Origin: Candidatus Aenigmatarchaeota archaeon
GTDB taxonomy: Archaea; Aenigmatarchaeota; Aenigmatarchaeia; Aenigmatarchaeales; Aenigmatarchaeaceae
Length of the DNA: 64,000 nucleotides
Assembly: GCA_043814985.1 (NCBI GenBank)
Contig: JBDRJK010000021.1
Coordinates: 1-64,000 of the forward strand
Direction: 5' to 3'
Shown here: positions 1 to 64,000 of the stretch, piece by piece
Numbering within the stretch: position 1 is the first letter of the stretch
How the letters are laid out: each line of letters starts with the position of its first letter
Made by a program: the position numbers and the translations under genes
Notes under the pieces: model-generated
Seen by the model: the letters and a program-made list of their open reading frames with translations, nothing else
What the model was told of the DNA's origin: nothing
The model's database searches: none

Positions 1-1
1 A

Positions 2-646
2 TTCAGTGTCAAAAGAAAAATAGAGATAAAAAATGATTTTAGTCATCTAACTGTAAGACGCAACTTGATTTCTGGGTGGTGTAAATTTTCTGCGATTGTT
101 TTTTCATTTTCCTTTACATCGAGAGGATTAAAAACCTTGGCCCTTTTTTCGAGATTTTGTCCAGTTTTTTTAAATCCGACAAAGGAAGATATAACGAGTA
201 TTCTAAAGGGAAAAAGGAACTATAATTTCCAAGACTATGGTAGAGTTATCGAGAATGTCACTATTGAGAAACAGCCTTGGTTTGAGTTTATAGATGCCGT
301 AAATAATTATTTGAATGAAAAGGGCATCTATCCGCGTGAAAAGGGGTTTGTTACAAGAGCTACTAATGATTCCCTGAGGTTTGCTGTTTTTGATATATTG
401 AAAGAAAACAGGGATGACAATGTATTGACAATAGATGATTCCGGAATCCTCATTAAGCAACTGCCATTCTTGGAAAAACAGCTTTCTATGTTTCAGAGGG
501 GCAAGAGAACCATTGACAGGTTCAGGGAACTATTGGAAATGTCTCCCCATCAAACGAACAAGTGGTATGCTGAGAAACTAAAAATTTCTGAAATATATGT
601 TAAAAAAATGAAGGAAAAACTCAAAATTGAAGAAGGAGGGCTGTGA
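2..646 (+). CDS. 5'-truncated hypothetical protein with C-terminal HTH-like segment; possibly a replication/ATPase protein of an integrated element
   Basis: Frame is open from the window start to TGA at 646. LALFSRF resembles an AAA+ arginine-finger segment; the end TNKWYAEKLKISEIYVKKMK looks HTH-like. Confidence 0.5.
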   Translation, partial: FSVKRKIEIKNDFSHLTVRRNLISGWCKFSAIVFSFSFTSRGLKTLALFSRFCPVFLNPTKEDITSILKGKRNYNFQDYGRVIENVTIEKQPWFEFIDAVNNYLNEKGIYPREKGFVTRATNDSLRFAVFDILKENRDDNVLTIDDSGILIKQLPFLEKQLSMFQRGKRTIDRFRELLEMSPHQTNKWYAEKLKISEIYVKKMKEKLKIEEGGL

Positions 647-846
647 AAGGGATAGAAAGTATACTGATTTTTTTAAGTATCATTCATATGCAAAAAATTT
701 AGTATACTCATTATCCTTGAAAAAAATTCTAAACGGGATAAGAATTTAAAGCTTAAGGACGCATAAAGATTAGAAAGAGATTCTAACACGTTTGTGATTC
801 AGGCCCCCTGCACCATCTTTTATTCTAAGAATTCTAAATTGATAAT

Positions 847-1029
847 ATGAAATACGTATACAAAAGGCATATAACAAACACACTGCTATACGCAGTAATC
901 ATAACAGCCTTGATAGCAGTCATACTACAATACACAACTTTGGGAGCCATCATTTTTGCTGTTGTGAGTGTTTTGTTGTTGGCTGTTGATAGAATCGTAG
1001 AGAATAGACACTTGCAAGGAAAAAAATGA
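847..1029 (+). CDS. small two-TM membrane protein
   Basis: 60 aa with two hydrophobic segments and an ATG start. Confidence 0.55.
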   Translation: MKYVYKRHITNTLLYAVIITALIAVILQYTTLGAIIFAVVSVLLLAVDRIVENRHLQGKK

Positions 1030-1123
1030 GAATGAAAAAGATAACCACTAAAGGAAGAGGGTTAAGGGAGAAAACTATTTCTAAATAAGTTTTTATATTC
1101 TTAAGACAAAGAACTTTTATCAT

Positions 1124-1195
1124 GGCCGCAATGGTGTAACGGTAACATAGAGGCCTGTGGAGCCTTTGTTTCGGGTTCGAATCCCGGTTGTGGCC
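1124..1195 (+). tRNA. tRNA-His(GTG) with encoded G-1
   Basis: Acceptor GCCGCAA/TTGTGGC, anticodon arm GAGGC-CTGTGGA-GCCTT, T-loop TTCGAAT, extra G at -1 and C discriminator. Confidence 0.95.
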
Positions 1196-1256
1196 CTCTT
1201 GTTTTTCAGAGTTAGCACTAATAATATAAAAAATAGAAAATTTTTCTCCTAGGTAC

Positions 1257-1439
1257 TCAGCAGCAGTTTGATTTCATCTTAATCAAAACACCTTTTAGGA
1301 ACACAAGTATCCCCAAGACCATAATGGCCTGTTCCCATGAATATCCTAGATACTTAATTAGTCCAAAAAGGAATATGCCGACACCCAAGAGCATTTTTTT
1401 CTTGGCATAATAGTAATGCATATCCATTTTCTTCTTCAT
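1257..1439 (-). CDS. small membrane protein
   Basis: 60 aa with two hydrophobic helices and an AT-rich TATA-like element upstream. Confidence 0.6.
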   Translation of the reverse strand: MKKKMDMHYYYAKKKMLLGVGIFLFGLIKYLGYSWEQAIMVLGILVFLKGVLIKMKSNCC

Positions 1440-1635
1440 GATAATAATTTAGGGACAGGTCTTTTAAATTAATCAATAAAGAGAAGTTTTAAAAGGATTA
1501 AGGTAATTATTTATACTTACAACTGAATAGAATTTTAAATCGCCACAGATTGGCGTTTGGTTTGGATGTACCATAGGGTTAAGATGAAGAACCTTTTTCA
1601 TCTGTGGGAAAAGATGAGGTCAAGAGCTTTTTTTG

Positions 1636-1664
1636 GCTGATGTAGTAATGACGACAGACTCTAA
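1636..1664 (+). other. 5' strand of the 16S rRNA processing stem (pairs with 3294-3318)
   Basis: GCTGATGTAGTAA...ACTCTAA is complementary to TTAGAGT...TTGCTACATCAGC downstream of the 16S gene. Confidence 0.85.
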
Positions 1665-1699
1665 GAATTATTAAAGTGAAGATCATGTGCATGACCGCA

Positions 1700-3285
1700 A
1701 TTCTGGTTGATCCTGCCAGAGGTCACTGCTATTAGGGTTCGACTTAGCCATGCGAGGCGTGAGTCATCTGGACTCGCCGAACTGCTCAGTAACACGTAGT
1801 TAACTTACTCTTAGCTGGAGGATAATCCCGGGAAACTGGGGCTAATACTTCATAATTGTCAGGTGCTGGAATGCTCTGACAGTGAAAGCTCCGGCGGCTA
1901 AGAATAGGACTGCGGCCTATCATGGCAGTTGTGAGTATAAAATACTCACAAACCTATAACGGGTAGGGGCCATGAGAGTGGAAGCCTCGAGATGTTTTCT
2001 GAGACATGAAAACAGGTCCTACGGGACGCAGCAGGTACGAAAACTTTCCAATGCCTTAACGGGTGAGAAGGGAACCCTGAGTGGCTATACATAGTATAGT
2101 CTTTTGTTTTGCCTAAAGAGCAAGACGAATAAGTGGTGGGTAAGACGGGTGGCAGCCGCCGCGGTAATACCCGCGCCACGAGTGGTGATCGCGATTATTG
2201 GGTCTAAAGCGTCCGTAGCCGGTTCAGTGAGTTCTTGGTGAAATCTGCTAGCTAACTAGCAGGCGTGCTGAGAATACTGCTGAACTTGGGATTGGGAGAG
2301 GGTAGAGGTATTCCATGAGTAGGGGTTAAATCCTTTAATCCATGGAGGACCACCGGTGGCGAAGGCGTCTACCTGGAACAAGTCCGACGGTGAGGGACGA
2401 AAGCTAGGGGAGCAAATGGGATTAGATACCCCAGTAGTCCTAGCTGTAAACGATGCCCGCTTGATGTTGCAGGCTCTACGGGAGCTTGCAGTGTTGGAGT
2501 GTAGATGTTAAGCGGGCCACCTGGGGAGTACGGTCGCAAGGCTGAAACTTAAGGGAATTGGCGGGAGAGCACACAAGAGGTGGAGACTGCGGTTTAATTG
2601 GATTCAACGCCGAAAATCTCACGAGGGTTGACAGCAGAATGAAGGTCAATCTAAAGGGTTTACCAGACAAGCTGAGAGGAGTTGCATGGCCATCGTCAGC
2701 TCGTACCTTGAGGCGTGCGGTTAAGTCCGTTAACGAGCGAGACCCACACTACCATTTACCACTACATTTTCAGACCATTCAGGTTGAAAGAATGTAAGTA
2801 CTATGGCAGGACCGCTGGTGATAAACCAGAGGAAGGAGTGGGCGACGGTTGGTCCGTATACATTTGTAAGTCTAAATCGCAATTTGAGTCTTTTTTTAAA
2901 GATAATGATATTAATTTCCACGTGGAGTAAGAAAGTTGTAGAGTTAGATTTCAGATGGCGGAAGGCCCGAATATCCTCGGCTACACGCGGTCTACAATGG
3001 TTGGGACAATGCGTTGCAACACCGAAAGGTGAAGCCAATCGCCTAAACCCAACCCCAGTTCAGATTGAGGGTTGTAACCCACCCTCATGAAGTCGGAATC
3101 TCTAGTAAGCAGGCGTCATAATCGTTTGCTGAATGCGTCCCTGCTCTTTGCACACACTGCCTGTCAAGCCATGCGAGTGAATTTTTGGTGAGGCTCTATT
3201 TTAGTAAAGTCGAGCCAGGAGTTCGCGAGTGGGGCTAAGTCATAACAAGGTAGCCGTACTGGAAGGTGCGGCTGGATCACCTCCT
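1700..3285 (+). rRNA. rrs: archaeal 16S rRNA with an intron at 2860-2963
   Basis: Starts ATTCTGGTTGATCCTGCC; contains CAGCCGCCGCGGTAATAC, ATTAGATACCC and AAACTTAAGGGAATTGGCGG; ends GGATCACCTCCT. About 1482 nt after intron removal. Confidence 0.99.
2860..2963 (+). other. 104-nt bulge-helix-bulge intron in 16S rRNA (near E. coli position 1205)
   Basis: Central helix CCGT/GCGG, bulges AT^A and AA^G, inner stem CATTTG/CAGATG. Splicing restores GGTCCGTATGGCCCGAAT. Confidence 0.93.
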
Positions 3286-3348
3286 TAATACTTTTAGAGT
3301 GAGTCTTGCTACATCAGCATTTTTTCAGAACTAGTGTGAACTATAAAG

Positions 3349-3420
3349 TGGACCCGTCGGGACTTGAACCCGAAACCTTTTGCTTGCAAAGCAAACGATC
3401 TACCATTGATCTACAGGCCC
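3349..3420 (-). tRNA. tRNA-Ala(TGC)
   Basis: Reverse complement reads GGGCCTG...TTTGC-TTTGCAA-GCAAA...TTCAAGT...CGGGTCCA. Confidence 0.95.
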
Positions 3421-3469
3421 TTATCTAACTGTTATGGACAATTCAATTTAAATATTTGTTAGAAAGGGA

Positions 3470-3769
3470 TTATACACAACCACAAAGTCTTCTGCATCCA
3501 TCAAGATCTGTTATTGGAATATCATATTTATTAAGACACAATTGCTGTAAATTAATAGAGCCAGGCACGCCTTCAACAGTTATCTGTGCCGGAGTTTTGG
3601 AGCAGTCATAAGCCATCTTTCTGCATGCATTATTTTTAATAGCGTCTATTCCTGCTGTCTCTGCAAATGGTGTCCAGCCAGTGAAATAGACTGCAACCAT
3701 GCCCAAAAGAACAATTACAGCTATGACGATGATAACCAGAACTTCAATGGGAAGCGCTATGCCCTTCAT
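3470..3769 (-). CDS. type IV pilin-like protein (class III signal peptide)
   Basis: Re-started at MKG|IALPIEVLVIIVIAVIVLL; Cys motifs ending in C..LCGC; TATA box TTTTATATA about 22-30 nt upstream. Confidence 0.8.
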   Translation of the reverse strand: MKGIALPIEVLVIIVIAVIVLLGMVAVYFTGWTPFAETAGIDAIKNNACRKMAYDCSKTPAQITVEGVPGSINLQQLCLNKYDIPITDLDGCRRLCGCV

Positions 3770-3800
3770 AAATTCTATTTGAGAAAAGTCGTATATAAAA

Positions 3801-4169
3801 TTAAGTGCAACCACAGAGTTTTGCGCACCCTGTTGCGTCTGTATCAAAATAAATTGAACATAAATTTACCATATTATCATTTGCTCTTGAGGCACAATTG
3901 GCTGTATCAGCTGGACAAAAGTATCCGTCATCATTTACATCATATTTAGGAAGACCGGCCTTTGATCCGTCAAACAATATATTAGTTAAGTCTATTGAAG
4001 AGCAGTCATAAACCACCATTCTGCACCCAGCGTTCTTGACAGCGTCAACTCCAGCCGTTTCTGCAAAGGGTGTCCAGCCAGTGAAATAGACAGCAATCAC
4101 ACCCAAAAGAACAATTACTGCAATAACGATAATCACTAAAACATTGATTGGAAGCTCTATACCCTTCAT
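3801..4169 (-). CDS. type IV pilin-like protein
   Basis: MKG|IELPINVLVIIVIAVIVLL; N-terminus nearly identical to its neighbour; DVNDDG motif. Confidence 0.85.
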   Translation of the reverse strand: MKGIELPINVLVIIVIAVIVLLGVIAVYFTGWTPFAETAGVDAVKNAGCRMVVYDCSSIDLTNILFDGSKAGLPKYDVNDDGYFCPADTANCASRANDNMVNLCSIYFDTDATGCAKLCGCT

Positions 4170-4256
4170 ATTCTCTATTTGAGACGCCTCGTATATAAAA
4201 ATATCCTAAGAAAAATCATGAGGGCGAAAAAAATCAATGCCCCTTGAAAAACTGAA

Positions 4257-4544
4257 TCACTTCTTCCCTAGTACGATCTCTATTGAAGAGACGTTTAGCT
4301 TCTCTCCCTGCTCTGTCTCGACCTGCTCTGTGTCTATCTTGACATTCTTGATCTCTGTGCCTGTGATGAACTTGTTCCTCACTATCTCAGCAACGTCCAC
4401 TGCGTGGGATATTGCCCTTCCCCTTGCCTTCAGTACTATCTCACTATTTCCCGCGTTGAACTGCGTCACGCATGCTAGCACATAGCTCATTGCAGGCTTC
4501 TTGCCTATGAAGACTACGTTGTTATCTGCTTCTTTCTCTGCCAT
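4257..4544 (-). CDS. albA: DNA/RNA-binding protein Alba
   Basis: [33 protein letters not shown] and NVSSIEI motifs; SD AGGAGG before ATG 4544. Confidence 0.97.
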
Positions 4545-4766
4545 TTTTACAACCTCCTGTTTCTGTATTCGTTTTATCAATGGTTTAGTAACCGTTGAGC
4601 TTTATTGCTTCAAAGTTATGCCCTGATATTAATAAATCTATCAAAAAATTAAAAGAAAAGAATAAAAAACCTCTAAATGAATAGAGGCAGTCAAATGAAA
4701 AATAGCCTAAACAAACAATTCCTTTTTTCATTCCTATCACTGAATAGCTGTTCTTTTTCTACAAGA

Positions 4767-5177
4767 CTATATTGCACAGCCACAAGATACTAGTCCGTTT
4801 CTTTCTTCTGTTACTCCGAAATAACAGGCTAGTAAAGCTGCTAGATTATCTCCATCAGCACTAGGACCACCACCTGTAGGTGCACCACATGTTGAAGTAC
4901 CCCAAGTCCAATCACTGCCTGTGTCTTCTGCTCCAAGTGTTCTATCCCTATCAGCATCAAAATCAAGAACATCTATGCTATCTAAAGCCACACCACCTGA
5001 GCAGCCTTCTGGAGATCTCATTATAAGTGCGCAGTACTTCTGCTTCGCTGCTTCCTGGTTCATAAGTCCTGCGGGTCCCATGAAGCCGCTGAAGTACAAT
5101 GCAACCAGACCTAATAGAACAATAACAGCTACTGCCACTACAACTAAAATATTTATTGGTAATTCGATACCTTTCAC
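4767..5177 (-). CDS. type IV pilin-like protein, candidate major pilin
   Basis: GTG start with strong SD GAGGTGA; MKG|IELPINILVVVAVAVIVLL; DFDADRD and GDNL motifs. Confidence 0.85.
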   Translation of the reverse strand: MKGIELPINILVVVAVAVIVLLGLVALYFSGFMGPAGLMNQEAAKQKYCALIMRSPEGCSGGVALDSIDVLDFDADRDRTLGAEDTGSDWTWGTSTCGAPTGGGPSADGDNLAALLACYFGVTEERNGLVSCGCAI

Positions 5178-5230
5178 TGTTTTTCACCTCTATTTTTTAT
5201 TGCTATTCTGATATATAAAGTTTTGTCTTG

Positions 5231-5632
5231 TCAGGGACAACCGCATACTTTCTTCAGGCAACAATTGTACCATGCCCCCCAGTCAGCTGACGCTTGGCTG
5301 CAACTGTAAAAATTACTGCACAACTCATCTAGGTTATCATCTCCGATGCTAGTAGAATACTGACCGTTTGGGACATGCTCGTTTACGACACCGTTGTTGT
5401 TGGCGTCAAAATCTTGCACAGCCATTCTTGATGCTATAGTGCGCTCAGGGTCTTTGTTCTTGCAGAAATCCGGGTTTATCTTTATACATGTGGAACTTGT
5501 GGCTGATTGCAATGAAGAACCCACAGAGCTGGGGTCAAAGGCATTAAAGAAGAATGCCAACCCTGTTGTTAGAACAATCAGAACTATCACAATTACAATA
5601 ATAGCATTTATTGGAAGCTCCATACCTTTCAT
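5231..5632 (-). CDS. type IV pilin-like protein
   Basis: MKG|MELPINAIIVIVIVLIVL; DFDANNNG, DDNL and C-terminal CGC. Confidence 0.85.
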   Translation of the reverse strand: MKGMELPINAIIVIVIVLIVLTTGLAFFFNAFDPSSVGSSLQSATSSTCIKINPDFCKNKDPERTIASRMAVQDFDANNNGVVNEHVPNGQYSTSIGDDNLDELCSNFYSCSQASADWGAWYNCCLKKVCGCP

Positions 5633-6007
5633 CTATTCACAGTGGCAAATATTTGTTCTACATTCTTCTCTACTAACACCATACCAGCATACACAAAGCA
5701 TTAGCAAGTTATCTCCCATATTTTGGTTAGAATCGCCACAGGCTGAGGCTGAGGGGGCATAATTTCCAATACCTTCGTTCAAATCCCCATCCTTATCAGC
5801 ATCAAAATTATTAACAATAATTTTCTCAGGATCATTACAACCAATGCTTATTAACATCTGGCATGCGTTGTTTTTTGCAGACTCCAGACTAATACCACCA
5901 ACCCCAGGATCCCAGACCCCGAAGAAGAACGCTATTATCGCTAACAAGACAACCATGACAATGACAATTATCACAATTGTGCTTATGGGAAGCTCCATAC
6001 CTTTCAT
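5633..6007 (-). CDS. type IV pilin-like protein
   Basis: MKG|MELPISTIVIIVIVMVVLL; AKNNAC, NFDADKDG, GDNL and C-terminal CHC. Confidence 0.85.
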   Translation of the reverse strand: MKGMELPISTIVIIVIVMVVLLAIIAFFFGVWDPGVGGISLESAKNNACQMLISIGCNDPEKIIVNNFDADKDGDLNEGIGNYAPSASACGDSNQNMGDNLLMLCVCWYGVSREECRTNICHCE

Positions 6008-6122
6008 ACAATCAATTAATCTTTGTTTTTCCTTATATAAAAATTAACTAGTGATTAATTATTCTAAATCCTTCAAAGGCTTGAAATGATAGATTTTTCT
6101 ACTAGAAAATTAAATAAAAGTC

Positions 6123-6470
6123 ATGGAAGAATATGTATACAAAATGCCAAAGAAAAAGCACACAAAGGAAATCATAGCTTTCATAATTGTGGCTGCTGTT
6201 GTAGTTGTCATACTTTTCCAATATGAGCAGATTCTTTCAATGTTCGGTGAGCCTCTTGACAGGGATGAATGCCTGCAAGGCTTGTCTTATTGGTGTAGTC
6301 AGTGTCTGATAGATAATGGCTATAACTTTGATTCATGGGATATCGCAGGAGAACCCATTGGAAATGAGCTGGTGGAGTGTTCGAGCAAATATTTTGATGA
6401 TGTTTTCTATTCAGGTCAGGACTGCTCCGGAGAAACCATTGAGAAATGTTTGTTGTACATACAAGAATGA
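6123..6470 (+). CDS. membrane-anchored Cys-rich protein
   Basis: N-terminal TM helix and six Cys in the soluble part. Confidence 0.7.
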   Translation: MEEYVYKMPKKKHTKEIIAFIIVAAVVVVILFQYEQILSMFGEPLDRDECLQGLSYWCSQCLIDNGYNFDSWDIAGEPIGNELVECSSKYFDDVFYSGQDCSGETIEKCLLYIQE

Positions 6471-6472
6471 TA

Positions 6473-9400
6473 CTAGTTCTGGATTGCGTTGAAGGCTGAT
6501 ATCATGAATTCCTTGAATCTCGGGTAGTATGTGTCTTCTATCATGTTCAAATTGGCTTGCTCGTGTCTCCAGTTATTGGGGAAGAATTCTATGAGCCAAG
6601 CGCTAGAGCCTGGGGAATCAACAATGGCATCTGTGACAGAATATGCCCTTCCTGTTGAACTAGTATGTCCTGCTCTGAAATATGATGAGAAGGAAGGTGC
6701 GCCCTGTATGATTTGGTTTGCCAATGCTTGATTGCCATAGGCGCTTGCCATCTGCAGACCCGTGTGAAGATTGATGTAAACCATTGGACTATAAGTTCTG
6801 AAGACATTTTTTACAGTTTGTGTTTCTGGTTCGCTTCCTGCTGATGGACCCATATAGTCCCCAAGTGCACCGCAGTTTACTGGATCGTTTCCGCCATTTC
6901 GACCCCAACCTTCTACAAAGTTTCGGTTGAGGTTTACATTGTTGGCATTGCATCTTTTGAATGTGTTAGTATATATGTTGGACATGTCAGTGTTTACTAT
7001 CGGCATGAAGAGTACCCTGTTATTTTGCATTATGTCTTGTGCTGTGGCATCTCCAGTGTCCTCGCCATTCAGCAGCCAGTAGGCAAACCTTAGCAGAATC
7101 TCATGTGCATGATCCTCATTTCCATGCAATTGGGCATCTATAAACAATGCTGGAGCATTTGGATTGCCAGCCTCAAAAAGGTATATGTTCCTTCCCTGAA
7201 CTGATTTTCCTGCAACATGTATCTTATTACTCAAGCCATGTGCATTCCACAATTCCATCCACAGACTCTCCTTTTCAGCCCTGTCTCTCCATTGAGCCCA
7301 AGTGATGCTTGGGAAGTCTGGCAATTCATAAGTCGGTAAAGTGCTTCCACAAGACGAATCAGCAACGCATCTGGAAGCACCATAGCCGTCAGAGGCTATG
7401 CAGCCACTAGGCGTGCATGTCCTTGTTCTCTGCCTTTGGGTAGAAGAACAAGAGCCTCCCCCGCATGAGCCGCTAACCCAGTCAGTGCAGGAGCAGGTTG
7501 TCTGCTGGCTTTCAGATGCGAAAGACTGCATGACGTCGAAAAGTTCCGGATAATCCCTTATGTTCCACTCTTCTGTTCCTCCCTGCGGAGCTGGAACGTA
7601 CATGAATGCTAGGGCAACATCGACTCCCAAGTCCTTCATCTTTTGAAGAGTTGCTTGGTAAAAAGCTACAGTTTTCACAGGACCGTTTTCGTTTCCGCCC
7701 CATTCCGTGGCCCAGAGTTCCATTCCTGCGTTATGCGCGTCTGCAACAGCGTCCTCGACGCTCTGCCAATTGCTGTCCCAAGCTACAGAATTATCATATC
7801 TTCCATCCAGATAATGGTTAATGCTAATGTAATCAAATGTGTTCTTGTACCTTTCAGCATCGAATACTGGTCCATTGATTGCATAGGGGCTGTCCGGCAG
7901 GCTGTACCTGAAAGTTACTTTGGATTCAGGATCGTTGCTTTGTACCACAGCTACGGCATCGTCCCAGTAGTCCATCCATTGATTATAGAGTTGGGTATCA
8001 GAATTTGATTCCACTCTGCCAGCCTCATTCAATATTGAGTAGCTATGCTTTGGATATGAGGCAAGTCCTTTTGTGTAATAGTCTATCATGTTCAGGTAGT
8101 ATTGCCTGTATGTGGGATTTGTTGCAATCTGGCGCGTAGACCCGCTTATTTGTCCACCTACTTGGAGATAAGGAACTGTCCATAGAGCGCTTGGTGTGAT
8201 TGTATGAAAGTCAATCTGCACATTTATTCCCTTCTGCTCTGCAACTGTAAGAATCTGTCTTAAAGCGTTTAGAGTTGAAGTACTATATTGGCCTAAAACA
8301 GGTTCAAGAACTTGCCATATAAGCCTGACACTAACATACTTGATGCCATGCTGCCTGAACATTTCAAAGTCACTTTCTATTCTGCTGTTGGAAGGTGCAT
8401 CCCAAAAATAATAGTTAACACCAACTCCAAAACCATCACTTGTTGTACCTCCAGTACATGTCTGGTCAATTTGAGACTGAAAGTCGACGAGTTCATCGTA
8501 TGCAGGCTCTGGGCCTCCTGCGCCGTAGATGTTGAAACCTTCGTCCAGTCCAGTCCTTCTTGTTTCCCATGCCCATGCATATGCCCTTTGCACTATTCCT
8601 GCTTCTTCAAATTTCTGCAGGCTCTGTGTATAATGGATTCTATTTTGCTCAAGGTTTGTGTTGTCGTCCCCGAACTCTATGATCCAGAGTGACTTGTTCC
8701 TAGTCTTCAAATCAGATATAGTGTTGTCCCAATGAGACCATCTACCATTGCCTTCATTTGCATTTGGATTGGACGGGTCCAGATATATGGTTAATGCGAA
8801 TACATCGAACACGTCATACAATGAATCGCTGTATTTACCACTTCCAGGAGTGTACGAAAGTGTGAAGCGACATATTATGGTATGTGAGTTATCCACAGAC
8901 TCTATGGCGTCATAAGTATCCCTTATTAACTGCTCCATAGGAGCCCTTTGGTCAGCAGTGTTGTACCAAGGCTCGTTTAGTATGGCCCATGATTCAAGAG
9001 CAGGATAGTCTTTCAACTCTGCTACTACTGCCTTTACATATCTAAGCCAGTAACTTTTTGTTGGATTTAAAAGCAAGCTAAAGTAGTTAGTACCTGCCCA
9101 TGAGGGGAATCCTAAATTCCAACCGAACTGCGTCCAAAAGTCCAGATTGACTTTAATCCCATTGTTGTTAGCAGCATTGAGCACCCTCTTTATATTGTTA
9201 AGGTTTCCTGTGCTTAGCTGTGCGTTTCCAGAGTTATAATTAGGCTCCATCACGCTCCACATTACACGTACAGAGATGTGCTTTATTCCATCGTTGGCAA
9301 ACCTTGAGAAATCAGCATTCAATTGGCTATCAGACTCTGACCAGGCATTGCCGCCTGATATATAATTTATTCCCATAGCCATGCAGCTGTCACCGCTGAA

Positions 9401-12400
9401 GGTAACAGTCGTTGTGTCGCTATCATAACCAGCACCCGCATTTACTGTAACAGTGGCAGTGCCTGGCGAGGACGAGCTTATGGTCCTAGAGCATTTGCCA
9501 TTAGCATCAGCTGTGCAGCCGGATCTGTCAATGGTGCCTAAGTTTGTTGAGAAAGCTATGTATAGAGTTGGATAAGATGGGTTTGTTTGTGCTGTTAAGG
9601 TTGATGTTCCACCTACTGGTATTGATGATGGTGAAGCAGAAACTGATAAAGATGGAGAGGAGCTTCCACAAGAAGCATCAGCAACGCATCTGCTTGTTCC
9701 CAAACCATCGGATGGAGTACAACCAGTAGGAGTGCATGTCCTTGTTCTCTGTCTTTGTGTAGAGGAACAAGAACCTCCTCCACACGATCTTGATACCCAG
9801 CCAGTGCAGGAGCAGGTTGAAGATGCTGGTGGAATAACCAAACCTAAATCTTTGTAACGTTGCCAGTTCTCATCATCTTCTCTAAGCCAAATAAAGTTGA
9901 TTATAATTATGTCAGGATCAGATATGGAACGATCATAGCAATATTCAAGGAACTCATTGAGCTCAGCTACTTCCGAACTATCAAACTCGTTTCTCTCCCT
10001 ATAGTCTGCGCCAACCTCAGTGTTCGCCATCCAGGTTACACCGTTATCAATGAAGTGCTGCATATCAGCCTTTGCACTCTCTACAGTTTCATCATTGAAG
10101 TATGCGTGTATTCCTTGGTAGAATTTATTTTGAGGATCATTGATTTTATCGTAGGTATGCATCCAGAACCTGTCCATAACCAATATATTCGTTATTCCAG
10201 CTTGCCGAAGTTTCATTGTCATGTCATCCATAGTGTCATAAAAGTCATAGCCATTGCTTTCTAAGTTAAACCGTGATAAGACGCTGTCCGGACCAGTTAA
10301 GGATAATTCATTGGAAAGTTCGTACCAGACCCTGTGAGAATATTCTTTGTTGTTGGTTTGTTCTAGGTTCTCGACTTGGTTCTGCGTGGAAATTATGTCA
10401 TTTATTGCAGTTTGATAATTCTGCATGAATCTAACTGCACCTGAAGAATCTGGAGGATAAACATGATTTCGATCAACAATAATTATCCAATCATCTGGGG
10501 TGTTCTCAAGATAGTGTTCTATGTAAGAAAATCTGTATGGATGAACAGTTGACGCCCATGAAGGATTATATGGTAGACGGAAAATTTTCATGTTATTTTC
10601 ACTCATAAGATTTAAGACGTTGTCTATTTCTGATATTGAAGAAAAATATCCACTAAAACCAATTAAAGGGATGTTTGTTGAAGTTGTTGTTGGTTCTTCT
10701 GATTGTTTACAGCAGCACACACCAGAGGAACAGCCGTTCTGGTCGATGGATTTTTCATCTGACGAACAGGTGGCTGTTGATGATGGAGGTTTTGTTGTTA
10801 TCGGGCTTTTGCTTAAAATAATGTCGTCAAAGTAAACCGTCTTTGTAGACTCTACTACATCAGTATAATGTTTGACAGGTATCCAGTTGAATTCGTCCTG
10901 CTTGAACCGAGTCTGTATATTTCTCCAGTTCACAACTTTTGTTCCATCGATCCACACCTCAACCACTCCGTTTGTCGGATGGCGCACTACATGATATTGC
11001 ATAGTGTGCCAAACTCCCCTGGTGAAATAAAAATCAGTGATTGCATCTTCCGAGTCAACTATCATCCCGTTTTCTACCTTTTGTCTGCCTAACTTGAACC
11101 TTAGTTCGTTTCCCTCGAATACAGGTTCGATACGCAAAGTGTTCTGTTCGTCAACATACTCGAACATTAGGCCTTGGAAAACAAACCATTCGTTTACTCC
11201 TGTGAGTAAGAAATCTGATGGAAAAAGGATTTTCACTTGTACCCAGTATTCTGCTTCACTGAGATATTGAATAACCTCTGTTGATCTGGCTGTGGCTGTT
11301 TCTCCTGGCGCAGTGACTTTTAGCACCCTGTTTCCACTATTTTCTGGATCATAAGCAAAACTGATAGTTTCTGGACGATATATATGACCTTCGCCCCATC
11401 CCGTGAGTTCTCCGCCGACCAGCTGTGTCGTCGAAAAGTCATCTTGCAAAATTATGTCTTCAGATGTTCCTTCCCCTCCTCCTGAAGTTCCTCCTTCTGC
11501 AAGAGCATTCTTCAATACCTGACCCGAAGCTGTTGGAGTTTCCCAATCATAAGCCAACAAAGCATGATTTTCCCCTTCTGCATTTGCACCTCCACCAGTG
11601 TCTTGTATCCTAAGCCACCACCATGCAACATATCCCATACTCCAATCAGTTCCATCATTGTTTTCTTGTCCGTTGGCGATTCTAGTCATTAGTCTAACAA
11701 ATTCAACTTCGTCTTGGTTTCTATAATCTCCGCCAAACTCCTGAACCATTATCGGAGCTTTATCAAGAACGTAATCCCATCCCCAATCTCTTATTTCATC
11801 TTTTATTCCTTGAACTGTATCATGTCCACCGAACTCATGTGCATATTGGTGATAAACATAAACAAGGTTTTCTCCATCTAAGAAGTCAATATTAGGATTG
11901 TCCCGGATTGGACGAGCATCATGGCTCCACCCTTGAACTGCAACCATAATCAGATTTTTTGCTCCTGTCGAACGAATAGCGTCTATAGCTAGTTGAATTG
12001 CATCCCACCATTCTTCGTCTGTAACATCATGCGGTTCGTTCCAGGGACCAAATATGACATAAGGATTGTCTTTGTAAAGGTTGGCTATTTCTTTCCAAGT
12101 TTCAATCCAATCATCTATGTTAGGAGGCATTCTCATTAATTGTCCACTGTAGTCATGCTCATGAGGATATGTAATAGGGTCACCTCTAACCCACCAAATC
12201 AATGAAAGATCAGTGTAGATTCCACGTTCAGCTCCCCAGTCAATTGCTTGTTGCATCTCCAGTCTGTTTTTTCCTTCCTCCCAATACTCTCTAGTGAACG
12301 GAACCCTGACATAATTCGCTCCCCATTTTTCTATTTCATCCCAAGCATGTTCTGTCCAATCAATCTCAGTTGCTGGGTCACGTCCTGGTTTTGCTATCCA

Positions 12401-12793
12401 ATTCAATCCAGGACGGTTTACTCCACGAAGAAACACAACATTATTGTTAGAATCCTTGATCCACCTTCCTTCTGTTTTTAATTCACCATCAGAAGGAGGC
12501 TCTACTGGCGGTGTTCCAGAAAATCTGCAAGTTCCTGAGTAAGATGCGCCGAATTGCAATTGGCATGCTTGGTTGCAATTCTCACTTGGTGTAATATCAT
12601 CTGGAGGCGTAGTATCATCAGGAATATTGCCAAAGACTGTTGAAATAGCAGTGTTTATAAGATCCATTGCTTCATGTTCTCCTTCTGTCGTAAAAGCAAG
12701 CCCATAGTTTATAATAATCATAAAAGCGCTCGCGCCTAATAATGCTAACAAGACAACTGTGAAAAAGCCCCATGTACCTCCCTTAAAGGCCAT
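6473..12793 (-). CDS. giant secreted multi-domain hydrolase: class III-like signal, 4 GH5/clan-A-like barrels, lyase/ConA-like domain, 2 TSP1-like repeats, Big_1 Ig domain, M14 Zn-carboxypeptidase
   Basis: MAFKG|GTWGFF..hydrophobic. Acid/base motifs WNEP, SNEL, LNEP, LNEA with downstream nucleophile-like EFG/EVG/EFG/EWG. M14 motifs HGNE, NLNRNF, LH and IEF. Confidence 0.85.
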   Translation of the reverse strand: MAFKGGTWGFFTVVLLALLGASAFMIIINYGLAFTTEGEHEAMDLINTAISTVFGNIPDDTTPPDDITPSENCNQACQLQFGASYSGTCRFSGTPPVEPPSDGELKTEGRWIKDSNNNVVFLRGVNRPGLNWIAKPGRDPATEIDWTEHAWDEIEKWGANYVRVPFTREYWEEGKNRLEMQQAIDWGAERGIYTDLSLIWWVRGDPITYPHEHDYSGQLMRMPPNIDDWIETWKEIANLYKDNPYVIFGPWNEPHDVTDEEWWDAIQLAIDAIRSTGAKNLIMVAVQGWSHDARPIRDNPNIDFLDGENLVYVYHQYAHEFGGHDTVQGIKDEIRDWGWDYVLDKAPIMVQEFGGDYRNQDEVEFVRLMTRIANGQENNDGTDWSMGYVAWWWLRIQDTGGGANAEGENHALLAYDWETPTASGQVLKNALAEGGTSGGGEGTSEDIILQDDFSTTQLVGGELTGWGEGHIYRPETISFAYDPENSGNRVLKVTAPGETATARSTEVIQYLSEAEYWVQVKILFPSDFLLTGVNEWFVFQGLMFEYVDEQNTLRIEPVFEGNELRFKLGRQKVENGMIVDSEDAITDFYFTRGVWHTMQYHVVRHPTNGVVEVWIDGTKVVNWRNIQTRFKQDEFNWIPVKHYTDVVESTKTVYFDDIILSKSPITTKPPSSTATCSSDEKSIDQNGCSSGVCCCKQSEEPTTTSTNIPLIGFSGYFSSISEIDNVLNLMSENNMKIFRLPYNPSWASTVHPYRFSYIEHYLENTPDDWIIIVDRNHVYPPDSSGAVRFMQNYQTAINDIISTQNQVENLEQTNNKEYSHRVWYELSNELSLTGPDSVLSRFNLESNGYDFYDTMDDMTMKLRQAGITNILVMDRFWMHTYDKINDPQNKFYQGIHAYFNDETVESAKADMQHFIDNGVTWMANTEVGADYRERNEFDSSEVAELNEFLEYCYDRSISDPDIIIINFIWLREDDENWQRYKDLGLVIPPASSTCSCTGWVSRSCGGGSCSSTQRQRTRTCTPTGCTPSDGLGTSRCVADASCGSSSPSLSVSASPSSIPVGGTSTLTAQTNPSYPTLYIAFSTNLGTIDRSGCTADANGKCSRTISSSSPGTATVTVNAGAGYDSDTTTVTFSGDSCMAMGINYISGGNAWSESDSQLNADFSRFANDGIKHISVRVMWSVMEPNYNSGNAQLSTGNLNNIKRVLNAANNNGIKVNLDFWTQFGWNLGFPSWAGTNYFSLLLNPTKSYWLRYVKAVVAELKDYPALESWAILNEPWYNTADQRAPMEQLIRDTYDAIESVDNSHTIICRFTLSYTPGSGKYSDSLYDVFDVFALTIYLDPSNPNANEGNGRWSHWDNTISDLKTRNKSLWIIEFGDDNTNLEQNRIHYTQSLQKFEEAGIVQRAYAWAWETRRTGLDEGFNIYGAGGPEPAYDELVDFQSQIDQTCTGGTTSDGFGVGVNYYFWDAPSNSRIESDFEMFRQHGIKYVSVRLIWQVLEPVLGQYSTSTLNALRQILTVAEQKGINVQIDFHTITPSALWTVPYLQVGGQISGSTRQIATNPTYRQYYLNMIDYYTKGLASYPKHSYSILNEAGRVESNSDTQLYNQWMDYWDDAVAVVQSNDPESKVTFRYSLPDSPYAINGPVFDAERYKNTFDYISINHYLDGRYDNSVAWDSNWQSVEDAVADAHNAGMELWATEWGGNENGPVKTVAFYQATLQKMKDLGVDVALAFMYVPAPQGGTEEWNIRDYPELFDVMQSFASESQQTTCSCTDWVSGSCGGGSCSSTQRQRTRTCTPSGCIASDGYGASRCVADSSCGSTLPTYELPDFPSITWAQWRDRAEKESLWMELWNAHGLSNKIHVAGKSVQGRNIYLFEAGNPNAPALFIDAQLHGNEDHAHEILLRFAYWLLNGEDTGDATAQDIMQNNRVLFMPIVNTDMSNIYTNTFKRCNANNVNLNRNFVEGWGRNGGNDPVNCGALGDYMGPSAGSEPETQTVKNVFRTYSPMVYINLHTGLQMASAYGNQALANQIIQGAPSFSSYFRAGHTSSTGRAYSVTDAIVDSPGSSAWLIEFFPNNWRHEQANLNMIEDTYYPRFKEFMISAFNAIQN
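7345..7500 (-). repeat. TSP1-like Cys-rich repeat, copy 2 (copy 1 at about 9665-9820)
   Basis: TCSCTxWVSxSCGGGSCSSTQRQRTRTCTPxGC..SDGxGxSRCVADxSCGS occurs twice, with clear DNA similarity. Confidence 0.85.
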
Positions 12794-12848
12794 ATATAGA
12801 AATATCAATTGTCTGGCTTATAAATTTCAAGGAATTGTGATATGAGAA

Positions 12849-15479
12849 TCAACTTAAGTACAACAAAAATTCCTCGTACCTAATCATGCCTTCGCTCTCT
12901 CCTGCTAATGCTATCGTATATGTTCCTTCAGGTGTTCCTGGTTCCACTTCAATTGTCATCATAGAACCGGGCGGCCCTTCAACAGGGTTAGTGTCAAAGC
13001 TGACAGTTATTCCTGTTACTTGTGGGTAAATGGTATAGCTAAGGTAAATGGGCTTTCTGTCAGGGCCCAAATAATCTATTGTTATGAAAGTTTCTAGGGT
13101 TTGGGTATCATCGAGGCTCTTGTCTATTTTCACTAATTGCGATTTGACTCCTTCCTGATTCTCTGCTTTATCAACTGAGAAATACCTCACATAGCTTGTT
13201 CCCCCCGACAGGATGAATGTGGAATAATATATTGATTCAGAAGGGTCACACCAGTCATTATTAGCATAGCAATAAAAAGTTTTATCACAGCCACTAACAT
13301 CATCCGAGCATTTTAGCGATATGCTGACATCTCTGTTATACCAGCACTGGTCAAGGCAGGTCTGGTCATTGCACTGTATTGTTGTTATTGGTGGGAAAAT
13401 GTCAGCACATTTTATATCATAGCTACAAGAGTATGAACCTTCAGTACATCTTTCAAAGTCCTCGCAGTCGTCATGGAGATTAAATTCATTGGAAACTGTT
13501 GCGCCATTGCACAGATAGCTGGAGCCAGAGCAATACCTGTCTTGATAGCTCACGTATACGTCATCCCCACAAGCAGTTCCGTCGCGGCACTCATAGACAG
13601 CATCGTAATTCTCATCGCAAAGATATGTGTCTTGCCTGTATAAGTCAGTGGGGCATGTTGAGCTCGAGCCAGTACAGTATTCTGTTAAATCGCAGGTTCC
13701 TCTAGAAGCCCTGCATGGAAAATTAGATTCCCTGTAGTTGCAGCCATCACAGCAAACTCCAGACGAGCATTCGCAGTCACAGCTGGGATCATAGCTACAA
13801 GAGGATGAACCTTCAGTACATCTTTCAGTGTCTGAGCAACCATCATAAAACTGGTAGTTGGTCCAGTTTGTTGCGCCATTGCACAGATAGCTGGAGCCAG
13901 AGCAATGTCTCTCATTATACCTCACGGCTACATCATCGCCACACTCAGTTCCCCAATAACAACTATAGTCAGTCTGATAATAATAATTGCAGATATAGCT
14001 GGAAGACCTGAAATTGCCGCTGGTGTCGCAGCATGGTCCAGAGCCTGGTGCGCAATCATTTTGTGTGATTTGTGTAAAGGTGACAGTCGTTGTATCAGGT
14101 TCATAGCCACCTGCATCTGCTGTCACAGTTGCAGTGCCTGCTGTATTAGAGGTTATTGTCACAGAGTACTTTCCTGTGCTGTCGGCTGTGCCTGATGATC
14201 TTGACAGAGTGCCTAGAGTTGTTGAGAAAACTATGTACAATCCTACATTAACCGGGTTTGAGTATGCTGTAAGTGTTGATGTTGTTGTACCGTCTGCTGG
14301 TACGGAGGATGGTGAAGCAATCAATGTTAATCTAGGTTCTCCTCCAGAACTTTGACATGTTCCACTAATACAAGTATCAGTTCCAGAACATGTTCCACAG
14401 CTTCCACTACAACCATCAGACCCACAATTCTTTCCTACACAGTTGGGTGTACAATCAAAATATGCGATAAATGTACCTACCACACCTGCCAATGCGTTGA
14501 ATGACGGCAAGGGGCTAAAAGTCTGAGTGTAACCGTTTGATGCCCACATATAATCTAAAGCATAGCCGGGGTAGTTAGAAGCTGATATTGATACATAGGT
14601 GCCAGCAGCAACTGTTATTGTTTTGCTTGTTGATGTGCATTGGCTGTTAAGACATATCTGGCCCCAGTTCTGAGGCGAAACCATGATTGTATATGTGGCA
14701 TCGTCTTCAGCAATAAGATTGCATTCCCCGTTTTGACATTCATATCCATTTGAACATGTTCCGCAGTTAATCGTCCCTCCGCAACCATTATTCTGAACTC
14801 CACATTCGTAACCAAGACTCCAGCACGTGTTAGGACATTCACACTTGCAGTTTTCATTACAAAAACCATCGCCAACACATAGGTTATCATTTCGTATTGT
14901 AGTACCACAGCCACCAGACATGGTACAACCAGATTCACAACATTCACTTCTACAATTGCAGAATTCCTCTTCCCAACAGGAACAATAGAAGCTTGGGTCT
15001 TTATTGTATCCAATTCCAAAATTTACACAACTATAGTGGCATGTCTCGCCAGCACAAAAGGGAAAACCATTACAAAGGTTTATATTTTGACCAATACCAG
15101 CTACACTATATCCTTCTTGTTCGCATTTGTAATCGCATGGCTGAACAGGACATTGTGCCGGACAATTACAGTAATCACAATGAACATCATCCCAGCAGTA
15201 ACATATTATCCATTCAGAACCAAGACGTTCAGAGCAGTCACTAGGACCAATCTCATGACAATTATAGCGGCATGTCTCGCCAGTACAATAAGGAAAACCA
15301 CTACAAGGATTTGGATCTCTAAAACTACATCCTCCATAATCATAACCACTGCATGCATCAGTACATTCTGAGGCAATAACCCCCGTTGAAAATAAGAGAA
15401 AGATGTTTAAGGATAAAAATAATACAAGGTATTTACATATTGGATTTTTACTGATATTTATCACCATTGAAACCTTCAT
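12849..15479 (-). CDS. secreted Cys-rich surface protein with disintegrin-like repeats and Big_1 Ig domain
   Basis: N-terminal signal peptide; CCDGCNYRESNFPCRASRGTCDLTEYCTGSSSTCPTD; Ig segment similar to that of the 2100-aa protein; internal repeat at about 13420-13535 and 13790-13905. Confidence 0.8.
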   Translation of the reverse strand: MKVSMVINISKNPICKYLVLFLSLNIFLLFSTGVIASECTDACSGYDYGGCSFRDPNPCSGFPYCTGETCRYNCHEIGPSDCSERLGSEWIICYCWDDVHCDYCNCPAQCPVQPCDYKCEQEGYSVAGIGQNINLCNGFPFCAGETCHYSCVNFGIGYNKDPSFYCSCWEEEFCNCRSECCESGCTMSGGCGTTIRNDNLCVGDGFCNENCKCECPNTCWSLGYECGVQNNGCGGTINCGTCSNGYECQNGECNLIAEDDATYTIMVSPQNWGQICLNSQCTSTSKTITVAAGTYVSISASNYPGYALDYMWASNGYTQTFSPLPSFNALAGVVGTFIAYFDCTPNCVGKNCGSDGCSGSCGTCSGTDTCISGTCQSSGGEPRLTLIASPSSVPADGTTTSTLTAYSNPVNVGLYIVFSTTLGTLSRSSGTADSTGKYSVTITSNTAGTATVTADAGGYEPDTTTVTFTQITQNDCAPGSGPCCDTSGNFRSSSYICNYYYQTDYSCYWGTECGDDVAVRYNERHCSGSSYLCNGATNWTNYQFYDGCSDTERCTEGSSSCSYDPSCDCECSSGVCCDGCNYRESNFPCRASRGTCDLTEYCTGSSSTCPTDLYRQDTYLCDENYDAVYECRDGTACGDDVYVSYQDRYCSGSSYLCNGATVSNEFNLHDDCEDFERCTEGSYSCSYDIKCADIFPPITTIQCNDQTCLDQCWYNRDVSISLKCSDDVSGCDKTFYCYANNDWCDPSESIYYSTFILSGGTSYVRYFSVDKAENQEGVKSQLVKIDKSLDDTQTLETFITIDYLGPDRKPIYLSYTIYPQVTGITVSFDTNPVEGPPGSMMTIEVEPGTPEGTYTIALAGESEGMIRYEEFLLYLS

Positions 15480-16524
15480 TCTTTAGATACATTTCAAATA
15501 TAATAGAGTCATCTTTGACAATTTTGGTAACCAATATTTTTCCGTCATACCTGTAAAAATCAAATCTATTAGGATTATCTTCTTGTGAGGTTAAATATTC
15601 CAGTTCTGCATCATCTGAAGAAAATGGGAAAACCATTGCTTTGATTAAGGAGAATATGTTTTCAAAATCTGTTTCTGAAAAAATAATACTGGAAATTCCT
15701 GAGTCTAAATCATAATTTATTACGAGGTTTTCTTCCGAACCCTCACAAAAGATATTTAGAGAGTATTCATTCTGATACATGCGTATATAATCTAGTCTGC
15801 AAATACTCAAAATCTGAAAAGCTATTCTAGCTTTTTCATCAAAAGGGAGTTTCTCATCGACTATTATTGGGAAAGAATATGATGTTTTGTTCAAATTAAA
15901 GTTTAAAATTGTGTCATAGTAATTACAGGTAAGTTTTACAGACGAAAACATCTCTTCATTATGAACAAATTCATCATAATCATAAGGCGAGCAATTGTAG
16001 AATTCCTTTATGTCTTCATGAACAACATCAGTAAACTCTTCATCTCTACCGTTTTCAAGCTTAAAGTTGTCAACATCAAAATAATATATCTTAACTATTC
16101 CATTATCACAGTAAAAGAACAGATTGTTGTTTTTGGAGTAAAGGAAGTCGCAGTTGTTATTAGTCAAATCATTGAATACACCCGGTTGTTCCCTCAAAAA
16201 AGACCAGCCGTTCATGTCACTAATAATATTTCCGTTTTCAAATTCGGCATAGTATGGTCTGTCATTGCAAATCATCCAGAACTTGTCGCTGTCTAGGCTT
16301 AACTCCTCTCTTTTAATGTCGCAGAACTCTAGATCAGCTTCTAATAATTCCAAAACAGTTTCTCTGCCTAATGAATCTTGAAGGGAACTGTCCTTTGGTT
16401 CCCCATACAAATAATTTATTGACAAGAATATCGCAAATACTATTATCAGACTTATCAACAATGGCACAAAAACATTCAAGTCCAGTTTCAAGGCTCCAGT
16501 AGATTTTCTTTTTCTCATGGGCAT
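15448..16524 (-). CDS. membrane-anchored hypothetical protein (possible class III signal)
   Basis: RKRKSTG followed by a hydrophobic helix; lies in the pilus operon with overlapping neighbours. Confidence 0.7.
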   Translation of the reverse strand: MPMRKRKSTGALKLDLNVFVPLLISLIIVFAIFLSINYLYGEPKDSSLQDSLGRETVLELLEADLEFCDIKREELSLDSDKFWMICNDRPYYAEFENGNIISDMNGWSFLREQPGVFNDLTNNNCDFLYSKNNNLFFYCDNGIVKIYYFDVDNFKLENGRDEEFTDVVHEDIKEFYNCSPYDYDEFVHNEEMFSSVKLTCNYYDTILNFNLNKTSYSFPIIVDEKLPFDEKARIAFQILSICRLDYIRMYQNEYSLNIFCEGSEENLVINYDLDSGISSIIFSETDFENIFSLIKAMVFPFSSDDAELEYLTSQEDNPNRFDFYRYDGKILVTKIVKDDSIIFEMYLKNEGFNGDKYQ

Positions 16525-17402
16525 ACCACCTTAAAGGTTACTGAACCAGGGTCGACTGTTAAACCAAAATCGAATTCAAGCTCATCATCACCTGTTATTT
16601 CCTTCTTATACTTGAATCTTAGTTCAACATACTCATAAGGAATTAATGCATTAATGGAACTAGGTTCCCCTGGTTTCAAAGGTGCCAGGCAATACGCGTC
16701 AGAATGAGGACAATAGCCTACAATGGTTATCTCCACAATATTTTCGTCTATGTTTGCTATCCTGTTGAAATCTAAGCCAACAAATCTGGGGTCCCCGCTT
16801 CCTTTCAGATTATACAATTCATTCACAAGAGCTCCAGGATTGCTTAGAATATCTTCAAAATGAGAATCCTCCATTATGGCCCTGCCTGCATTAAGCAGTT
16901 TGAAGTAATTGGAGTCTATTATAGAATCAATTTTATGGTCAACAGATATTCTAGCATCAATGCCTTCGTCATAAAAAGAAATGTACCTGCTTCCCCTTAC
17001 AAAAAATTGCGTCGAGGCATGGTCATTAACGTCTATTTCAGCCTCATCGAAATTTACGCTTATGCTTCCCTTTTCATAGGACTTGGGCATGTTCCTCTTT
17101 ATCCTTCTCACCAGTTCATCTTCTAGGGTTTGGATTTTGGGATAATCTGGTGTCCAGAAATCCTCGTATTCCAGGCCGCCAGTTTTACCCAGTTCAAAGG
17201 CAGCTCTCTGAGAAATGAAATATAAACTCTGGTCAAATGACTTCAAAAGAAGTTCAGCCTGGTTTGAAAATGATAACAGCTTGCCCTCTACAGTCACTAT
17301 GTTCCTTTCAACATTGTATCCCATGTTCAGTCTCAGCAAGAACAGACTGGTGAGTATGAGTGTTATTCCCACGAAAGCATATGCCCAAACCTGACCTTTC
17401 AT
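16515..17402 (-). CDS. minor pilin-like protein
   Basis: MKG|QVWAYAFVGITLIL. Confidence 0.8.
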   Translation of the reverse strand: MKGQVWAYAFVGITLILTSLFLLRLNMGYNVERNIVTVEGKLLSFSNQAELLLKSFDQSLYFISQRAAFELGKTGGLEYEDFWTPDYPKIQTLEDELVRRIKRNMPKSYEKGSISVNFDEAEIDVNDHASTQFFVRGSRYISFYDEGIDARISVDHKIDSIIDSNYFKLLNAGRAIMEDSHFEDILSNPGALVNELYNLKGSGDPRFVGLDFNRIANIDENIVEITIVGYCPHSDAYCLAPLKPGEPSSINALIPYEYVELRFKYKKEITGDDELEFDFGLTVDPGSVTFKVVCP

Positions 17403-17905
17403 TTTACATACACCCAAAGCTTTAATTCAACATCTGTTCCGTCCAATGTAAACAATTTTGTTGAGCTCTCCTGAACGCGCAGCGGAGTCCTGGGCAGTGA
17501 TGGCATGTTCTCTTGGACAATTATTATTTCCCTTGTGCCGGTGACTGCTTTTAACAGGTAAGGCTCGTCAATCCTTGAGGACAAGAAGTTTTCACAAACC
17601 GAGCTCAAGTCTATTAAATTGCCTTCCAACCATACTACAGTGTTTTCCTGGATCGCCACTGCGTTCAGTATCTTTTTTATTGGCATTCCATTATTCTCGT
17701 ACTCCATCAGTGATAGTAATGTTGTGTCATATCTAACAGGATTGAAAAATAAGGTTAGCTCAACGGTTCTCGTTGTTGCAACGCCCAAATTAGTCTCGAC
17801 ATTATAGAGGAGAATAAAGGCCCACAAAATAAGCATTGAAAGCATTATCACTCCTAATAGGACGAATATCGAGAATATGTCTGAGAAAAGCTGGAATCCC
17901 TTCAT
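17399..17905 (-). CDS. minor pilin-like protein
   Basis: MKG|FQLFSDIFSIFVLLGVI; overlapping start and stop with neighbours. Confidence 0.8.
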   Translation of the reverse strand: MKGFQLFSDIFSIFVLLGVIMLSMLILWAFILLYNVETNLGVATTRTVELTLFFNPVRYDTTLLSLMEYENNGMPIKKILNAVAIQENTVVWLEGNLIDLSSVCENFLSSRIDEPYLLKAVTGTREIIIVQENMPSLPRTPLRVQESSTKLFTLDGTDVELKLWVYVK

Positions 17906-18300
17906 AGCCTAACCACCAACTCGCCAGGGACTTTCTGGCCATTCCCTAATTCAACCAGGACATCAAAAACCGCCTTGTCATCCATGAAAGGCTCTGAGCC
18001 CAGGAGCACTGTCCTGCTGAAACTTTCGGTTGTTATCTCTATTTCTCCAGCAGGGTAGTCGAAGCAAGAATCAAGGCTGTCTATTTTTGACTGTAGTATT
18101 ATGCCCTTCATCCCGTTATTCAGGCAAGGGGATGACATCAGGGCATTTCCTAAAACATACGCTTCCCTGTTCGCGTCGTTCCTGTAAACAGTAATCTCAT
18201 AAGTTACATAGGTGAAGAATATCGCCAAGGCTCCCATTACCATCAGTGCTATCTGCACTAATTTTATGAAAGTCGATGTTAATTCGGACTGTCCTTTCAT
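17902..18300 (-). CDS. minor pilin-like protein
   Basis: MKG|QSELTSTFIKLVQIALMV. Confidence 0.8.
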   Translation of the reverse strand: MKGQSELTSTFIKLVQIALMVMGALAIFFTYVTYEITVYRNDANREAYVLGNALMSSPCLNNGMKGIILQSKIDSLDSCFDYPAGEIEITTESFSRTVLLGSEPFMDDKAVFDVLVELGNGQKVPGELVVRL

Positions 18301-18302
18301 CT

Positions 18303-18794
18303 TTACACCGATATTGTTTCTGCTTTTGGATATTCAGGGGTTGGGGCACCAATAGATAGGAAGCAAGTCCCATCACTTCTCTCTATCTTTTTAACAGTTA
18401 TTGTTTGCTTCAAGCCTCTCTTGAGCTTTATTTCTTGTTCATATATTTCACAGTCAGATGCAAATGCAGTTGGCTCTATTGTTGCAAACTTTGCCTTCAG
18501 GTAATAGTCCCCAGGAGGAATAATATGGACGTAGTTCACACCATCCTCTTCATAAACACTTATAGTGTATGCCTGCCCTGTTGTTTCAGTGCTTGCCACG
18601 AACTCTCCTGGTGCGAAACTGCCTATTGACATGCTTGATGTTAGCCAGTTTTGAAGCAGGATAGGCTCTACGAACATGAGATAATAGAAGGTGTTGCTTG
18701 CAATGCCCTCTTGCCCGAACAGGGTTACCAGTATTACTAAGAGAACAATGACTTCTGCAACAAATTTTAGAAAATCCTTTGTTATTTCACTCAT
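18303..18794 (-). CDS. membrane-anchored pilus-locus protein
   Basis: N-terminal hydrophobic helix without a KG leader. Confidence 0.7.
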   Translation of the reverse strand: MSEITKDFLKFVAEVIVLLVILVTLFGQEGIASNTFYYLMFVEPILLQNWLTSSMSIGSFAPGEFVASTETTGQAYTISVYEEDGVNYVHIIPPGDYYLKAKFATIEPTAFASDCEIYEQEIKLKRGLKQTITVKKIERSDGTCFLSIGAPTPEYPKAETISV

Positions 18795-18826
18795 AAAATA
18801 TAATTCATTTGGTATTTAATTATAGG

Positions 18827-21385
18827 TTACCCACCTTCCAACTCTTCCTTGACGTTTGCTGCTCCCTCAAGAGGAACTTGAGTGGCGCCCTGTACCAGCT
18901 CGTTCCAGGTCAATGGCTTCCACGGTTCTAGAGGCCAGCTTATCATAGACTCTAAAACTGCTTGGAACAATGATGATGGGTCCACCCAATCAAATATCTT
19001 CCATATCTTACTGTTTATAGCTTTTTTGAACACACCACTAGCCTTGTTGTGGACGCCGCCAACTATTAATTGTGCAATATCAGTAGCATCAGATGCGAGC
19101 CAGGCTCCAGCATATGCATTTACCAGGTCAGTGTCTGCATAGCAATAGTTTGAGGCAGTGTCGTTCAGGTCAAACCTTTCTATGTCGACGAATATTGTCC
19201 ACTCGCCCTCGTATCTAGTTTTCCACACCTTGGCCTCTGCAAAGCACGGTCCAACAGCATAAAACCTTGGATGCTCTGGCACAGCCATTAGAAGTGCTGA
19301 ATAACCTGCAAATTGGGACCATGCTGTTACTGGTCTCCAAACTCTTATGAAGTAGTCTTTGGCACTTTCCTTCAAGTAAAAGGGATATTCGTCTAAAGAT
19401 CCATGGGAGAAGACGCAGAGAGAATTTCCCAGACAACCTTCATAATCGCTCAGGAATAGCCCCAAAGCTATTGAGTTGGTTGGTGTTATCAGGTTCCTTG
19501 CCTTGTACCAGACTGGTCTTGTACGTTTTACATATTTCTTCAGTGTCTCATCCCATTTGTTATACCAAGGTCTGCTGTCCTGCTTGAAAAGACTAATTAC
19601 TACCCCATCATCTACATCAGCCCAAGGTTCCAAACCTTTAGCATTAGCCCAGTCCTTGATATACCTCTCGAACCAGACTTGGGGCATTTTTTGTCGAGTG
19701 CCTGCTGGACCATACAAATTCGATATATCATCGTAAATCTTCAAAATCTCGCTGTCAGAGATTGCCACGTCAAAATTGGGAAGACTGCGTAAATGATCTA
19801 CAATGCCTAGATTAGGACCTGTATTAGGACCTGTAGTAGCTCTAGGAATCCCATCTAGTATTCCATTTGCTATATCTTCGTAACTATTAACCCTCAAATG
19901 AGTGGGGAACATCATTATGCCAGCTTCTGTAGTTAAGGGGTTATAGAGATTGTCAAGTGCATCCAAGGGATCTGTAACACCCATTGCTTTTAATTTATCT
20001 GGTATTCCAGTAGAGTCTGTTAAGACACCATTAACCTTAACACCAACCTCATCCCAAGAATTCCTAAGCCCTGTCAATAAACCATTTCCTGCAGGATCCA
20101 GAATATCATCTGAGAATAAAACTGTCCTTTCAACATTGAATTTTGTTAGCACATCATCAATTAAGATACCGTCAGCGTATTTAGCCAATTCTTCATTAAT
20201 TGTCCGTCTTTTCAAAAAATCATTATAGTAATTTGTTTTTTTCAGGTCATCTAAAGTTGCTTGTATTGCCCCTGTTTCATCAAATGCCAATGTGCTTTCT
20301 AAAGATCTAGCTCGTCTCTGATCTACAGGATTAGGGCTTGTTTTCAACTCATCAATTTGATCCTGTAACACCTCTGCTGTGCTACTTGTTTCAAAAAGGT
20401 AGTCATTCTTATTTACACCTTCTGTAAGAGCTTCTCCTATTGTGTTGGTTTCATAATCGTATCTGAATGCTACTACCCCTGGACGACCTCCCTCACTGAT
20501 ACTTTCAGGAGGAAGTATGCCTCCTGGGCAATCATTGCATTTCAAAAACCCATAGGCAACATCCTCTTTCTCACCTCGTATTATCATTCTATTAGTTAGG
20601 GGCCTCCGTGTATTGTCTACCACAATTTGTCCATTAGATGTTATCATGAATTTATTACCTGATTTTTTCAATATCCCTATATCACTAAGGCCTTCTACTA
20701 TTTCATCAAACTGTTTTTCTGTCAGTTGGTTGGCAACTTTGATAGCTTCGCGTCCATCAACAGTTTTGAAACCGTTCAAGAAATTTTTAAAATCAACATC
20801 ATCAAGAAGTTTATTAGGTCTGAAGATTGAATCAAACAAGTTAAAATTAATCTCATCTATTTTGCCGGCTATCCTTCTGTAAGTATTAATTCTCTTTATA
20901 CCCTTCCAAATCTTAGGTCCCCATGACACGAGTTCAACTCCAGTAGATACTGCCTTTAGACCACCCCAGAATATCAGTGTGGAGCCTGCACCACCGCTCC
21001 AAGGATAGTTTTCTGTCCACAGTCCTTGCCAACCAAAGACCGTCCTTCCCGGGTCCGGGAACTTCTCGTAATATATCTTGTACTCAGGCTCACCACCAAA
21101 ATACCTAAGCATAGTTTCATAGTTGCCGTAATTTTGCTGGCACAGTCTTATAAAGGATTTTCTATAATATGCCACATTGTCATTGCTGGGAACCCCGTCC
21201 TCGTAGTTCCAAAATGGAAAGTCCTCCCTTGAAACATCATTTATGGCGTTCATCAAGTGGAATGCTGTTGTGTTTGCCAGGTCATCGCATTCCGGGGAGC
21301 CGAGTATGTGATTGAGTGCAAAAAGAACCACAATGAAAACAACTAGCATTAGAACAATAACAATTGGTATGTTTGTCGCTTTCAT
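18827..21385 (-). CDS. large pilin-like/adhesin-like protein
   Basis: MKA|TNIPIVIVLMLVVFIVVLF; 852 aa. Confidence 0.75.
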   Translation of the reverse strand: MKATNIPIVIVLMLVVFIVVLFALNHILGSPECDDLANTTAFHLMNAINDVSREDFPFWNYEDGVPSNDNVAYYRKSFIRLCQQNYGNYETMLRYFGGEPEYKIYYEKFPDPGRTVFGWQGLWTENYPWSGGAGSTLIFWGGLKAVSTGVELVSWGPKIWKGIKRINTYRRIAGKIDEINFNLFDSIFRPNKLLDDVDFKNFLNGFKTVDGREAIKVANQLTEKQFDEIVEGLSDIGILKKSGNKFMITSNGQIVVDNTRRPLTNRMIIRGEKEDVAYGFLKCNDCPGGILPPESISEGGRPGVVAFRYDYETNTIGEALTEGVNKNDYLFETSSTAEVLQDQIDELKTSPNPVDQRRARSLESTLAFDETGAIQATLDDLKKTNYYNDFLKRRTINEELAKYADGILIDDVLTKFNVERTVLFSDDILDPAGNGLLTGLRNSWDEVGVKVNGVLTDSTGIPDKLKAMGVTDPLDALDNLYNPLTTEAGIMMFPTHLRVNSYEDIANGILDGIPRATTGPNTGPNLGIVDHLRSLPNFDVAISDSEILKIYDDISNLYGPAGTRQKMPQVWFERYIKDWANAKGLEPWADVDDGVVISLFKQDSRPWYNKWDETLKKYVKRTRPVWYKARNLITPTNSIALGLFLSDYEGCLGNSLCVFSHGSLDEYPFYLKESAKDYFIRVWRPVTAWSQFAGYSALLMAVPEHPRFYAVGPCFAEAKVWKTRYEGEWTIFVDIERFDLNDTASNYCYADTDLVNAYAGAWLASDATDIAQLIVGGVHNKASGVFKKAINSKIWKIFDWVDPSSLFQAVLESMISWPLEPWKPLTWNELVQGATQVPLEGAANVKEELEGG

Positions 21386-21402
21386 TATATATCAACATTA
21401 AT

Positions 21403-21708
21403 TTACTGTTTGGGTGGGCAGGAGCAATAAACTTCCAAGTCTTTGACAGTTTGAATTTTTAAACGTTCGAAAGCCAATGTATACAAATCCCCTCCACTCG
21501 GGTCTTCTTCAATGCACTGTATATCTTGAATTACACTGATGCTTGTGGGACAGCCATATGCCCTGTATTTAATGCAGCAGTTTCTCATTTCATTCTGCAG
21601 ATTTAAATCTTCACCAAAAGGAAGTATGTTTCCTGTTACCAACAGCGCTCCTACAACTATAACAATTAAGAAAATTACAAGCAATACCAACTTATCTAAA
21701 GCCATCAT
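21403..21708 (-). CDS. small pilin-like Cys-rich protein
   Basis: N-terminal hydrophobic helix; CC..C..C and a terminal YCSC like the other pilins. Confidence 0.75.
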   Translation of the reverse strand: MMALDKLVLLVIFLIVIVVGALLVTGNILPFGEDLNLQNEMRNCCIKYRAYGCPTSISVIQDIQCIEEDPSGGDLYTLAFERLKIQTVKDLEVYCSCPPKQ

Positions 21709-22019
21709 ATTTTAGCCTTACAAAGGTTTCTACAATTATCTATGTCCCAATTTGACATGTCGTCGTCAGGGGGTTTCCCAAGGGCAGTTGCACAGTTCTC
21801 ATTCACAGGGTATATCTCATTGTTTGCTATAACGTTTTGACCTTTACCTTCTCTGTAGTCTCCAACTCCCCAGTAAATACAGAACTGCCTGAAGTCTATT
21901 TGATTGCCTGTGTCCTCCCCGAAGGAGAAAACAGGATTGACCACAATTATCGCTATTACTAGGAGAATAATGACTACAAATATCAAACCTAAAAGCACCT
22001 CTAATTCTAAGCCCTTCAT
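21705..22019 (-). CDS. type IV pilin-like protein
   Basis: MKG|LELEVLLGLIFVVIILL; terminal CRNLC. Confidence 0.8.
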   Translation of the reverse strand: MKGLELEVLLGLIFVVIILLVIAIIVVNPVFSFGEDTGNQIDFRQFCIYWGVGDYREGKGQNVIANNEIYPVNENCATALGKPPDDDMSNWDIDNCRNLCKAKI

Positions 22020-22023
22020 ATAA

Positions 22024-23295
22024 TCACGTTATACAATTAGTGCACCAAATGCTGATGGTTGTGTCATACTTGTCAACGCAAATTGGATATTCCACCGTTC
22101 CTGCAATTATATTAAACCAGTTTTTGACTGAAACTATGTACGTTCTCACTAGGGTCTCATGACCCAGTTTTCCATTGGCAGTAATTCCGCCACCAATCTT
22201 GATTGTAACAGGAACACGACCTTGACCTTGACACCATCTACCTTCTGTAATTTTTGATGAAAGGCAATCCTGTTCAGACAGACATGACTCATCATCAGTT
22301 ATGGTAGTACCTGAAAAAAGGTCTCTTAACTTTTGCATGGTAAAGGGACTTTGTGTTGGTTGTATGACTACAGTCGCACGATAGACTTCCCTGGCCTCTT
22401 CATACCAATGACCGATAATATCGGTCTTTCTGGTGTTACTTAATACATCAGCAATAAAATCAAACTTATCTTCAGGCCTATTTACTGGGATTTCCTCAAA
22501 ATGTAACTCGTACTGCAGATTGGTGGGATACCACACTGTACCGTAGATGTACTCTTTGCCGCTTTCTAATACCTTGTTATAAATCCATTCAATGTTGTCC
22601 CTACCTTGATCTCCACCATCACAAAAATCATCCCCAACATTGCTCCCACCGTCACAGTGTCTATCCCAATTTCCTATATTGTTCGCATTAGGGACAAAGC
22701 AAGCATTGTTGCCAAACTCAGTTAAAACGCCATCTATGGGGTCTGCAAATTCATCCGAACAAATGTACTTATCATCTAAAGTCCTGTCCTTCAAGTTGTA
22801 GTTTACGCAGATCTCGTCAAGGAGCGGTATGGCTGTCCCACCCTCTTGGCAGAAATTACATCCTTCAGTAAGGCTTCCTGTTCCTCCTGGATTATTCCTA
22901 CCCGCTTCAAGCTCGAATCTTTTAATGTCTATTAGGCATTTTGTGCCTAGGCAGTTTTTGCCGTTGCCAATATCCCTGGTTTCAGAAAAACCCTTGGATA
23001 TAAAATCATCTGAAATGGTATTTGCTATTTCACATGCAACCTCGGAAGGCTGTCTTGGTCCTGCATTTCCTGAATACCTATCAAAGTAATCATCAACATA
23101 CTCTAGCGGTCCCAAGGCATCCTCTTTCGAAATGTCGAACTCATTACCAACATCGTACCCCGGAACTGTTCTGCCAAGAATATCAATGAGCGACTCCTTT
23201 GTGACTATCTGGAAAAGGAAAATAGCAAAGGCTATTAACAGAACAAGGAAAAGGATTTTCGGAAGGTAATCAATCAACGTTCCCATTACGCCCAT
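22024..23295 (-). CDS. membrane-anchored Cys-rich protein, paralogue of the N-half of 23793-26756
   Basis: Shares QPSE.AC.IAN, CQEGGTAIPLLDE.CVN, FGNN.C.VPN and NWD.HC.GG with 23793-26756. Confidence 0.8.
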   Translation of the reverse strand: MGVMGTLIDYLPKILFLVLLIAFAIFLFQIVTKESLIDILGRTVPGYDVGNEFDISKEDALGPLEYVDDYFDRYSGNAGPRQPSEVACEIANTISDDFISKGFSETRDIGNGKNCLGTKCLIDIKRFELEAGRNNPGGTGSLTEGCNFCQEGGTAIPLLDEICVNYNLKDRTLDDKYICSDEFADPIDGVLTEFGNNACFVPNANNIGNWDRHCDGGSNVGDDFCDGGDQGRDNIEWIYNKVLESGKEYIYGTVWYPTNLQYELHFEEIPVNRPEDKFDFIADVLSNTRKTDIIGHWYEEAREVYRATVVIQPTQSPFTMQKLRDLFSGTTITDDESCLSEQDCLSSKITEGRWCQGQGRVPVTIKIGGGITANGKLGHETLVRTYIVSVKNWFNIIAGTVEYPICVDKYDTTISIWCTNCIT

Positions 23296-23359
23296 AAATC
23301 CTATTGGTTAGAACTATATATTAAATGTTTTGTTTTCTTCTGATTAAATTGTGATATTT

Positions 23360-23755
23360 CTATGAGCACTTGTTGTCAGACCCGCAACTGCCCATTATGC
23401 AGTCAGCATCTGTCATGCAGCCGCAGAACGGCTGAAAATCCCCAGGATATACTGTTATGCATCTTGTGCCGTCTTCTTGGTTTAGGCAATCTTCATGGGT
23501 CTTGCAAATCTCCATTTCCCTGTCATATTCACTGAAACGTTCGGGATCATAGCTGTAATCATTGTCAGCGTTCAAATCAGTGTGACACCCAGGGTCTTCC
23601 TTGTCAACCAACATGTCATTATCGTTGTCCCTTCCGTCACTGCATTCCGGAATTTTTTCTGACTGATTGCCCATCCAGCTTCCTACCAGCACGGCTAGAA
23701 ACACTATTAAAATAATGAAAGCCATTAAAACTATAATGTCATTGTCGCCTTTCAT
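23360..23755 (-). CDS. pilin-like protein with Ca-binding-like CSDGRDNDNDMLVDKEDPGC motif
   Basis: MKG|DNDIIVLMAFIILIVF; Cys-rich C-terminus. Confidence 0.75.
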   Translation of the reverse strand: MKGDNDIIVLMAFIILIVFLAVLVGSWMGNQSEKIPECSDGRDNDNDMLVDKEDPGCHTDLNADNDYSYDPERFSEYDREMEICKTHEDCLNQEDGTRCITVYPGDFQPFCGCMTDADCIMGSCGSDNKCS

Positions 23756-23792
23756 AAGAAAGATATTCTATTTTTAGAATATAAAATTAGGG

Positions 23793-26756
23793 CTAATATA
23801 GTTTATTGTCTGAAAGAATCACTTCCATGTCGCTGCTAACTCCAGCTATGATTTCTGGTATTGTGGCTGTTCCACGATTTTCATTGCACCATCCTACCAG
23901 TGGGAAGCAAACATACTTGTTAGAATCGGATGGTATGATTTCTAATTTTACAAGGTCGCCTTCTCTGACTTTTGATTCAATATATCCACCGTTAGGAATA
24001 AATTGACTACAATCACCATTTACACATATTCTTCCCGTTCCCCCTGTAAGTATTATCTTCCACTTGACCATGAAGGAAGCGTACATAATACCGCTCGCTC
24101 CTGCTTTTATGCCTGATATTGGGTAAGGGCCTGGTGTTCCAGGATAATCATAGCTGCATACTTCTTGTCCAGAACCGAAATTAACACATGCATAATTGCT
24201 TGACTCATCAGGTGTTGACACCAATGTTACAGTCTCGCCTGTTACAAATGGTACAGTAACAGGTCCTGTTTCGTGTGTGGCGCACTGTCCTTTTACACAT
24301 ATGCTTCCTTTGCCTGCTGAGACTCCAATCTCCCAGAAATTATAAGTGCATTCCTCAGTCTGGCCGCAGTTCACCTTCTTACATCCACTTACTCCACATC
24401 CCGTTCCACCGCAATTTGTTTCCCTATTAGCAAAATTACAAGCACTACAATCAGTCACTACTTTAGAAACACCAACCCAGAAAGGTCCACAATAACATTC
24501 AACATCACAAAGCACATGAGGAACATTACCTTCTTCATAACAAATACCCCCTCCTACACAATTACAACTACTGGTGCAGCAATCTTCACCTCCTGTATTT
24601 AGACCGCAATCTGTGCATAATCCGGTTGCACAAACTCTGCATATAGCAGTTGCTTGGTCACAATGCCATCCCGCTTTGCATACTGTACCTTCGCAGCCAT
24701 ACTTACAATTTTTAACACTGCTGTATGTGCATGGGCTGCCTGAACCTCCCTTATATTCTTTACCAATTTCACATTTGTCAGGACAGTCTCCTCCTCCGCC
24801 ACCAGAATCCATGGTTGCCATTCTCCATTCATCAAAATCACCATCCTTGTCAATGTCTATGCAGGCATAATAATTGTCCGTGCTAGAATAGCTTAGAGTT
24901 TTTGTAATAGCAAAGGGCTGAGGATTATATGGTTCACCTGCCCAGCAATAGAGACTGTCTTCCTTGGACTGTTGGCTGTCAATATTAAAAACTGCCAAGG
25001 GTGTCTTGAAACCAACATTTTTTCCATCACATTCTTGATCGAAGAAATATACATCATGATCGTAGCAATAGCGCAAATTCCCAATTGTAGCCCTAGCGCT
25101 ACTGCCCGTGTCTGTAACAGAGAGAGTCATTCCATCCGCATCGCAACAATTATTCGATCTCCCAGTCACATTTATGATTACAACATCCCTTAAGTATGAG
25201 ATGCCTCTCCAGCAAGGACTTCCTGGCCAGAAGCAGCTACCAATATGGAACGATATACCACTATCATATATACTAAACCAATTATTAACTACAACCCTGT
25301 AAACCCCTTCGCTTTTGAAATTTTCATTTGGTTCAACGTTTGATTTAACAACAATACTTTTTGGTGTCCTATCTTGACAGGTTACCTGCCAACAACTTCC
25401 CATAAAATGACTTTCTAGAAAAGCTTTTAAGGAGTCAGCTTCTACAAGTTCTGCGCCTTTAAAGGTTATCACACCTTGGTTCTTCAGGCAATCATCTATG
25501 CCTTCACAGCTATTGGAAAGAATACAGCGTGTAGAGTCTTCGTTTGGTGATAAGCCAATGCAATCTTCGTTGTCAAACGATAAATCATCAGTCACCTCTT
25601 CTATTTTCTTTTTCACCTCTATAAGTCCTGTTTGATCATCCCCTCTGAATATGAAATCCATAACGCTTCTGGCCTGTCTAGTGTAAAAGCCTAGATAATT
25701 ATTCCTGACCTCCCAGTTGCTGTAACTTCCTTTATTACTCACTACATCTCCGATACGGTCTAGCATATCAGTAGTGGAATCAGCTAAATTAATGTGAGGT
25801 ATCCTTGCAAAATTAACATTGTATTTTTCCTTCTCAGGAATCCAAGTAACTCCGAAAACATAGTGGCGTTCATCATGGTCCAGAATACCTTTGGTGTCAA
25901 GATTTTCAATCTCATTCACTAGATATCTTGTGTCATACTCAGGTGTTATTTGAGGATCTACATCACAACCACTGCCTGCGCAGTCAGCCACCCACCATCT
26001 GTTCCAATCGTAAATAAGGTCTTGACCATTGTCGCAAAAAATAGGATTAGGCCAGTTACCATCATTGTCCCCGCCTTGGCAATGATTGTCCCAATTTGCC
26101 AGGGAACCAGCTTTATTTTTATTAGGAACGTAGCATACATTATTTCCAAACTTTATTTCAAAGCTATTATCTGTCATACGGGGAATAAAGCCGCCATTAC
26201 AGAAATTGCTGCTCTCAACTTTCCTGTCCTTCAATTGCATGTTCACACAGGTCTCGTCAAGGAGCGGTATTGCTGTTCCACCCTCCTGACAGAGATGACA
26301 AGGGCCAGAAACAACATCATTCAATACAGTTTCCCACACTCCACCATTAGCAATCATTTCATTTTGTGTAAATTCCTTAAGCGTGAATATCTTGCCCGAG
26401 CTTATTATGAGTTCATTTGCAAAGGATAGTATACGCTCTCCCCTAAGTGTTTCCCTGCCGTAAGTCTGATAGTCACTGTGTATTATGTTTGCTATGTGGC
26501 AGGCAATCTCAGAAGGCTGAAAGGGCTCCCAGGCCTCAAGAGGAAGCAGATGCGTTAGTATATCAGGTTCAAGTGGATCCTTGATTATGGGAGTTGTATA
26601 TGTTATGTCTCCCTCAGAACCCAGCTGTTTTATTGCGGCATCTCTCGCGCCTTCGGGGTCAAACCTGTAGAACTGTTGCCAGATTGATGTCCCAAGAAGG
26701 CTTACGATTAATGCGGTAACTATTAATAAAACGACCATGAGGGTGACATTAGTCAT
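23793..26756 (-). CDS. large membrane-anchored Cys-rich adhesin-like protein
   Basis: N-terminal TM helix, DIDKDGD motif, Cys-rich segment and two C-terminal beta-rich repeats (ICVKGQC / ICVNGDC). Confidence 0.75.
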   Translation of the reverse strand: MTNVTLMVVLLIVTALIVSLLGTSIWQQFYRFDPEGARDAAIKQLGSEGDITYTTPIIKDPLEPDILTHLLPLEAWEPFQPSEIACHIANIIHSDYQTYGRETLRGERILSFANELIISSGKIFTLKEFTQNEMIANGGVWETVLNDVVSGPCHLCQEGGTAIPLLDETCVNMQLKDRKVESSNFCNGGFIPRMTDNSFEIKFGNNVCYVPNKNKAGSLANWDNHCQGGDNDGNWPNPIFCDNGQDLIYDWNRWWVADCAGSGCDVDPQITPEYDTRYLVNEIENLDTKGILDHDERHYVFGVTWIPEKEKYNVNFARIPHINLADSTTDMLDRIGDVVSNKGSYSNWEVRNNYLGFYTRQARSVMDFIFRGDDQTGLIEVKKKIEEVTDDLSFDNEDCIGLSPNEDSTRCILSNSCEGIDDCLKNQGVITFKGAELVEADSLKAFLESHFMGSCWQVTCQDRTPKSIVVKSNVEPNENFKSEGVYRVVVNNWFSIYDSGISFHIGSCFWPGSPCWRGISYLRDVVIINVTGRSNNCCDADGMTLSVTDTGSSARATIGNLRYCYDHDVYFFDQECDGKNVGFKTPLAVFNIDSQQSKEDSLYCWAGEPYNPQPFAITKTLSYSSTDNYYACIDIDKDGDFDEWRMATMDSGGGGGDCPDKCEIGKEYKGGSGSPCTYSSVKNCKYGCEGTVCKAGWHCDQATAICRVCATGLCTDCGLNTGGEDCCTSSCNCVGGGICYEEGNVPHVLCDVECYCGPFWVGVSKVVTDCSACNFANRETNCGGTGCGVSGCKKVNCGQTEECTYNFWEIGVSAGKGSICVKGQCATHETGPVTVPFVTGETVTLVSTPDESSNYACVNFGSGQEVCSYDYPGTPGPYPISGIKAGASGIMYASFMVKWKIILTGGTGRICVNGDCSQFIPNGGYIESKVREGDLVKLEIIPSDSNKYVCFPLVGWCNENRGTATIPEIIAGVSSDMEVILSDNKLY

Positions 26757-26786
26757 AATTATTTTTAATGCGGTTTTGTATATAAA

Positions 26787-26990
26787 TCAAGCTGGTATAA
26801 TTGCGCATCCGTGGGTCAAGGCCTTGAATATGTTGCCGAATGGTATCCAGAACATGGCCCCGCACACTATCTTTCTTACAAAGGTCCCACCGAAGAATAT
26901 GGGATCTATTAAAAATACAAAAACAACCAGCCCTATGAGTACTATAACCATTACTACTATCACTGATGTTAAATGTTCTGTCATATCCAT
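26787..26990 (-). CDS. small membrane/pilin-like protein
   Basis: MDMTEHLTSVIVVMVIVLIGLVVF; within the operon. Confidence 0.6.
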   Translation of the reverse strand: MDMTEHLTSVIVVMVIVLIGLVVFVFLIDPIFFGGTFVRKIVCGAMFWIPFGNIFKALTHGCAIIPA

Positions 26991-26995
26991 ACAAA

Positions 26996-27235
26996 TCACA
27001 AAGGAACTAAATCACACGATTTATGCAACGCACCAACAAACAATTTTAAAGCAAAGTTTGCATTTTCTCCCCCGAAAAAATTCTCGAGCAGCGTGAAAGC
27101 AAAATTGCAACTCCACTTGCCAGGGCATATCCCCCCGAAAAAGTTGCAATACAGTATAGCGAACAACAAACTCAGGACTACTATAACTGCTATATTTTCT
27201 ACGATTATGTGGTACAACCACGATATGTCTGCCAT
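26996..27235 (-). CDS. small membrane protein
   Basis: Hydrophobic N-terminal helix; FFGG and Cys pattern resemble the neighbouring gene. Confidence 0.6.
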   Translation of the reverse strand: MADISWLYHIIVENIAVIVVLSLLFAILYCNFFGGICPGKWSCNFAFTLLENFFGGENANFALKLFVGALHKSCDLVPL

Positions 27236-27242
27236 TCAATCA

Positions 27243-27407
27243 CTATATGATGTTTCCGAAAAACGTGCTCATTATGTTTGCCAAAAATGCGAGCGGGCCC
27301 TCAGGAGGTCCGATTTTGAATCCCATGTAAAAACTTATTATAGCAAATAACATAATCAAGGCAAGTGCCAATAAAACTGCCTTTTTTATCAACTCTTTGG
27401 ATATCAT
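27243..27407 (-). CDS. small membrane protein not in the ORF track (54 aa)
   Basis: MISKELIKKAVLLALALIMLFAIISFYMGFKIGPPEGPLAFLANIMSTFFGNII; fills the operon gap with 4-7 nt spacers. Confidence 0.65.
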   Translation of the reverse strand: MISKELIKKAVLLALALIMLFAIISFYMGFKIGPPEGPLAFLANIMSTFFGNII

Positions 27408-27411
27408 CAAA

Positions 27412-27543
27412 TCACGGCTCTATAATGTTTGTTACATCCAGGTAACCGAATATAAGCTCGTTAGCGAACAAAACCATAAAAAGCACTATTATGACTGCTA
27501 CTATTATCCAAAAAAGCATCTCCTGAAGATCTAGTCCTTTCAT
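27412..27543 (-). CDS. tiny Flp-like pilin (43 aa)
   Basis: MKG|LDLQEMLFWIIVAVIIVLF; Glu at +5; starts 2 nt after the platform-gene stop. Confidence 0.75.
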   Translation of the reverse strand: MKGLDLQEMLFWIIVAVIIVLFMVLFANELIFGYLDVTNIIEP

Positions 27544-27545
27544 GC

Positions 27546-29627
27546 TTATCCCATGGGCTCCAATAAAGCTGCAATCGAGCTTCCGAACATTGCGTATGTT
27601 ACTGTCCAGCTTATGATATAGATTACTATTCCGAATAATAAAATCATCCATATGTTCTGCCTGACGCCAACAGGGTCATCCCCATATTTGACGCCATTCA
27701 GGAAGTATGATAAGAGGACAGCTGTCTCGATCATGTATATCCCTACAACCAGCTGGAAGAACGTTGGTGAAACTGGCATTTCACCTCCCATTGCCCAAGG
27801 TATCATGAAAACTGACTGTGCCGCGTTCATTCCTCCTGATGCTGAAGACATTATGCCCTGCATTGCTGCACCTAGGTTTGTCAGTATCTGGATTATTATC
27901 ACTGCCAGAGTAACTGTGACACCGGCTACCATTGGGGCAAGGAACATTGCCAGGAATTTCATGCTGGTTATTGTCTCGCCGAGAATCTCCTCTATTTCTT
28001 CCTTGACTTCATGAACGTCCTTGAGGTATCTTGAAATTATTACCATTGAATTGGAGGCAGTCTTGATGCTTTTTTTGGAAGACTGTATTACTGTCTGCAT
28101 TATTGAGTGGATTAATTTTGAGGGATAGTACCAGAGAGCTCCTACTTCCTTGTCAAACAGGGCTTCCTCGAAAGTGTAGCCGAACCTCTTCATGTTCAAG
28201 CTTACTATTTCGAACATGTCCGCTATTTTCATTTCTTTAAGGTTGGCCCTTGCCTTATCAATAGCAAGTTCCAGAGGCAAGCCTCCTGATAATGAGTTCC
28301 CCAGTTGGAACAGCGCTGTTGCGAACTCGTCCTCTATCTTTTCAATGTCCCTTCTTATCTTGATTTTCTGGTAGCTGTCCAAAAAGGTATATACTACAAT
28401 TATCAGTGCGATACCCAGTATCAGCAGCAAGGAAAAGTTAACTGAGATGTAAACTTCTGGGTCGCCCATGCCCATGACGCCTGTAAAGATGAAGGGTATT
28501 GATATTAAGATTGCTATTGGCAGAATAGGAATGAACCTGTTTCCCAAAGAAAACTTTCCCATGGGAGGCGTTCCCTTTGCCTTTGAGATGTCCGGGGGGG
28601 AGAATGTTGGTGGCTTGGATGATAGGATGTAATTAACAATAAAGTAAAGTGAGACAGGTAATAAAATGTCATAACCGAAGAAGACAAATGAAGGCTTGAC
28701 AACATCTGCTATGAATATCAAGATAATTGGAAACAAGATAAGGCCCATTACAGGTAGCAAAATACCCATTGCGTATATCAGCGTCATTGGCATTCTTAGG
28801 CCTGCTGCATAGTGCCTGGCCCTCTCCCTTGTACCGTTCAATATAACATTGATTGTTTCCTCGTAAACCATTTCCCTTCTTGCTTCCTCAACAATCGACC
28901 CTCTCAGAAGGTTAAGGGCCTCAGAGAATTCCTTGTTGTTGTCCTTCCACTTATTGATGTAGTCAATCAAGGCATAATCAGCAGAAGCGTACTTGCCTGT
29001 TTCAATGTCCCACAATAATTTTCTCAAATCCCAGGCCAGCGGACCCTCCAGATATTGGGAAGCAAACCTCACAGCACCCTCCAAGTTAGGTGAGGACCTC
29101 ATGTAAATGACCATGTAAAGGATTGCCAACACAGAGTCAGAGGACATTTTCATCTTCATTGATTTTGACATTGTGTCAGGATAATTGTAGAAATACCAGA
29201 AAACTACAAAAACAAGAATACCGCCGAACACAGAAAAAACTATGTCAGTCCCTATGATGATAAGGAGAATTAAAAGAGACAGGGAAATTAAAGTTGCTAA
29301 TAATGTTAAAGAGTAGGCTCCCTTTGGTGTTGCATTAATGTAACCTGCCCTTAGCGATGACATGAGTCTGGCTGATGTTTTATCGTCAGGCTTCATGGGA
29401 AGAATTCTTTCAGCACGAGAGCATGCCTTCTCGTATAATGTCACTGGCTTCTGTTCCAGCTCTTCTAGAAAGGTCAGATACTCTGTCGGATAGGGAAAGA
29501 ACTTCTCTCCTTTAGGCATCTGGATGTCTGTTGTCTTTAGAGCTCTCCTAATCTGTTGCCTTTTCAGTTCTCTTGCCTTTCTCTGAGCCTCTTCAATTTT
29601 CTTCTTATTTTTCTTTTCAAAAACCAT
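27546..29627 (-). CDS. type IV pilus platform protein (TadC/ArlJ, T2SS-F family)
   Basis: Two cytoplasmic T2SS-F-like repeats (SPNLEGAVRFA; LFQLGNSLSGGLPLE), multiple TM helices, adjacent to the ATPase. Confidence 0.88.
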   Translation of the reverse strand: MVFEKKNKKKIEEAQRKARELKRQQIRRALKTTDIQMPKGEKFFPYPTEYLTFLEELEQKPVTLYEKACSRAERILPMKPDDKTSARLMSSLRAGYINATPKGAYSLTLLATLISLSLLILLIIIGTDIVFSVFGGILVFVVFWYFYNYPDTMSKSMKMKMSSDSVLAILYMVIYMRSSPNLEGAVRFASQYLEGPLAWDLRKLLWDIETGKYASADYALIDYINKWKDNNKEFSEALNLLRGSIVEEARREMVYEETINVILNGTRERARHYAAGLRMPMTLIYAMGILLPVMGLILFPIILIFIADVVKPSFVFFGYDILLPVSLYFIVNYILSSKPPTFSPPDISKAKGTPPMGKFSLGNRFIPILPIAILISIPFIFTGVMGMGDPEVYISVNFSLLLILGIALIIVVYTFLDSYQKIKIRRDIEKIEDEFATALFQLGNSLSGGLPLELAIDKARANLKEMKIADMFEIVSLNMKRFGYTFEEALFDKEVGALWYYPSKLIHSIMQTVIQSSKKSIKTASNSMVIISRYLKDVHEVKEEIEEILGETITSMKFLAMFLAPMVAGVTVTLAVIIIQILTNLGAAMQGIMSSASGGMNAAQSVFMIPWAMGGEMPVSPTFFQLVVGIYMIETAVLLSYFLNGVKYGDDPVGVRQNIWMILLFGIVIYIISWTVTYAMFGSSIAALLEPMG

Positions 29628-31859
29628 TCAAACACTCGAATATTTTTTAAACCATTCCAGCCATTGCTTGAAAATCCTGTTGCTGTCAATAAAGCCCAAG
29701 TCCTCTCTTGAGCTTCCAGCTATCTTGTGGAACATCTGGTTGGCTTTAATGGTTGTTTCGGCCTCTAACAGGTCAGGCTTGTTTTTACTGTTTGCAATCC
29801 TGACTATTGTCTCAAGAATCTTTGACCTCAGGTTGATGTTGTCCCAGACTTGATCCCACCTTCCAGCCCATCCAGGAACCCTGTTGGAAATCTGGTTAAG
29901 GACATAGGACTCGCCGTTCAACAAGGTGTCTGTTGGCTTCAGTGTGTCCTCTGTGGAGTCATACTCCAAAAGATTGACAAAGCCTCCCTCGTCCACGGGG
30001 TCCTTTTTCCAGTGCTTCCTCACTTCAGTGACTTCAACCACTCTCCTGAATGTTCTCAGGCCGTCTGATGTTCTCAATTTATTGCAGATAACAATGAAGT
30101 CAACAGCCTTGAAGCTTGTAGGCGGAACTCCCAAGTCATTGACCAGCCTGTCATATACTCCGTAGGCAGACTCGCCGTGCACAGTTCCAGCAACAACATT
30201 AGCCATTGCGCCTATTCTCATGGCCTCGAATAGGGCCTTTGCCTCCATACTTCTGATCTCACCCAAAAACAAGCAGGAGTCACCCAACCTTAGAGAAGTT
30301 CTTATGACTTCCTCTGCAGGCAGTTCCAATTCAACCCTTGTTATAACTGATCTTGATTTGAGCCTTTCAATATTATATCCTAGATTCCTCAGTTGCTCGA
30401 CTGGAAGTTCCAACGTATCTTCTGAGGTGATAATCCTGTTATAAGGAAGTATCTGAAGCATCATGCTTCCCAACAAAGAAGTTTTTCCAGCGCCCCTTGT
30501 TCCTGCAACTAAAATAGTTCTTCCGTATGAAGCAACAAACCACATCAATCCTCCAAACAAAGAATTGAAGTATTTGTTATTCATGAACAATGGGAAGGTC
30601 CATGGTTTGAACCTGTGCCTTCTCAATGCAAAGCCTAATCCATCTGGAGATAGTCTTGGGTTGATAGCAGCAACCCTTGCAACGCCCCCCTGTATTAGCA
30701 ACTCTGTATCTAAAACAGGGTTTGCCTCATCCAAAGGCCTGCCTGATAATAGCTTGAAACGCGTTGCCCACCTGTCGCCGTCCTGCCTTGTTGGGACAAG
30801 GTTGGTCTCACACTCCTCATAATCTTGGTGATAAATAAAAACAGGAAGGTTTCCCATTGGTGAGTTGATGAAGATATCCTGTATCTTATCATCTTTCAAT
30901 AAGACCTCGATTATGCCTAAACCAGCAGTGTACCTTGTTAATATTTCTGCGAGCTTATCCAGCTGGCCCTCTTTGAAAGTCTTGCCAACCTCCTCTGCCA
31001 AATCTCTCAATAAGTCCAAGCTCAAGGTATGGAAGATTTCCCTCATTCTCTGCTGATCGCCTGTTTCCAGTTCCCTTGGCCTTCTCTCCTCCAGTACTCT
31101 TCTAGCTGCATCAAGAAGATTGTACTCGTCCTCGTCCAATTTAAACTCAGGGGGAACAGCATGGTAGATGTATCTGACTTTGTCAGGAACCTTGAATATC
31201 TCAACATCAGTGTCACCGACCTTATACCTTGCAACAGTCTCGCCTGGTGGCGGCTGGGCCATGAATTTGGTGTACATGAAGTTCGGTCTTATGGTAGGCT
31301 GGAAGAATTTCCTGTACAAAGTCCTGTCGCCAATATGATAGCCTGACAAGTAGGGTATTGACCTATCAATCAGCTCTGTCTTTTCCAAAAGTTCTTTCAA
31401 AGGTATCAGGGCATTCTCAAGATAGTGGCTTATGCACTTGTTGTACTCGTCAGAAACCATCTTAGTTTTCAAATGCCTTATCTCCCTTGTTAAATTAACA
31501 TAGCCTCCAATCGGATCTCCCCTTAACTGTAAAGTTACTAGGTCTCTTAACCATCCATACCATTGCGGCAAATATCTGGAGCACTCGCCGGTCGCAATGT
31601 TCCTCACTGACAATATTTTCTTCTCCTTTACAGCATGCGTTATTATCTGAGCAATCTCCTTGAGCATTTTAGTCTGCTCTAAATCATACTCGTACTCCCT
31701 TGTCTCTGCAATGATAATGCTGACAACTCTTTTTTCCTCTATGAGCTTCTCAACTATTCTTGCCATCACAACATCAGAATCCTCAACAGTAAAGCCGAAC
31801 ACTGAGCCTAAGCAGCTCATCCTCAGAACCCCATCTTTGACTTCTGTCTCAAAAACCAT
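29628..31859 (-). CDS. type IV pilus assembly ATPase (VirB11/TadA/ArlI family)
   Basis: Walker A GTRGAGKT, Asp box EDTLEL, Walker B-like LFLGEIR, His box TVHG. Confidence 0.93.
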   Translation of the reverse strand: MVFETEVKDGVLRMSCLGSVFGFTVEDSDVVMARIVEKLIEEKRVVSIIIAETREYEYDLEQTKMLKEIAQIITHAVKEKKILSVRNIATGECSRYLPQWYGWLRDLVTLQLRGDPIGGYVNLTREIRHLKTKMVSDEYNKCISHYLENALIPLKELLEKTELIDRSIPYLSGYHIGDRTLYRKFFQPTIRPNFMYTKFMAQPPPGETVARYKVGDTDVEIFKVPDKVRYIYHAVPPEFKLDEDEYNLLDAARRVLEERRPRELETGDQQRMREIFHTLSLDLLRDLAEEVGKTFKEGQLDKLAEILTRYTAGLGIIEVLLKDDKIQDIFINSPMGNLPVFIYHQDYEECETNLVPTRQDGDRWATRFKLLSGRPLDEANPVLDTELLIQGGVARVAAINPRLSPDGLGFALRRHRFKPWTFPLFMNNKYFNSLFGGLMWFVASYGRTILVAGTRGAGKTSLLGSMMLQILPYNRIITSEDTLELPVEQLRNLGYNIERLKSRSVITRVELELPAEEVIRTSLRLGDSCLFLGEIRSMEAKALFEAMRIGAMANVVAGTVHGESAYGVYDRLVNDLGVPPTSFKAVDFIVICNKLRTSDGLRTFRRVVEVTEVRKHWKKDPVDEGGFVNLLEYDSTEDTLKPTDTLLNGESYVLNQISNRVPGWAGRWDQVWDNINLRSKILETIVRIANSKNKPDLLEAETTIKANQMFHKIAGSSREDLGFIDSNRIFKQWLEWFKKYSSV

Positions 31860-31936
31860 AACAATACCTAACTTTAATATGAAAACTCAATAATTATATA
31901 TAAATGGTGATTTTAAAATAATAATATTGTGATTAG

Positions 31937-32311
31937 ATGGTAGAGAGAGATGTTCAGGCAATTCTTAATGAGCTCGTGAGGAGAGCAAACGAAACCTCCA
32001 GGAGGCTGAGAGCTTTGGAGGAGAGGGACTCCTTAATTGAGACCAGGGTTTCTTCTCTCCAGGACGAGGTATTGAAGATGAATGATGAGAAAAGGATTAT
32101 CCATGACAGGATAGGCGACAAACTGACTGAAATTGAAACTAATATATTGAGGATTGACAATGAATTAATAAGGATGAACAAGGCCGTTGAGAAGATGGCC
32201 AAGCGAACCGAGTTGAAAGAGCTGGAGAACATGATCGCGATTTTTAGCCCAATGAGGACAAACTTCACTACAAAGGAAGACGTGAAGAGAATTCTAAGAG
32301 AGATGAAATAA
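31937..32311 (+). CDS. coiled-coil hypothetical protein
   Basis: Heptad-rich 124 aa; divergent from the ATPase gene. Confidence 0.75.
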   Translation: MVERDVQAILNELVRRANETSRRLRALEERDSLIETRVSSLQDEVLKMNDEKRIIHDRIGDKLTEIETNILRIDNELIRMNKAVEKMAKRTELKELENMIAIFSPMRTNFTTKEDVKRILREMK

Positions 32312-33057
32312 TGTTTCTGTTGCCATTCCATAAAAAGAAAGAGGAAGTCACGAGAGTGTATGTCCCTGTTGACCTTGTGCTAAGCTACTCTTCACAGGGG
32401 CTTTCTGAGAACGAGATAAAGGATCGTTTGCATGCTCAAGGCTTTGATTCAGAATTGGTTGAGAAGGCATTAAGGATTGCATTAAAGGAAAAGGTAACTT
32501 CCCAACTTCCAGAGGTTGCGCCACCGCAGCAGCAGTTTCATGTTCCACATCCTCAACCAATGTCGCATACAATGGAAATATCAAGGCACCCCATGCCAAT
32601 GGGCTATCCGCCTGAGAGGGTTGTGTCGCCTGACGAGCCGAGACAGCTTCCAGCAGAGCAGGCTGCCCAACCATTCACCTTTGAACCAGAAGCAGCAAAA
32701 ATGGCTGAAAGCCCCATTGGTGAAATAACAATCGAAGAGATAATAGAAGGAGTGGTTAACGAGAGGTGGCAGGATTTTGAAGAAAGACTGGTTGACTTTG
32801 AGAAAAGGGACATGCTTTTGGAGGCTCAGATAGAGGACCTGAGAAAGAGGTCCAAGGAAATAGAGAACATACTAAGGGAAAAGGAAAAGGGCCTTGTTAG
32901 CAAGCTTGATGATTTCGGCGGTTCTGTGGAGAACATTGAGGGAAGGATCGGTTCAATAGAAAAGGTTTTCAAGGACTTCTTGCCAGAGCTGACCCAGAAC
33001 ATTAAAAATATGTCTGAACTTATTGATAATATAAAAGAAAAAGAAAAAGGTCACTGA
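32311..33057 (+). CDS. hypothetical protein with Pro-rich linker and C-terminal coiled coil
   Basis: Translationally coupled (TAATG); IEEIIEGVVNERW segment. Confidence 0.75.
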   Translation: MFLLPFHKKKEEVTRVYVPVDLVLSYSSQGLSENEIKDRLHAQGFDSELVEKALRIALKEKVTSQLPEVAPPQQQFHVPHPQPMSHTMEISRHPMPMGYPPERVVSPDEPRQLPAEQAAQPFTFEPEAAKMAESPIGEITIEEIIEGVVNERWQDFEERLVDFEKRDMLLEAQIEDLRKRSKEIENILREKEKGLVSKLDDFGGSVENIEGRIGSIEKVFKDFLPELTQNIKNMSELIDNIKEKEKGH

Positions 33058-33078
33058 ACTCAAAAGTCTTGTTTACTT

Positions 33079-33615
33079 CTACATCTTTCCAGATTCTGAA
33101 ACCATCCACAAGACTGCAACACCGATTACGATCAATACCCATGTTCCCATACCGATTGCAGGGAATGCAGTAATTCCAATCAAAGCGGGTCCGCCAGCTA
33201 CCACGAAAATTACAGCTGCTACAGCCATTACTGCCAATGTCATCAACCTTCCATGTATTTTAAATGGATGGTTTTCTACAGCCACATCCTTGCCTTCCTT
33301 GTTCTTCTCAATTCCTATGATTCTTATTTGTCCTATTTCTATTAAGGACAAAACGACTAGGAAGCCAATTGATGCTACTACTAAACCTGTAGACATTGTT
33401 GCTATAGCTGTTATAACTGCTGTAGGTACAGCCATTAACACGAACAAACCTGTTATGACTGACACTATAGCTGCTGGTGCTCTGCCTAATATCTTAAGCT
33501 TTGTCATTAGTTCAAAGACTATCGCGAAGGTCAAAACCCACAATAATATCTGCGGTAGTCCAAGACCTGCAACGTATGCTAAACCAGTTGTTAATCCGTC
33601 CATATTTTTCACCAA
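33079..33615 (-). CDS. multi-pass membrane protein (paralogue family)
   Basis: ILLWVLTFAIVFELM; about 5 TM helices. Confidence 0.75.
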   Translation of the reverse strand: MVKNMDGLTTGLAYVAGLGLPQILLWVLTFAIVFELMTKLKILGRAPAAIVSVITGLFVLMAVPTAVITAIATMSTGLVVASIGFLVVLSLIEIGQIRIIGIEKNKEGKDVAVENHPFKIHGRLMTLAVMAVAAVIFVVAGGPALIGITAFPAIGMGTWVLIVIGVAVLWMVSESGKM

Positions 33616-33625
33616 TTTTTTTTAT

Positions 33626-34195
33626 TTAATTTTTTCCTGTTTCCTTAACCATTATCCAAATACTTGCAACCATAATTATGAGGAAAAATACTATTGCTAT
33701 CAGAGGATCGGAAAGTGAAATTCCAATGTTAGGGATGTTCAGTATTTCCAAACCTCCAGCTCCTATGAATATCAATATCAAAAGCACCAATAATGCGGTT
33801 GCGAAAAACTTGGGATGCTTTGCGAACACATGCTCTCCGCCGATTTTTGTGCCTGTTATCTCCAAAAATATCATGGCAATTATCAGGCCGAATGCAACCA
33901 CTATTGACGATGTCATTAAAGTGCTTATGAAGCCAGCCGCCTGAGTTCCCGCAGCTGCTATTAAAACCATGAATGAAGCGACTATTGCTATCACGCCTCT
34001 GGTTGTTATTGACTTGGGCAATTCAATATGTGACAGTATTCCATATACGACTGCCAGGGTCAAAAGCCAAAGCAATACCAACTGGAAGCCAGCTGCCCTC
34101 ATGTTTATTATCAGGTCCTCTACTGGGTTTGCCAAGACTGGGCTTGCTAACAGCAAGATACCAACCAAACATGATGCAATTTTATTACCCTTCAT
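33626..34195 (-). CDS. multi-pass membrane protein (paralogue family)
   Basis: Re-started at MKGNKI; VLLWLLTLAVVYGIL; HPKF echoes HPFK in its neighbour. Confidence 0.75.
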   Translation of the reverse strand: MKGNKIASCLVGILLLASPVLANPVEDLIINMRAAGFQLVLLWLLTLAVVYGILSHIELPKSITTRGVIAIVASFMVLIAAAGTQAAGFISTLMTSSIVVAFGLIIAMIFLEITGTKIGGEHVFAKHPKFFATALLVLLILIFIGAGGLEILNIPNIGISLSDPLIAIVFFLIIMVASIWIMVKETGKN

Positions 34196-34256
34196 ATTTA
34201 CTACCTTATAGTAATATATTGTGTTGAGCCCCCATATAAAGCTATCGTTTTCATCT

Positions 34257-34766
34257 TCATACTTTTTTATGTTCTTCTTTCCCAGGTAATACCTCACGAC
34301 CGGCTTTAAAGGCCGCCCAAAATATGGCTAAAATGAATACTATTGCAAATAATATGATTAGGTTATTACCATTACCGATATAAGGCAGTGAGGGAATTAG
34401 GTCAGAGTATGTGAAACCTAGGGCCAGCATTAGAAACAGGACTGCTCCTGTTATGAGCATGCCGCTTTCTGATCTTGATTCTTTAGAAGGCCTTCTTAGG
34501 CCGAACATTTCCAGAATAAATGCTATGAAAAACATGACTATGAAAAAGGCTGTTATGTTCCCGAACTGGGCCCAAAGAAAGCCTACAAATGTTGCGTTGC
34601 CAACAGCGAAAAACGAGATTGCCAATGCAATAACGAAGTTAACGCCCCGGTTCTTGAATACCTTGGTTATTTCTAAAACTCCAAAAACAACTGCCATAAC
34701 AAAAAGAAAAGGAATTAGAAACTCACTCGACTGCAATGCTATCAGATCAATTGCCATACCTTTCAC
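34257..34766 (-). CDS. multi-pass membrane protein (paralogue family)
   Basis: LIPFLFVMAVVFGVLE..KVF.NR.VN.VIAL. Confidence 0.75.
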   Translation of the reverse strand: MKGMAIDLIALQSSEFLIPFLFVMAVVFGVLEITKVFKNRGVNFVIALAISFFAVGNATFVGFLWAQFGNITAFFIVMFFIAFILEMFGLRRPSKESRSESGMLITGAVLFLMLALGFTYSDLIPSLPYIGNGNNLIILFAIVFILAIFWAAFKAGREVLPGKEEHKKV

Positions 34767-35359
34767 TAAAGATTATCTTTTTCATGCTCCAATGCTTTTT
34801 TCTGAGCCTCTAAGTGTGCAATCGTCGTTCTTATGTATGAACTTGCCGTTGGATCAGCACTGCTAGCCTCCCTTCTGTAAGACCTTATCTGTTTATTTAA
34901 AAGGTCTATCTCTTTATCTATTGCCTTCTTCCTTTTGCCCTTTTCAGTTGCCTTGGTTGCCACGCCCTTTCCAATGTTGAACAGTTCTGGAACCTTTGAG
35001 GGATGTATGACTCTGCTCCATATGAAAAAGAAAAAACCAACTATCAATGCCAAATACCACCATCCTAATAAGAACGGTAACATAGTTCCATAATAACTGT
35101 AGGGCGTTCCCGTCAAAACAAGGGTTAAGTAAGCCCCAATTGCGAAGAGATATCTCATACCCTTATGCATAGGGGCAAGAACCCATGAAAGGCCATATAT
35201 GAAAAGGAATAATATGATGTGCGGAATAAAGAACAAGTTCAACAGCTGTTCTTGCGGTGTCATATATCTTGATATTGTCATAGGGTCGATTCTGAGTAAT
35301 TGATTAAAGATTAAATACAATATGTCAACTGTTGCCATATGAAGAATATAGAAAGTCAT
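34766..35359 (-). CDS. membrane protein with C-terminal coiled coil
   Basis: 3-4 TM helices followed by a charged helical tail. Confidence 0.7.
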   Translation of the reverse strand: MTFYILHMATVDILYLIFNQLLRIDPMTISRYMTPQEQLLNLFFIPHIILFLFIYGLSWVLAPMHKGMRYLFAIGAYLTLVLTGTPYSYYGTMLPFLLGWWYLALIVGFFFFIWSRVIHPSKVPELFNIGKGVATKATEKGKRKKAIDKEIDLLNKQIRSYRREASSADPTASSYIRTTIAHLEAQKKALEHEKDNL

Positions 35360-35395
35360 GTATATAAAAATTTCAAGATTAAGAATATTCCGTTA

Positions 35396-36280
35396 CTAAC
35401 GATCGTACATAATTCTTAGGCTGCGATCAGAATCTATTGGTTTTATTTTTACCTTTTTCTCTCTTCCCTTTCTTTTAGTAGTTTTACTGTTGTAGCTAGA
35501 TTTTCCTCTTAAATAAAAAAGAGGACCATCACTAATTATCACTTCGCCATTTTCTCCAGCCTCTGCGTATACATGTTTTAAAGCTTTTTCAAACCAATTG
35601 TCTTTAGCTTTTGATTTTCCTTTGTTTACGGTACTTATAGGGCCGTAAGATACATTTAATGGAATCTCCGTGTAATTGTCGTTATCAAAGGTAAAACTTT
35701 GACTTACAGCATAACTTGGTTGGCCTGGAACATTGTTTACATTAAATTCTCCACCATACATTATTTGGTGTTGATTTGATCCTTCGACATTTACGTTTAT
35801 TGGAGGTATTCCACCATTACCACCTGCTCCTCCTGGCCCGCCAATTCCACCTCCACCATCTGGGCTAACACCTGGTTTTGTTTTAGATAAACCTATCTTA
35901 AATAAGTCCCAGTCTACTTCTTTCAGTTGTTCATTTAATTCTTTGAATTCTTTTTCATTTTTTCTATTATCTATATAACCATCAGCAAATCCTAGTCCAA
36001 AAGAGAATGCTGTGATTACAGCAGATGCTGCATCCCAGTAAAAAGGATGCATGCCAGGAATAATGTTCATATACATGTCGAAAGGTGTTTGTGTCGGATT
36101 GGCATACTTATAATCCTGGCTTCTAACTTCGTTTGTAACAGTATTTTTGTAAGGTTGTCCGGCTCCTAAATTTTTTATATTACCAGCAGTTGTACCTCTA
36201 GAAGATTCATGAGAACCGGACCATATTTGAGGTGGAGCTTCTAATGTTATCATTTTTTTTGTTTCTTCCATTTTTATCAC
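35396..36280 (-). CDS. hypothetical protein with Gly-rich linker
   Basis: 294-aa ORF in AT-rich DNA. Confidence 0.6.
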   Translation of the reverse strand: MIKMEETKKMITLEAPPQIWSGSHESSRGTTAGNIKNLGAGQPYKNTVTNEVRSQDYKYANPTQTPFDMYMNIIPGMHPFYWDAASAVITAFSFGLGFADGYIDNRKNEKEFKELNEQLKEVDWDLFKIGLSKTKPGVSPDGGGGIGGPGGAGGNGGIPPINVNVEGSNQHQIMYGGEFNVNNVPGQPSYAVSQSFTFDNDNYTEIPLNVSYGPISTVNKGKSKAKDNWFEKALKHVYAEAGENGEVIISDGPLFYLRGKSSYNSKTTKRKGREKKVKIKPIDSDRSLRIMYDR

Positions 36281-36377
36281 TTTATTTGTCTTCCATTATT
36301 ATTGCTTTTATTAGATCATTCATTATTATCACTATATTTACTACCCAATAGTAAATATATTACAAAAGAATATAAAG

Positions 36378-36608
36378 CTATCGTTCTAGCTTGAAAACTT
36401 CAAGTTCCTCGCAAATCTCGAGGATGGCCCAAGCCCAGACAATGGCCTCAAAGCTCTTGACCTCGTTGTTTGCTTTAAGAAAATGTTTTGAATCAGAAAT
36501 ATAGGCTTTCATGTTGGTGAGCATTTCCTGTCCTTTGTCATCTTTGACTTTTATCATTTCAACCAAAGGCTCTATCTTTACAGTCATTTTCTCTATTTCT
36601 TCCTTCAT
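36378..36608 (-). CDS. DUF357 family protein
   Basis: AYISDSKHFL...SFEAIVWAWA; coupled to dph5, as is usual in archaea. Confidence 0.8.
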   Translation of the reverse strand: MKEEIEKMTVKIEPLVEMIKVKDDKGQEMLTNMKAYISDSKHFLKANNEVKSFEAIVWAWAILEICEELEVFKLER

Positions 36609-37324
36609 TGGAACAACTCCAGAAAGTCCTTTTCCCTGAAGTGCAGCCTCCCAGGAATCACTATGACTGCTGGCAAGTCTATTGACTTTGCCATAAGGTT
36701 CTTGACAGTGTCATAGAATACCTCAGACTCGCCACCAGCTCTTGAGAGAACAGCCAGATTGTCAAGGTTTTTCACCAATTTTGCCTTCAGGAGAAGTTTG
36801 AGGGCATCAGAAATTCTCAAATTGATGTTGACTACTCTGTCAATGTCCAATAACAAAAGAGTATGAAGCTTCAATTTCTTGTTTCCTTTAACAGTCTTCT
36901 TAACATTCTCCATTTTTCCTGACATGGGGATGGTCGCTATCTTGCCGAACTTGTACAATTGCAAGCCTATCTCACCAACAGCAGAGACAATAGAGGCATT
37001 GTGGATCACTTTGACAGGAATCTTCCTCAATTTAGCTTGGTAAACCAAGTCAATGTGAGTTGTGGCTGACAAAGGGTCGCCTGGAACAAAAATAGCAATG
37101 TCCTTTTCCTTGGCCTCCTCCACCAAAGCCTCAGAGTTCTCCTCCATGTCCTTTCTTTTCAGCAACTTGACGCTTTTTCCAATAACTTCTTCCAAACCTT
37201 CAACAGAACCCTGCCACACAGAAGTGTATAGTTCCGCGTAACAGTCACACTTCTTGGCAATCTCAACTGCTTTCAGCGACAAGTCCCTCTCGTCATTCAA
37301 TCCTAAACCAATCAGATACAGCAT
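36605..37324 (-). CDS. dph5: diphthine synthase
   Basis: MLYLIGLGL, ELYTS, GDPLSATTH, GLQLYKFG and HTLLLLDI motifs. Confidence 0.95.
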   Translation of the reverse strand: MLYLIGLGLNDERDLSLKAVEIAKKCDCYAELYTSVWQGSVEGLEEVIGKSVKLLKRKDMEENSEALVEEAKEKDIAIFVPGDPLSATTHIDLVYQAKLRKIPVKVIHNASIVSAVGEIGLQLYKFGKIATIPMSGKMENVKKTVKGNKKLKLHTLLLLDIDRVVNINLRISDALKLLLKAKLVKNLDNLAVLSRAGGESEVFYDTVKNLMAKSIDLPAVIVIPGRLHFREKDFLELFQ

Positions 37325-37357
37325 ATTTTTAATGTGGTCCAAAGAAATATATAAAAC

Positions 37358-38116
37358 ATGCGAATAGCCTATGAGGTAATCGGGGACAGGGTAAAGTCAG
37401 TAGCTCTGATAGGAGAGGATACTAAAAATCCTAAGAAAGCTGCTGAGGAAATAATGAAAAGACACAAGGCTGTCAAGTCAGTTCTACAGAAAACCGACAA
37501 GAGGCAGGGAAAGTTCAGGCTTCATCCTTACAAGCTGATAAAGGGAAGTAGAGACACAGAAGTCATTCACAAAGAGCATAATTACCTGATAAAAATTGAC
37601 CCGAAAAAGGTCTATTTCTCACCAAAGGAAGGAACAGAAAGGCAGAGGATAGTTGAACTGGTCAGGAACGGTGAACGCATACTTGTAATGTTCTCAGGAG
37701 CAGCGCCATACGCAATAGCAATAGCCAAGAAGTACCCTCATAACGAGATAATGGCCATTGAGATAAATGTCAAGGGAGTGGTTTATGCTCAAAAAAATGC
37801 CAGGTTAAACAAGCTAACCAACATAAAGAACATATGCTGGGACATCAGGGAGGCTAGGGGAATAGGCAAATTTGACAGAATAATAATGCCCCTGCCAGAA
37901 ACTGCTATTGATTACTTGGACGAGGCTGTTCTCCATTCCAAAAAAGGCACCATAATTCACTTGTATGGCTTTTCAAAGGGTTTTGATGAACTGGAAAGAA
38001 AGGTCAAGCTCAAAGCCTACATCTACAACTTCAAATACAAGATAGTTGGCAAGCAGAAAGTGTTGTCCTATTCTCCAGGAGTGTCAAAGAACAGGCTTGA
38101 CATCAAGCTTTTGTGA
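37358..38116 (+). CDS. Trm5-family tRNA (G37) methyltransferase
   Basis: AYEVIGD, VYFSP..TERQRI, MFSG, DRIIMPLP. Confidence 0.85.
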   Translation: MRIAYEVIGDRVKSVALIGEDTKNPKKAAEEIMKRHKAVKSVLQKTDKRQGKFRLHPYKLIKGSRDTEVIHKEHNYLIKIDPKKVYFSPKEGTERQRIVELVRNGERILVMFSGAAPYAIAIAKKYPHNEIMAIEINVKGVVYAQKNARLNKLTNIKNICWDIREARGIGKFDRIIMPLPETAIDYLDEAVLHSKKGTIIHLYGFSKGFDELERKVKLKAYIYNFKYKIVGKQKVLSYSPGVSKNRLDIKLL

Positions 38117-38915
38117 CTTTCAAATCAAAAACATAGTGGTATACCTTCGGGGCGTATGATTTTATTCTTGTTACCTTGATTACTTTGGCTTTTTTGCCTA
38201 ATTTTTCCTTTAGTCCCTTGATTTCGCTTTCCTTTGCTGTTCTGTGCAAGTGAATTATGCATTTTTTCTTGGCAATTCTCATGGCATGTGGCAGGAACTT
38301 CTCTGTATCAAACAAATGTCCCATGACTATCCTGTTTGCAGTGTTCTTCAGTAATTTCGAGAAATCCCTGCAGTCTCCTTGTAGTATCTCTATCTTGTTC
38401 TCCACTCCGTTCAGCCAGGTGTTCCTTCTCAGTAGCTCTGTTGACTTGGGATTGATGTCTATTGCGTATATCTTGTCAGGATTTGAGTACTTTGCCAGGA
38501 ATATGGAGAAATAGCCTATGCCAGCAAACATGTCAACTATGGTTTCATTTGGCTTGGCTAGCTTTACTAGCCTCATTCTTTCCCTCTTGTTGCCCTGGGA
38601 CCACATGACCTGTGAAACATCTATCAGGAACTGGCATTTGTGCTCCTTGTGCAGGGTTTGGGTTGACTTGCAGCCTGCTATAACCTCTATGGAAGGCTTC
38701 CTAGTCACTGATTTGATTCCCTTGAACAAACAAACAGTAAGAATGTATGGAAACATTTCAAGCAAGGACTTCCCAATAAGTTTTTTGTGCTTGACCAGTT
38801 TCTTGTCCAGCTTGATTAGCATTATCTTGCCTAGTATCTGGTAGCCTCTTGGTAGGAGGTTTAGCTCTTCTTCAGACAAGTCAAGCTTCTTTCTCATGCT
38901 AGTGTAGAATGTCAT
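38103..38915 (-). CDS. Taw2/Tyw2-like (Met-10+) tRNA wyosine-pathway transferase
   Basis: LPRGYQILG, MWSQGN..ER.R, DMFAGIGYF, ANRIVMG. Confidence 0.82.
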   Translation of the reverse strand: MTFYTSMRKKLDLSEEELNLLPRGYQILGKIMLIKLDKKLVKHKKLIGKSLLEMFPYILTVCLFKGIKSVTRKPSIEVIAGCKSTQTLHKEHKCQFLIDVSQVMWSQGNKRERMRLVKLAKPNETIVDMFAGIGYFSIFLAKYSNPDKIYAIDINPKSTELLRRNTWLNGVENKIEILQGDCRDFSKLLKNTANRIVMGHLFDTEKFLPHAMRIAKKKCIIHLHRTAKESEIKGLKEKLGKKAKVIKVTRIKSYAPKVYHYVFDLKVTKA

Positions 38916-38979
38916 AATATCTATTGTTTGTGCGAATAAAAAAAAGAAAAGGGGTGGGTGTTTAAAAATACAATATTCA

Positions 38980-39360
38980 CTAGAACTTTGTAGATGCTGA
39001 CAACCATATTGCTTTCAATGCAATCAAGACTGCTGCTGGTACAACTAAAATTCCAATGTTGTTCACGATTGCTACCAAGTAAGTTGACAACGGTAGTGGA
39101 AGGTTTGCGAATGCTGATCCTGCGTTACCAGCTGCCATTAAAGCAATAACAGCTAACAGAAACATGTCTACTTCCTTGAAATCAATACTACCTACTCCAG
39201 CTACACCTAACAATCCGATTACGAATCCTAGTACTGCTAGGACAACTGTTACCATTGATGCGTCGATTGTTGGCACTAAGCCAGCTACGACTGCCACTAA
39301 GATACCTAGTACAAAAAGCCACCCACTTGCTTTTACCCATCCTGATGCTTTTTTTGCCAT
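38980..39360 (-). CDS. small 4-TM membrane protein
   Basis: Hydrophobic 126 aa; SD AGGTGA upstream. Confidence 0.75.
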   Translation of the reverse strand: MAKKASGWVKASGWLFVLGILVAVVAGLVPTIDASMVTVVLAVLGFVIGLLGVAGVGSIDFKEVDMFLLAVIALMAAGNAGSAFANLPLPLSTYLVAIVNNIGILVVPAAVLIALKAIWLSASTKF

Positions 39361-39434
39361 AGTTTCACCTATATTTCAATTGGAAAAACCGACTTTTAAA
39401 AGTATCGTCGTCAGGCGTTGTATTAGGAACTTAT

Positions 39435-39980
39435 TTAAACGGGCTCAGAAAAGGTATTTGCCTCGAATTTGTATATCTTTGACATTGGGTCTAACCAAGA
39501 ATCAGCTGTTAATCCTGCTTTGTAGCATAAATTCTCCAGATATTGCTCCAGATTCCATTTTTGATCAATGGGAACCTTGGGAAGGAAGAGTCCCCCCATT
39601 ATTCCGTTCCTTATAATCAGACCATGCTTCCCCAATTCTATTTCTTTCTTGTAATTCTTCTGAAAATTTTCAATCAGCACTGGTTCGGTCAGGACAGAAA
39701 CCTCGATTTTTATGTTCTTTAGTTCGTTTTCTTCAAGAGGTTCGAATCTTGGGTCCCTGCAGGCAAGACAAGCAGCCTCAACCAAGCCCTCTATTAAAGG
39801 CTTTTGAGGATAAGGCAAGCCTATACATCCTCTCAGCATGCCTTTTTTGTAGAGGGTTACGAAAACTCCCCTCTTTTCTTTCAATTCTTCTGGAAAATCA
39901 GTTGGAACATCAATTCTCTTGCCTGTTTTCACATAGTTTTCAATAGATTCTCTTGATAGCTTCAGGATAAACTCTCTCAT
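39435..39980 (-). CDS. AMMECR1 (TIGR00296-like) protein
   Basis: GVFVTL, LRGCIG, DPRF, EVSVL and LCYKAG motifs. Confidence 0.93.
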   Translation of the reverse strand: MREFILKLSRESIENYVKTGKRIDVPTDFPEELKEKRGVFVTLYKKGMLRGCIGLPYPQKPLIEGLVEAACLACRDPRFEPLEENELKNIKIEVSVLTEPVLIENFQKNYKKEIELGKHGLIIRNGIMGGLFLPKVPIDQKWNLEQYLENLCYKAGLTADSWLDPMSKIYKFEANTFSEPV

Positions 39981-40001
39981 AGAAGTTAGTTCAGGTACGA
40001 A

Positions 40002-42638
40002 CTATTTATTTTTAGAGAATCTCATTAGGATTTCTGGCATTGCTAATAGACCTAGACTGGAGAACAATAACACCTTTACCCAGTCCATCAAGCTTAGCGC
40101 AGTCAGATGGAATATTCCTTGGAATAACGGTACATATATTATGACTATTTGCAGAATAAATGATATCAATACAGCAATTAGTAATTTTTTATTTGTCAGG
40201 GGATTTAACCTAAAAACACCCTTTTTTTCAGACCTGCAATTGAATACAAAAAACATCTCGAAAAATATTGCAGCACTAAAAGCCATTGTTTGTGCTTTCT
40301 CTAAACCGTTTGGTAATTCTAAAATAAAAATGCCAAAGGATGAAGCAAAATCCAATATTGATGCAAATATTATAAAAGCTAGTGTGCCTGTTATTATTCC
40401 TTTTTTAGGGTCTCTTGGAGGTTTTTTCATTACATCAGGATCTTTTGGGTCAACACTCAGTGCCAAAGCAGGAAGCCCGTCTGTAATCAAGTTAATCCAC
40501 AGTATGTGAATAGGTAAATAAGGTAAAATAATAGCCCCTGTTGCGTCAGTGAGTCCAATTAGCATGGGCACAGTTATCATTGCCAGCTCATCGAAATTGG
40601 CTGCCAGCAGGAACCTGACGAATTTTCTAATATTATCATAAATGCCCCTGCCTTCTTCAACAGCAGAGACTATTGTGGAAAAATTATCATCCATCAAGAC
40701 CATGTCAGCAGCTTCCTTTGACACGTCAGTTCCCTTTATCCCCATTGCAATACCAACATCTGCTTTTTTCAGGGCAGGTGCGTCATTGACACCATCACCT
40801 GTCATGGCAACCACATGGCCATTGGACTTTAGTATGTCAACAATTCTTATCTTATGACTTGGTGATACTCTTGCGAATATCACAGTGTCCTCCACAACTT
40901 CCTTTAGCTTTTTATCGTCCATCTTGTCCAGTTGTTCACCCCTTAGGATGTTTCCTTGCAGACCAACCTGGGAAGCAATTGCTTTTGCTGTTAATTCATG
41001 ATCGCCTGTTATCATTTTTATTTTGATTCCAGCCCTCTTGCAAAGAGCAATAGCGCTTTTGGTCTCCTTTCTTGGCGGATCTATCATTGCAACTAGGCCA
41101 ACAAAAGTCATGTTACTTTCAACTGAGTTTATGGAATATCTCTTTGATAACTCCTTATAAGAGAAGCCCAATACTCTGAGACCGTTTCCTGCCAACTCAT
41201 GAACAATCTTTAATATCTTTTCCTTGTCTGCCTTTACCAATTTTTTGTTGATGTAGATTTTGTCGCACATACCAAGTATGACTTCTGGAGCACCCTTGGT
41301 GTATGCGAAGATATCTCCTCCAATATTGTGGATTGTTGTCATTTTCTTTCTCTCAGAAGAGAATGGAATCTCATTGATTTTCTTATAATCTTCCTTTATT
41401 CCACTCTTTTCTGCCAGAACCTTCAAAGCTCCTTCAGTAGGGTCACCAATCACTTCCCACTGCTTTCCCCCCTTCAATATAGAATTATTACACATCGATC
41501 CTATCTTCAAAAGAATATCAAGACTTCCTATCCTTCTCGGGTCTATTTTCTTGTCGTTCAATAGAAAATCTCCCTTTGGATTAAAACCAACTCCAGTAAC
41601 ATCTATGATTTTTCCATTGACCCATATTTTTTTAACTGTCATTTCGTTTGTTGTCATAGTTCCAGTCTTATCCGCGCAGATAACTGTTGTTGATCCCAAA
41701 GCCTCGACTGCAGCCAGTCTTTTTATTACTGAATTCTTTTTCAGCATCCTCTGGGTTCCTAGAGCAAGGGTTAATGTTATGACAGCCGGGAGTCCTTCTG
41801 GGACAGCTGATATTGCCAGACTCAGTGCTGTCATGAACATGTAAAAGGGGTCTATGTTCCTGACCAATCCAATGGAGAAAATAATTGTGCTTGCTATCAG
41901 GACAACCAAGCCCAGCATTTTTCCAAGGCTTTGTAGTTTTATCTGCAGTGGTGTCGGCTCTTCCCTTTCCTGCACCATGCCTGCTATCTTTCCCATTTCA
42001 GTTGACATTCCAGTGGAAATCACAATTCCCATGCCTCTCCCATATGTGACCAGCGTTCCCATGAATCCCATGTTTTCCATTTCTGTGAGGGAGACATCTT
42101 TCAAAGGTTTTGTGTGCTTTGTTGCTGCTACTGATTCACCTGTTAGCATTGATTCATCAATTTTCAGGTTCAATGCTTCGAACAATCTTATATCTGCAGG
42201 AACCCTGTTTCCTGCCTCAAGAATGACAATGTCTCCTGGGACAATCTGTTCTATTGGCACTTCGACCTTTTCCATGTTTCTGACAACAAGGACCTTTGTC
42301 ACAATAAGTTTTTTCAGAGCCTCAATTGCCTTTTCAGCCTTGTACTCCTGATAAAAGCCTAGGATAGCGTTTAATACAAGAATAGCTCCTATTACAATTG
42401 CGTCTGTGATTAAACCTAGAACAAGTGATATTGCAGTTGCGAAGAGAAGCAAAATAACCAGAAAGCTCTTGAACTGCTCCAGTAAAATTATCAGGGATGT
42501 TCTCCTTTTCTTGCTCCTAATCTTGTTCATTCCATACTCTCTGAGTCTTAAATTGGCTTCAGAACTTTTCAGACCTTTCTCGTTGGTTTTCAATTCCTTG
42601 AAGACTTCCTCAGAACTCATTGTATGCCATTTGTTCAT
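40002..42638 (-). CDS. P-type (IIA, Ca2+-like) cation-transporting ATPase
   Basis: TGES, PEGL, DKTGT, KGAPE and GDGVND motifs. Confidence 0.95.
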   Translation of the reverse strand: MNKWHTMSSEEVFKELKTNEKGLKSSEANLRLREYGMNKIRSKKRRTSLIILLEQFKSFLVILLLFATAISLVLGLITDAIVIGAILVLNAILGFYQEYKAEKAIEALKKLIVTKVLVVRNMEKVEVPIEQIVPGDIVILEAGNRVPADIRLFEALNLKIDESMLTGESVAATKHTKPLKDVSLTEMENMGFMGTLVTYGRGMGIVISTGMSTEMGKIAGMVQEREEPTPLQIKLQSLGKMLGLVVLIASTIIFSIGLVRNIDPFYMFMTALSLAISAVPEGLPAVITLTLALGTQRMLKKNSVIKRLAAVEALGSTTVICADKTGTMTTNEMTVKKIWVNGKIIDVTGVGFNPKGDFLLNDKKIDPRRIGSLDILLKIGSMCNNSILKGGKQWEVIGDPTEGALKVLAEKSGIKEDYKKINEIPFSSERKKMTTIHNIGGDIFAYTKGAPEVILGMCDKIYINKKLVKADKEKILKIVHELAGNGLRVLGFSYKELSKRYSINSVESNMTFVGLVAMIDPPRKETKSAIALCKRAGIKIKMITGDHELTAKAIASQVGLQGNILRGEQLDKMDDKKLKEVVEDTVIFARVSPSHKIRIVDILKSNGHVVAMTGDGVNDAPALKKADVGIAMGIKGTDVSKEAADMVLMDDNFSTIVSAVEEGRGIYDNIRKFVRFLLAANFDELAMITVPMLIGLTDATGAIILPYLPIHILWINLITDGLPALALSVDPKDPDVMKKPPRDPKKGIITGTLAFIIFASILDFASSFGIFILELPNGLEKAQTMAFSAAIFFEMFFVFNCRSEKKGVFRLNPLTNKKLLIAVLISFILQIVIIYVPLFQGIFHLTALSLMDWVKVLLFSSLGLLAMPEILMRFSKNK

Positions 42639-42714
42639 AAATATTTGTTGATTTTCTTGATTTAAAGTTTAACCATCAGAAAATAATATAAGCCGGTTAA
42701 CAGAACATAAGAAT

Positions 42715-43650
42715 ATGCTGTTCATCAACTTTGTGTATTTTTTGATTGCGTGCTTTTTCCTGGCTATTGGAGGAAACTTGGTTGTTAGGAGCCTGTCAGA
42801 GGTAGCTAGGCATTACCAGATGAGGGAATTCGTTCTCGGTTTTGTCTTGGTCGCAATATCAACCTCAATACCAGAGCTCTTTGTCGGCATATTCTCTGCT
42901 TTGGATAATGTTCCTGCCATTTCCTTCGGTGATGTTATAGGAGCCAACATAGTCGACCTGACAATAGTGATTGGCTTTGCTGCCTTGTTGGGAAAGAGGG
43001 TATTTGTCGAGAGGGAAATAAACAAGGATGACATACTCTATACAACCCTGATAGCATTCCTGCCGATTTTGCTGTTTTTCGATCAGCAATTGTCAAGAAT
43101 AGACGGATTAATACTGTTGTCTGTTTTTGCTTTGTACATTGTTATGCTTGTTAAACGGAGGAAGCACTTTCATGCCCTAAAGGATGGCATATCAAAGGCG
43201 AGGGTATTGTTGGACATAATTGTTTTCATAATAAGCTTGGCTATTCTTTTGGTGTCTGCCAAGTTCGTTGTCGAGACTGCTGAGATAATAGCTATTGAAC
43301 TGGCTTTTCCGGAAATCCTTGTTGGTTTGATTATAGTAAGCATAGGGACGACCCTGCCAGAGCTTTCATTTGAAGTCAACTCTGTGAGAAAGGGTTTCTG
43401 TGGCATGGCTTTAGGAGACTTGCTGGGAAGTGTTGTCATAAACTCCTGCCTTGTGTTGGGCATTGCATCTCTGATATACCCAATTACTGCAGAGTTCCTG
43501 CCCTTTTTAATAGGCTCGATATTCTTAATGGCAATACTGGGGATTTTCGCTGTTTTCGCTAAAACAGGAAGGGTAATAACAAGAAAAGAGGGCCTCATAC
43601 TCATCTTATTCTATGTTATGTTTGTGGTAACTAGCATTCTGGCTAGATAG
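42715..43650 (+). CDS. Na+/Ca2+ exchanger (CaCA, YrbG-like)
   Basis: Alpha repeats STSIPE and GTTLPE. Confidence 0.92.
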   Translation: MLFINFVYFLIACFFLAIGGNLVVRSLSEVARHYQMREFVLGFVLVAISTSIPELFVGIFSALDNVPAISFGDVIGANIVDLTIVIGFAALLGKRVFVEREINKDDILYTTLIAFLPILLFFDQQLSRIDGLILLSVFALYIVMLVKRRKHFHALKDGISKARVLLDIIVFIISLAILLVSAKFVVETAEIIAIELAFPEILVGLIIVSIGTTLPELSFEVNSVRKGFCGMALGDLLGSVVINSCLVLGIASLIYPITAEFLPFLIGSIFLMAILGIFAVFAKTGRVITRKEGLILILFYVMFVVTSILAR

Positions 43651-43730
43651 CCTAGTAGTTATTATTCAAACATGTAAGAAACAAAGCTTAAAGCAAAATT
43701 ATTTTATAGGACATTAACTATTATTATCAA

Positions 43731-46445
43731 ATGATAAAGAAAAAATCCTTGAGCAATCTGCCCCACTCACAGACTGTTGAAGAGATACTGCAGACATTAT
43801 CTTCTAACATAAATGGGTTTTCTGAGAAAGAAGCAAAAACTCGCTTAGAAAAATTTGGTGTTAATGAAATACCTGAAAAAAAAGCTAGACACCCTGTTTT
43901 AATTTTTCTTAAACAATTCCATAGTATTCTGATTTATATTCTTATTATTGCCGCTGTTATTTCCTCCCTTTCTGGTGATCTAATTGATGTTTACATAATC
44001 ACTGGTGTTATTTTAATTAATGCCGTAATGGGGTTTGTGCAAGAGCGTAGAGCTGACCAATCAATCCAAGCATTGAAAAAGATGATCGTACCCCACGCAA
44101 AAGTTTATAGGGAAGGAGAATTATTACAAATAGCTGCAAGGGAATTGGTGCCTGGTGACATTGTCTTATTGGAAGAAGGTGACAAGGTTCCTGCTGATGC
44201 AAGACTTCTAGAAATAAAAATTTTTAGGACCGTAGAAGCGTCTTTGACAGGAGAATCGCTTCCTGTTGAAAAAGACATTAAAGTATTGTCTGAAAGAACT
44301 GCTTTGGCTGATTGTAAAAACATGGTTTGGATGGGCACTTTCGTTGCAAGGGGACAGGCTAAGGCAGTTGTCACTGCAACAGGCATCAATACAGCATTTG
44401 GTAAAATAGCCCAAGACATAGAAAAAATAAAAAGAGTAAAGGGGCATTTTAAAGAAAAGACTGACAAGCTGGCAAAACAAATGGGTATTATTGCAGCTGT
44501 TGGCGCGTCAGTAACATTCATTATCGGCTTCTTTATTAGAGGTTTTGAGTTTTTAGAAATATTCCGTTTTACCTTGGCTTCTCTTGTTTCCGGGATTCCA
44601 GAAGGATTGCCCGCGGTATTGGTAATTGTGCTTTCTATTGGTGCACATAGAATGGCAAAGAAAAATGCTATCATTAGAACATTGCCATCAACAGAAACAC
44701 TTGGTGTAGTAACAGTCATTATGACAGACAAGACGGGAACACTTACGGAAAATACTATGAATGTGGAAAAAATAATTTTGCCGAATGAAACTGAGATTAC
44801 AGTGTCTGGAAAGGGCTGGATACCTTCTGGAAGTTTTTTCCAAGAAGAAAAAATTATTCATCCTTCAGGAAACCCCTCTTTAGCAAAACTTCTCGAGATT
44901 GCTGCTATATCCAGCGATGCTGAGCTTTTAAGAGAAAAAGATCGCTATGAAATTATCGGAGACCCAACTGAAGCTGCCCTTACTGTCTTAGCAGAAAAAG
45001 CAGGGATAAAAAAAGAAAAAATATTAGAAAAAGTAAAAGAAATAGACGAACTGCCCTTTAGTCAAGAATTAAGATGTGAGGCATCTCTTTTAATTTTTCC
45101 AGAAAAATCTAAAAAGAAAGAAGTTTATGTTGTCGGTGCTCCTGAAGCTATTCTCAATCATTCCGCATACGTTCTTGAAAACAATAAATGTAAAAAAATG
45201 ACTAAAAAACAGCGTGAAGATATTTCAGCTCAAGTAGAGCAATTAACAAAAAAAACAATGAGAGTTCTTGCTTTAGCCTATAAAGAAGTGCCACAACATA
45301 TAGATGGCTTATCAGAAAATTTAGTTAGTAGACTTGTTTTCGTTGGTATTGTTGGTATGAAGGATCCCCCAAGGCCAGAAGTGAAAGAAGCTATTGTCAA
45401 AGCCAAGAAAGCTGGCATTAGAATTATTATGACAACAGGAGACCATAAAGGCACGGCTGTTGCAATTGCCAAAGAAGTTGGTCTTATTGACAAAAAATCA
45501 AAAAGCAGATATCCTGAAGCTTTCACAGGCCAAGAATTATCAGAATTGTCAGAAAAGGAATTTGGAGACACAGTAAAAAATGTTTCTGTATTTGCTCGTC
45601 TAACACCAAATATGAAGTTAAGGATTGCTGAAACATTACAAAAACAGGGTCATGTTGTAGCAATGACAGGAGATGGTGTGAACGATGCACCTGCCCTGAA
45701 AAAAGCAGATGTTGGTATTGCAATGGGGATAATTGGTACTGATGTGTCTAGAGAATCTAGTGAGATTGTGCTTGCTGATGATAATTTTGCTTCTATTGTT
45801 AGTGCAATAGAAGAAGGAAGAATTGTTTTTAAAAATACCCGTCAGGCAAGTTCTTTCCTTGTCACCACCAGTTTTGCGGAAGATATAGCTATTATAACTA
45901 CAATGCTTTTCGGTCTGCCTTTGCCTCTGTTGCCCGTTCAGATACTCTGGCTCAACTTGGTCACAGATGGCGTCTCTGATGTTGCATTGGCTGCTGAACC
46001 AGGTCATGGAGATGTCTTGGAGGAAGTGCCGCGAAAATCCAAAGAGGGTATCTTGTCAAAGGAGATAATACCGTTTCTACTTTTAATGACCTGTATTATG
46101 GTCGTTTTTACGCTAGCTATTTTCAATAGTTATCTGCCTCAGGGAGAAGAGAAGGCGCGAACAGTAGCTTTTGTCGTTATGGCGTTCACCCAACTCTTTA
46201 ACGTTCTTAACATGCGTTCTCTTAAGAAATCCATTTTCAAGATAGGCTTCTTTAGCAACAGGTACATTGTCGTATCTCTGCTAATCTCAATCACACTTTT
46301 GCTTATGGTGATATATACGCCGTTTTTCCAAACCATATTCCAGTTTGTTCCATTGAGCTTTGTGGAATTATTGACGATATTCCTTCTATCGTCCACGGTC
46401 TTCTGGTTCGGCGAGCTATACAAATTTATAAAGAAGAAAATTTGA
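43731..46445 (+). CDS. second P-type (IIA) cation-transporting ATPase
   Basis: TGES, PEGL, DKTGT and GDGVND motifs. Confidence 0.95.
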   Translation: MIKKKSLSNLPHSQTVEEILQTLSSNINGFSEKEAKTRLEKFGVNEIPEKKARHPVLIFLKQFHSILIYILIIAAVISSLSGDLIDVYIITGVILINAVMGFVQERRADQSIQALKKMIVPHAKVYREGELLQIAARELVPGDIVLLEEGDKVPADARLLEIKIFRTVEASLTGESLPVEKDIKVLSERTALADCKNMVWMGTFVARGQAKAVVTATGINTAFGKIAQDIEKIKRVKGHFKEKTDKLAKQMGIIAAVGASVTFIIGFFIRGFEFLEIFRFTLASLVSGIPEGLPAVLVIVLSIGAHRMAKKNAIIRTLPSTETLGVVTVIMTDKTGTLTENTMNVEKIILPNETEITVSGKGWIPSGSFFQEEKIIHPSGNPSLAKLLEIAAISSDAELLREKDRYEIIGDPTEAALTVLAEKAGIKKEKILEKVKEIDELPFSQELRCEASLLIFPEKSKKKEVYVVGAPEAILNHSAYVLENNKCKKMTKKQREDISAQVEQLTKKTMRVLALAYKEVPQHIDGLSENLVSRLVFVGIVGMKDPPRPEVKEAIVKAKKAGIRIIMTTGDHKGTAVAIAKEVGLIDKKSKSRYPEAFTGQELSELSEKEFGDTVKNVSVFARLTPNMKLRIAETLQKQGHVVAMTGDGVNDAPALKKADVGIAMGIIGTDVSRESSEIVLADDNFASIVSAIEEGRIVFKNTRQASSFLVTTSFAEDIAIITTMLFGLPLPLLPVQILWLNLVTDGVSDVALAAEPGHGDVLEEVPRKSKEGILSKEIIPFLLLMTCIMVVFTLAIFNSYLPQGEEKARTVAFVVMAFTQLFNVLNMRSLKKSIFKIGFFSNRYIVVSLLISITLLLMVIYTPFFQTIFQFVPLSFVELLTIFLLSSTVFWFGELYKFIKKKI

Positions 46446-46509
46446 TTTCGCTGTATGTTATTCTGGCAAGATAGTTAATAATAAGAACTGGTCGCAGTAA
46501 AATAAAGTT

Positions 46510-47394
46510 ATGATACAGACTTTTTTCGCAGCCCTGTTTTTGATATTGGGGCTCTCATTCACCATACATTCGTTTTTCTACGAGAAGAAGAACCTTATTT
46601 TCATAATTGGCTTGATGGTATTCTCAATCATATCACTTTTCTACTGGTACATCTCAATACTTGTTCTGATTCTATTTACTTTATACAAGAAGTACGACTT
46701 CGGCGAGTTTGCCACGCTCAACATGTTCACTGCAGTTCTCATGGCCTGGTTTTTTTTGAATTTGTTCTTGCTGAACCTTAACATCTCCTTTTACCTGATA
46801 GCAATGGTCTCCTTGGTTGCAATGTCTTTGTTGGCCATATTCGGCATATTCGAGCAGAAGCTGAAAAAGTACATCCTGATATCAAACATAATACAGATAC
46901 TTTTTGTTGTTCTGGATTTGTCTGTCACCAAGATGCTGGGGAAGATGGGTGTCCTGAGTACCATCCAGATTTTCAACTATACATTCGCAGGCCTGACCTT
47001 CTTCCTTACACTGTGGATTTTCGGAAGGAAAAAAGTTTTGATAAATGAGCTTGAAGGTTCATATTTCGCGAGCAGGGCGAACGACATATTTGCAACAATA
47101 GCTTGCTTATCATTAGCAGGACTGCCAGCTTTCAACATGTTCGTTTCAGAATGGTTTCTGTTTGTGGGAAGCTTTGCCTTAACACCGATAATAACAGTAA
47201 TGGGCATCTTCCTTGCTCTGTTGCTTTTCATAATGTACTACAAGATTGTTTATGTTCTGCTTGTTGGCGAGGGCAGGCAGAAGACTATCCCGCAACCAAT
47301 AACAATAGTTAACGGAATCTTAGCTGTTACTTGCGTTATTTTGGGGCTGTTGCCTTGGTTACAATTAGAGATACTAACGAGGGTGGTAATATGA
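46510..47394 (+). CDS. proton-translocating membrane subunit (truncated MrpD/NuoN-like) of the hydrogenase
   Basis: LKKYILISNI, LSLAGLPAFNMFVSEW; only 294 aa. Confidence 0.8.
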   Translation: MIQTFFAALFLILGLSFTIHSFFYEKKNLIFIIGLMVFSIISLFYWYISILVLILFTLYKKYDFGEFATLNMFTAVLMAWFFLNLFLLNLNISFYLIAMVSLVAMSLLAIFGIFEQKLKKYILISNIIQILFVVLDLSVTKMLGKMGVLSTIQIFNYTFAGLTFFLTLWIFGRKKVLINELEGSYFASRANDIFATIACLSLAGLPAFNMFVSEWFLFVGSFALTPIITVMGIFLALLLFIMYYKIVYVLLVGEGRQKTIPQPITIVNGILAVTCVILGLLPWLQLEILTRVVI

Positions 47395-47561
47395 AGAGGA
47401 AAAAAACAAAGCACATACATGACATCTACATGGGAGGAGAAAGGGACCCGGAGAAGCTGATCATTCCAGAGGACTTGGGAAAGTTCTTTGACAAGAAAAT
47501 GGTTTTCCTGGTGTTCTTCGTATTATTGATAATGCTTTTGATTGCAGGTGTTGGTCTATGA
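47391..47561 (+). CDS. small hydrogenase-associated membrane subunit
   Basis: ATGA overlaps on both sides; IYMGGE motif and one TM helix. Confidence 0.65.
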   Translation: MKRKKTKHIHDIYMGGERDPEKLIIPEDLGKFFDKKMVFLVFFVLLIMLLIAGVGL

Positions 47562-47986
47562 AAAAAATAATAAAGTCCCCCTGGATTACTAATTTCGATG
47601 CAGGCGGGTGCAACGGATGCATACTGGAGATATTCGCTTTATTGACACCCAGATATGATATTGAAAGGTTCGGTTGTCTGTTGAAAGCAAGCGCAAGGCA
47701 TGCAGACATCCTGATAGTTAGCGGGATTGTCAATAGGCAGAACAAGGAGAGGTTGAAAACTATTTACGATCAGATGGCAAAGGACAAGAAGGTTGTTGTA
47801 ATAGGTTCCTGTGCAATAACTGGTGGACCTTTCAAGGATTGTTACAATTTCGCGGGTCCTGTTGACAAAGTGATACCAGTGGACATGTACATTCCTGGTT
47901 GCCCGCCAAGACCAGAAGCTATAATAGAAGGACTAGTAAAACTGTTAGGTAGTTTGAATGATAAAAGTAAGAAACAGAATAAATAA
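47558..47986 (+). CDS. group 4 [NiFe]-hydrogenase small subunit (EchC/NuoB-like)
   Basis: GGCNGCILE, RHAD, GSCA and PGCPPRPE motifs. Confidence 0.93.
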   Translation: MKKIIKSPWITNFDAGGCNGCILEIFALLTPRYDIERFGCLLKASARHADILIVSGIVNRQNKERLKTIYDQMAKDKKVVVIGSCAITGGPFKDCYNFAGPVDKVIPVDMYIPGCPPRPEAIIEGLVKLLGSLNDKSKKQNK

Positions 47987-48275
47987 GTATTCGAGGCTGA
48001 TAGCAATTGTCTGCAGAGACGAGAATGACTTTTACTTAGATTACTATTTCGATTACAATGGCAGGATATCTGTTTTGAAGTTCAAGGTTCCCAAGAAAAA
48101 GCCAGTGATAGAAAGCATAGTGGCAGACTATCCAGGCGCAGACTATTTCGAGAGGGAGATACACGACTTCTTTGGTGTCGAGTTCAGCGGCAACCCGAAT
48201 CTTCACCTTAAATTGTTCCTGCCGGACAATTGGAACAAGAAGCCGCCCATGTTGAAGGATGATAAGAATGCATGA
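47958..48275 (+). CDS. NuoC/EchD-like subunit
   Basis: FEREIHDFFGVEFSGNP. Confidence 0.88.
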   Translation: MIKVRNRINKYSRLIAIVCRDENDFYLDYYFDYNGRISVLKFKVPKKKPVIESIVADYPGADYFEREIHDFFGVEFSGNPNLHLKLFLPDNWNKKPPMLKDDKNA

Positions 48276-49437
48276 TATGAAGCACGACTACACAATACCC
48301 TTGGGTCCCCAGCACCCGACCCTGAAAGAGCCAATGTGCATAAGGGTCAGCTTGGACGGGAGTGTCATCAAAGATGTTAATGTGAGGATGGGCTATACTC
48401 ATAAGGGGATTGAAAAGGTTATGGAAGGAAAGAACCCTGATTCTGCCCTTTATGTTTCACAGAGAATATGCGGCATATGCTCTGCTGCCCATGAGAATGC
48501 CTACTGCAGGACTGTTGAAGCTATTTTGAATTATGATCCTGAACCAAAGGTCAAGTACCTGAGAGCATTGATGATGGAATTGGAAAGAATGCACAGCCAT
48601 TTGTTATGGTTGGGTGTCATTGCCCATGAGATAGGCTACGAGACTCTGTTCATGTACTTCTGGAGGGAGAGGGAAAAGATAATAGACATTTTCGAGAAGA
48701 TGACAGGTGGTAGGGTTCACCATAACTTCAACAAGATAAGGACAGTCAGGTTTGATTTCGAGCACGGCAACAAGGAGTTCATCTTGAAAAGGCTTAACAG
48801 CGTCAAGAAAAAGGTGGACGACTACTTGAGCGAAATCAATTCCGACAATGTCATAAGTTCGAGATTGAAAGACATCGGGATAATAACCAACAGCGATGCA
48901 AAGAGGTACTGCTTGACAGGTCCCAATGCAAGGGGAAGCGGAGTCTCTTGTGATGTGAGAAAGTACGACCCGCCCTACAAGATATACAAGAATTTCGATT
49001 TCAACGAGATTATTGAAGACAGGGGAGATTCCTTTGCCAGGACTTCCGTCAGAATAAAAGAGCTTCTGGAATCAATAAAAATAATAAAACAATGTTTGGA
49101 CATGATGCCTCAGAAGAGAATACCAAAGTTCTCGTTCACCAACATACCGCAGGGCGAGGGAATTGGGAGGGTCGAGGCTCCAAGAGGCGAGTTGTTCTAC
49201 TACATCAAATTCAAGGACAACAAGATTGACAGGGTGAAGATGAGAACACCCACCTTCGGCTATTTCAAGATAGCTGAAAAGATTCTGGTTGGAAGAAGAA
49301 TCGGGGACGTGCCAGTCATAATCGGTTCACTTGACCCATGCTTCAGTTGCATGGAAAGGGTGATGGTTGTCAAGGACGGAAAGTCTGAGATGCTTAATGA
49401 GATCAACTTCAGGAGGAAGTATCTATGTACGAAATAA
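48268..49437 (+). CDS. group 4 [NiFe]-hydrogenase large subunit
   Basis: GPQHP, L1 RICGICSAAH, EAPRGE, and L2 DPCFSCMER followed by a C-terminal extension. Confidence 0.95.
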   Translation: MHDMKHDYTIPLGPQHPTLKEPMCIRVSLDGSVIKDVNVRMGYTHKGIEKVMEGKNPDSALYVSQRICGICSAAHENAYCRTVEAILNYDPEPKVKYLRALMMELERMHSHLLWLGVIAHEIGYETLFMYFWREREKIIDIFEKMTGGRVHHNFNKIRTVRFDFEHGNKEFILKRLNSVKKKVDDYLSEINSDNVISSRLKDIGIITNSDAKRYCLTGPNARGSGVSCDVRKYDPPYKIYKNFDFNEIIEDRGDSFARTSVRIKELLESIKIIKQCLDMMPQKRIPKFSFTNIPQGEGIGRVEAPRGELFYYIKFKDNKIDRVKMRTPTFGYFKIAEKILVGRRIGDVPVIIGSLDPCFSCMERVMVVKDGKSEMLNEINFRRKYLCTK

Positions 49438-50279
49438 TTTTTCTTGTGCTGGTCCCTTTCCTTGCGTTACTATATGAGGGATTCTTCAGAAAACTAAATG
49501 CAAGATTCCAGAACAGGATAGGGCCGCCAATACTGCAGCCCTTCTATGACATAATGAAACTTTGGGAGAAAAAGCCGCTGAAGAGCCAGAACGATCCCTT
49601 CTACAAGTATTCACCATTATTATATTTCATTTCAGTTTATGCATTATTCCTGTTCATTCCATTCTCCATAATAAGTTTCCAGTATGATTTTGTCTTGCTG
49701 CTCTATCTCACAATACTGGCAAGCGCCTTCTATGTTCTAGCTGGTTTGTCCTCTGACAATCCCTTCGGTATTATTGGTTCAATGAGAGAAATGATACTGA
49801 TGATAACCTATGAGATCACCCTTGTCATAACAGTCTTCAACTTCATCATGTTTTCTGGAGTTCTCTCTTTTGCTGATTTCAATTCTAACCTGTTGATACT
49901 ATCCCTTCCGCTATCCGCGATAGGATTGGCAATTGTATCTTTAGTTGAGGTCCACATAACGCCCTTTGACACAACAGAGGCCAAGACAGAAATAATGGGA
50001 GGCAGCACCACAGAGTATAGCGGAAGGAACTTGGCTCTGATGAAGATGTCAATGGTAATGAAGAGGCTGTTCTTCATTTTCCTTTTGCCTTTCCTTTTGT
50101 TCGGGAGAGATCTTATGATTCTTATACCAGCTAGTTTCGTCTTCCTGTTCATCTATGCCCTGTCACAGGCAACAACTTCCAGATACAGGGTTGATCAGGC
50201 TTTCAAGGTATACTTCTACATCATGGTACTTGTCCTGATAGATTTCATTCTGATAATGAGGGGGATAGTATGGGCATAA
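49425..50279 (+). CDS. NuoH/EchB-like membrane subunit
   Basis: RKLNARFQNRIGPP.LQPFYD.MKL; PFD..EA..E...G...EYSG. Confidence 0.93.
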   Translation: MYEIIFLVLVPFLALLYEGFFRKLNARFQNRIGPPILQPFYDIMKLWEKKPLKSQNDPFYKYSPLLYFISVYALFLFIPFSIISFQYDFVLLLYLTILASAFYVLAGLSSDNPFGIIGSMREMILMITYEITLVITVFNFIMFSGVLSFADFNSNLLILSLPLSAIGLAIVSLVEVHITPFDTTEAKTEIMGGSTTEYSGRNLALMKMSMVMKRLFFIFLLPFLLFGRDLMILIPASFVFLFIYALSQATTSRYRVDQAFKVYFYIMVLVLIDFILIMRGIVWA

Positions 50280-50605
50280 CAACCGAGGCAATAAAGAATC
50301 TATTCAAGAAGCCCTTCACAAGAAGATATCCCAAGGAAAAATTGAAACCCTACAAGAGATTCCGCGGAAGAATCAAGTACTATCCCAAGAGGTGCATAGG
50401 TTGCAGGTTGTGCGAAAAGTACTGCCCTGTTGGTGCTGTCAAATTCCATAAGAAGGGAAAGATAGACTTTGATTTGGGAATATGCGTGACATGCGGTATG
50501 TGTCAGGATGTCTGCCCGACGCAACCTAAGTCAATAGAAATGACCAATGAGTTTGAATTTTCTAACAAGGACAAGAAAAAACTGAAAAATGTTGTAAATG
50601 AATAG
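50270..50605 (+). CDS. NuoI/EchF-like 2[4Fe-4S] subunit
   Basis: CIGCRLCEKYCP and CVTCGMCQDVCP. Confidence 0.92.
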   Translation: MGITTEAIKNLFKKPFTRRYPKEKLKPYKRFRGRIKYYPKRCIGCRLCEKYCPVGAVKFHKKGKIDFDLGICVTCGMCQDVCPTQPKSIEMTNEFEFSNKDKKKLKNVVNE

Positions 50606-51467
50606 GGAAAATCTTGGAGTATTGCTTGCTGTACTAACTGCCCTAGTCAGCGGTTTCTCCATAGTCGCCAACAAGTTCTTCCTAGTTTCATTAGATCCAA
50701 CTCTTTTCACAGCACTTAGAACATTTTTTGTGGGCATGGGGTTCTTCCTGATTTCATTTTATAAGAACAAGTTTAGCTTAAAGGATTTCAACAAGGTTTC
50801 TTGGAAGATGCTCTTGGCAATAGGAGTTGTTGCTGGGTTTGCTTTCCTAGCTTTCTTCAATGGATTAAAGATTACAACTGCTGGAAGGGCTGCCTTTCTT
50901 CACAAGTTATTACCACTGTTCGTTACAGTGCTAGCATTCTTCTTCCTAAAGGAGAAAATAACAAGAAAACAGGTCTATGCAATGCTTGTTATGATTCTGG
51001 GTACATACCTAATATCCTACAGTGCTATAACGTTTGATGTTGCCTTCGGGGATTTGTTGATAATTGTTGCCACGATTCTGTTTGCCGTGGAGAACATAAT
51101 GTCCAAGTACGCCATGACAAACAAGGAGTCGAATTTTGTTGTGTCATTTTGTAGAATGTTTTTTGCATCCCTTGTATTACTGTCAATTGTGTTGCTTGCA
51201 GGAAATTACGACCAGTTGCTTTTGTTGAATTATGAGCAGATATTGTATATCGGGACTTCCATTTCATTACTGTTCCTCTACGTGCTCTTCTGGTACTATT
51301 CGATAAGCCTGATAAAAGTATCAAAGGCGTCAACCCTTCTTTTGCTGTCGCCGTTCATTTCCCTGTTCATGTCATTCATGTTGTTGGGAGAAGCTTTTTT
51401 GCCGTTGCAGATTCTCGGTTCTGTCCTAATTCTTGTTGGGGCTTTCATTGTTTCAAGAGCTGGTTGA
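50598..51467 (+). CDS. DMT/EamA family transporter
   Basis: About 10 TM helices in two EamA repeats; FLKEKI and LLGE. Confidence 0.88.
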   Translation: MNRENLGVLLAVLTALVSGFSIVANKFFLVSLDPTLFTALRTFFVGMGFFLISFYKNKFSLKDFNKVSWKMLLAIGVVAGFAFLAFFNGLKITTAGRAAFLHKLLPLFVTVLAFFFLKEKITRKQVYAMLVMILGTYLISYSAITFDVAFGDLLIIVATILFAVENIMSKYAMTNKESNFVVSFCRMFFASLVLLSIVLLAGNYDQLLLLNYEQILYIGTSISLLFLYVLFWYYSISLIKVSKASTLLLLSPFISLFMSFMLLGEAFLPLQILGSVLILVGAFIVSRAG

Positions 51468-51855
51468 CATTTTCGACTATTTTCCCCATCTTGCTTTTCA
51501 GCTCTTCACTCATTTCAATTCCGAAGTCAATGCTCTTTGTCTGAATCCCTATTATCTTTATTTTGGAATTGGGCAGAAACTTTTGAAGCAGGTCAAACGT
51601 TATGTTGTGGGTAGATATCACGACATTCTTTATGTCATTCAGTTCGAATGTCCTGACCTCGCCGACTTCCCCGTCAAACTGCAGAGCGTCAATAATCACT
51701 AATTCCTCGCAGATTTTCAGCTGGTCTATGAAGTTCTCAGGAGTGGTCTCTCCCTTTATTTTTTTGATGCCTTCAACATCCAGCTTATCTAGAACAATGT
51801 TTCCTATGTTGTCGTCACACTTGATGGGATTGCCGATGCTCATGACAGTTTTCAT
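51445..51855 (-). CDS. hydrogenase maturation protease (HycI-like)
   Basis: IGNPIKCDDNIG, TTPEN, IIDA, STH and IGIQ motifs. Confidence 0.9.
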   Translation of the reverse strand: MKTVMSIGNPIKCDDNIGNIVLDKLDVEGIKKIKGETTPENFIDQLKICEELVIIDALQFDGEVGEVRTFELNDIKNVVISTHNITFDLLQKFLPNSKIKIIGIQTKSIDFGIEMSEELKSKMGKIVENVNQLLKQ

Positions 51856-51869
51856 AAAATTTATTAGAT

Positions 51870-52415
51870 GTGGTTATACTTAATTATTATATGCTTAAGG
51901 AAGATAAGATAAGATTTTTGAAAATGGCCATTTCATGCCTGAGAAAGGGAGATGATAAAAGACCTATATTCAGTCCTGATGTTCCTACAGATGAGGATGT
52001 TGAAATCATTAAGAAATCCTTGGAAACAGGGAATATTGAAGAGAATATGCTGAAGAGGTTTTTCCCGATAGCGTACAAGGGAGTTAGCGAGTATGGTTTC
52101 TTTGAATATTTTTTCTCAATACATAACATGAACATAGGCATGCTGGAAAAATACACTAAAGATAAATTGGTTGATTGGTGCACTGCCTTTCCGGGTAAGA
52201 TAGTTGATAGAAAAGAATCCAAATGGGTTGTTGAAAGATATGATGGTAAAAGAATAATCTCAGACTCGGAGGCGTATCCGGGGATAACAATTGAGAAGGA
52301 ATTAAAAATCGGGGACTTTGTCATACTTCACAGGGACAAGATTCACATGGTCTTGAATAAAGATGAATTTGAAACTGCCTTGAAATTCTATAATAAATTC
52401 AGAAATGAAAAGTAA
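51870..52415 (+). CDS. hypothetical protein, possibly hydrogenase-associated
   Basis: VDWC...GK and a HypC-like GDFVILH OB-fold motif; located among maturation genes. Confidence 0.55.
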   Translation: MVILNYYMLKEDKIRFLKMAISCLRKGDDKRPIFSPDVPTDEDVEIIKKSLETGNIEENMLKRFFPIAYKGVSEYGFFEYFFSIHNMNIGMLEKYTKDKLVDWCTAFPGKIVDRKESKWVVERYDGKRIISDSEAYPGITIEKELKIGDFVILHRDKIHMVLNKDEFETALKFYNKFRNEK

Positions 52416-52416
52416 A

Positions 52417-52497
52417 CTATCTTCTCTTCCTTCTCTTGATTTTCTTTTTCCTCTTCTTTTTCTTCTGCTTTTTGGTCAGCCTTTTTGTTTTTGCCAT
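52417..52497 (-). CDS. 26-aa Lys/Arg-rich micropeptide
   Basis: MAKTKRLTKKQKKKKRKKKIKRRKRR; TTTTATAT about 23-30 nt upstream of the ATG. Confidence 0.55.
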   Translation of the reverse strand: MAKTKRLTKKQKKKKRKKKIKRRKRR

Positions 52498-52560
52498 GTT
52501 AAGAATATGTCAAATGAGAATATAAAATAATTTTATAAGAGGCAAAAACCATTTAGGGAT

Positions 52561-52713
52561 ATGTGTTTAATTGAGAAAGGAACTGTTCTCGAAGTTAAAG
52601 GCAAGACCGCTATTGTCAATGTTAGTGGTATGAAGAAGGAAGTCACGGTCACTGAGGATGTGGAAGTCGGTGACAGGATCAATGTTTTTCAGACTCTGGG
52701 GTTCAAAAAGTAA
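52561..52713 (+). CDS. hypC: HypC-like chaperone (short, 50 aa)
   Basis: MCLIEKGTVLEVKGKTAIVNVSGMKKEV..VEVGDRINVF; Cys2 is kept. Confidence 0.7.
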   Translation: MCLIEKGTVLEVKGKTAIVNVSGMKKEVTVTEDVEVGDRINVFQTLGFKK

Positions 52714-52743
52714 TCTTAATTTTTGAATTTTCTAAAGAAAAAA

Positions 52744-52835
52744 TGGTAGCGGGGGCTGGATTTGAACCAGCGACCTTCGGGTATCTCATCAGAGATTATG
52801 AGCCCGACGGGCACTCCTGGCTGCCCTACCCCGCT
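52744..52835 (-). tRNA. initiator tRNA-Met(CAT) with a 14-nt intron at 37/38 (52783-52796) and encoded CCA
   Basis: A1:U72 pair (AGCGGGG/CCCCGCT), GGG/CCC anticodon stem, BHB CTCA/TGAG with TA^A and AT^A bulges. Confidence 0.95.
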
Positions 52836-52876
52836 ATGTTCTAATAATAAGATGTTAAAAGTTATATAAGCTTTTC

Positions 52877-53737
52877 TTACAATGCCATCAGTATTATTCC
52901 CAACAGCATGAAAACAGAGCCTAGCACGCGCTGCAGTACATTGCCTTCCTTGAAGAACTTGAAACCGTAGAACGAACCGATTAGTATGCTTGTTCTCTTG
53001 ACAGCTATGGCATAGACTGCTAATGTCATGGTAAATGTGTATGAAAGACTCACTTCAGAAAGTGCCATGAAGAAGCCTATGCCCGTTAAATTCTTGAAGT
53101 TCTTTTTCACTTCGCTGAACCTTACCCTTTTCGTCAGGAAGACGAAGAGAGAGAAGATAATTGCCGCTATGAGGTACTCTGAAAAAACTCCGAAAAATAC
53201 GTTAGAGCTGTTTATCAGATATTTGATGGAAGTGGCTGTTATGCTCCAAAGGGCAGAGACGCCCAGCATGAGGACGGGTCCCCTTTCTTTTACAAGATAT
53301 ATGAAGGGGTGCAATATACTTTTCTTGATTTCCTTTATGTTTAGCACATATGCTCCAACTACTATGCTTATTATTCCTATGATGCCGACGGGGTTTGGGA
53401 ACTCTCCCAAAATCAGGGGCCCTGTGAGAAGCATGAAGATAGGGGTGAAGGCAAGCATTGGTAGGGTGAGCGACAAGGGCGAGATTGATATTGCCTTCAT
53501 GTAGAGGAGAACCGAAACAATATACACAATCGCTGCTATGAGGGCAACGAACCAGAAGAACAAAGTCGTCTGGGGAATTCCCACAAAGATGAGAGCAAAG
53601 GCTAAGAAGGGTAGGGTCAGGGTCATCAGGGACCATGTTGTAAGGTAGTGGTCGGCTTTTTTCATGGTTTGCTTGCTGATGTAGTCCTTGGTGGCAGATG
53701 CGAAGGCGGTGAACAAGGCCGTGACAATCCAGAACAT
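52877..53737 (-). CDS. DMT/EamA family transporter
   Basis: About 10 TM helices; SPLSLTLPML.FTP, AVKRTS, FFKE. Confidence 0.88.
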   Translation of the reverse strand: MFWIVTALFTAFASATKDYISKQTMKKADHYLTTWSLMTLTLPFLAFALIFVGIPQTTLFFWFVALIAAIVYIVSVLLYMKAISISPLSLTLPMLAFTPIFMLLTGPLILGEFPNPVGIIGIISIVVGAYVLNIKEIKKSILHPFIYLVKERGPVLMLGVSALWSITATSIKYLINSSNVFFGVFSEYLIAAIIFSLFVFLTKRVRFSEVKKNFKNLTGIGFFMALSEVSLSYTFTMTLAVYAIAVKRTSILIGSFYGFKFFKEGNVLQRVLGSVFMLLGIILMAL

Positions 53738-53793
53738 AATAAGAAATTTGTCTTTAGTTAAATATTAATAAGTCTTATAACTAAAGGGTGTTT

Positions 53794-54459
53794 ATGACAA
53801 CCATTCTTGGTATTGACGAGGCCGGCCGCGGGTCAGTTATAGGCCCCATGTGCATCGGGGGCGTGGTTATTGACGAGAAGGACTCAGCCAAGCTAAAGGC
53901 TTTGGGAGTCAAGGACAGCAAGCTGTTAACTCCTGAGCAGAGAGAGGCTTTATATCCCAAGATAAAAAAACTGGCAAAGGATCATGTTGTTCTCAAGGTT
54001 TCTGCCAAGCAGATAGACCAGATGAGGAAGACAACCAACCTCAACAGGATTGAGGCTCAGAAGATGGCAGAGATAATCAAGGCCATGAATGCTGACAAGG
54101 CTTATGTTGACGCGCCGCAGGTCTCTACGGAAAAGTTCAAGAATATACTGCTGGCCTTGGCTGAGAACAAAACTAAGATAATAGCTGAGAATCATGCTGA
54201 TTTGAAATACCCTGTCTGTTCGGCAGCAGCCATACTCGCAAAAGTGGAGAGGGACAGGGATGTGGAGAGGATAAAGAAGATAGTGGGCTTTGACTTCGGA
54301 GTGGGCTATCCCCATGACCAGAGGAGCATTGACTTTGTCAAAAAGGCCTTAAAGGAGAAGAAACACTTGGAATTCTTAAGGCATTCATGGGTTACTGTGA
54401 GCAATCTTAAAAATGAGAAGGAACAAAAAACATTAAAAGAGTATAAGAGAAATAAATAA
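53794..54459 (+). CDS. rnhB: ribonuclease HII
   Basis: GIDEAGRG.VIGP, GVKDSK, SAAAILAKV.RD and GYP motifs. Confidence 0.96.
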   Translation: MTTILGIDEAGRGSVIGPMCIGGVVIDEKDSAKLKALGVKDSKLLTPEQREALYPKIKKLAKDHVVLKVSAKQIDQMRKTTNLNRIEAQKMAEIIKAMNADKAYVDAPQVSTEKFKNILLALAENKTKIIAENHADLKYPVCSAAAILAKVERDRDVERIKKIVGFDFGVGYPHDQRSIDFVKKALKEKKHLEFLRHSWVTVSNLKNEKEQKTLKEYKRNK

Positions 54460-54470
54460 GGAGGATTATT

Positions 54471-54728
54471 ATGAAAAATACGAACAAGACAACTATTGTT
54501 TATGTGGTAAGCGGGATACTGATAGGCTATATTAGTTTCTTGCTTAACAGCGAGTTTCTAGCTCTGGGTCTGGCATTTGTATCTTTATTTTTGATTGCGG
54601 AAATATTGAAAAAGGCGTTGAAGATAGATTCTAAGTTCAAGTGGTTCTGGTCCCACGGTGGATGGGTATACCTTTTCATCTGGTTCATAACATGGGTACT
54701 AGTCTGGAACCAGCCATTTGTTTTGTGA
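54471..54728 (+). CDS. small 3-TM membrane protein (possibly EMC6-like)
   Basis: SD GAGGA; three hydrophobic helices with W..GG..YLFIW. Confidence 0.65.
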   Translation: MKNTNKTTIVYVVSGILIGYISFLLNSEFLALGLAFVSLFLIAEILKKALKIDSKFKWFWSHGGWVYLFIWFITWVLVWNQPFVL

Positions 54729-54732
54729 TTTT

Positions 54733-56076
54733 ATGATTGAGAATATTGGTGACTGGCAGAGAACACATTATTCCAAGCAGGTCAAGCCGGAAATGGGCAA
54801 TGAAGAAGTCATTGTGATGGGTTGGGTCAGAGAATTAAGGGACTTGGGTAAATTGAAGTTCATCAAGCTGGCTGACAGGGAAGGCTTCATACAGGTTACT
54901 GCAAAGGAAGGGGACGTCAAGCCGGATATAATCAATAAAATAGAAGGCTTGGGAAGGGAGGATGTCATTGCTGTCAAGGGCATTGTAAAGGCAAGCAAGC
55001 AGGCTCCCAATGGAATCGAAATAATGCCAGTTGATGTGAGGATTCTTAACACTTCTGATTCACCATTGCCTCTAGAGCTGGAGACCAAGAAAACACCTGC
55101 TCACATTGATACGAGGATGAACTGGAGATTTTTAGATTTGAGGAAACATGAGAACAATCTCATATTCAAGATACAGACTGCAATGGAAATGGCCATGAGG
55201 GAATTCTGGATCAAGAATGGTTTCATTGAAATTCATTCTCCTAAATTAATGGGTTCTCAGAGCGAGACAGGAGCAGAGCTGTTCACTGTTGTCTATTTTG
55301 ACAGGGAAGCGTATCTGGCACAATCGCCCCAGTTCTACAAGCAGCTGGCAATGATTGCAGGTTTTGATAGGGTTTTTGAGATAGCTCCTGTTTTCAGGGC
55401 CAATCCATCTCATACAGTTAGGCATGACACCGAGTACACTTCTATTGATATGGAGATGTCTTGGATAAGTTCACATGAGGATGTGATGGCATTTGAGGAA
55501 AAGTGGATTACCTATGTGATTGAACAAGTGAAGAAACAGTATGGAGACAAGATAAAGGAAACATTTGGTTTTGAATTGGTTGTTCCCAAAATACCTTTCC
55601 CAAGAATGACTCTCAAGGAAGCCAAGGATAAAATCAAGAAAACTGGTAAAAAGGTTTCATACAAAGAGGACCTTTCACCTGAGGAGGAAAGGCTTTTGGG
55701 AGAATTGGTAAAGGAAGAGTCCGGTCATGAGTTTGTGTTTGTGACTGAGTTCCCGTGGAAGATTAAGCCTTTCTATCACATGAGAGACGAGAAGAATCCT
55801 GGAGTGACAAAAGGTTTCGACTTACTGTGGAAAGGATTGGAAGTGACCACAGGCTCTCAGAGAGAGCACAGGTATGACGTGTTGGTTGAGCAGGCAAAGG
55901 AGAAGAAGCTTAAGTTGGACAGCATAAAGTCTTATCTGGATTTTTTCAGGTATGGGGCGCCTCCACATGGCGGTTTAGGTTTTGGTTTGACAAGGGCTCT
56001 TATGACAATGTTTGAAATGAAAAATGTGAGAGAGGTCACTTTCGCTTTCAGAGACATGGACAGGCTTTATCCTTAG
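54733..56076 (+). CDS. aspS: archaeal aspartyl-tRNA synthetase
   Basis: RTHYS, GWV..RDLG, YLAQSPQFYKQ, FRANPS...RH, GSQREH and PPHGG.G.G motifs. Confidence 0.95.
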   Translation: MIENIGDWQRTHYSKQVKPEMGNEEVIVMGWVRELRDLGKLKFIKLADREGFIQVTAKEGDVKPDIINKIEGLGREDVIAVKGIVKASKQAPNGIEIMPVDVRILNTSDSPLPLELETKKTPAHIDTRMNWRFLDLRKHENNLIFKIQTAMEMAMREFWIKNGFIEIHSPKLMGSQSETGAELFTVVYFDREAYLAQSPQFYKQLAMIAGFDRVFEIAPVFRANPSHTVRHDTEYTSIDMEMSWISSHEDVMAFEEKWITYVIEQVKKQYGDKIKETFGFELVVPKIPFPRMTLKEAKDKIKKTGKKVSYKEDLSPEEERLLGELVKEESGHEFVFVTEFPWKIKPFYHMRDEKNPGVTKGFDLLWKGLEVTTGSQREHRYDVLVEQAKEKKLKLDSIKSYLDFFRYGAPPHGGLGFGLTRALMTMFEMKNVREVTFAFRDMDRLYP

Positions 56077-56085
56077 GTGATTAAG

Positions 56086-56526
56086 ATGAGAGAGTGTATA
56101 TTTTGCGAAATTGTAAAGGGAAAAAGAGAAAAAAATCACAAGATTCTTGAAAATGATAAGCATCTGGCTTTTCTAGATATTTATCCTGTTACTAAGGGCC
56201 AAACCTTGGTTATACCTAAGAAGCACTACAAAGGTTTAGGTGTTTTTAGTCTTACAAGAAATGAATATGAGGATTTGTTTCTCTTCGCTAAAAAGACCGC
56301 AAGAAAAATCAAGAAAAAACTCAAACCCAAGTTCATAATTATGGTCGTAGAGGGCATGATGATTGATCATCTTCACATAAAGCTTTATCCTATATACAAA
56401 ATACAAAAGAAGTCTGACAACAGGCTTCTAAAGCCTTATCAGCCATATAAAGGATATTTGATAACCCAGATAGGGCCGAAAGCCAGTGAAAAAAAACTTA
56501 AAAGAATAGCCCGCCTTCTTTCCTGA
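56086..56526 (+). CDS. HIT family protein
   Basis: CIFC, AFLDIYP...GQTLVIPKKH and an HLHIK variant triad. Confidence 0.9.
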   Translation: MRECIFCEIVKGKREKNHKILENDKHLAFLDIYPVTKGQTLVIPKKHYKGLGVFSLTRNEYEDLFLFAKKTARKIKKKLKPKFIIMVVEGMMIDHLHIKLYPIYKIQKKSDNRLLKPYQPYKGYLITQIGPKASEKKLKRIARLLS

Positions 56527-56592
56527 AGAATTTCTATTATATATTTAAAGTTTACTACTATATTGTAATACATAAATTAGGAGTGTGTTATT

Positions 56593-57939
56593 ATGGTAGA
56601 AATTAATTATAATGAAAAACAGATTGAATTGCTTCTAGGAAAGAGAAAACAAAATGCAGAAGTGACAGAAAGAGATTTTGGTAGCGATGTTGTTGTCGCA
56701 GGATACATAAAGAATATAGCAGATCTTGGTAAAAATATGAAGTTTCTAACTTTGGCAGATGCCTCAGGGGAAATACAACTGACGTTAAAGAAAGGAGTTT
56801 ATGTTGGAGTTGAGGATGCTAAAATGCTCACCCCTCATACCTTTATTGTTGCGAAAGGTGAGGCATGTAAAGGAAGGGCTAAAGACGGTCGTGAAGTTCT
56901 TGTAAAAGATATTAGTCTTTTGAGCGATGTTGTAACAGAGAAGATTCCAACAGAGATGAGGACCAGTCTTGACAAGAGATTGGATTACAGGTGGGTGGAT
57001 TTGAGGAATGAAAAGCACAGGTTCCCTCTTACAATGGTTTCCGAGTTCACAAGGTATTCAAGGGACTTTTTCAATGAAAACGGCTTCACTGAAATTTTCA
57101 CGCCAAAGATAGTGGGTACTCCAACTGAGGGTGGAGCAGAGGCGTTCCCTGTTCTTTATTTTGACAGGGAAGCGTATCTGGCACAATCGCCCCAGTTCTA
57201 CAAGCAAATGGCTATATGCTCTGGTTTTGACAGGGTTTTTGAGATAGCTCCTGTTTTCAGGGCCAATCCATCCCACACTACAAGGCATGATACCGAGTAC
57301 ACCTCTTTGGATTTCGAGATAGGGTACATTACATCGCATCAGGATGTAATGAAAGCCGAAGAGGGTATGCTGAGCCATGTTTTCAAAAACATTAAAGAGA
57401 AGTATGGGGATAAAATCAGGAAGAAATTCAAACAGGAGATAGACGTTCCTAAAAATATACCTCAAATAAGGATGGAGGAAGCTTACGAGATTGTAACAAA
57501 GGAAGATGTAGACGAAAAAGGCAGCTTGAGACCATCAGGGGAGAAGGCTGTTTCTGAACATGTTAAGGAAGCATACGGAAGTGATTTCATCTTTATAACA
57601 GATTTCCCTTATGATGCTAGACCTTTTTATCATATGAAGGGTGAAGCTATGAGGAACGGTAAAGAGACTACGAAGAGCTTTGACCTGATTTACAGAGGTG
57701 TAGAGATTACAACAGGCGCTCAGAGGGAACACAGGCACGGAAAATTAACAGCCCAAGTGGTTGAGAAAGGCTTAAGTACTAATAATCTAAAACAATATCT
57801 AGATTTTTTCAAGTACGGAGCACCTCCCCACGGTGGTATCGGGTTGAGCCCTAGTAGAGTTGTCACGAACATGCTTGATCTCGGGAATGTGAGGGAAGCA
57901 ACAATGGCTCCGAGGGATCCGAAAAGACTGTTTCCATAG
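56593..57939 (+). CDS. aspS: second aspartyl-tRNA synthetase
   Basis: RLDYRWVDLR, YLAQSPQFYKQ, GAQREH and PPHGG motifs; divergent anticodon-binding domain. Confidence 0.9.
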   Translation: MVEINYNEKQIELLLGKRKQNAEVTERDFGSDVVVAGYIKNIADLGKNMKFLTLADASGEIQLTLKKGVYVGVEDAKMLTPHTFIVAKGEACKGRAKDGREVLVKDISLLSDVVTEKIPTEMRTSLDKRLDYRWVDLRNEKHRFPLTMVSEFTRYSRDFFNENGFTEIFTPKIVGTPTEGGAEAFPVLYFDREAYLAQSPQFYKQMAICSGFDRVFEIAPVFRANPSHTTRHDTEYTSLDFEIGYITSHQDVMKAEEGMLSHVFKNIKEKYGDKIRKKFKQEIDVPKNIPQIRMEEAYEIVTKEDVDEKGSLRPSGEKAVSEHVKEAYGSDFIFITDFPYDARPFYHMKGEAMRNGKETTKSFDLIYRGVEITTGAQREHRHGKLTAQVVEKGLSTNNLKQYLDFFKYGAPPHGGIGLSPSRVVTNMLDLGNVREATMAPRDPKRLFP

Positions 57940-57948
57940 GTTGTTTAT

Positions 57949-59256
57949 TTGCTGAATAGAGACTTAATAAAAAATGTTAAAAAACAAGATAAAGAAAAAG
58001 ACGTTAACGTTTTTGGATGGCTTAAAAACAAAAAGGATTTTGGCAAAATAATCATTTTGAGAATAGTTGATTCTTCTGGAGAGATTCGTGCTGTGGCAAA
58101 GACCAAAATATTGAAAGAGAACTCTTTTCTTGATATCAAGAAGCTCAAGAAGGAATCCTGTATAAATGTTATGGGAAATTACGATTCCAAAAAGAAAGAA
58201 ATCCAGATAAAAGAAATAAAAATTATTGCAGCTGCTACTAAGTCTATATCGCCCTCCGCAAGGGATGATTTTGATATCTATAATCAGAAATACACAAGTC
58301 TTGTCTGCGATAACAGGCACATCTATTTGAGAAACGAGAAAATTGCCACAATACTCAAGATTAGGAGCATGTTCATGGAGGAAATGCGCGATTACTTCCA
58401 AAAGAACAATTTCATCAATTTTAGCGCACCGATTTTGACCAACATAACACTTTATGGCGACAAGACAGCCTTTGATATTGATTTCTGTGGTAAGAAACTC
58501 TACCTCACACAATGCACAGCATTCTATCTGGAGTCTGCTATACCGGCTTTCGAGAAGGTTTATTTCATGTCGCCTTCTTTCAGGAATGAAAAGTCTAAGA
58601 GCAGGAGGCATCTTAGCGAATACTGGCACTGCAAAGGAGAAATAGCTTTTTGTGATTTAGAAGGAATGATGAAGTTTGTAGAGAATATGACATACACTGT
58701 CTACAAAAATCTAGTAAAAAACGCAGGAGAGGAGATGAGGAAAATAACCAAAATAGATTTTAACAAATTCAAGCCACCTTACAAGTCAATTACCTATGAA
58801 AAGGCCGTTGAAGTTCTACAGAATAATGGTTTCAAAATAAAGTTTGGTCAAAGCATTGGGAGTGACGAAGAAAGATTCTTAGGTGAGAGGATGAAAAAAA
58901 TGTTTTGGATCAAGTTCCTACCAAGAAAGGTGGAGGCATTCCCCTACAGAATCAACCCTTCTGATGAAAGAACAACACTGACGGCAGACCTCTTGTGCAA
59001 TGAGTCTGGCGAGATATTGGGAACCGCTGAAAAGATATATCAAAAGGAAGAATTGGAAAGAAGGATGAGGGAGGATTTCGTTGCACATCCAAAAGAAATT
59101 TACAAATGGTACATAGAGCTTAGAGAAATGGGCTTGCCGCCGCATAGTGGTTTTGGTATGGGTGTGGAAAGAGTCTTGAGAAGTTTTCTTAATCTTAAAC
59201 ATGTAAGGGATGTTATACCTTATCCAAGACTTTATACAAGATTACCTTATCCTTGA
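57949..59256 (+). CDS. divergent asparaginyl-tRNA synthetase-like protein
   Basis: FRNEKSKSRRHLSEYW and PHSGFGMGVER are AsnRS-type; YLTQCTAFYLE is aberrant; TTG start. Confidence 0.8.
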   Translation: MLNRDLIKNVKKQDKEKDVNVFGWLKNKKDFGKIIILRIVDSSGEIRAVAKTKILKENSFLDIKKLKKESCINVMGNYDSKKKEIQIKEIKIIAAATKSISPSARDDFDIYNQKYTSLVCDNRHIYLRNEKIATILKIRSMFMEEMRDYFQKNNFINFSAPILTNITLYGDKTAFDIDFCGKKLYLTQCTAFYLESAIPAFEKVYFMSPSFRNEKSKSRRHLSEYWHCKGEIAFCDLEGMMKFVENMTYTVYKNLVKNAGEEMRKITKIDFNKFKPPYKSITYEKAVEVLQNNGFKIKFGQSIGSDEERFLGERMKKMFWIKFLPRKVEAFPYRINPSDERTTLTADLLCNESGEILGTAEKIYQKEELERRMREDFVAHPKEIYKWYIELREMGLPPHSGFGMGVERVLRSFLNLKHVRDVIPYPRLYTRLPYP

Positions 59257-60149
59257 TTTAATAATATTTCTATATTTTCAGAACCAATTTTTTTAAGAGT
59301 ATCGTCATTGAAATCTAAGTTCATAAAACTCTTTACAACATTCATATATTTTTCTTCAGTAATGTAGGGTAAATCTGTTCCGAATAATATCTTTTCAGCA
59401 CCCAATGTTTTGATTAGAAAATCATATACGTCTTTACAATTCTTTTTGGTTTTAGCTGCAAACCTATCCAAAAGACTGGTTTCAACAAAAACATTCTTTG
59501 TCTTTCTAGCATTTTCCAATACACCAGTGTCAAGCCTAGCACAGTGGGCAATTATGAAGCTTACAGAGGGATAGCATCTGGCAAGTTCTATTATATTAGA
59601 AGGTAGTGAGTTTTCATCCTCACCTGAATGCGAGATAAAAACAAGGCCGTTTTCCTTGACAATATCCATTATTTCTGTTTTAGCTAGTTTTTTTGGGGAG
59701 AAATTAGTTACAAAGGGATGTATTTTAACACCTATTATACCTTTCTCAATATAATCATTCAGACATTTCACATTTTTAGGGTATCTCGGGTCTATTATTA
59801 TGAAAGGTAATAAATCCTTGTTTCTTTTCCCAATGCCAATTATCTTTTCATTTTCTTTGTGATAGGGGTTTTCCTTGATTTTCCACCTTCCCTTACAGAG
59901 GGGGCATTCCAGAATGTAATGGTCTTCATGGACGCTTAAACATGTGGGGGAAAGACCGTAAGATTTGCAGTTTTTATTTTCACATGTTAGCTCTCTTACG
60001 CTTGGGCAGGGGAAAATTACAGATTTTTCAACCCCATTTTTTCTCATTAAATCTAATAGCCTACTTTCTGATAACGATATCTTTCTATCAGTCTTTCTGT
60101 TATAATAGTAATCGTTTCCTATATGCACGTGGCAGTCTGTTATTTTCAT
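59247..60149 (-). CDS. amidohydrolase-family metalloenzyme with Cys-rich insertion
   Basis: DCHVH, GVKIHP, SHSG, IAH and LFGTD.P motifs; C..C...CPLC insert. Confidence 0.85.
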   Translation of the reverse strand: MKITDCHVHIGNDYYYNRKTDRKISLSESRLLDLMRKNGVEKSVIFPCPSVRELTCENKNCKSYGLSPTCLSVHEDHYILECPLCKGRWKIKENPYHKENEKIIGIGKRNKDLLPFIIIDPRYPKNVKCLNDYIEKGIIGVKIHPFVTNFSPKKLAKTEIMDIVKENGLVFISHSGEDENSLPSNIIELARCYPSVSFIIAHCARLDTGVLENARKTKNVFVETSLLDRFAAKTKKNCKDVYDFLIKTLGAEKILFGTDLPYITEEKYMNVVKSFMNLDFNDDTLKKIGSENIEILLNQG

Positions 60150-60208
60150 AATTATAATTATATATGGAAACCATAAATTTTATAAGTTTCTAATATTCTA
60201 ATGATGTT

Positions 60209-60388
60209 ATGGCTTGGTCTATAAACAATGAAAAATGCATTAGATGTGGAGGCTGTGTTTCAGTCTGCCCTTTTGCTGCATTAGAGCTGGATGACGATGT
60301 TATTCATGATGAAAAGCTGTGCACTTTGTGCGGAATTTGCGAGAAAGCTTGTCCTGTAAGAGCAATAGAGGTGAAAAAAGATGGGTAA
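60209..60388 (+). CDS. 2[4Fe-4S] ferredoxin (59 aa, not in the ORF track)
   Basis: CIRCGGCVSVCP and CTLCGICEKACP. Confidence 0.92.
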   Translation: MAWSINNEKCIRCGGCVSVCPFAALELDDDVIHDEKLCTLCGICEKACPVRAIEVKKDG

Positions 60389-60452
60389 GAAAAGGAGCTG
60401 GAAAACTGGGAAATCCCAGACCAAATATTCAAGAGAGAAGAAGAAAAAATGA
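60381..60452 (+). CDS. 23-aa basic micro-ORF
   Basis: MGKKRSWKTGKSQTKYSREKKKK with SD GAGGTGA upstream. Confidence 0.4.
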   Translation: MGKKRSWKTGKSQTKYSREKKKK

Positions 60453-60456
60453 TACT

Positions 60457-61602
60457 ATGTACGATGTGATAATTGTCGGCGCTGGTCCTGCTGGAAGCTC
60501 TTGTGCCAAGAGGTTGGTAGAGAAGGGTTTCTCTGTTAAGATATTTGACAGGAGAGAGGAGTTAGGAGTTCCTGTCAGGTGCGGGGAAGGCTTGAGCGAG
60601 CATGCTCAGGATATTATAGGTAAGATTCCCAAAGAATGCATTTCCCAGAATATCAAGGGAGCCAGGGTATATGCCCCAAACGGCAAGTACTTGGAAGCTG
60701 TGCTTGAGACTGGAGGATTCATACTGGACAGGAGAAAGTTTGACAAGTGGTTGGCAGAGAAGGCTGAGAAGGCAGGCGCGGAAATACAGAAGGACACCCT
60801 GATCACCGATTTCATAGTGGAGGACGGCTACTACATCGGAGTCAAGGGCGAGGGCTTTGAGGAAAAGGCAAGAATGGTTGTCTGCGCCACAGGAGCCGAG
60901 TCTGCTTTAAGGAAGTCTTTGAAGGTCTTCTCAAAGCTGGAGCTTATTGATTCTTGCTTGCAATATAAAATGTCCGGCATTGGTTCGGACCAGGATTTCA
61001 TCCACATTTATCTTGGGAACGAGATATCTCCAAGGGGATACACTTGGGTGTTTCCAAAGGGAGGCGACAAGGGCAATGTCGGAGTGGGCATCATTCCAGG
61101 AGAAAAAACAGCCAAGCACTATCTGGACAAGTTCATTAAGGAGACCGATGAACTGAAGAACGGCGAAATATACTTGGTCGAGGGAGGCTGCGTTCCTGTT
61201 GGCGGCATGCTGAAGGATGCAGTGGATAATGGTTTATTGCTGTGCGGCGAGGCAGCGCATTATGTCAACCCCATACATGGTGGCGGCATAAAGGAAGGTA
61301 TCGTATCAGGTTTTTTGGCTGCTGATGTCATTGCAGAATGTTTAAAGAATAATGATGTTTCCAAAAAAGCCCTGTCCAAGTACAATGACTTGTGGTGGGA
61401 GCAGAGAGGCAACAAGCTGAAGAAGGTGGAGAAGCTGAGGGAAGTTCTCGAGAAGCTCTCTGACAAGGATTTGAACGAGTTGCTTGATGTTCTCAAGCCA
61501 GAGGACATTGTTGATTTCACCAGGGGAGCCAAACTCTCTGTTCTTGCAAAGGCCCTCATGAGAAAGCCCAGGTTGTTAGGACTGGCTAGGCACTTGATGT
61601 AA
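60457..61602 (+). CDS. digeranylgeranylglycerophospholipid reductase (geranylgeranyl reductase family)
   Basis: MYDVIIVGAGPAGS, CGEG, RRKFDKWL, GYTWVFPK and NPIHGGGI motifs. Confidence 0.9.
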   Translation: MYDVIIVGAGPAGSSCAKRLVEKGFSVKIFDRREELGVPVRCGEGLSEHAQDIIGKIPKECISQNIKGARVYAPNGKYLEAVLETGGFILDRRKFDKWLAEKAEKAGAEIQKDTLITDFIVEDGYYIGVKGEGFEEKARMVVCATGAESALRKSLKVFSKLELIDSCLQYKMSGIGSDQDFIHIYLGNEISPRGYTWVFPKGGDKGNVGVGIIPGEKTAKHYLDKFIKETDELKNGEIYLVEGGCVPVGGMLKDAVDNGLLLCGEAAHYVNPIHGGGIKEGIVSGFLAADVIAECLKNNDVSKKALSKYNDLWWEQRGNKLKKVEKLREVLEKLSDKDLNELLDVLKPEDIVDFTRGAKLSVLAKALMRKPRLLGLARHLM

Positions 61603-61665
61603 TCAGCTTATTTAATAACAATACAAATAATTATTTTATCTAAGTTGCAATATTCTAGTGGTAAG

Positions 61666-64000
61666 ATGACGAGAATAGAAAAATTAGATATACAGGGTTT
61701 CAAGTCCTTTTCCAGGAAGACTTCCCTAACTTTCCCTAGCAACTTCTCTGTGATATGCGGTCCCAACGGCTCTGGCAAGTCCAACATACTTGACGCGTTA
61801 TGTTTCGTTCTGGGAAGGACCTCTGCCAAAAGCTTGAGGGCTGACAGGATGATGGAGATGATATTCCACGGCACAAAGAATAGGCCTCCCGCAGAGCTGG
61901 CAAAGGTCTCAATGCATTTTGACAACTCAAGTAAAGAGTTCCCCTTTGAGGATGACAAGGTCATCCTGTCCAGGAGAATAAACAGGAAAGGCATTTCCAT
62001 TTACAAATTAAACGGAAGGACTGTTACAAGGGAAAGGATCCAGGAGATTCTCAGGCCTGTCAGAATCCGACCTGGCGGCCACAATATAATTTTGCAGGGA
62101 GATGTCACTGAGATAGTTGAGATGAGTCCTCTGGAAAGAAGAGAGATTATTGATGAGATATCTGGGATAAAGGAGTTCGACCAGAAGAGAGACAAGGCCC
62201 AACGCGAGTTGATGACAGTCGAGAACCGGTTAAAGGAGTCGCATATCATTCTTCACGAGAAAAGGTCAAACCTTGTCAGGCTTGAAAAGGAGAGTAAAGA
62301 TGCTCAAAGATACCAGAAGCTGACAAGGGAACTTGATAAATTAAGAGCCTCTTTGGCAAGGCACAAGCTGAGTGTTGCTGAGAAGGCAATGGCAAAGCTC
62401 GACGAGAAAATAAGTAATATCGAGACAGGTGACATTGACAAGGAAGTTGATGTGATAGAGAAGGAGTTGGAGAGGGTTGAGAAGGAGAGGGATGTTGTTG
62501 ACAAGAGGCTTTTTGACAGGACCAAGGACATTGCCATAATTAAAGAAGTTGAGAAGATAAGGTCTGAGATAAACAGGAACAGGGACAAGATAGATATGGG
62601 ACAGCTCAACATAAGAAGGACAGAGGACGTGATAAGGAGATTAGAATACTTGCAGCAGAAGGAGAGGGAAGGTTCTGTCAGCAAGGCTGTCAAGGAGATA
62701 ATGAACCTTGGTTGGACAGGAGTATACGGGACAATTTCCTCGTTGTCAAAGGTTTCCAAGAAGCACCAGTCAGCAATTGAGGTGGCTGCTGGCCCGCATC
62801 TTAATGATATAATTGTTTCTGATGAAAGGGTTGCAATTGAGTGCGTTAACCATTTGAAGAAAAACAAGATTGGGAGGGCAACGTTTCTTCCCCTGAACAA
62901 GATAAAAACAAGGGACAGCAAAGGTCTGAAGAAGTTCTCTTATGATGACGGCTTTGTTGGCATAGCAATCGATTTGGTAGAGTTTGACAACAAGTACTAC
63001 AATGCATTTTCTCATGTTTTCGGGAGCACTGTCATTGCCAACACAATCAGTGATGTCAGGAGGATGGGCATAGGCAATGCTAGGTTTGTAACTCTTGAAG
63101 GAGACTTGATAGAGAGGTCAGGAGCAATAATCGGCGGTTATTACATCAAGAAGAGGGTCTTTTCTGGCAAGGAGGAGATTGAAAAATATACTAATGACAA
63201 GGCAAAGCTGGCTGCTGACATCAAGGTTCTGGAGAAGGATATTGTTTCTCTGAAAGCTCAGTTGGAGTCTTTAACAACTGAGGAGGAAACTGGCAGCAAG
63301 GAATTGACTGACATGCAGAAGAAAAGGCAGATGCTGGAAGAGATGTTCGACTCATTGGAAAAGAAGAGGAAGAGTATGTTCCACGAGAGGATGAACTCCC
63401 AGGAGAGCATTAACAAATTAAGAATTAGAAAGGCAAGGCTTGAGGCGGAATTAGAAAACCTTAAACTGGAGTTCGAGAACTACAAGAAGACCGAGACGCT
63501 TGACATTACCCCGTCTGTTCTGGAAAATAGGATACACCAGACCACTGTCTACATAAACGCTTTGGGACTGATAAACATGAAGGCTCTTGAGGAGTATGAC
63601 GAGCAGAAGATAATATTCACCGATCTTAAGGAGAAGGTCGACAAGTTGACAGAGGAGAGGAACAAGATTCTAGAGATAATAGCCGAGATTGAGGGCAAGA
63701 GGAAGGAGTCATTTACCAAGACCCTGGATGAATTGAGAAAGGAGTTCAAGATTGTTTTCCATGACTTGATGAAGGGCGAGGCTGATTTGAGGCTGATAGG
63801 CGGTATGGACAGTGGCTTATTGATTGAAGGCAGTGCAAAAACTAAAAAGATGATGAACATAGATTTGATGTCTGGTGGCGAGAAGACCTTGACTGCTCTA
63901 GCATTCCTGTTTGCCATCCAGAGGTTCAGGCCAGCGCCGTTTTATATTCTTGACGAGATTGACGCTGCTTTAGATAAACCGAACACCAAAAAGACAGTTG
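61666..64000 (+). CDS. smc: chromosome segregation protein SMC, 3'-truncated by the window edge, short arms
   Basis: QGFKSF, Walker A GPNGSGKS, hinge GRATFLPL and GAIIGG, signature SGGEK, Walker B ILDEIDAALD. Confidence 0.93.
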   Translation, partial: MTRIEKLDIQGFKSFSRKTSLTFPSNFSVICGPNGSGKSNILDALCFVLGRTSAKSLRADRMMEMIFHGTKNRPPAELAKVSMHFDNSSKEFPFEDDKVILSRRINRKGISIYKLNGRTVTRERIQEILRPVRIRPGGHNIILQGDVTEIVEMSPLERREIIDEISGIKEFDQKRDKAQRELMTVENRLKESHIILHEKRSNLVRLEKESKDAQRYQKLTRELDKLRASLARHKLSVAEKAMAKLDEKISNIETGDIDKEVDVIEKELERVEKERDVVDKRLFDRTKDIAIIKEVEKIRSEINRNRDKIDMGQLNIRRTEDVIRRLEYLQQKEREGSVSKAVKEIMNLGWTGVYGTISSLSKVSKKHQSAIEVAAGPHLNDIIVSDERVAIECVNHLKKNKIGRATFLPLNKIKTRDSKGLKKFSYDDGFVGIAIDLVEFDNKYYNAFSHVFGSTVIANTISDVRRMGIGNARFVTLEGDLIERSGAIIGGYYIKKRVFSGKEEIEKYTNDKAKLAADIKVLEKDIVSLKAQLESLTTEEETGSKELTDMQKKRQMLEEMFDSLEKKRKSMFHERMNSQESINKLRIRKARLEAELENLKLEFENYKKTETLDITPSVLENRIHQTTVYINALGLINMKALEEYDEQKIIFTDLKEKVDKLTEERNKILEIIAEIEGKRKESFTKTLDELRKEFKIVFHDLMKGEADLRLIGGMDSGLLIEGSAKTKKMMNIDLMSGGEKTLTALAFLFAIQRFRPAPFYILDEIDAALDKPNTKKTV

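What the first reader, a model, noticed from the sequence alone, without database searches (positions are those of the whole stretch)
3470..31859. 28-kb type IV pilus-like locus with about 20 pilin-like or anchored subunits and ultra-short leaders
Seen: ATPase and platform genes are followed by co-oriented genes, eleven of which begin MKG plus a hydrophobic helix (3769, 4169, 5177, 5632, 6007, 17402, 17905, 18300, 22019, 23755, 27543), along with MKA and MAFKG variants. Others start almost directly at the helix (MSEITK, MTNVTL, MDMTEH, MADISW). No prepilin peptidase or archaellum accessory gene was recognised in the window. Inference: a complex adhesion/attack filament with many Cys-rich minor subunits, where some subunits may need no class III processing.
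Basis: partly seen in the sequence, partly recalled or inferred. Interest (0 to 1): 0.8.

Follow-up and report, generated by a model that had tools for sequence, protein, structure and literature searches.

The report
Core DPANN pilus operon, leader-optional pilins
This tiny archaeon of the host-dependent DPANN group keeps a pilus-building motor that almost all its relatives share, followed by about twenty pilin-like genes, some lacking the usual leader peptide and one carrying predicted sugar- and protein-cutting domains; it likely builds a filament for gripping host cells, and its core was already described in outline.

Summary
Observation confirmed. The window belongs to an Aenigmatarchaeota-like DPANN archaeon. 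A 743-aa type IV filament ATPase and a 693-aa TadC platform are followed by 22 co-oriented N-anchored genes: 11 MKG, 1 MKA, 1 MAFKG, 7 leaderless, plus a 2-gene inserted cassette. An intact prepilin peptidase lies on another contig. The ATPase groups with a subclade-4F reference, away from VirB11 and below the FlaI cut-off. It is near-universal: 198 of 201 own-phylum and 147 of 151 Nanoarchaeota-phylum genomes. Gene order recurs across the class. The K-G site sits at a fixed distance from the helix, yet in several orthologous families it is repeatedly absent, the Met then starting near the mature N-terminus (39 of 48). The likely major pilin has a predicted pilin-like helix and a small disulfide head without a PDB match. 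The core (two coiled-coil genes, ATPase, TadC) matches Hamm et al. 2024 'locus 2', and this scan reported the same system on other DNA many times. Not found in print: the ordered subunit inventory, leader toggling, enzyme cargo. Best reading: host-contact pilus (0.6). New variant of a known kind; interest 0.5.

The parts
34766..35359 (-). 197-aa membrane protein, conserved upstream block (family f12)
34257..34766 (-). 169-aa multi-TM protein (f11), recurs upstream of the ATPase in Aenigm, Woese, Pace loci
33626..34195 (-). 189-aa multi-TM protein (f3)
33079..33612 (-). 177-aa multi-TM protein (f3 paralog)
32311..33057 (+). 248-aa cytoplasmic coiled-coil protein (f5), divergent from the ATPase; likely one of the two CCPs of Hamm locus 2
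31937..32311 (+). 124-aa coiled-coil protein (f7); likely the second CCP
29628..31859 (-). 743-aa type IV filament assembly ATPase, intact Walker A/B, Asp and His boxes, long N-terminal extension; 4F-related DPANN clade
27546..29627 (-). 693-aa single TadC/GspF platform (two T2SSF stretches)
27412..27543 (-). 43-aa tiny pilin-like, MKG
27243..27407 (-).
26996..27235 (-). 79-aa tiny pilin-like, leaderless, in-frame stop directly upstream
26787..26990 (-). 67-aa tiny pilin-like (f13); no leader in 12 of 12 f13/f18 members
23793..26756 (-). 987-aa, 58-Cys adhesin-like anchored protein, leaderless here; genes at this position in G001, G003, G006, G010, G017 start MKA/MKG
23360..23755 (-). 131-aa minor pilin-like (f10; leader in 14 of 14), acidic double-disulfide repeat
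22024..23295 (-). 423-aa leaderless paralog of the 987-aa protein (31% over 295 aa)
21705..22019 (-). 104-aa minor pilin-like (f14), MKG
21403..21708 (-). 101-aa minor pilin-like (f15), leaderless
18827..21385 (-). 852-aa signature subunit (f6): MKA leader, conserved Cys-bearing N and C regions around a hypervariable middle that is missing in G035/G040; no known family
18303..18794 (-). 163-aa minor pilin-like ('sei'), leaderless here; leader in 8 of 15 orthologs; extended to 714-1730 aa in some relatives
17902..18300 (-). 132-aa minor pilin-like (f8), MKG; leader in 12 of 22
17399..17905 (-). 168-aa minor pilin-like (f9), MKG; leader in 14 of 17
16515..17402 (-). 295-aa cargo-carrier pilin-like (f300; leader in 19 of 19), cut short here by an insertion; carries LVIVD and papain domains in G020
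15448..16524 (-). 358-aa anchored protein of an inserted two-gene cassette (paralog at C13:3343-4356); no class III leader
12849..15479 (-). 876-aa, 88-Cys secreted protein of the cassette (Big_1, disintegrin-like), ending in the displaced tail of f300
6473..12793 (-). 2106-aa MAFKG-led enzyme cargo: four GH5 stretches, polysaccharide-lyase-like domain, M14 carboxypeptidase with motifs present
5633..6007 (-). 124-aa family-1 pilin (likely major pilin family)
5231..5632 (-). 133-aa family-1 pilin
4767..5177 (-). 136-aa family-1 pilin (GTG start); model pLDDT 83, helix 8-31, break, helix 41-54, small helical head
4257..4544 (-). Alba chromatin protein inside the pilin tail (also in G013, G020); probably a bystander
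3801..4169 (-). 122-aa family-1 pilin
3470..3769 (-). 99-aa family-1 pilin; tRNA (3349-3420) and 16S rRNA gene follow

Best explanation
This is the operon of a type IV filament machine conserved across cluster-2 DPANN archaea, and it likely builds a pilus used to contact and hold host cells. Shown: motor ATPase, single TadC platform, two divergent coiled-coil genes, conserved subunit order, a class III-type site at a fixed distance from the helix, and an intact A24 peptidase elsewhere in the genome. Inferred: prepilins enter the membrane; the peptidase clips MKG/MKA leaders; subunits whose Met already sits near position +1 would skip this step; the ATPase hexamer and TadC would polymerise them, with tiny pilins and the f6-sei-f8-f9-f300 set forming a priming or tip complex and family-1 pilins the shaft; variable Cys-rich domains and fused hydrolases (GH5, M14, in a relative papain) would recognise and trim host surface glycans and proteins.
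For: T2SSE and T2SSF hits; catalytic motifs intact; ATPase in a starred clade with the Haloterrigena subclade-4F ATPase, apart from VirB11/TrbB/CpaF; present in 198 of 201 and 147 of 151 genomes at E<=1e-100, mostly one match, kept even in N. equitans (NEQ425, NEQ285; supplement rows), as expected for a lifestyle-critical machine; conserved order in 21 of 29 fetched stretches holding f6; K/R-G/A site 10 residues from the anchor column in 17 of 19 f300 members; peptidase with YD and GGGD motifs, found in 29 of 33 relatives; family-1 model with pilin-like broken N-terminal helix; fast-changing Cys-rich heads and swappable cargo; Hamm et al. report conserved T4P-like loci in cluster-2 DPANN with some products detected by proteomics (PMC11291902 passages).
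Against: No filament, expression or processing data for this organism. No subunit matches a known pilin family and the family-1 head has no PDB match (best Z 3.0; none), so pilin identity rests on leader, helix and context. The array is uncoupled from ATPase-TadC in several lineages (families f2, f3, G009, G026, G032), and the f6 profile found only 37 of 201 genomes, so the array is not shown to be as universal as the motor. Acidic, leaderless N-termini could instead be plain membrane anchors. The genome has four other secretion-ATPase loci that could serve adhesion. Near-universality fits any essential role, not adhesion in particular.
Confidence: 0.6

Rival explanations
1. A secretion or penetration device: a short piston-like endopilus, or the 6.6-7 nm tube of the DPANN attachment organelle, that would push through the host S-layer and deliver f6 (hypervariable middle between Gly/Ala-rich amphipathic segments) or hydrolases into the host.
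For: Attachment organelles of Nanobdella and YN1 contain a 7 or 6.6 nm filament of unknown protein (PMC11104419; PMC11420986); the motor is near-universal in the same groups; f6 has a cassette-like variable middle; many minor subunits, as in secretion pseudopili (own knowledge).
Against: The described filament runs between the two cytoplasms through a portal, unlike a membrane-assembled pilus. No toxin or effector family in 12 full-length plus 51 further f6 homologs. No Aenigmatarchaeota imaged in the papers read.
Confidence: 0.17
2. A nutrient or DNA scavenging pilus: the filament would bind and pull in DNA or polymers for an organism that cannot make its own nucleotides; host attachment is secondary.
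For: Universal retention in reduced genomes; the Haloterrigena 4F locus lies next to an xpb-type helicase; class III-led binding proteins are proposed to functionalise archaeal T4F for scavenging (PMC13705601 section 18); GH5 cargo here.
Against: No DNA-processing or transporter gene in the conserved block; one ATPase only; hypervariable disulfide-rich heads suit recognition of variable surfaces more than DNA. A DNA channel was not searched for.
Confidence: 0.12
3. A bindosome-like surface display platform with no long filament: most 'pilins' would stay as membrane-anchored or S-layer-associated adhesins and enzymes, and the leaderless ones are ordinary signal-anchor proteins.
For: 7 of 20 pilin-like genes lack a leader; f13/f18 never have one (0 of 12); very large cargo (2106 aa here); heads unlike known pilins.
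Against: Family 1 is small, tandemly duplicated (5 copies here plus C8:2003) and mostly leader-bearing, the pattern described for major pilins (PMC4858521 passages); leader present and absent within one orthologous family.
Confidence: 0.09
4. Archaellum or conjugative transfer system.
For: Best NCBIfam score is FlaI (124 bits) and some database names say FlaI or VirB11.
Against: 124 bits against a cut-off of 550; VirB11 55 bits against 250; the only archaellin-family match in the genome is on C1; plasmid VirB11/TrbB only 24-33% identical and in a separate clade.
Confidence: 0.02

Closest known systems
Cluster-2 DPANN type IV pilus-like 'locus 2' with coiled-coil proteins (Hamm et al. 2024, PMC11291902, Fig. 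4; passages and legend read)
   Same: Two coiled-coil genes beside CpaF-type ATPase and TadC; same lineages (Aenigm, Woese, Pace, Nano, Undin); proposed host-interaction role. The genome's C1:31593-40843 region (chaperonin, coiled-coil gene, PilA-like) resembles their locus 1.
   Different: The legend names filament proteins only for locus 1; here an ordered set of about 20 subunit genes follows TadC. Identity with NAR1_03220/NAR1_01690 was not tested; their large supplements could not be read and may list these genes.
Archaeal T4P subclade 4F (Makarova, Koonin, Albers 2016, PMC4858521; section 12 and supplement rows read)
   Same: ATPase clade, N-terminal extension, single long TadC, coiled-coil partner; the paper notes the ATPase in nanoarchaea with unidentified pilins.
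   Different: 4F pilins arCOG02981/arCOG10216 do not hit the family profiles; subunit number about 20 instead of 2-3; a separate canonical 4F-like copy exists in some relatives (L069-L072).
DPANN dark-matter pilin islands (Makarova, Wolf, Koonin 2019, PMC6393860, section 6 read)
   Same: ATPase, TadC and many unannotated signal-bearing genes read as diverse pilins.
   Different: No family definitions, order or leader analysis in the text read; the figure itself was not seen.
Archaeal T4F census (Sivabalasarma and Albers 2026, PMC13705601; abstract, passages, sections 8, 16, 18 read)
   Same: Core of ATPase, platform, pilin, SPIII peptidase; SPIII proteins carrying functional domains.
   Different: States that DPANN T4F genes are rarely in one locus and pilins scattered; this operon is ordered across a class, with subunits that curated profiles miss. 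'Aenigm' does not occur in its main text.

Membership tests
Archaeal type IV filament superfamily | VirB11/TadA-type assembly ATPase with intact motifs | tested here: met
   PF00437 over cut-off; Walker A/B, Asp and His boxes
Archaeal type IV filament superfamily | TadC/GspF platform | tested here: met
   PF00482, two stretches, 25.6 bits vs 25.2
Archaeal type IV filament superfamily | Subunits with class III signal (K/R-G/A then hydrophobic helix) | tested here: met
   13 of 20 pilin-like genes; site at fixed register in orthologs; actual cleavage not shown
Archaeal type IV filament superfamily | Prepilin peptidase in the genome | tested here: met
   C11:82298, 42.5 bits, both Asp motifs
Archaeal type IV filament superfamily | Pilin fold | tested here: inconclusive
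   Family-1 model has the broken N-terminal helix but a small helical head with no PDB match; other families not folded
Archaeal type IV filament superfamily | Assembled surface filament | not testable with these tools
   needs imaging
Subclade 4F (Makarova 2016) | ATPase in the 4F clade | tested here: met
   SH-aLRT 99 clade with the Haloterrigena pHTUR04 ATPase, whose locus is listed as 4F; one reference only, long branch, quick LG+G4 tree
Subclade 4F (Makarova 2016) | Single long TadC of arCOG01814 type | tested here: met
   Haloterrigena TadC hits the local TadC profile at 2e-40
Subclade 4F (Makarova 2016) | Major pilin arCOG02981 / arCOG10216 | tested here: not met
   No hit of either Haloterrigena pilin to the local family profiles at E<=1; only a by-eye likeness of the first residues
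Subclade 4F (Makarova 2016) | Coiled-coil partner arCOG07564 | tested here: inconclusive
   Two coiled-coil genes are adjacent; homology to arCOG07564 not tested
Subsystem 4F (Sivabalasarma 2026) | Neighbouring CetZ2, CBS or SMC gene | tested here: not met
   None among 33 proteins of 65-36280; only weak SMC-related scores for the coiled-coil genes
Hamm 2024 locus 2 | Two CCP genes with ATPase and TadC, conserved in cluster-2 DPANN and Undinarchaeota | tested here: met
   Architecture; starred clade of 42 Aenigm/Woese/Pace/Nano/Undin ATPases
Hamm 2024 locus 2 | Sequence homology to the Ca. Nha. antarcticus CCPs | not tested
   sequences not obtained
Archaellum | ArlI ATPase and archaellin/ArlH/F/G genes | tested here: not met
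   124 vs 550 bits; no such Pfam hit in the locus; archaellin-family match only on C1
Conjugative T4SS | ATPase in VirB11/TrbB clade, VirB partners | tested here: not met
   no VirB family among scanned proteins

The most novel reading that the evidence does not exclude
This operon encodes the universal host-contact machine of cluster-2 DPANN archaea: its filament is the 6.6-7 nm tube of the attachment organelle, it uses a pilin with a new disulfide-locked helical head, many subunits are born mature and bypass the prepilin peptidase (which would explain why N. equitans keeps the motor and platform with no recognised pilins or peptidase), and its tip carries swappable host-surface hydrolases and the polymorphic f6 subunit.
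Probability: 0.15. Interest if true: 0.87.

Novelty: new variant of a known kind. Interest (0 to 1): 0.5.

Why it matters
How DPANN archaea grip and feed on hosts is open: the proteins of the imaged attachment organelles are unknown (PMC11104419, PMC11420986). A motor kept by about 98% of sampled genomes in two phyla, with a defined subunit list, gives direct targets for proteomics and cryo-EM in existing co-cultures. It also supplies candidates for the 'cognate pilins' that the 2016 census could not find and qualifies the 2026 statement that DPANN T4F genes are rarely ordered. Repeated leader loss within orthologous families, if confirmed, means pilin finders that need a class III motif undercount these subunits.

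Tried and rejected
Pfam and NCBIfam named none of the small subunits nor f6 (51 of the 105 aligned rows scanned in 142). f6: no usable ESM Atlas hit, no PDB sequence match below E 0.03; its structure could not be predicted, so the toxin-like reading of its middle is untested. Family-1 fold searches: best Z 3.0 to TetR-type helices, no Foldseek match; this does not show a new fold. No RNA holder listed: no evidence on expression. Idea that leader-poor lineages lost the peptidase: rejected, G059 and G099 keep both Asp motifs; 4 of 33 genomes without a match are 77-93% complete. The register test (39 of 48 within 3 residues) is weak alone, since any N-terminal anchor has a short N-region. First tree attempt timed out; the tree used is quick LG+G4. 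Earlier-findings look-up by place gave only an unrelated tRNA intron. Papers with nothing on this locus in the passages found: PMC8204110, PMC13718433; NEQ locus-tag search gave no paper.
Full report
Setting. The window is G000:C21:1-64000 of an 808-kb, 91% complete genome. A 16S rRNA gene (1700-3285) and a tRNA (3349-3420) bound the locus. The named close homologs of the ATPase are mostly Ca. Aenigmarchaeota/Aenigmatarchaeota, so the organism is taken to be a DPANN archaeon of that phylum. Contigs from three public runs (groundwater and biofilm metagenomes, two studies) cover all 30 bins of 12000-31999.

Observation. The eleven MKG starts, MKA (21385) and MAFKG (12793) are as stated. M[KR]G begins 11 of these 22, against 9 of 554 ORFs without and 16 of 138 with an N-terminal helix elsewhere in the genome. 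Such leaders also mark the genome's other pilus loci, and PibD is reported to cleave 3-residue leaders (PMC10117864 passages), so short leaders are not the surprise.

Core machine. 29628-31859 is a T2SSE-family ATPase and 27546-29627 a T2SSF platform, with Walker A/B, Asp and His boxes intact. It scores 124 bits on FlaI (cut-off 550) and 55 on VirB11 (cut-off 250). Its best plasmid match is the Haloterrigena pHTUR04 ATPase (38.7%, 2e-53; next 3e-20), a locus whose TadC and pilins are listed as subclade 4F in the 2016 supplement. In a 66-row quick LG+G4 tree the window ATPase lies in a clade of 56 (SH-aLRT 99) with that reference, and inside it in a clade of 42 (100) made of Aenigm, Woese/Pace/Nano and Undin sequences plus rows titled Methanosarcinales or 'archaeon'; VirB11/TrbB form a separate clade (96) (long branches flagged, one 4F reference only). 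An A24 peptidase lies at C11:82298 with both Asp motifs; 29 of 33 relatives and 5 of 5 other DPANN genomes have one.

Distribution. At E<=1e-100 the ATPase is found in 198 of 201 genomes of the own phylum, G000 included (91 of 92 high-quality), and in 147 of 151 genomes of the phylum of G213, whose record is titled Nanoarchaeota, mostly as one match at 42-84% identity. The threshold can admit a sister paralog (one at 3e-102), but nearly all best matches are far stronger. Several orthologs are about 1250 aa and carry PF14890/PF14528 (intein and LAGLIDADG names recalled). N. equitans keeps a clade-4 ATPase (NEQ425) and a 4F TadC (NEQ285) apart from each other, and the 2016 text says two nanoarchaea lack the peptidase.

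Gene order. Upstream, 3-4 membrane-protein genes and two divergent coiled-coil genes recur in Aenigm, Woese and Pace loci, the coiled-coil pair also in an Undin locus. Downstream the order is tiny pilins (40-80 aa), optional large Cys-rich proteins, ~100-aa Cys pilins, f6, sei, f8, f9, f300, then 1-6 family-1 pilins. Of 43 fetched stretches (one the Haloterrigena reference), 29 held f6; 21 of these had ATPase and TadC upstream and 20 had at least three of sei/f8/f9/f300/f1 behind. This sample was chosen by ATPase and f6 hits and the profiles were built from it, so it is not an unbiased rate. Against universality: the array is uncoupled in families f2, f3 and in G009, G026, G032, and the f6 profile found 37 of 201 genomes and 171 cluster representatives (4 of 10 looked up had a taxon name, all Aenigm).

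Leaders. Where present, the site sits at a fixed distance from the helix (f300: 10 residues in 17 of 19). Leader present/absent: f300 19/0, f10 14/0, f24 5/0, f9 14/3, f19 4/1, f14 6/3, f8 12/10, sei 8/7, f6 13/16, f15 2/8, f13+f18 0/12 (all upstream ATG/GTG/TTG considered; G143 f6 is miscalled leaderless because its longer leader holds Asp). Several leaderless genes have an in-frame stop directly before the ATG. In 39 of 48 leaderless members the first ATG lies within 3 residues of the family's cleavage position, and the state changes 7 times on a 28-row f6 tree. Inference: subunits can be made already 'mature'. The alternative, plain membrane anchors, is not excluded.

Subunits. Family 1 (five copies here, a sixth at C8:2003) has four near-invariant Cys. 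Its model (pLDDT 83, pTM 0.67, 28 sequences) shows helix 8-31, a break, helix 41-54 and a small helical head without a sheet; no PDB match; Atlas look-alikes are unnamed Aenigm and Nanobdellota clusters. f6 has conserved Cys-bearing ends, Gly/Ala-rich amphipathic segments and a hypervariable middle absent in G035/G040; nothing known matches it and it could not be folded. f300 residues 1-291 align to residues 1-303 of an 853-aa ortholog, and the last 89 residues of 12849-15479 align to its residues 301-389, so a ~3.5-kb two-gene cassette, with a paralogous pair on C13, was likely inserted into f300; the junctions are bridged by run contigs. 6473-12793 carries four GH5 stretches, a polysaccharide-lyase-like domain and an M14 peptidase with catalytic-type motifs visible (motif roles recalled); no homolog outside the window was found in the fetched loci. 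In G020 the f300 subunit carries LVIVD repeats and a papain domain.

Mechanism. Best reading (0.6): a host-contact type IV pilus with a multi-subunit tip and swappable cargo. Rivals: penetration or secretion device, including the attachment-organelle tube (0.17); scavenging pilus (0.12); display platform without filament (0.09); archaellum or conjugation (0.02). Assembly order, tip composition and function are inferred by analogy with other type IV filaments (own knowledge).

What is known. Hamm et al. 2024 describe two conserved T4P-like loci with coiled-coil proteins in cluster-2 DPANN and Undinarchaeota, naming filament proteins only for locus 1 (I reached this paper through earlier scan notes). 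Their main supplement and datasets were too large to read and may list the downstream genes. Makarova 2016 notes the 4F ATPase in nanoarchaea with unidentified pilins; Makarova 2019 reads such islands as diverse pilins; the 2026 census says DPANN T4F genes are rarely in one locus (supplements not read). Searches returned no paper that I found to give the subunit order, leader toggling or enzyme cargo; only the papers cited here were opened. Earlier notes of this scan report the same system, leaderless pilins and cargo fusions on other genomes; they are not independent evidence.

Verdict. Real, well conserved, probably central to DPANN life, core already published; a new variant of a known kind. 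Interest 0.5; 0.87 if it proves to be the attachment-organelle filament (probability 0.15).

Noticed in passing
window:4257-4544 (-): Alba gene embedded among family-1 pilin genes; same placement in G013 and G020.
   Followed up: partly
window:6123-6470 (+): 115-aa anchored Cys-containing protein on the opposite strand inside the locus; no homolog in fetched loci.
   Followed up: partly
G000 C1:31593-40843: Second pilus locus (chaperonin, coiled-coil gene, PilA/archaellin-like gene, two TadC-sized ORFs) resembling Hamm locus 1; its ATPase is split over two ORFs (367 and 249 aa), a frameshift or assembly error.
   Followed up: partly
G000 C19:5815-12930: 2371-aa MRG-led protein with a family-1-like N-terminus and a region similar to the window's 2106-aa enzyme protein: a second likely enzyme-carrying pilin outside the locus.
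   Followed up: partly
L034, L035, L037, L039, L041, L042 (G017, G010, G004, G040, G037, G014): The ATPase is interrupted by intein-sized insertions near query residues 483-538, two in G014.
   Followed up: no
L069-L072: A sister, canonical 4F-like system (Cys-rich ATPase N-terminus, short IEGLP-type pilin in three of four loci) coexists in some relatives.
   Followed up: partly
L073 (G061:C1:100000-117000): A second TadC followed by about twelve further Cys-rich pilin-like genes, close to the main operon.
   Followed up: no
L118, L133, L149, L155: Records titled Methanosarcinales whose ATPases nest among Woesearchaeota sequences; probably mislabelled titles.
   Followed up: no
window:54718-59256: Three aspartyl/asparaginyl-tRNA-synthetase-like ORFs close together (452, 448, 435 aa; judged by eye), next to an amidohydrolase-like ORF.
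   Followed up: no
window:40002-50605: Two P-type ATPase-like ORFs around a cation-exchanger-like gene, and a membrane-bound hydrogenase-like cluster (judged by eye).
   Followed up: no
window:1700-3285: 16S rRNA gene with tRNAs at 1125-1195 and 3349-3420 and no 23S gene next to it in the window.
   Followed up: no

Follow-up and report, generated by a model that had tools for sequence, protein, structure and literature searches.

A 2106-residue multi-hydrolase encoded within an archaeal pilus locus, probably exported by Sec and tethered at the cell surface

A single intact gene of 2106 codons in an Aenigmatarchaeota (DPANN) genome codes for a chain that joins four GH5-type glycosidase barrels to an M14 carboxypeptidase domain. 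With modest confidence, its product is read here as a Sec-exported, membrane-tethered multi-enzyme working at the cell surface, the gene of which was inserted in a pilus locus and does not code for a pilin. The gene lies in a stretch of 64,000 nucleotides, referred to as the window. Its reading frame is unbroken across 6473..12808 of the minus strand, and the ATG at 12793 yields a protein of 2106 residues starting MAFKGGTWGFF. Independent metagenome contigs run across both gene ends and show 0 differences (records 2 and 7 of X1 and, from another study, record 18 of X3). The genome is that of a small-genome archaeon, as first proposed (808 kb, 91% complete). The gene and its parts, in the order of transcription, are as follows.

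12818..12824, minus: TATA-like box tttataa, read from the sequence, some 28 nt ahead of the ATG (putative promoter element)
6473..12793, minus: entire gene of 2106 codons, closed by the stop codon at 6473-6475
12692..12793, minus: N-terminus (aa 1-34), MAFKG and a 29-residue hydrophobic stretch with internal A-S-A, read from the sequence
12494..12691, minus: polar, amphipathic-looking segment, Thr/Pro/Asp linker and 3-Cys motif CNQACQLQFGASYSGTC (aa 35-100)
11474..12493, minus: GH5 barrel 1 (aa 101-440), acid/base E253, nucleophile E352
10820..11413, minus: polysaccharide-lyase-like/ConA-like beta domain, PF14099 (aa 461-658), catalysis putative
10679..10816, minus: Cys-rich linker with CSSDEKSIDQNGCSSGVCCC (aa 660-705), read from the sequence
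9818..10681, minus: GH5 barrel 2 (aa 705-992), of a divergent family lacking a Pfam model, E829 and E926
9668..9814, minus: first copy of the 6-Cys repeat (aa 994-1042), resembling TSP1 in motif only
9389..9646, minus: Ig-like domain, Big_1-like (aa 1050-1135), 26.1 bits, below the 34.9 cut-off
8459..9385, minus: GH5 barrel 3 (aa 1137-1445), covering HMM positions 17-268 of 272, E1274 and E1373
7502..8458, minus: GH5 barrel 4 (aa 1446-1764), E1590 and E1697
7349..7495, minus: 6-Cys repeat, copy 2 (aa 1767-1815), from DNA repeat comparison
6476..7333, minus: M14 zinc carboxypeptidase domain (aa 1821-2106), H1890, E1893, N1956-R1957, H2010, E2069

The first-pass annotation had proposed four clan-A/GH5-like barrels with NE and E-x-G catalytic motifs; all four are upheld, both motifs occupy the catalytic positions in each, and the domain limits then given lie within about 10 residues of those found here. 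When Pfam was run per segment, three PF00150 (Cellulase/GH5) matches exceeded the cut-off of 23.5 bits (aa 100-445, E 1.4e-28; aa 1137-1445, E 4.4e-9; aa 1446-1764, E 2.7e-7). In barrel 1, which is 41-48% identical to stand-alone homologues, NEP aligns with the GH5 structure 5d8w and VQEFG falls in the nucleophile column of alignment A1. The NEP of barrel 3 aligns with the GH5 mannanases 3wfl and 3ziz, and copies of this barrel, 53-61% identical, are held by the related proteins P0002 and P0005. Barrel 4 also matches GH42 (E 2e-6), and its ATEWG aligns on the nucleophile of 6jyz and 3pz9. Barrel 2 (aa 705-992) gave no Pfam match; it is a divergent GH5 as judged from homologue alignment, profile comparison and modelling. 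Among its homologues (n=142), an alignment of 59 sequences has H73, E125, H192, Y194 and E222 invariant and R35, N124 and W265 nearly so, and the profile matches the GH5 structure 5ecu (E 6.5e-17) with NE and TEvG on catalytic residues. The AF2 model of this barrel has a pLDDT of 93.4, and all 40 PDB matches listed by Foldseek are GH5 endoglucanases/mannanases or close clan GH-A relatives. The best PDB matches of the giant span endoglucanases, mannanases and one endoglycoceramidase. From their conserved residues, the enzyme domains look catalytically complete.

The remaining modules fared unevenly. The lyase/ConA-like beta domain was recovered as PF14099 (Polysacc_lyase) when the segment aa 446-665 was tested (46.3 bits vs a cut-off of 29.9), and a PDB sequence search with it returned no match. 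The M14 peptidase is likewise borne out (PF00246, E 1.3e-28): HGNE, NRNF and H align with carboxypeptidases D and B, and the C-terminal domains of P0002-P0004 are 55-61% identical to it. Like the M14 carboxypeptidases (CPA/CPB/CPD, MpaA), it has the HxxE...H zinc ligands and the NR substrate-binding pair, with the WLIEF glutamate at the expected catalytic position by motif only. Unlike them, it is the C-terminal module of a giant protein. It does not qualify as an MpaA equivalog (19.7 bits vs a 157-bit cut-off), and the idea of gamma-D-Glu-DAP cleavage finds no support. The two repeats announced as TSP1-like are real as repeats (171 nt, 77% DNA identity), but they gave no TSP_1 Pfam match at E<=1 and no PDB sequence match at E<=10. 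The Big_1 assignment falls short on the giant itself, although a 57%-identical segment of the 876-aa neighbouring protein passes the same model (44.7 bits). Cys motifs similar to CNQACQLQFGASYSGTC precede catalytic domains in P0002-P0004 and in the giants of contig C19, one of which is described below; the CSSDEKSIDQNGCSSGVCCC linker motif is also found in P0002-P0004 and in that C19 giant.

This architecture can be compared with that of the modular, multi-catalytic GH5 enzymes found in polysaccharide degraders, such as the multi-domain cellulases of Caldicellulosiruptor. Both combine several clan GH-A barrels and binding modules in one exported chain, with Pro/Thr-rich linkers and intact GH5 catalytic dyads. 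The giant differs in joining four GH5-type barrels and an M14 peptidase, in its Cys-rich spacers and K-G N-terminal helix, in its location in a pilus locus of a 0.8-Mb symbiont-type archaeon, and in lacking nearly all N-glycosylation sequons. The SPEARE proteins of Nanohaloarchaeum antarcticus, giant surface proteins of a DPANN symbiont with a proposed action on the host envelope, are likened to it by description only, as very large multi-domain extracellular proteins of a reduced-genome archaeal symbiont; the domains of the giant, in contrast, are glycosidases and M14.

The giant sits between pilus-assembly genes and pilin genes, in the following surroundings.

15448..31859, minus: type IV pilus-like operon with T2SSE ATPase (29628-31859), T2SSF platform (27546-29627) and 12 co-directional genes
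12849..15479, minus: 876-aa Cys-rich upstream neighbour with Sec-type signal, Big_1 and a disintegrin-like stretch, sharing a module with the giant
6123..6470, plus: ORF of 115 aa, convergent to the giant, with several Cys and a single TM helix
3470..6007, minus: genes for five small pilin-like proteins, MKG(I/M)(E/A)LPI, and an Alba gene in their midst

Six of the 12 co-directional genes start with MK[GA] followed by a helix, the gene order of the operon is kept in the related loci L015, L016, L017, L019 and L021, and the small MKG pilin-like family is present in 41/42 genomes of the order. The giant is not part of this conservation. In 6/6 related loci (L014, L015, L016, L017, L019 and L021), the interval from the last gene of the operon to the first pilin gene lacks it, and searches of 40 relatives and of the genome contigs gave no full-length orthologue. 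In the same-genus contig G002:C17, the pilins begin at 3869, shortly after the end of a 999-aa frame near 3811. L014 lacks both the giant and the 115-aa ORF, for which the homologue search found none. The TATA-like box suggests that the giant has its own promoter and a leaderless mRNA. Judged by comparison of the loci, it is a lineage-specific insertion and not a conserved pilus component.

The first-pass annotation had described the protein as a pilin-like enzyme 'warhead'. The corresponding model holds that MAFKG is a class III signal, that an A24 peptidase cuts after Gly5 and that T2SSE/T2SSF assembles the head-less helix into a pilus or bindosome-like structure. Within a pilus it would probably occupy the tip, its long helix acting as a minimal alpha-1, and either assembly would carry the hydrolases to the host surface. 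The setting is real: the gene lies inside a locus with T2SSE, T2SSF and MKG pilins, and an A24 prepilin peptidase is encoded elsewhere in the genome. K-G, the leader end in 29 class-III-like proteins of the genome, directly precedes the 29-residue hydrophobic run, which makes the N-terminus atypical as a Sec signal, and some 25 further residues could extend the helix. Gly at position +1 is found in 0/29 of these proteins and 1/30 in relatives; it does occur, since one L015 operon protein starts MKGGT. A pilin domain is lacking, however. The N-terminus gave no match at E<=10 to the profile of the locus pilins, and because only about 25 residues separate the hydrophobic stretch from the Pro/Thr/Asp linker, there is no pilin head. 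A search of aa 1-66 against proteins of the genome and related loci found nothing significant (best E 0.11), and its best ESM Atlas score was 0.79. The K-G motif is weak evidence for class III because ordinary Sec signals of this genome also show K-G ahead of the hydrophobic run (MVKGLIKYV..., MKAAILLL...). Among the seven relatives with complete N-termini (P0003, P0005, a same-genus giant, P0149, P0151, P0152 and P0153), Sec-type signals or anchors are found in 7/7 and class III in 0/7. The N-terminus of the giant P0003 reads MKRICFVFLIMILLLPQLGYA and that of the same-genus giant (>5153 aa) MISRKSFLIVLILFLFLFSF, and the barrel 1 homologues P0149, P0151, P0152 and P0153 are stand-alone secreted enzymes.

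Enzymes grafted onto pilins are real in this genome, but at another locus. The paralogue C19:5815-12930, on another contig (2371 aa), fuses a complete pilin domain to three GH5 modules, a GH39-like module, two PA14 and an M64, and the pilin profile that fails on the giant matches it end to end (HMM 1-126, E 1e-10). A further enzyme-pilus protein fusion of the clade, L015:4270-9285, combines an NKKG-helix N-terminus homologous to the 300-aa protein of the operon with LVIVD repeats and a papain-like protease. Modules of the giant recur in two true modular pilins: the C19 giant also has an A1-type GH5 and the Cys linker, and L017:10415-12952 (845 aa) has the 6-Cys repeat. True pilin fusions, in contrast, retain the whole head with conserved Cys and DFDAD motifs. 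Bacterial precedents include the modular type IV pilins of Streptococcus sanguinis, in which PilB bears a vWA module and PilC a lectin one (Raynaud et al. 2021, PMC8179133). The modules listed in that survey include peptidase (S74, M26), PA14 and ConA-like ones, the largest protein cited there having 860 residues. The shared concept is a functional module shown on a filament behind a pilin module. The giant of the window lacks the latter, whereas C19:5815-12930 possesses it but is archaeal and carries several glycosidases and an M64 peptidase. A head-less protein with a K-G helix, encoded in a pilus-type locus, is best paralleled by the Sulfolobus solfataricus bindosome subunits, large non-pilins with only a class III signal that a dedicated PilB/PilC-like pair assembles at the surface (PMC4371748). 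The bindosome cargo described there consists of substrate-binding proteins vs hydrolases in the giant, for which processing is only putative. The insertion and the putative promoter noted above also count against pilus display, which is possible but less likely than the favored reading.

The three multi-hydrolase giants rank as the top three for N-glycosylation-sequon depletion among 587 ORFs, the present one having 1 N-X-S/T sequon vs 22.2 expected (z -4.7). As AglB/STT3 is encoded in the genome, this depletion points to selection on the giant as a protein meeting the glycosylation machinery and implies a probable extracytoplasmic location. Proteins of the pilus locus are depleted too (13 observed vs 42.3 expected), as pilus display would have it. 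Depletion is not a marker of the pilus route, however, because equal depletion (2 vs 31.2) is seen in the same-genus giant, which has an ordinary Sec signal.

Release as a soluble enzyme was also considered. Signal peptidase I would cut after A-S-A (residues 21-23), which comes after a 13-residue hydrophobic core, and the protein would diffuse off to degrade polysaccharides of plants or microbes in the environment, playing no part in host contact. Barrel 1, like the first barrel of the C19 giant, has close stand-alone homologues that are ordinary secreted GH5 enzymes, carry Sec signals and occur in many metagenomes, and mannanases and other glycosidases are reported in Aenigmarchaeota MAGs (PMC8407114). 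However, the mature N-terminus would keep 11 hydrophobic residues (FMIIINYGLAF), unusual in a soluble protein; a public good would be of little gain to a 0.8-Mb genome spending 6.3 kb on it; and the multi-enzyme design, Ig-like and Cys-rich spacers and pilus-locus site better match a cell-attached tool. This makes release unlikely.

Under the favored reading of a Sec-exported surface enzyme, the N-terminal helix would lead the chain through Sec and then most likely remain in the membrane as a signal-anchor, since the C-terminus lacks any other anchor. The modules, namely the four GH5-type glycosidases (retaining), the beta-sandwich (lyase-like or glycan-binding), the Ig-like spacer and the M14 carboxypeptidase, would be kept at a distance from the cell by flexible Thr/Pro/Asp linkers and Cys-rich spacers. 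Together the modules would cleave beta-linked glycans and trim peptide C-termini in the envelope of a partner cell or in nearby polymers. The tie to the pilus would be one of co-location and perhaps also of co-deployment at the contact site. If so, the degradation products would nourish a cell of very limited biosynthesis.

The giant is encoded by a single frame on the reverse strand (6473..12808), in which the ATG at 12793 gives a protein of 2106 residues. The gene is spanned by independent metagenome contigs from three sequencing runs of two studies. Both of its ends are bridged with 0 differences by records 2 and 7 of run X1 and by record 18 of run X3, so neither the gene nor its placement is an assembly artefact. 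Habitats of the sequence are groundwater or biofilm. The window is archaeal, as its 16S rRNA gene at 1700-3285 shows, and is part of a 112,767-bp contig in a genome of 807,958 bp (21 contigs, 91% complete), which bears out the attribution to a small-genome DPANN archaeon. The giant makes up 0.8% of this 808-kb genome. One X1 contig joins position 10871 to 11424, leaving out 552 nt (184 codons, in frame) and thereby most of the PF14099 domain; the population may vary here, or the contig may include sequence of a foreign organism (single contig, 48-nt side). At 11622-12524 the contig depth of runs X1 and X2 is about twofold and a block of variant letters covers barrel 1; these samples seem to contain another GH5 sequence that is a close relative.

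Other features of the window were recorded. At 54718-59256, three class II tRNA synthetases of Asp/Lys/Asn type (PF00152 and OB fold) are encoded in tandem, and a HIT-family gene follows the first of them. ARAGORN predicts a 92-nt tRNA with a four-letter anticodon (cata) at 52744-52835 (Rfam tRNA, 52.7 bits), which may carry an intron. A compact module resembling group-4 [NiFe] hydrogenase or complex I is found at 46510-51855 (20, 30 and 49 kDa subunits, NuoH-like protein, 2x4Fe-4S protein, HycI maturation protease), adjoining two P-type cation ATPases and a Na/Ca exchanger.

Pfam was run on the full-length protein as well as on nine separate segments (PF00150 cut-off 23.5 bits). The modules of the giant are the following.

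aa 101-440, GH5 barrel 1 (PF00150 at aa 100-445, E 1.4e-28, 100.6 bits)
aa 446-665, PF14099 Polysacc_lyase domain (46.3 bits, cut-off 29.9)
aa 705-992, GH5 barrel 2, divergent, recognised by family profile and AF2 model
aa 1050-1135, Ig-like domain, sub-threshold Big_1 match (26.1 bits, cut-off 34.9)
aa 1137-1445, GH5 barrel 3 (PF00150 E 4.4e-9, 36.7 bits, HMM 17-268 of 272)
aa 1446-1764, GH5 barrel 4 (PF00150 E 2.7e-7, 30.8 bits)
aa 1821-2106, M14 peptidase (PF00246 E 1.3e-28, 100.9 bits)

The first-pass annotation had described the giant and its modules from the sequence alone, and as a whole this observation is confirmed. It had claimed four clan-A/GH5-like barrels, each with an NE acid/base and an E-x-G nucleophile motif. 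Judged by the Pfam matches of barrels 1, 3 and 4 and by the profile match to 5ecu and the model of barrel 2, the four GH5/clan GH-A barrels are real. The motifs were located barrel by barrel, by direct alignment or by motif and spacing, and the putative catalytic pairs (E253/E352, E829/E926, E1274/E1373 and E1590/E1697) lie at the places expected for GH5. In barrel 1, the NEP acid/base aligned to GH5 structure 5d8w and E352 falls in the nucleophile column of the GH5 profile A1. In barrel 3, the NEP acid/base aligned to mannanase 3wfl; the only grounds for placing the nucleophile, IIEFG, are its motif, a spacing of 99 residues and its conservation in the metagenomic relatives P0002 and P0005. 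In barrel 4, the ATEWG nucleophile aligned to those of 6jyz and 3pz9, and the acid/base LNEAG was assigned by motif, 107-residue spacing and conservation in homologues. The probabilities given by hhalign for the A1 profile against barrels 3 and 4 were just 0.6% and 5.7%, which made this comparison uninformative.

Barrel 2 alone had no match in Pfam or among PDB sequences. An exhaustive HMMER search retrieved 142 homologues, of which 59, picked for short length, were aligned. Residues H73, E121, E125, H192, Y194, E222 and G224 are invariant in this alignment (n=59) and R35, N124 and W265 nearly so. All eight positions of the GH5 signature (R, H, N, E, H, Y, E and W) are among those conserved. 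Compared with GH5 structures, the barrel 2 profile matched 5ecu best (E 6.5e-17); in the alignment NE falls at the acid/base position and TEvG at that of the nucleophile. The AlphaFold (AF2) model of the barrel has a pLDDT of 93.4, and the PDB matches listed for it are GH5 endoglucanases, mannanases and close clan GH-A members (E ~1e-7, TM 0.5-0.6).

The C-terminal M14 Zn-peptidase was likewise recovered. Hallmarks of M14 enzymes are an HxxE motif and a distal His that bind zinc, together with Arg127, Asn144-Arg145 and the catalytic Glu270 (CPA numbering). The HGNE, KR (the Arg), NRNF and NLHTG (distal His) motifs aligned to carboxypeptidases D and B, and the catalytic Glu, in WLIEF, was assigned only by motif and by conservation in the metagenomic relatives P0003 and P0004. 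The suggestion that such an enzyme might cut gamma-D-Glu-DAP peptides found no support in the model of the amidase MpaA (NF007897), whose score of 19.7 bits against an equivalog cut-off of 157 rules the domain out as an MpaA equivalog. The proposed lyase/ConA-like beta domain holds as a PF14099 match, and a PDB sequence search with it returned nothing; the domain could be a glycan-binding module rather than a lyase. The two 6-Cys repeats are a true duplication (171 nt, 77% DNA identity). Their TSP1 likeness is one of motif only (C-x-C-x2-W...R-x-R-x-C), as TSP_1 membership was not recovered by Pfam at E<=1 and no PDB sequence matched at E<=10. As for the Ig-like domain, a segment of the neighbouring gene that is 57% identical to it passes Big_1 at 44.7 bits.

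The giant lies in a pilus locus. Upstream, on the same strand, are two genes of the pilus machinery.

29628-31859 (-), T2SSE ATPase
27546-29627 (-), T2SSF platform protein

Twelve further upstream genes share this strand, six of them starting with MK[GA] and a helix; the product of the one directly upstream of the giant is rich in Cys, has 876 aa and a Sec-type signal, and shares a 57%-identical module with the giant. Downstream are five small MKG(I/M)(E/A)LPI pilin-like genes. The AF2 model of one small MKG pilin (5633-6007, paralogues 3470-6007; pLDDT 85) has helices only, without beta-sheet, and a predicted helical Cys-rich head with a DFDADKDG loop. This model had 0 Foldseek matches in the PDB (best VIA-align Z 2.8), so that the label 'pilin' reflects N-terminus, tandem paralogy and locus, not fold. 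ESM Atlas places the small pilin in Aenigmatarchaeota clusters, and the family was found in 41 of 42 genomes across the order. A copy of the pilin head motif (…DANQNG…DTLQALAEIYYGC…CGC) ends a polytopic membrane protein of a same-genus genome (L022:3-1028, G001:C4); the head domain is thus not confined to proteins with a class III N-terminus. An Alba gene (PF01918, 4257-4580) stands among the pilin genes of the window, and those of L015, L016, L017, L019 and L021 likewise include a gene that has its conserved N-terminal stretch.

The gene order of the pilus operon is kept in related loci; the proteins that come before the pilins in these loci have 340 to 1671 aa, and their N-terminal part is the counterpart of the window's 300-aa protein at 16515-17417. 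A similar architecture with the giant was not recovered: it is absent from all six related loci that show the junction (L014, L015, L016, L017, L019 and L021), where the last operon gene leads directly to the pilins; the giant is thus not a conserved member of this locus. A gap of 60 nt separates the first pilin of L014 from the end of the homologue of the 876-aa gene. The last operon gene likewise leads to the pilins in G002:C17, of the same genus, which may be the same record as L014 and hence not independent. No full-length orthologue was found in 40 relatives, where single modules alone match, and the whole giant found no relative in the genome contigs collection. From its absence at the junction and the lack of such an orthologue in these relatives, the giant, with a convergent 115-aa ORF, is on comparative sequence grounds an insertion that the pilus locus acquired in this lineage. 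A TATA-like box 28 nt 5' of its ATG suggests a promoter of its own.

The giant begins MAFKG-GTWGFFTVVLLALLGASAFMIIINYGLAF-TTEGEHEAMDLINTAISTVFGNI, followed by a Thr/Pro/Asp linker. The class III criterion applied was a short charged leader ending in [KR][GA], directly followed by about 20 or more hydrophobic residues. The giant shows this pattern as MAFK-G before a run of 29 hydrophobic residues, and its N-terminus resembles those of the 29 MK[GA] class-III-like proteins that a simple rule finds in the genome. This resemblance argues for class III processing with display on a pilus or in a bindosome-like assembly, an explanation that is possible if doubtful. A gene for the A24 prepilin peptidase is encoded on another contig (G000:C11:82298-82642, 42.5 bits), and according to PMC4371748, on the Sulfolobus bindosome, class III signals can be used by non-pilins. 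Nevertheless, K-G or K-A also precedes the hydrophobic run of plain Sec signals in this genome, and Gly at +1, as in the giant, occurs in 0 of the 29 class-III-like N-termini of the genome and in 1 of 30 related ones. Residues 1-66 resemble nothing in the genome or in related loci. The pilin likeness first proposed for the MAFKG helix did not stand: an HMM of the five small locus pilins (A4) has no match to the giant at E<=10, and the head domain, sought by its conserved Cys, DFDAD and DNL..LC, is missing. The giant is thus ruled out as a locus-type pilin. Pfam gave only DUF6520 (E 0.13) for the N-terminal 110 aa and cannot settle the point, since the true small pilins get no Pfam match either; the ESM Atlas score of 0.79 for the N-terminus is a lead only.

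The relatives point to the Sec route. A Sec-type signal or anchor is present in 7/7 relatives with a complete N-terminus, i.e. P0003, P0005, the same-genus giant of >5153 aa and the stand-alone barrel-1 homologues P0149, P0151, P0152 and P0153; P0002, P0004, P0148 and P0150, cut or devoid of an N-terminal signal, were left out of the count. With modest confidence, the giant is considered a Sec-exported, membrane-tethered multi-enzyme at the cell surface, whose substrates, host and localisation we infer. The N-terminal helix, in the mechanism ranked first, would direct Sec export and be retained as an anchor; the protein would cut beta-linked glycans and trim peptides at the cell surface, its gene came to stand beside the pilus genes by insertion in this lineage. 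An A-S-A within the hydrophobic run is a possible signal peptidase I site, and its use could make the giant a freely released enzyme; cleavage there would, however, leave a hydrophobic mature N-terminus, and this is rated the least likely explanation, a rather improbable one.

The giant is almost free of N-glycosylation sequons. Shuffling its sequence predicts 22.2 N-X-S/T sequons (sd 4.6), and a single one is present (NKS, aa 1366). A comparison took in 587 ORFs with a length of at least 150 aa (greedy ORF set); the three multi-hydrolase giants are the three most depleted (1 vs 22, 1 vs 21.7 and 3 vs 19.1; Poisson P 6.6e-9, 8.8e-9 and 6.7e-6), with the 876-aa neighbour and a pilus-locus protein of 987 aa next in rank. 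The locus's other ORFs on the minus strand together have 13 sequons, where 42.3 are expected. Further large surface proteins have two to three times the expected number (e.g. 88 vs 29.5), and the genome encodes AglB/STT3. The pattern suggests that these enzymes are under selection to avoid N-glycosylation; in the metagenomic homologues P0002-P0005 the depletion is no more than mild. Depletion was rejected as an indicator of pilus export, because the same-genus giant with a Sec signal is purged too (2 vs 31.2); it is therefore no guide to Sec versus pilus export.

A pilin-enzyme fusion exists elsewhere in the genome. On contig C19, outside the window, the gene at 5815-12930 (+) (= L010:5815-12930) encodes 2371 aa, the first 104 residues of which are a complete pilin domain matched by the whole locus pilin HMM (E 1e-10). 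After the pilin come a GH5 domain (E 5e-13), an A1-type GH5 (hmmsearch E 2e-84; PF00150 E 1.3e-11), PA14, a further GH5 (E 4.7e-25), a GH39-like barrel, PA14 and an M64 peptidase. In alignments this protein and an 845-aa protein of L017 keep every conserved Cys, DFDAD and DNL..LC. By its predicted domains, C19:5815-12930 is a true archaeal pilin-multi-hydrolase fusion. A second giant of >1920 aa (GHL15, metallophosphatase, PF14099) is encoded directly upstream. The counterpart in a sister species is a 544-aa pilin with one further domain, and of 21 short homologues of the first 480 residues one shares the pilin part, the rest being ordinary secreted GH5 proteins. Five of 125 pilin matches lie in frames of at least 390 aa, with the pilin N-terminal in four. 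From these counts, pilin-hydrolase fusion is, within the sampled relatives, rare and recent. The last MK-G protein of a related pilus operon (L015:4270-9285, 1671 aa) has an N-terminus homologous to 16515-17417 of the window and also contains LVIVD repeats (six) and a C1 protease domain of the papain family (E 3.3e-35). The same-genus giant (L012:1-15881, G001:C7) has a Sec signal, GH5, PA14 and InlB-like repeats and runs into the contig end; its start lies 4 nt within the stop end of a pilin gene, a layout that makes translational coupling possible.

According to PMC8179133, bacterial modular pilins comprise >1,200 proteins, some with peptidase modules, and the largest cited has 860 residues, against 2371 aa for the archaeal fusion. 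A limited literature search found no description of archaeal pilin-glycosidase fusions or of the window's giant. The pilus 'warhead' interpretation of the first-pass annotation thus holds in so far as such a fusion is real on C19, and is not supported for the giant itself, which has no pilin homology and is not a conserved locus component. A broader proposal, unlikely on this evidence, would make the type IV pilus a delivery arm for the giant hydrolase set with interchangeable N-terminal adaptors: the full pilin domain of C19:5815-12930, the minimal headless K-G helix of the window's giant, and the gene of the same-genus giant translationally coupled to a pilin gene. On that view prepilin peptidase would process the window's giant, which would then sit on the filament or next to it, and sequon loss in giants and pilus proteins would mark a shared constraint of assembly or host contact.

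To our knowledge, little has been established about the means by which DPANN archaea attack their partners or take nutrients from them, and we know of no Aenigmatarchaeota host system in culture. Four apparently active (predicted) glycosidases and a peptidase on one exported chain beside pilus genes are a candidate tool for opening a partner's envelope. The surface proteins of this archaeon split sharply into sequon-rich and sequon-purged classes, and the pilus-operon protein with a papain-like protease in a related genome is a testable object. The C19 fusion would carry the bacterial 'modular pilin' idea over to enzymes and to archaea.

Follow-up and report, generated by a model that had tools for sequence, protein, structure and literature searches.

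The window analysed here is a 64,000-nt stretch of DNA from a Candidatus Aenigmatarchaeota archaeon (genome G000, 91% complete), and towards its end lie five intact open reading frames, four in tandem and one convergent, as a first-pass annotation had laid them out. The first, aspS1 (54733 to 56076, + strand), encodes the resident housekeeping archaeal aspartyl-tRNA synthetase (AspRS), probably of the non-discriminating type, with Pro in the L1 loop. It is followed by a HIT hydrolase gene (56086 to 56526, +; a GTG at 56077 is a possible alternative start) whose product carries the MccH-clade motif ExxxxxHxHxK, with the third His changed to Lys. Next come aspS2 (56593 to 57939, +), an acquired AspRS of archaeal genre with Lys in the L1 loop, and an AsnRS-like gene (57949 to 59256, +). 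The latter encodes a full-length paralogue of asparaginyl-tRNA synthetase (AsnRS) in which the ATP site is intact and the pocket for the amino acid has been rebuilt; we call this protein and its family PAR. The convergent gene (59247 to 60149, − strand) encodes an amidohydrolase of the Amidohydrolase_2 family. Searches with c4, a small upstream protein, gave no identifying match.

Comparison with the sister genome G002 identified a ~3.6-kb insertion at this locus. DNA similarity stops at 56465 and restarts at 60173, giving outer limits of 56466 to 60172, and G002 has a spacing of ~100 nt there and lacks aspS2, PAR and the amidohydrolase gene. Outside the insertion, aspS1 is 94% identical to the syntenic G002 gene and is followed by a HIT gene in G002 too, at 55% identity. 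The pair formed by aspS1 and the HIT gene is native to the lineage and the other three genes are a later insertion, so the earlier proposal of an acquired module holds for aspS2, PAR and the amidohydrolase and fails for the HIT hydrolase. No terminal repeats were seen at the insertion ends. The later genes had also been described as more AT-rich, but this signal is weak: GC contents from aspS1 to the amidohydrolase gene are 0.429, 0.345, 0.416, 0.368 and 0.334, or percentiles 71, 10, 54, 16 and 8 among 463 ORFs of the genome (mean 0.405 ± 0.042), with aspS2 average and none of the five an outlier. Base composition was therefore dropped as proof of transfer.

The two AspRS copies

An L1-loop Pro is taken to mark a non-discriminating AspRS and a Lys a discriminating one, a rule on which our literature searches gave no passage. 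The loops QAPNG in aspS1 and RAKDG in aspS2 are present as first quoted, as is YLTQCTAFYLE in PAR. With the loop register set against structures 3nel/1b8a, 1n9w and 1wyd, the aspS2 Lys falls at the same position as the Lys of AKLG, the corresponding loop in T. kodakarensis AspRS, and as the Pro found in the two non-discriminating-type structures; aspS1, with its Pro loop, also scores above the TIGR00458 cut-off. By the loop rule, aspS2 is predicted to be discriminating, charging tRNA(Asp) but not tRNA(Asn), and its Asp pocket is canonical. The two proteins are 45% identical and belong to different clades, which rules out aspS2 as a recent duplicate of aspS1.

Two runs of aspS1, 55294 to 55343 (50 nt) and 55369 to 55409 (41 nt), are identical to aspS2 positions 57157 to 57206 and 57232 to 57272. 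The patch (donor side 55294 to 55409, recipient side 57157 to 57272, both + strand) spans the amino-acid-binding loop and motif 2 of aspS2, and is a recent gene conversion copied from aspS1, a clean case between synthetases only 45% identical. An assembly artefact was rejected, as X3, from another study, covers 56964 to 57498 without a difference and the X1 contigs break at both patch copies. One X2 contig (depth 3.5) joins aspS2 to aspS1, probably as a graph artefact, and was set aside.

PAR and its recurring neighbours

PAR has the layout of a canonical AsnRS, with an OB anticodon domain (PF01336) and a class IIb catalytic domain (PF00152), and its predicted model (pLDDT 94.5) has the same fold, with a TM of 0.90 to P. 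horikoshii AsnRS (1x54). The ATP-site residues of motifs 2 and 3 are likewise kept. The two enzymes differ in the amino-acid pocket and in the AsnRS anticodon loop RAPGG, which presumably reads anticodon U36 and is not conserved in the PAR family. In AsnRS we take Ser188/Gln190, Glu228 and Arg364 to be amino-acid-pocket residues. Together with Glu168, Tyr333, Gly361 and Ser362 they are replaced in concert in PAR, where the window protein has Leu168-Tyr169, Cys189, Ala191, Lys229, Pro332, Ala360 and Lys362. Across the family, Ser188 is Cys and Gln190 is Ala, Gly or Thr in 76/76 members, the pre-motif-3 Arg364 is Lys in 72 of the 76, and the motif-2 Glu228, the acidic residue that presumably binds the amide or alpha-amino group in AsnRS, is Lys in all 76. 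A conserved acidic pair at 170-171 may still bind an amino group. The flipping-loop Glu, whose role in AsnRS is described in PMC10831071, is Tyr in 75 of the 76.

PAR also scores below both AsnRS cut-offs (319 bits vs 414 for PRK03932, 299 vs 342.6 for TIGR00457) and forms a sister clade of canonical AsnRS in our tree, and by these features it is a sharply defined separate family, not a diverged housekeeping AsnRS. The anticodon residues Arg, Phe, Gln and Glu are kept in 71, 72, 69 and 70 of 76 members, respectively; the window PAR has Lys, Ile, Arg and Glu at these sites and so has lost three of them. PAR appears to be an undescribed full-length AsnRS paralogue family of archaea, bacteria and fungi, with a charge-reversed pocket and a Cys. 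We found no publication on the family or its cassette in searches mostly of open-access text without supplements, and such neighbours could appear in Fig. S4 of PMC7157772 or among the data of the S51 tree. In the available text of PMC9437257, the review table lists no AsnRS-derived paralogue and the term 'AsnRS' occurs 0 times.

A point beyond the first-pass annotation is that the same cassette recurs elsewhere, with PAR as its conserved core. An AspRS gene lies within 1.5 kb in 61/73 dereplicated loci, and 8 of the 12 loci without one have less than 1 kb of downstream sequence (L185, a further locus that our motif filter failed to pick up, is not counted). Among the best 80 matches listed from genome contigs, 3 were PAR loci, and the other 77, all canonical AsnRS loci and mostly from phyla other than those of the PAR loci, served as controls; none (0/77) had an AspRS gene within that distance. 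The clustering noted earlier is therefore above chance: the same pairing was seen dozens of times at unrelated loci and not once among the controls. In a regex tally of 58 partner AspRS, 51 loops have K or R, 3 are other and 4 were called P, these last being AP-x-VKLGG loops wrongly scored as Pro, and loop types were therefore taken from the alignment; the loop Lys of bacterial partners precedes its place in the archaeal register by one residue. PAR identities between pairs of loci are correlated with those of the partners (rho 0.64, 51 pairs, 0/2000 permutations as high, with kin not independent), and PAR and the Lys-loop AspRS were shown to travel as a unit.

A third slot is exchangeable. 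Where at least 3 kb of downstream sequence is available, a hydrolase lies within 4 kb of PAR in 29/39 loci; the types at PAR loci are HIT (11), S51 (11), two amidohydrolase clades (8 and 3) and S66 (5). When the module hydrolases were used as queries, none was found near 65 canonical AsnRS loci. All 18 PAR-neighbour HIT proteins (the window's and 17 others) have ExxxxxHxHxK, and the other HIT protein of G000 has the canonical motif. In the available text of PMC7157772, ExxxxxHxHxKxx defines the MccH clade, though it is no guarantee of activity, one of two tested Parcubacteria homologues being inactive. By eye, the window HIT lacks the N-terminal His but has Gln at that site, where MccH has Phe. 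The S66 neighbour scores 175-196 bits against MccF-type structures and 62-78 bits against LD-carboxypeptidases, and the S51 neighbours have, by eye, the Ser, the His and the following Asp as in the MccG clade (PMC9239234, available text). MccH-motif HIT, MccF-like S66 and S51 enzymes are known microcin C immunity families, and the slot was shown to take hydrolases with these microcin-immunity signatures. The window's amidohydrolase, for which no solved-structure relative was found, fills the slot in which other loci carry MccH/MccF/S51-type enzymes, and its closest relatives adjoin PAR in four other loci. The HIT gene flanks an ordinary aspS without PAR in G002, as does a 45%-identical HIT in G023, so the hydrolase link is partly to AspRS rather than to PAR. 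The earlier idea of a microcin-C-type resistance or synthetase-based biosynthesis module is supported by the insertion absent from G002, by the MccH motif and by the MccF-like and S51 enzymes in the same slot, with the correction that the HIT gene lies outside the insertion.

PAR is scattered: it is present in 4/400 genomes drawn from the phylum of G309, in only G000 of the 301 genomes sampled from its phylum, in 0/398 drawn from the class of G310, and patchily in filamentous fungi. Viral contigs gave no match, and plasmid or phage matches reached only 27-37% identity and were called asnS where annotated. In L052 and L139 a 3′ remnant of a bacterial aspS lies behind the partner AspRS. Some PAR loci have no Lys-loop partner or detected hydrolase, and in L050, L133, L136 and G674 PAR stands alone next to ordinary translation genes; in L133 and L136 it is directly 3′ of gatB, the slot of canonical asnS in G001 and G003, and in L137 it is beside AS-AR and AsnC.

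Function of the cassette

The first-pass annotation had also considered that the Asn pathway had switched from indirect to direct. This is not supported, because the missing gatCAB of G000 is an assembly gap: GatA and GatB gave no match (GluRS a weak match only), DNA ligase and most genes flanking gatAB in G001 and G003 are missing too, and 3/3 genus mates keep GatA and GatB. The sub-threshold AsnRS scores and the lost Asn-pocket residues also speak against it. Canonical AsnRS occurs together with PAR in G310 and G311, which have no GatB match; with the fungal members, this indicates that PAR is not needed for routine charging.

The cassette probably defends protein synthesis against microcin C-type poisons, or possibly makes one. 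We give a probability of roughly 45% to a mobile cassette that would shield aspartyl-tRNA synthesis from aspartyl-adenylate mimics, with PAR a new detoxifying enzyme. It is scattered over unrelated microbes and would move horizontally, here to a site behind the resident aspS1-HIT pair. The threat would be mimics like processed microcin C (isoAsn-NMP), taken up from neighbours or hosts. The extra AspRS could serve as a spare or less sensitive target, replacing the native aspS in some bacteria, and the slot hydrolases would cleave the mimic at its P-N or amide bond, the two amidohydrolase clades being a further, undescribed class with the same action. In the weakest step, PAR would bind the Asp-type mimic, contacting the free carboxylate through the two lysines of its pocket, and would inactivate it. 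The likeliest route would have the invariant Cys189 attack the acyl carbon (Cys189/Lys229/Glu231), and Asp would pass to water or bound tRNA. The adenylate site is shown to be kept and the pocket to be rebuilt and conserved. The anticodon residues kept in 69-72 of 76 members argue against a pure small-molecule hydrolase, which would have no need for them. Also running against protection are the biosynthetic-looking genes of the closest relatives, L131 and L132, and of L052, and the loci with PAR after gatB, beside AS-AR/AsnC or lacking partner or hydrolase. The cassette suggests that tiny host-dependent microbes face, or wield, toxins that mimic aspartyl-adenylate, and a new class of microcin-detoxifying amidohydrolases is predicted; all cassette parts are small soluble enzymes.

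Microcin C immunity (MccH HIT, MccF S66, MccG S51, MccE GNAT) shares the HIT, S66 and S51 families with the cassette, and its target is AspRS. According to the available microcin C texts its genes sit in mcc clusters or standalone, whereas here they are interchangeable and share an operon with an AsnRS paralogue and an additional AspRS, and two amidohydrolase clades take the same place; microcin C clusters have mccA/mccB and an exporter, none of which was seen with the cassette. The ThiF family of MccB (PF00899) had no match in G000, G309, G674 or G679, four of the five searched; in G702 one 262-aa plain ThiF protein adjoins the cassette. No exporter lies at the window locus, and no MFS exporter was found among the 90 of 190 candidate neighbours scanned, which together fits defence without production. 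PADLOC gave no match for PAR and only a weak ThsC-HIT match. Insensitive second synthetases are known for mupirocin (IleRS2), albomycin (SerRS2) and indolmycin (TrpRS1) (PMC9437257, available text), and aspS2 resembles them in being a second, distantly related copy of the target gained by horizontal transfer; unlike them, it has a canonical Asp pocket partly overwritten by aspS1 DNA, with putative insensitivity, and comes with a second, rebuilt synthetase. No resistant AspRS is named in the available parts of the microcin C literature searched. Reuse of a synthetase site for a new substrate, as in PAR, is known from AS-A/AS-AR, EpmA, SbzA, MshC and aa:CP ligases. SbzA is a full-length paralogue that moves an amino acid from tRNA into the scaffold of a synthetase inhibitor, whereas AS-AR/AsnA have the catalytic domain only and lack the OB anticodon domain of PAR, and AS-AR branches apart.

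It is possible, though unlikely, that the cassette is a producer with self-immunity, in which PAR would make an aspartyl-adenylate mimic without MccB and the AspRS and hydrolases would be the antidote, the whole being a weapon, a defence signal or a selfish poison-antidote element. PAR, with its intact ATP site and tRNA-binding residues intact in most members, could pass Asp from partner-made Asp-tRNA via Cys189 onto a nucleotide amine (compare SbzA with Ile-tRNA), or adenylate an Asp derivative. L131 and L132 (58% identity) carry a glutamyl-tRNA-reductase-like/AspRS-like catalytic fusion and an Fe-alcohol dehydrogenase, a plausible route to aspartol, whose adenylate is known to inhibit AspRS (PMC3367201); the fusion, however, is in 2/73 loci, has 8 two-domain homologues and is absent from G000. 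In L052 the genes between PAR and AspRS encode an ATP-grasp enzyme, another synthetase-like protein, a kinase-like protein and an HD protein. Displacement of native aspS (L052, L139) is what a poison permanently present in the cell would select for, fungal members are patchy, and MccF, MccG and MccH were all found as self-immunity genes, according to the available texts. The scanned neighbours without an exporter, PAR without a PADLOC match and the solitary PAR genes, which would be hard to tolerate, stand against production. In the less probable event that PAR is a one-enzyme, MccB-independent mimic synthase, the two-synthetase element would insert at aspS, render the native gene useless and then displace it; this would be a new route to natural synthetase inhibitors, and the fuller versions (the reductase fusion with Fe-alcohol dehydrogenase, yielding aspartol-type adenylates, the ATP-grasp cluster and the fungal copies) would point to natural inhibitors of AspRS, as yet undiscovered, in moulds, symbiotic archaea and bacteria of CPR size.

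We consider it doubtful that PAR charges tRNA(Asn), dividing the work of a non-discriminating AspRS with its discriminating partner and being kept for its own insensitivity to an inhibitor. The load would be Asn via a different pocket, or Asp then amidated by GatCAB, for which H. pylori GluRS2, charging tRNA(Gln) for amidation, is a precedent. The AsnRS fold and family-wide anticodon residues suit this, as do the loci with PAR behind gatB or near AS-AR, GatB in 6/8 other PAR genomes tested, and, in the alignment rows listed, adjacent partners without the Pro against 22/22 housekeeping AspRS of relatives that keep it. The Lys in 76/76, the Ser188 and Gln190 replacements, the unconserved RAPGG loop, the three anticodon residues lost in the window PAR, and G310 and G311 with canonical AsnRS and no GatB match count against it, and charging alone leaves the microcin-type hydrolases unexplained. 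Quality control or acyl transfer unrelated to toxins, with PAR acting on N-acylated (peptidyl-, acetyl-) Asp/Asn-tRNA or activating a dicarboxylic acid and the hydrolases removing side products of Asp/Asn activation, would suit the two lysines, the room at Gln190, the lack of canonical alpha-amino ligands and the kept tRNA-binding domain, but is improbable given a patchy distribution and microcin-specific signatures that point to conflict and an acidic pair (170-171) that may still hold an amino group. PAR members are currently annotated as plain asparagine-tRNA ligase.

An insertion behind aspS1

The five genes singled out in the first-pass annotation are all intact and lie where it placed them: aspS1 (54733..56076, +), a HIT hydrolase gene (56086..56526, +), aspS2 (56593..57939, +), the gene for the AsnRS-like protein, here PAR (57949..59256, +), and an amidohydrolase gene (59247..60149, -). 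Both aspS products pass the archaeal AspRS cut-off of 353 bits (546 and 453 bits), and with PAR they are the only three class IIb synthetases found in the host assembly (G000; 808 kb, 91% complete, the window lying on contig C21). In the sister genome G002 the order is rnhB, aspS1 (94% identical), HIT, ferredoxin and geranylgeranyl reductase with no genes intervening, and DNA similarity to the window ends at 56465 and restarts at 60173, which makes aspS2, PAR and the amidohydrolase gene an insert some 3.6 kb long. The earlier idea of an acquired module is supported for these three genes, which G002 lacks, but not for HIT, which already sits behind aspS1 there and is a resident gene with the lowest conservation of the eight compared (55% vs 70-96%). 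In the phylogenies of these enzymes, proposed at the same time, aspS2 stands apart from aspS1, clustering with other Lys-loop AspRS including the one beside PAR in metagenome locus L131 (FastTree), and PAR forms its own clade beside canonical AsnRS. Base composition added little to the evidence for transfer.

We found exact runs of 50 nt and 41 nt shared by aspS1 and aspS2. For comparison, aspS1 and its orthologue, at 94% identity, share no run above 35 nt, and five further pairs of co-located AspRS, like the pair of another archaeon, G029, share none above 21 nt. Identical residues use identical codons at 37/45 positions in the tract vs 59/148 outside it (p = 5e-7), a pattern of gene conversion in which aspS1 was the donor, since aspS2 matches aspS1 residues in the tract where the closest homologues of aspS2 differ. 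An independent sequencing run spans the aspS2 patch without differences. If motif 2 of aspS2 had a special property, the conversion may have removed it. In run X2, a single low-depth contig passes from the 5′ half of aspS2 across the 50-nt repeat into the 3′ half of aspS1 (57156/55294). A graph artefact is the probable cause, although a circle that had been excised would give an identical picture.

The first-pass annotation had also raised a switch from the indirect to the direct Asn pathway. Neither GatA/GatB nor another asnS was matched in the G000 assembly, in which the gatAB region itself is unassembled. This absence is uninformative because the block that surrounds gatAB in genomes G001 and G003, DNA ligase included, is missing from the assembly, GluRS gives a weak match only, and GatA and GatB are kept in 3/3 genus mates. 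In G002 no asnS adjoins gatAB. The switch therefore finds no footing here, and the simplest reading is that aspS1 is still paired with an unassembled GatCAB. Gene content of G000 (GatD adjoining a GatE-type gene; a geranylgeranyl reductase-family gene), together with the names given to homologues of aspS2, suggests a DPANN-type archaeon. ARAGORN called no tRNA-Asn in the assembly; it called a tRNA-Pyl (CTA) and two 'Stop' (TTA) tRNAs (C1:15164-15250, C13:20278-20390, C19:84738-84860), which are probably misplaced introns.

Several other features were also recorded. Upstream of the locus (46510-52415) lies a membrane-bound hydrogenase-like operon, identified by eye, that includes genes for a maturation protease and a HypC-like protein (the latter a weak Pfam match). 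In L031 (3615-8051) a 403-aa homing endonuclease-like ORF (by eye) splits gatD from a short, 480-aa GatE-type gene, and a similar 186-aa ORF lies beside tRNA-Met in G002 (L033:1952-2512) and not in the window. The tandem AspRS of G029 (L032:5800-8982), both Pro-type, flank a 162-aa protein resembling, by eye, an asparaginase N-terminal domain.

The PAR family

PAR falls below both AsnRS cut-offs, and 78 homologues match it at 308-590 bits, canonical AsnRS reaching at most 285 bits (among the matches listed, best 120). In a tree of 104 sequences, approximate, built without bootstrap and open to long-branch effects, 52 PAR proteins form one clade (support 0.78, or 0.87 without two long basal branches) that is sister to 35 canonical AsnRS and separate from AS-AR, an aaRS paralogue without an anticodon domain. 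The predicted structure (pLDDT 94.5) aligns to AsnRS with a TM of 0.90.

The pocket has changed in a concerted manner across the 76 aligned sequences (75 homologues and the window copy; one fragment and two long forms omitted), with residue numbers counted from the alignment with P. horikoshii AsnRS. Val167-Glu168 becomes Leu (76) and Tyr (75); Ser188 becomes Cys, Gln190 Ala/Gly/Thr, Glu228 Lys and Tyr333 Pro, each in 76/76; Gly361-Ser362 becomes Val/Ile/Thr/Ala-Ala and Arg364 becomes Lys (72/76). The ATP residues Arg212, Glu224, Glu355 and Arg408 are each retained in 76/76. In human AsnRS the flipping-loop Glu is in contact with the Asn moiety (PMC10831071). Two adjacent acidic residues, 170 and 171 (63 and 64 of 76), might still serve to anchor an amino group. 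Anticodon-binding Arg/Phe/Gln/Glu are retained in 71, 72, 69 and 70 of 76, and the window copy has Lys/Ile/Arg/Glu; this worn site and the conversion patch hint that the window cassette is being domesticated.

By its sequence PAR is a distinct family. Literature searches, supplements aside, turned up nothing on the family or the cassette, and the available portions of PMC5388404, PMC9976931 and PMC8323819 do not describe it. Among 301 genomes of its phylum, G000 alone gave a PAR-level score (10 of the 29 next-best matches checked were canonical); PAR occurred in 4/400 genomes drawn from the phylum of G309 and in 0/398 drawn from the class of G310. A profile search added members labelled Penicillium hordei, P. 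thymicola, Apiospora aurea and Fusarium circinatum (fungal proteins P0396, P0397, P0274 and P0324), the P. hordei protein having an N-terminal extension like a degenerate P-loop kinase by eye, without a Pfam match.

A recurring cassette with microcin-type hydrolases

We collected at least 84 PAR loci including the window; merging those at 90% identity left 73. In 61/73 (ORFs cut at contig ends included) an AspRS is no more than 1.5 kb from PAR, vs 0/77 canonical AsnRS loci. A hydrolase is present within 4 kb in 29 of the 39 PAR loci whose downstream sequence reaches 3 kb or more, vs 0/65 controls. These contrasts are overstated to some degree because the controls come mostly from other phyla. 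Eight of the 12 loci without a near AspRS have less than 1 kb downstream, and another, L052, has one 4.9 kb off. PAR and partner AspRS distances are correlated (rho 0.64, 51 pairs). Partners in bacterial loci form a single clade (0.97) with a Val-Lys-Leu-Gly-Gly loop; a second archaeal-genre AspRS nearby in L150, L189, L206 and L210 has a Gln-Ala-Pro/Gln-type loop, and the Pro loop is kept in 22/22 housekeeping AspRS of G000's relatives.

In the 39 loci the hydrolases comprise HIT (11), S51 (11) and S66 (5) enzymes and amidohydrolases of two clades (8 and 3; the clade of 3 is the window's type). Self-immunity to isoAsn-nucleotides, a group of AspRS inhibitors, is known to be conferred by MccE (GNAT), MccF (S66), MccG (S51) and MccH (HIT) (PMC9239234). 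MccH-clade HITs, which cleave aspartamide-adenylate, carry ExxxxxHxHxK (PMC7157772), and this motif is present in 18/18 HITs near PAR, the window's included, and not in the other HIT of G000. The S66 neighbour is MccF-like, and S51 neighbours have by eye an apparent Ser-His-Asp triad, as in the MccG clade (PMC9239234). The chief argument for linking the cassette to an Asp-adenylate mimic is that its slot next to an extra AspRS is filled by three folds which are unrelated but share one known substrate. A ThiF-family gene was not found in 4/5 PAR genomes searched; in the fifth, G702, the immediate neighbours of the cassette include a plain 262-aa ThiF protein, along with a broken amidohydrolase and a HIT with the MccH motif (L269:5108-7447).

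Other neighbours include a ~550-aa histidine kinase frequently found upstream of PAR (L150, L161, L165, L169, L171, L181, L190), a small 83-121-aa protein directly before PAR in 10 loci (e.g. L051:8718-9041), and, between PAR and AspRS, proteins with predicted N-terminal membrane segments and no Pfam or PADLOC match (L139:10267-11064, L186:8138-8980, L053:10290-11459). Upstream in L139 there is, in addition, a GNAT acetyltransferase, which may have an MccE-like role.

Possible functions and unusual loci

Our leading reading, to which we give somewhat under even odds (about 0.45), is that the cassette is a guard that shields Asp-tRNA synthesis from inhibitors of the isoAsn-nucleotide type. The extra AspRS would be a spare target and the slot hydrolase a second arm of protection, while PAR would act as a trap or Cys-dependent amidase, its two lysines gripping a free carboxylate. 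Known kinds, an aaRS paralogue and microcin-type resistance genes, are joined here. By analogy PAR could instead be a synthase running the same chemistry forward, for which SbzA is a precedent (PMC9437257) and aspartol-adenylate a known AspRS inhibitor (PMC3367201), though we think this rather unlikely. Together, the guard and synthase readings make a link to an Asp-adenylate mimic quite probable. Charging of tRNA(Asn) by PAR, slightly less likely again, would explain why the partner is of the discriminating type and why PAR can adjoin gatB, but it leaves the pocket and hydrolases unexplained. PAR directly follows gatB in L133 and L136 (gatA seen in L133 only) and adjoins AS-AR in L137; these slots are typical of asnS and count against a purely defensive role.

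Host genomes vary in their other synthetases. G310 and G311 have PAR and a canonical AsnRS, no match to GatB, and the partner as the sole intact AspRS found; G624, G679 and G702 retain a separate housekeeping AspRS, and GatB is present in G309, G624, G674, G679, G702 and G007. In L131 (7560-9593) and L132 (12821-14824) a GlutR-like reductase with its Cys motif retained is fused to the catalytic domain of an AspRS-like protein that lacks an anticodon domain, beside Fe-ADH and PAR. The search gave only 8 proteins with this two-domain layout, and G000 lacks the fusion and Fe-ADH. The fusion is possibly an aspartate 1-reductase.

The L052 cluster lies behind hisS and ahead of a bacterial aspS 3′ remnant, also seen in L139, so that aspS has been displaced in place in both. 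This Lachnospiraceae cluster (L052:7157-16776) encodes PAR, a GARS-like ATP-grasp enzyme, a class II aaRS-like protein, AspRS, NMP-kinase-like and HD proteins, and a 473-aa protein without a Pfam match (HAD-/kinase-like by eye), and it looks like a nucleotide natural-product cluster.
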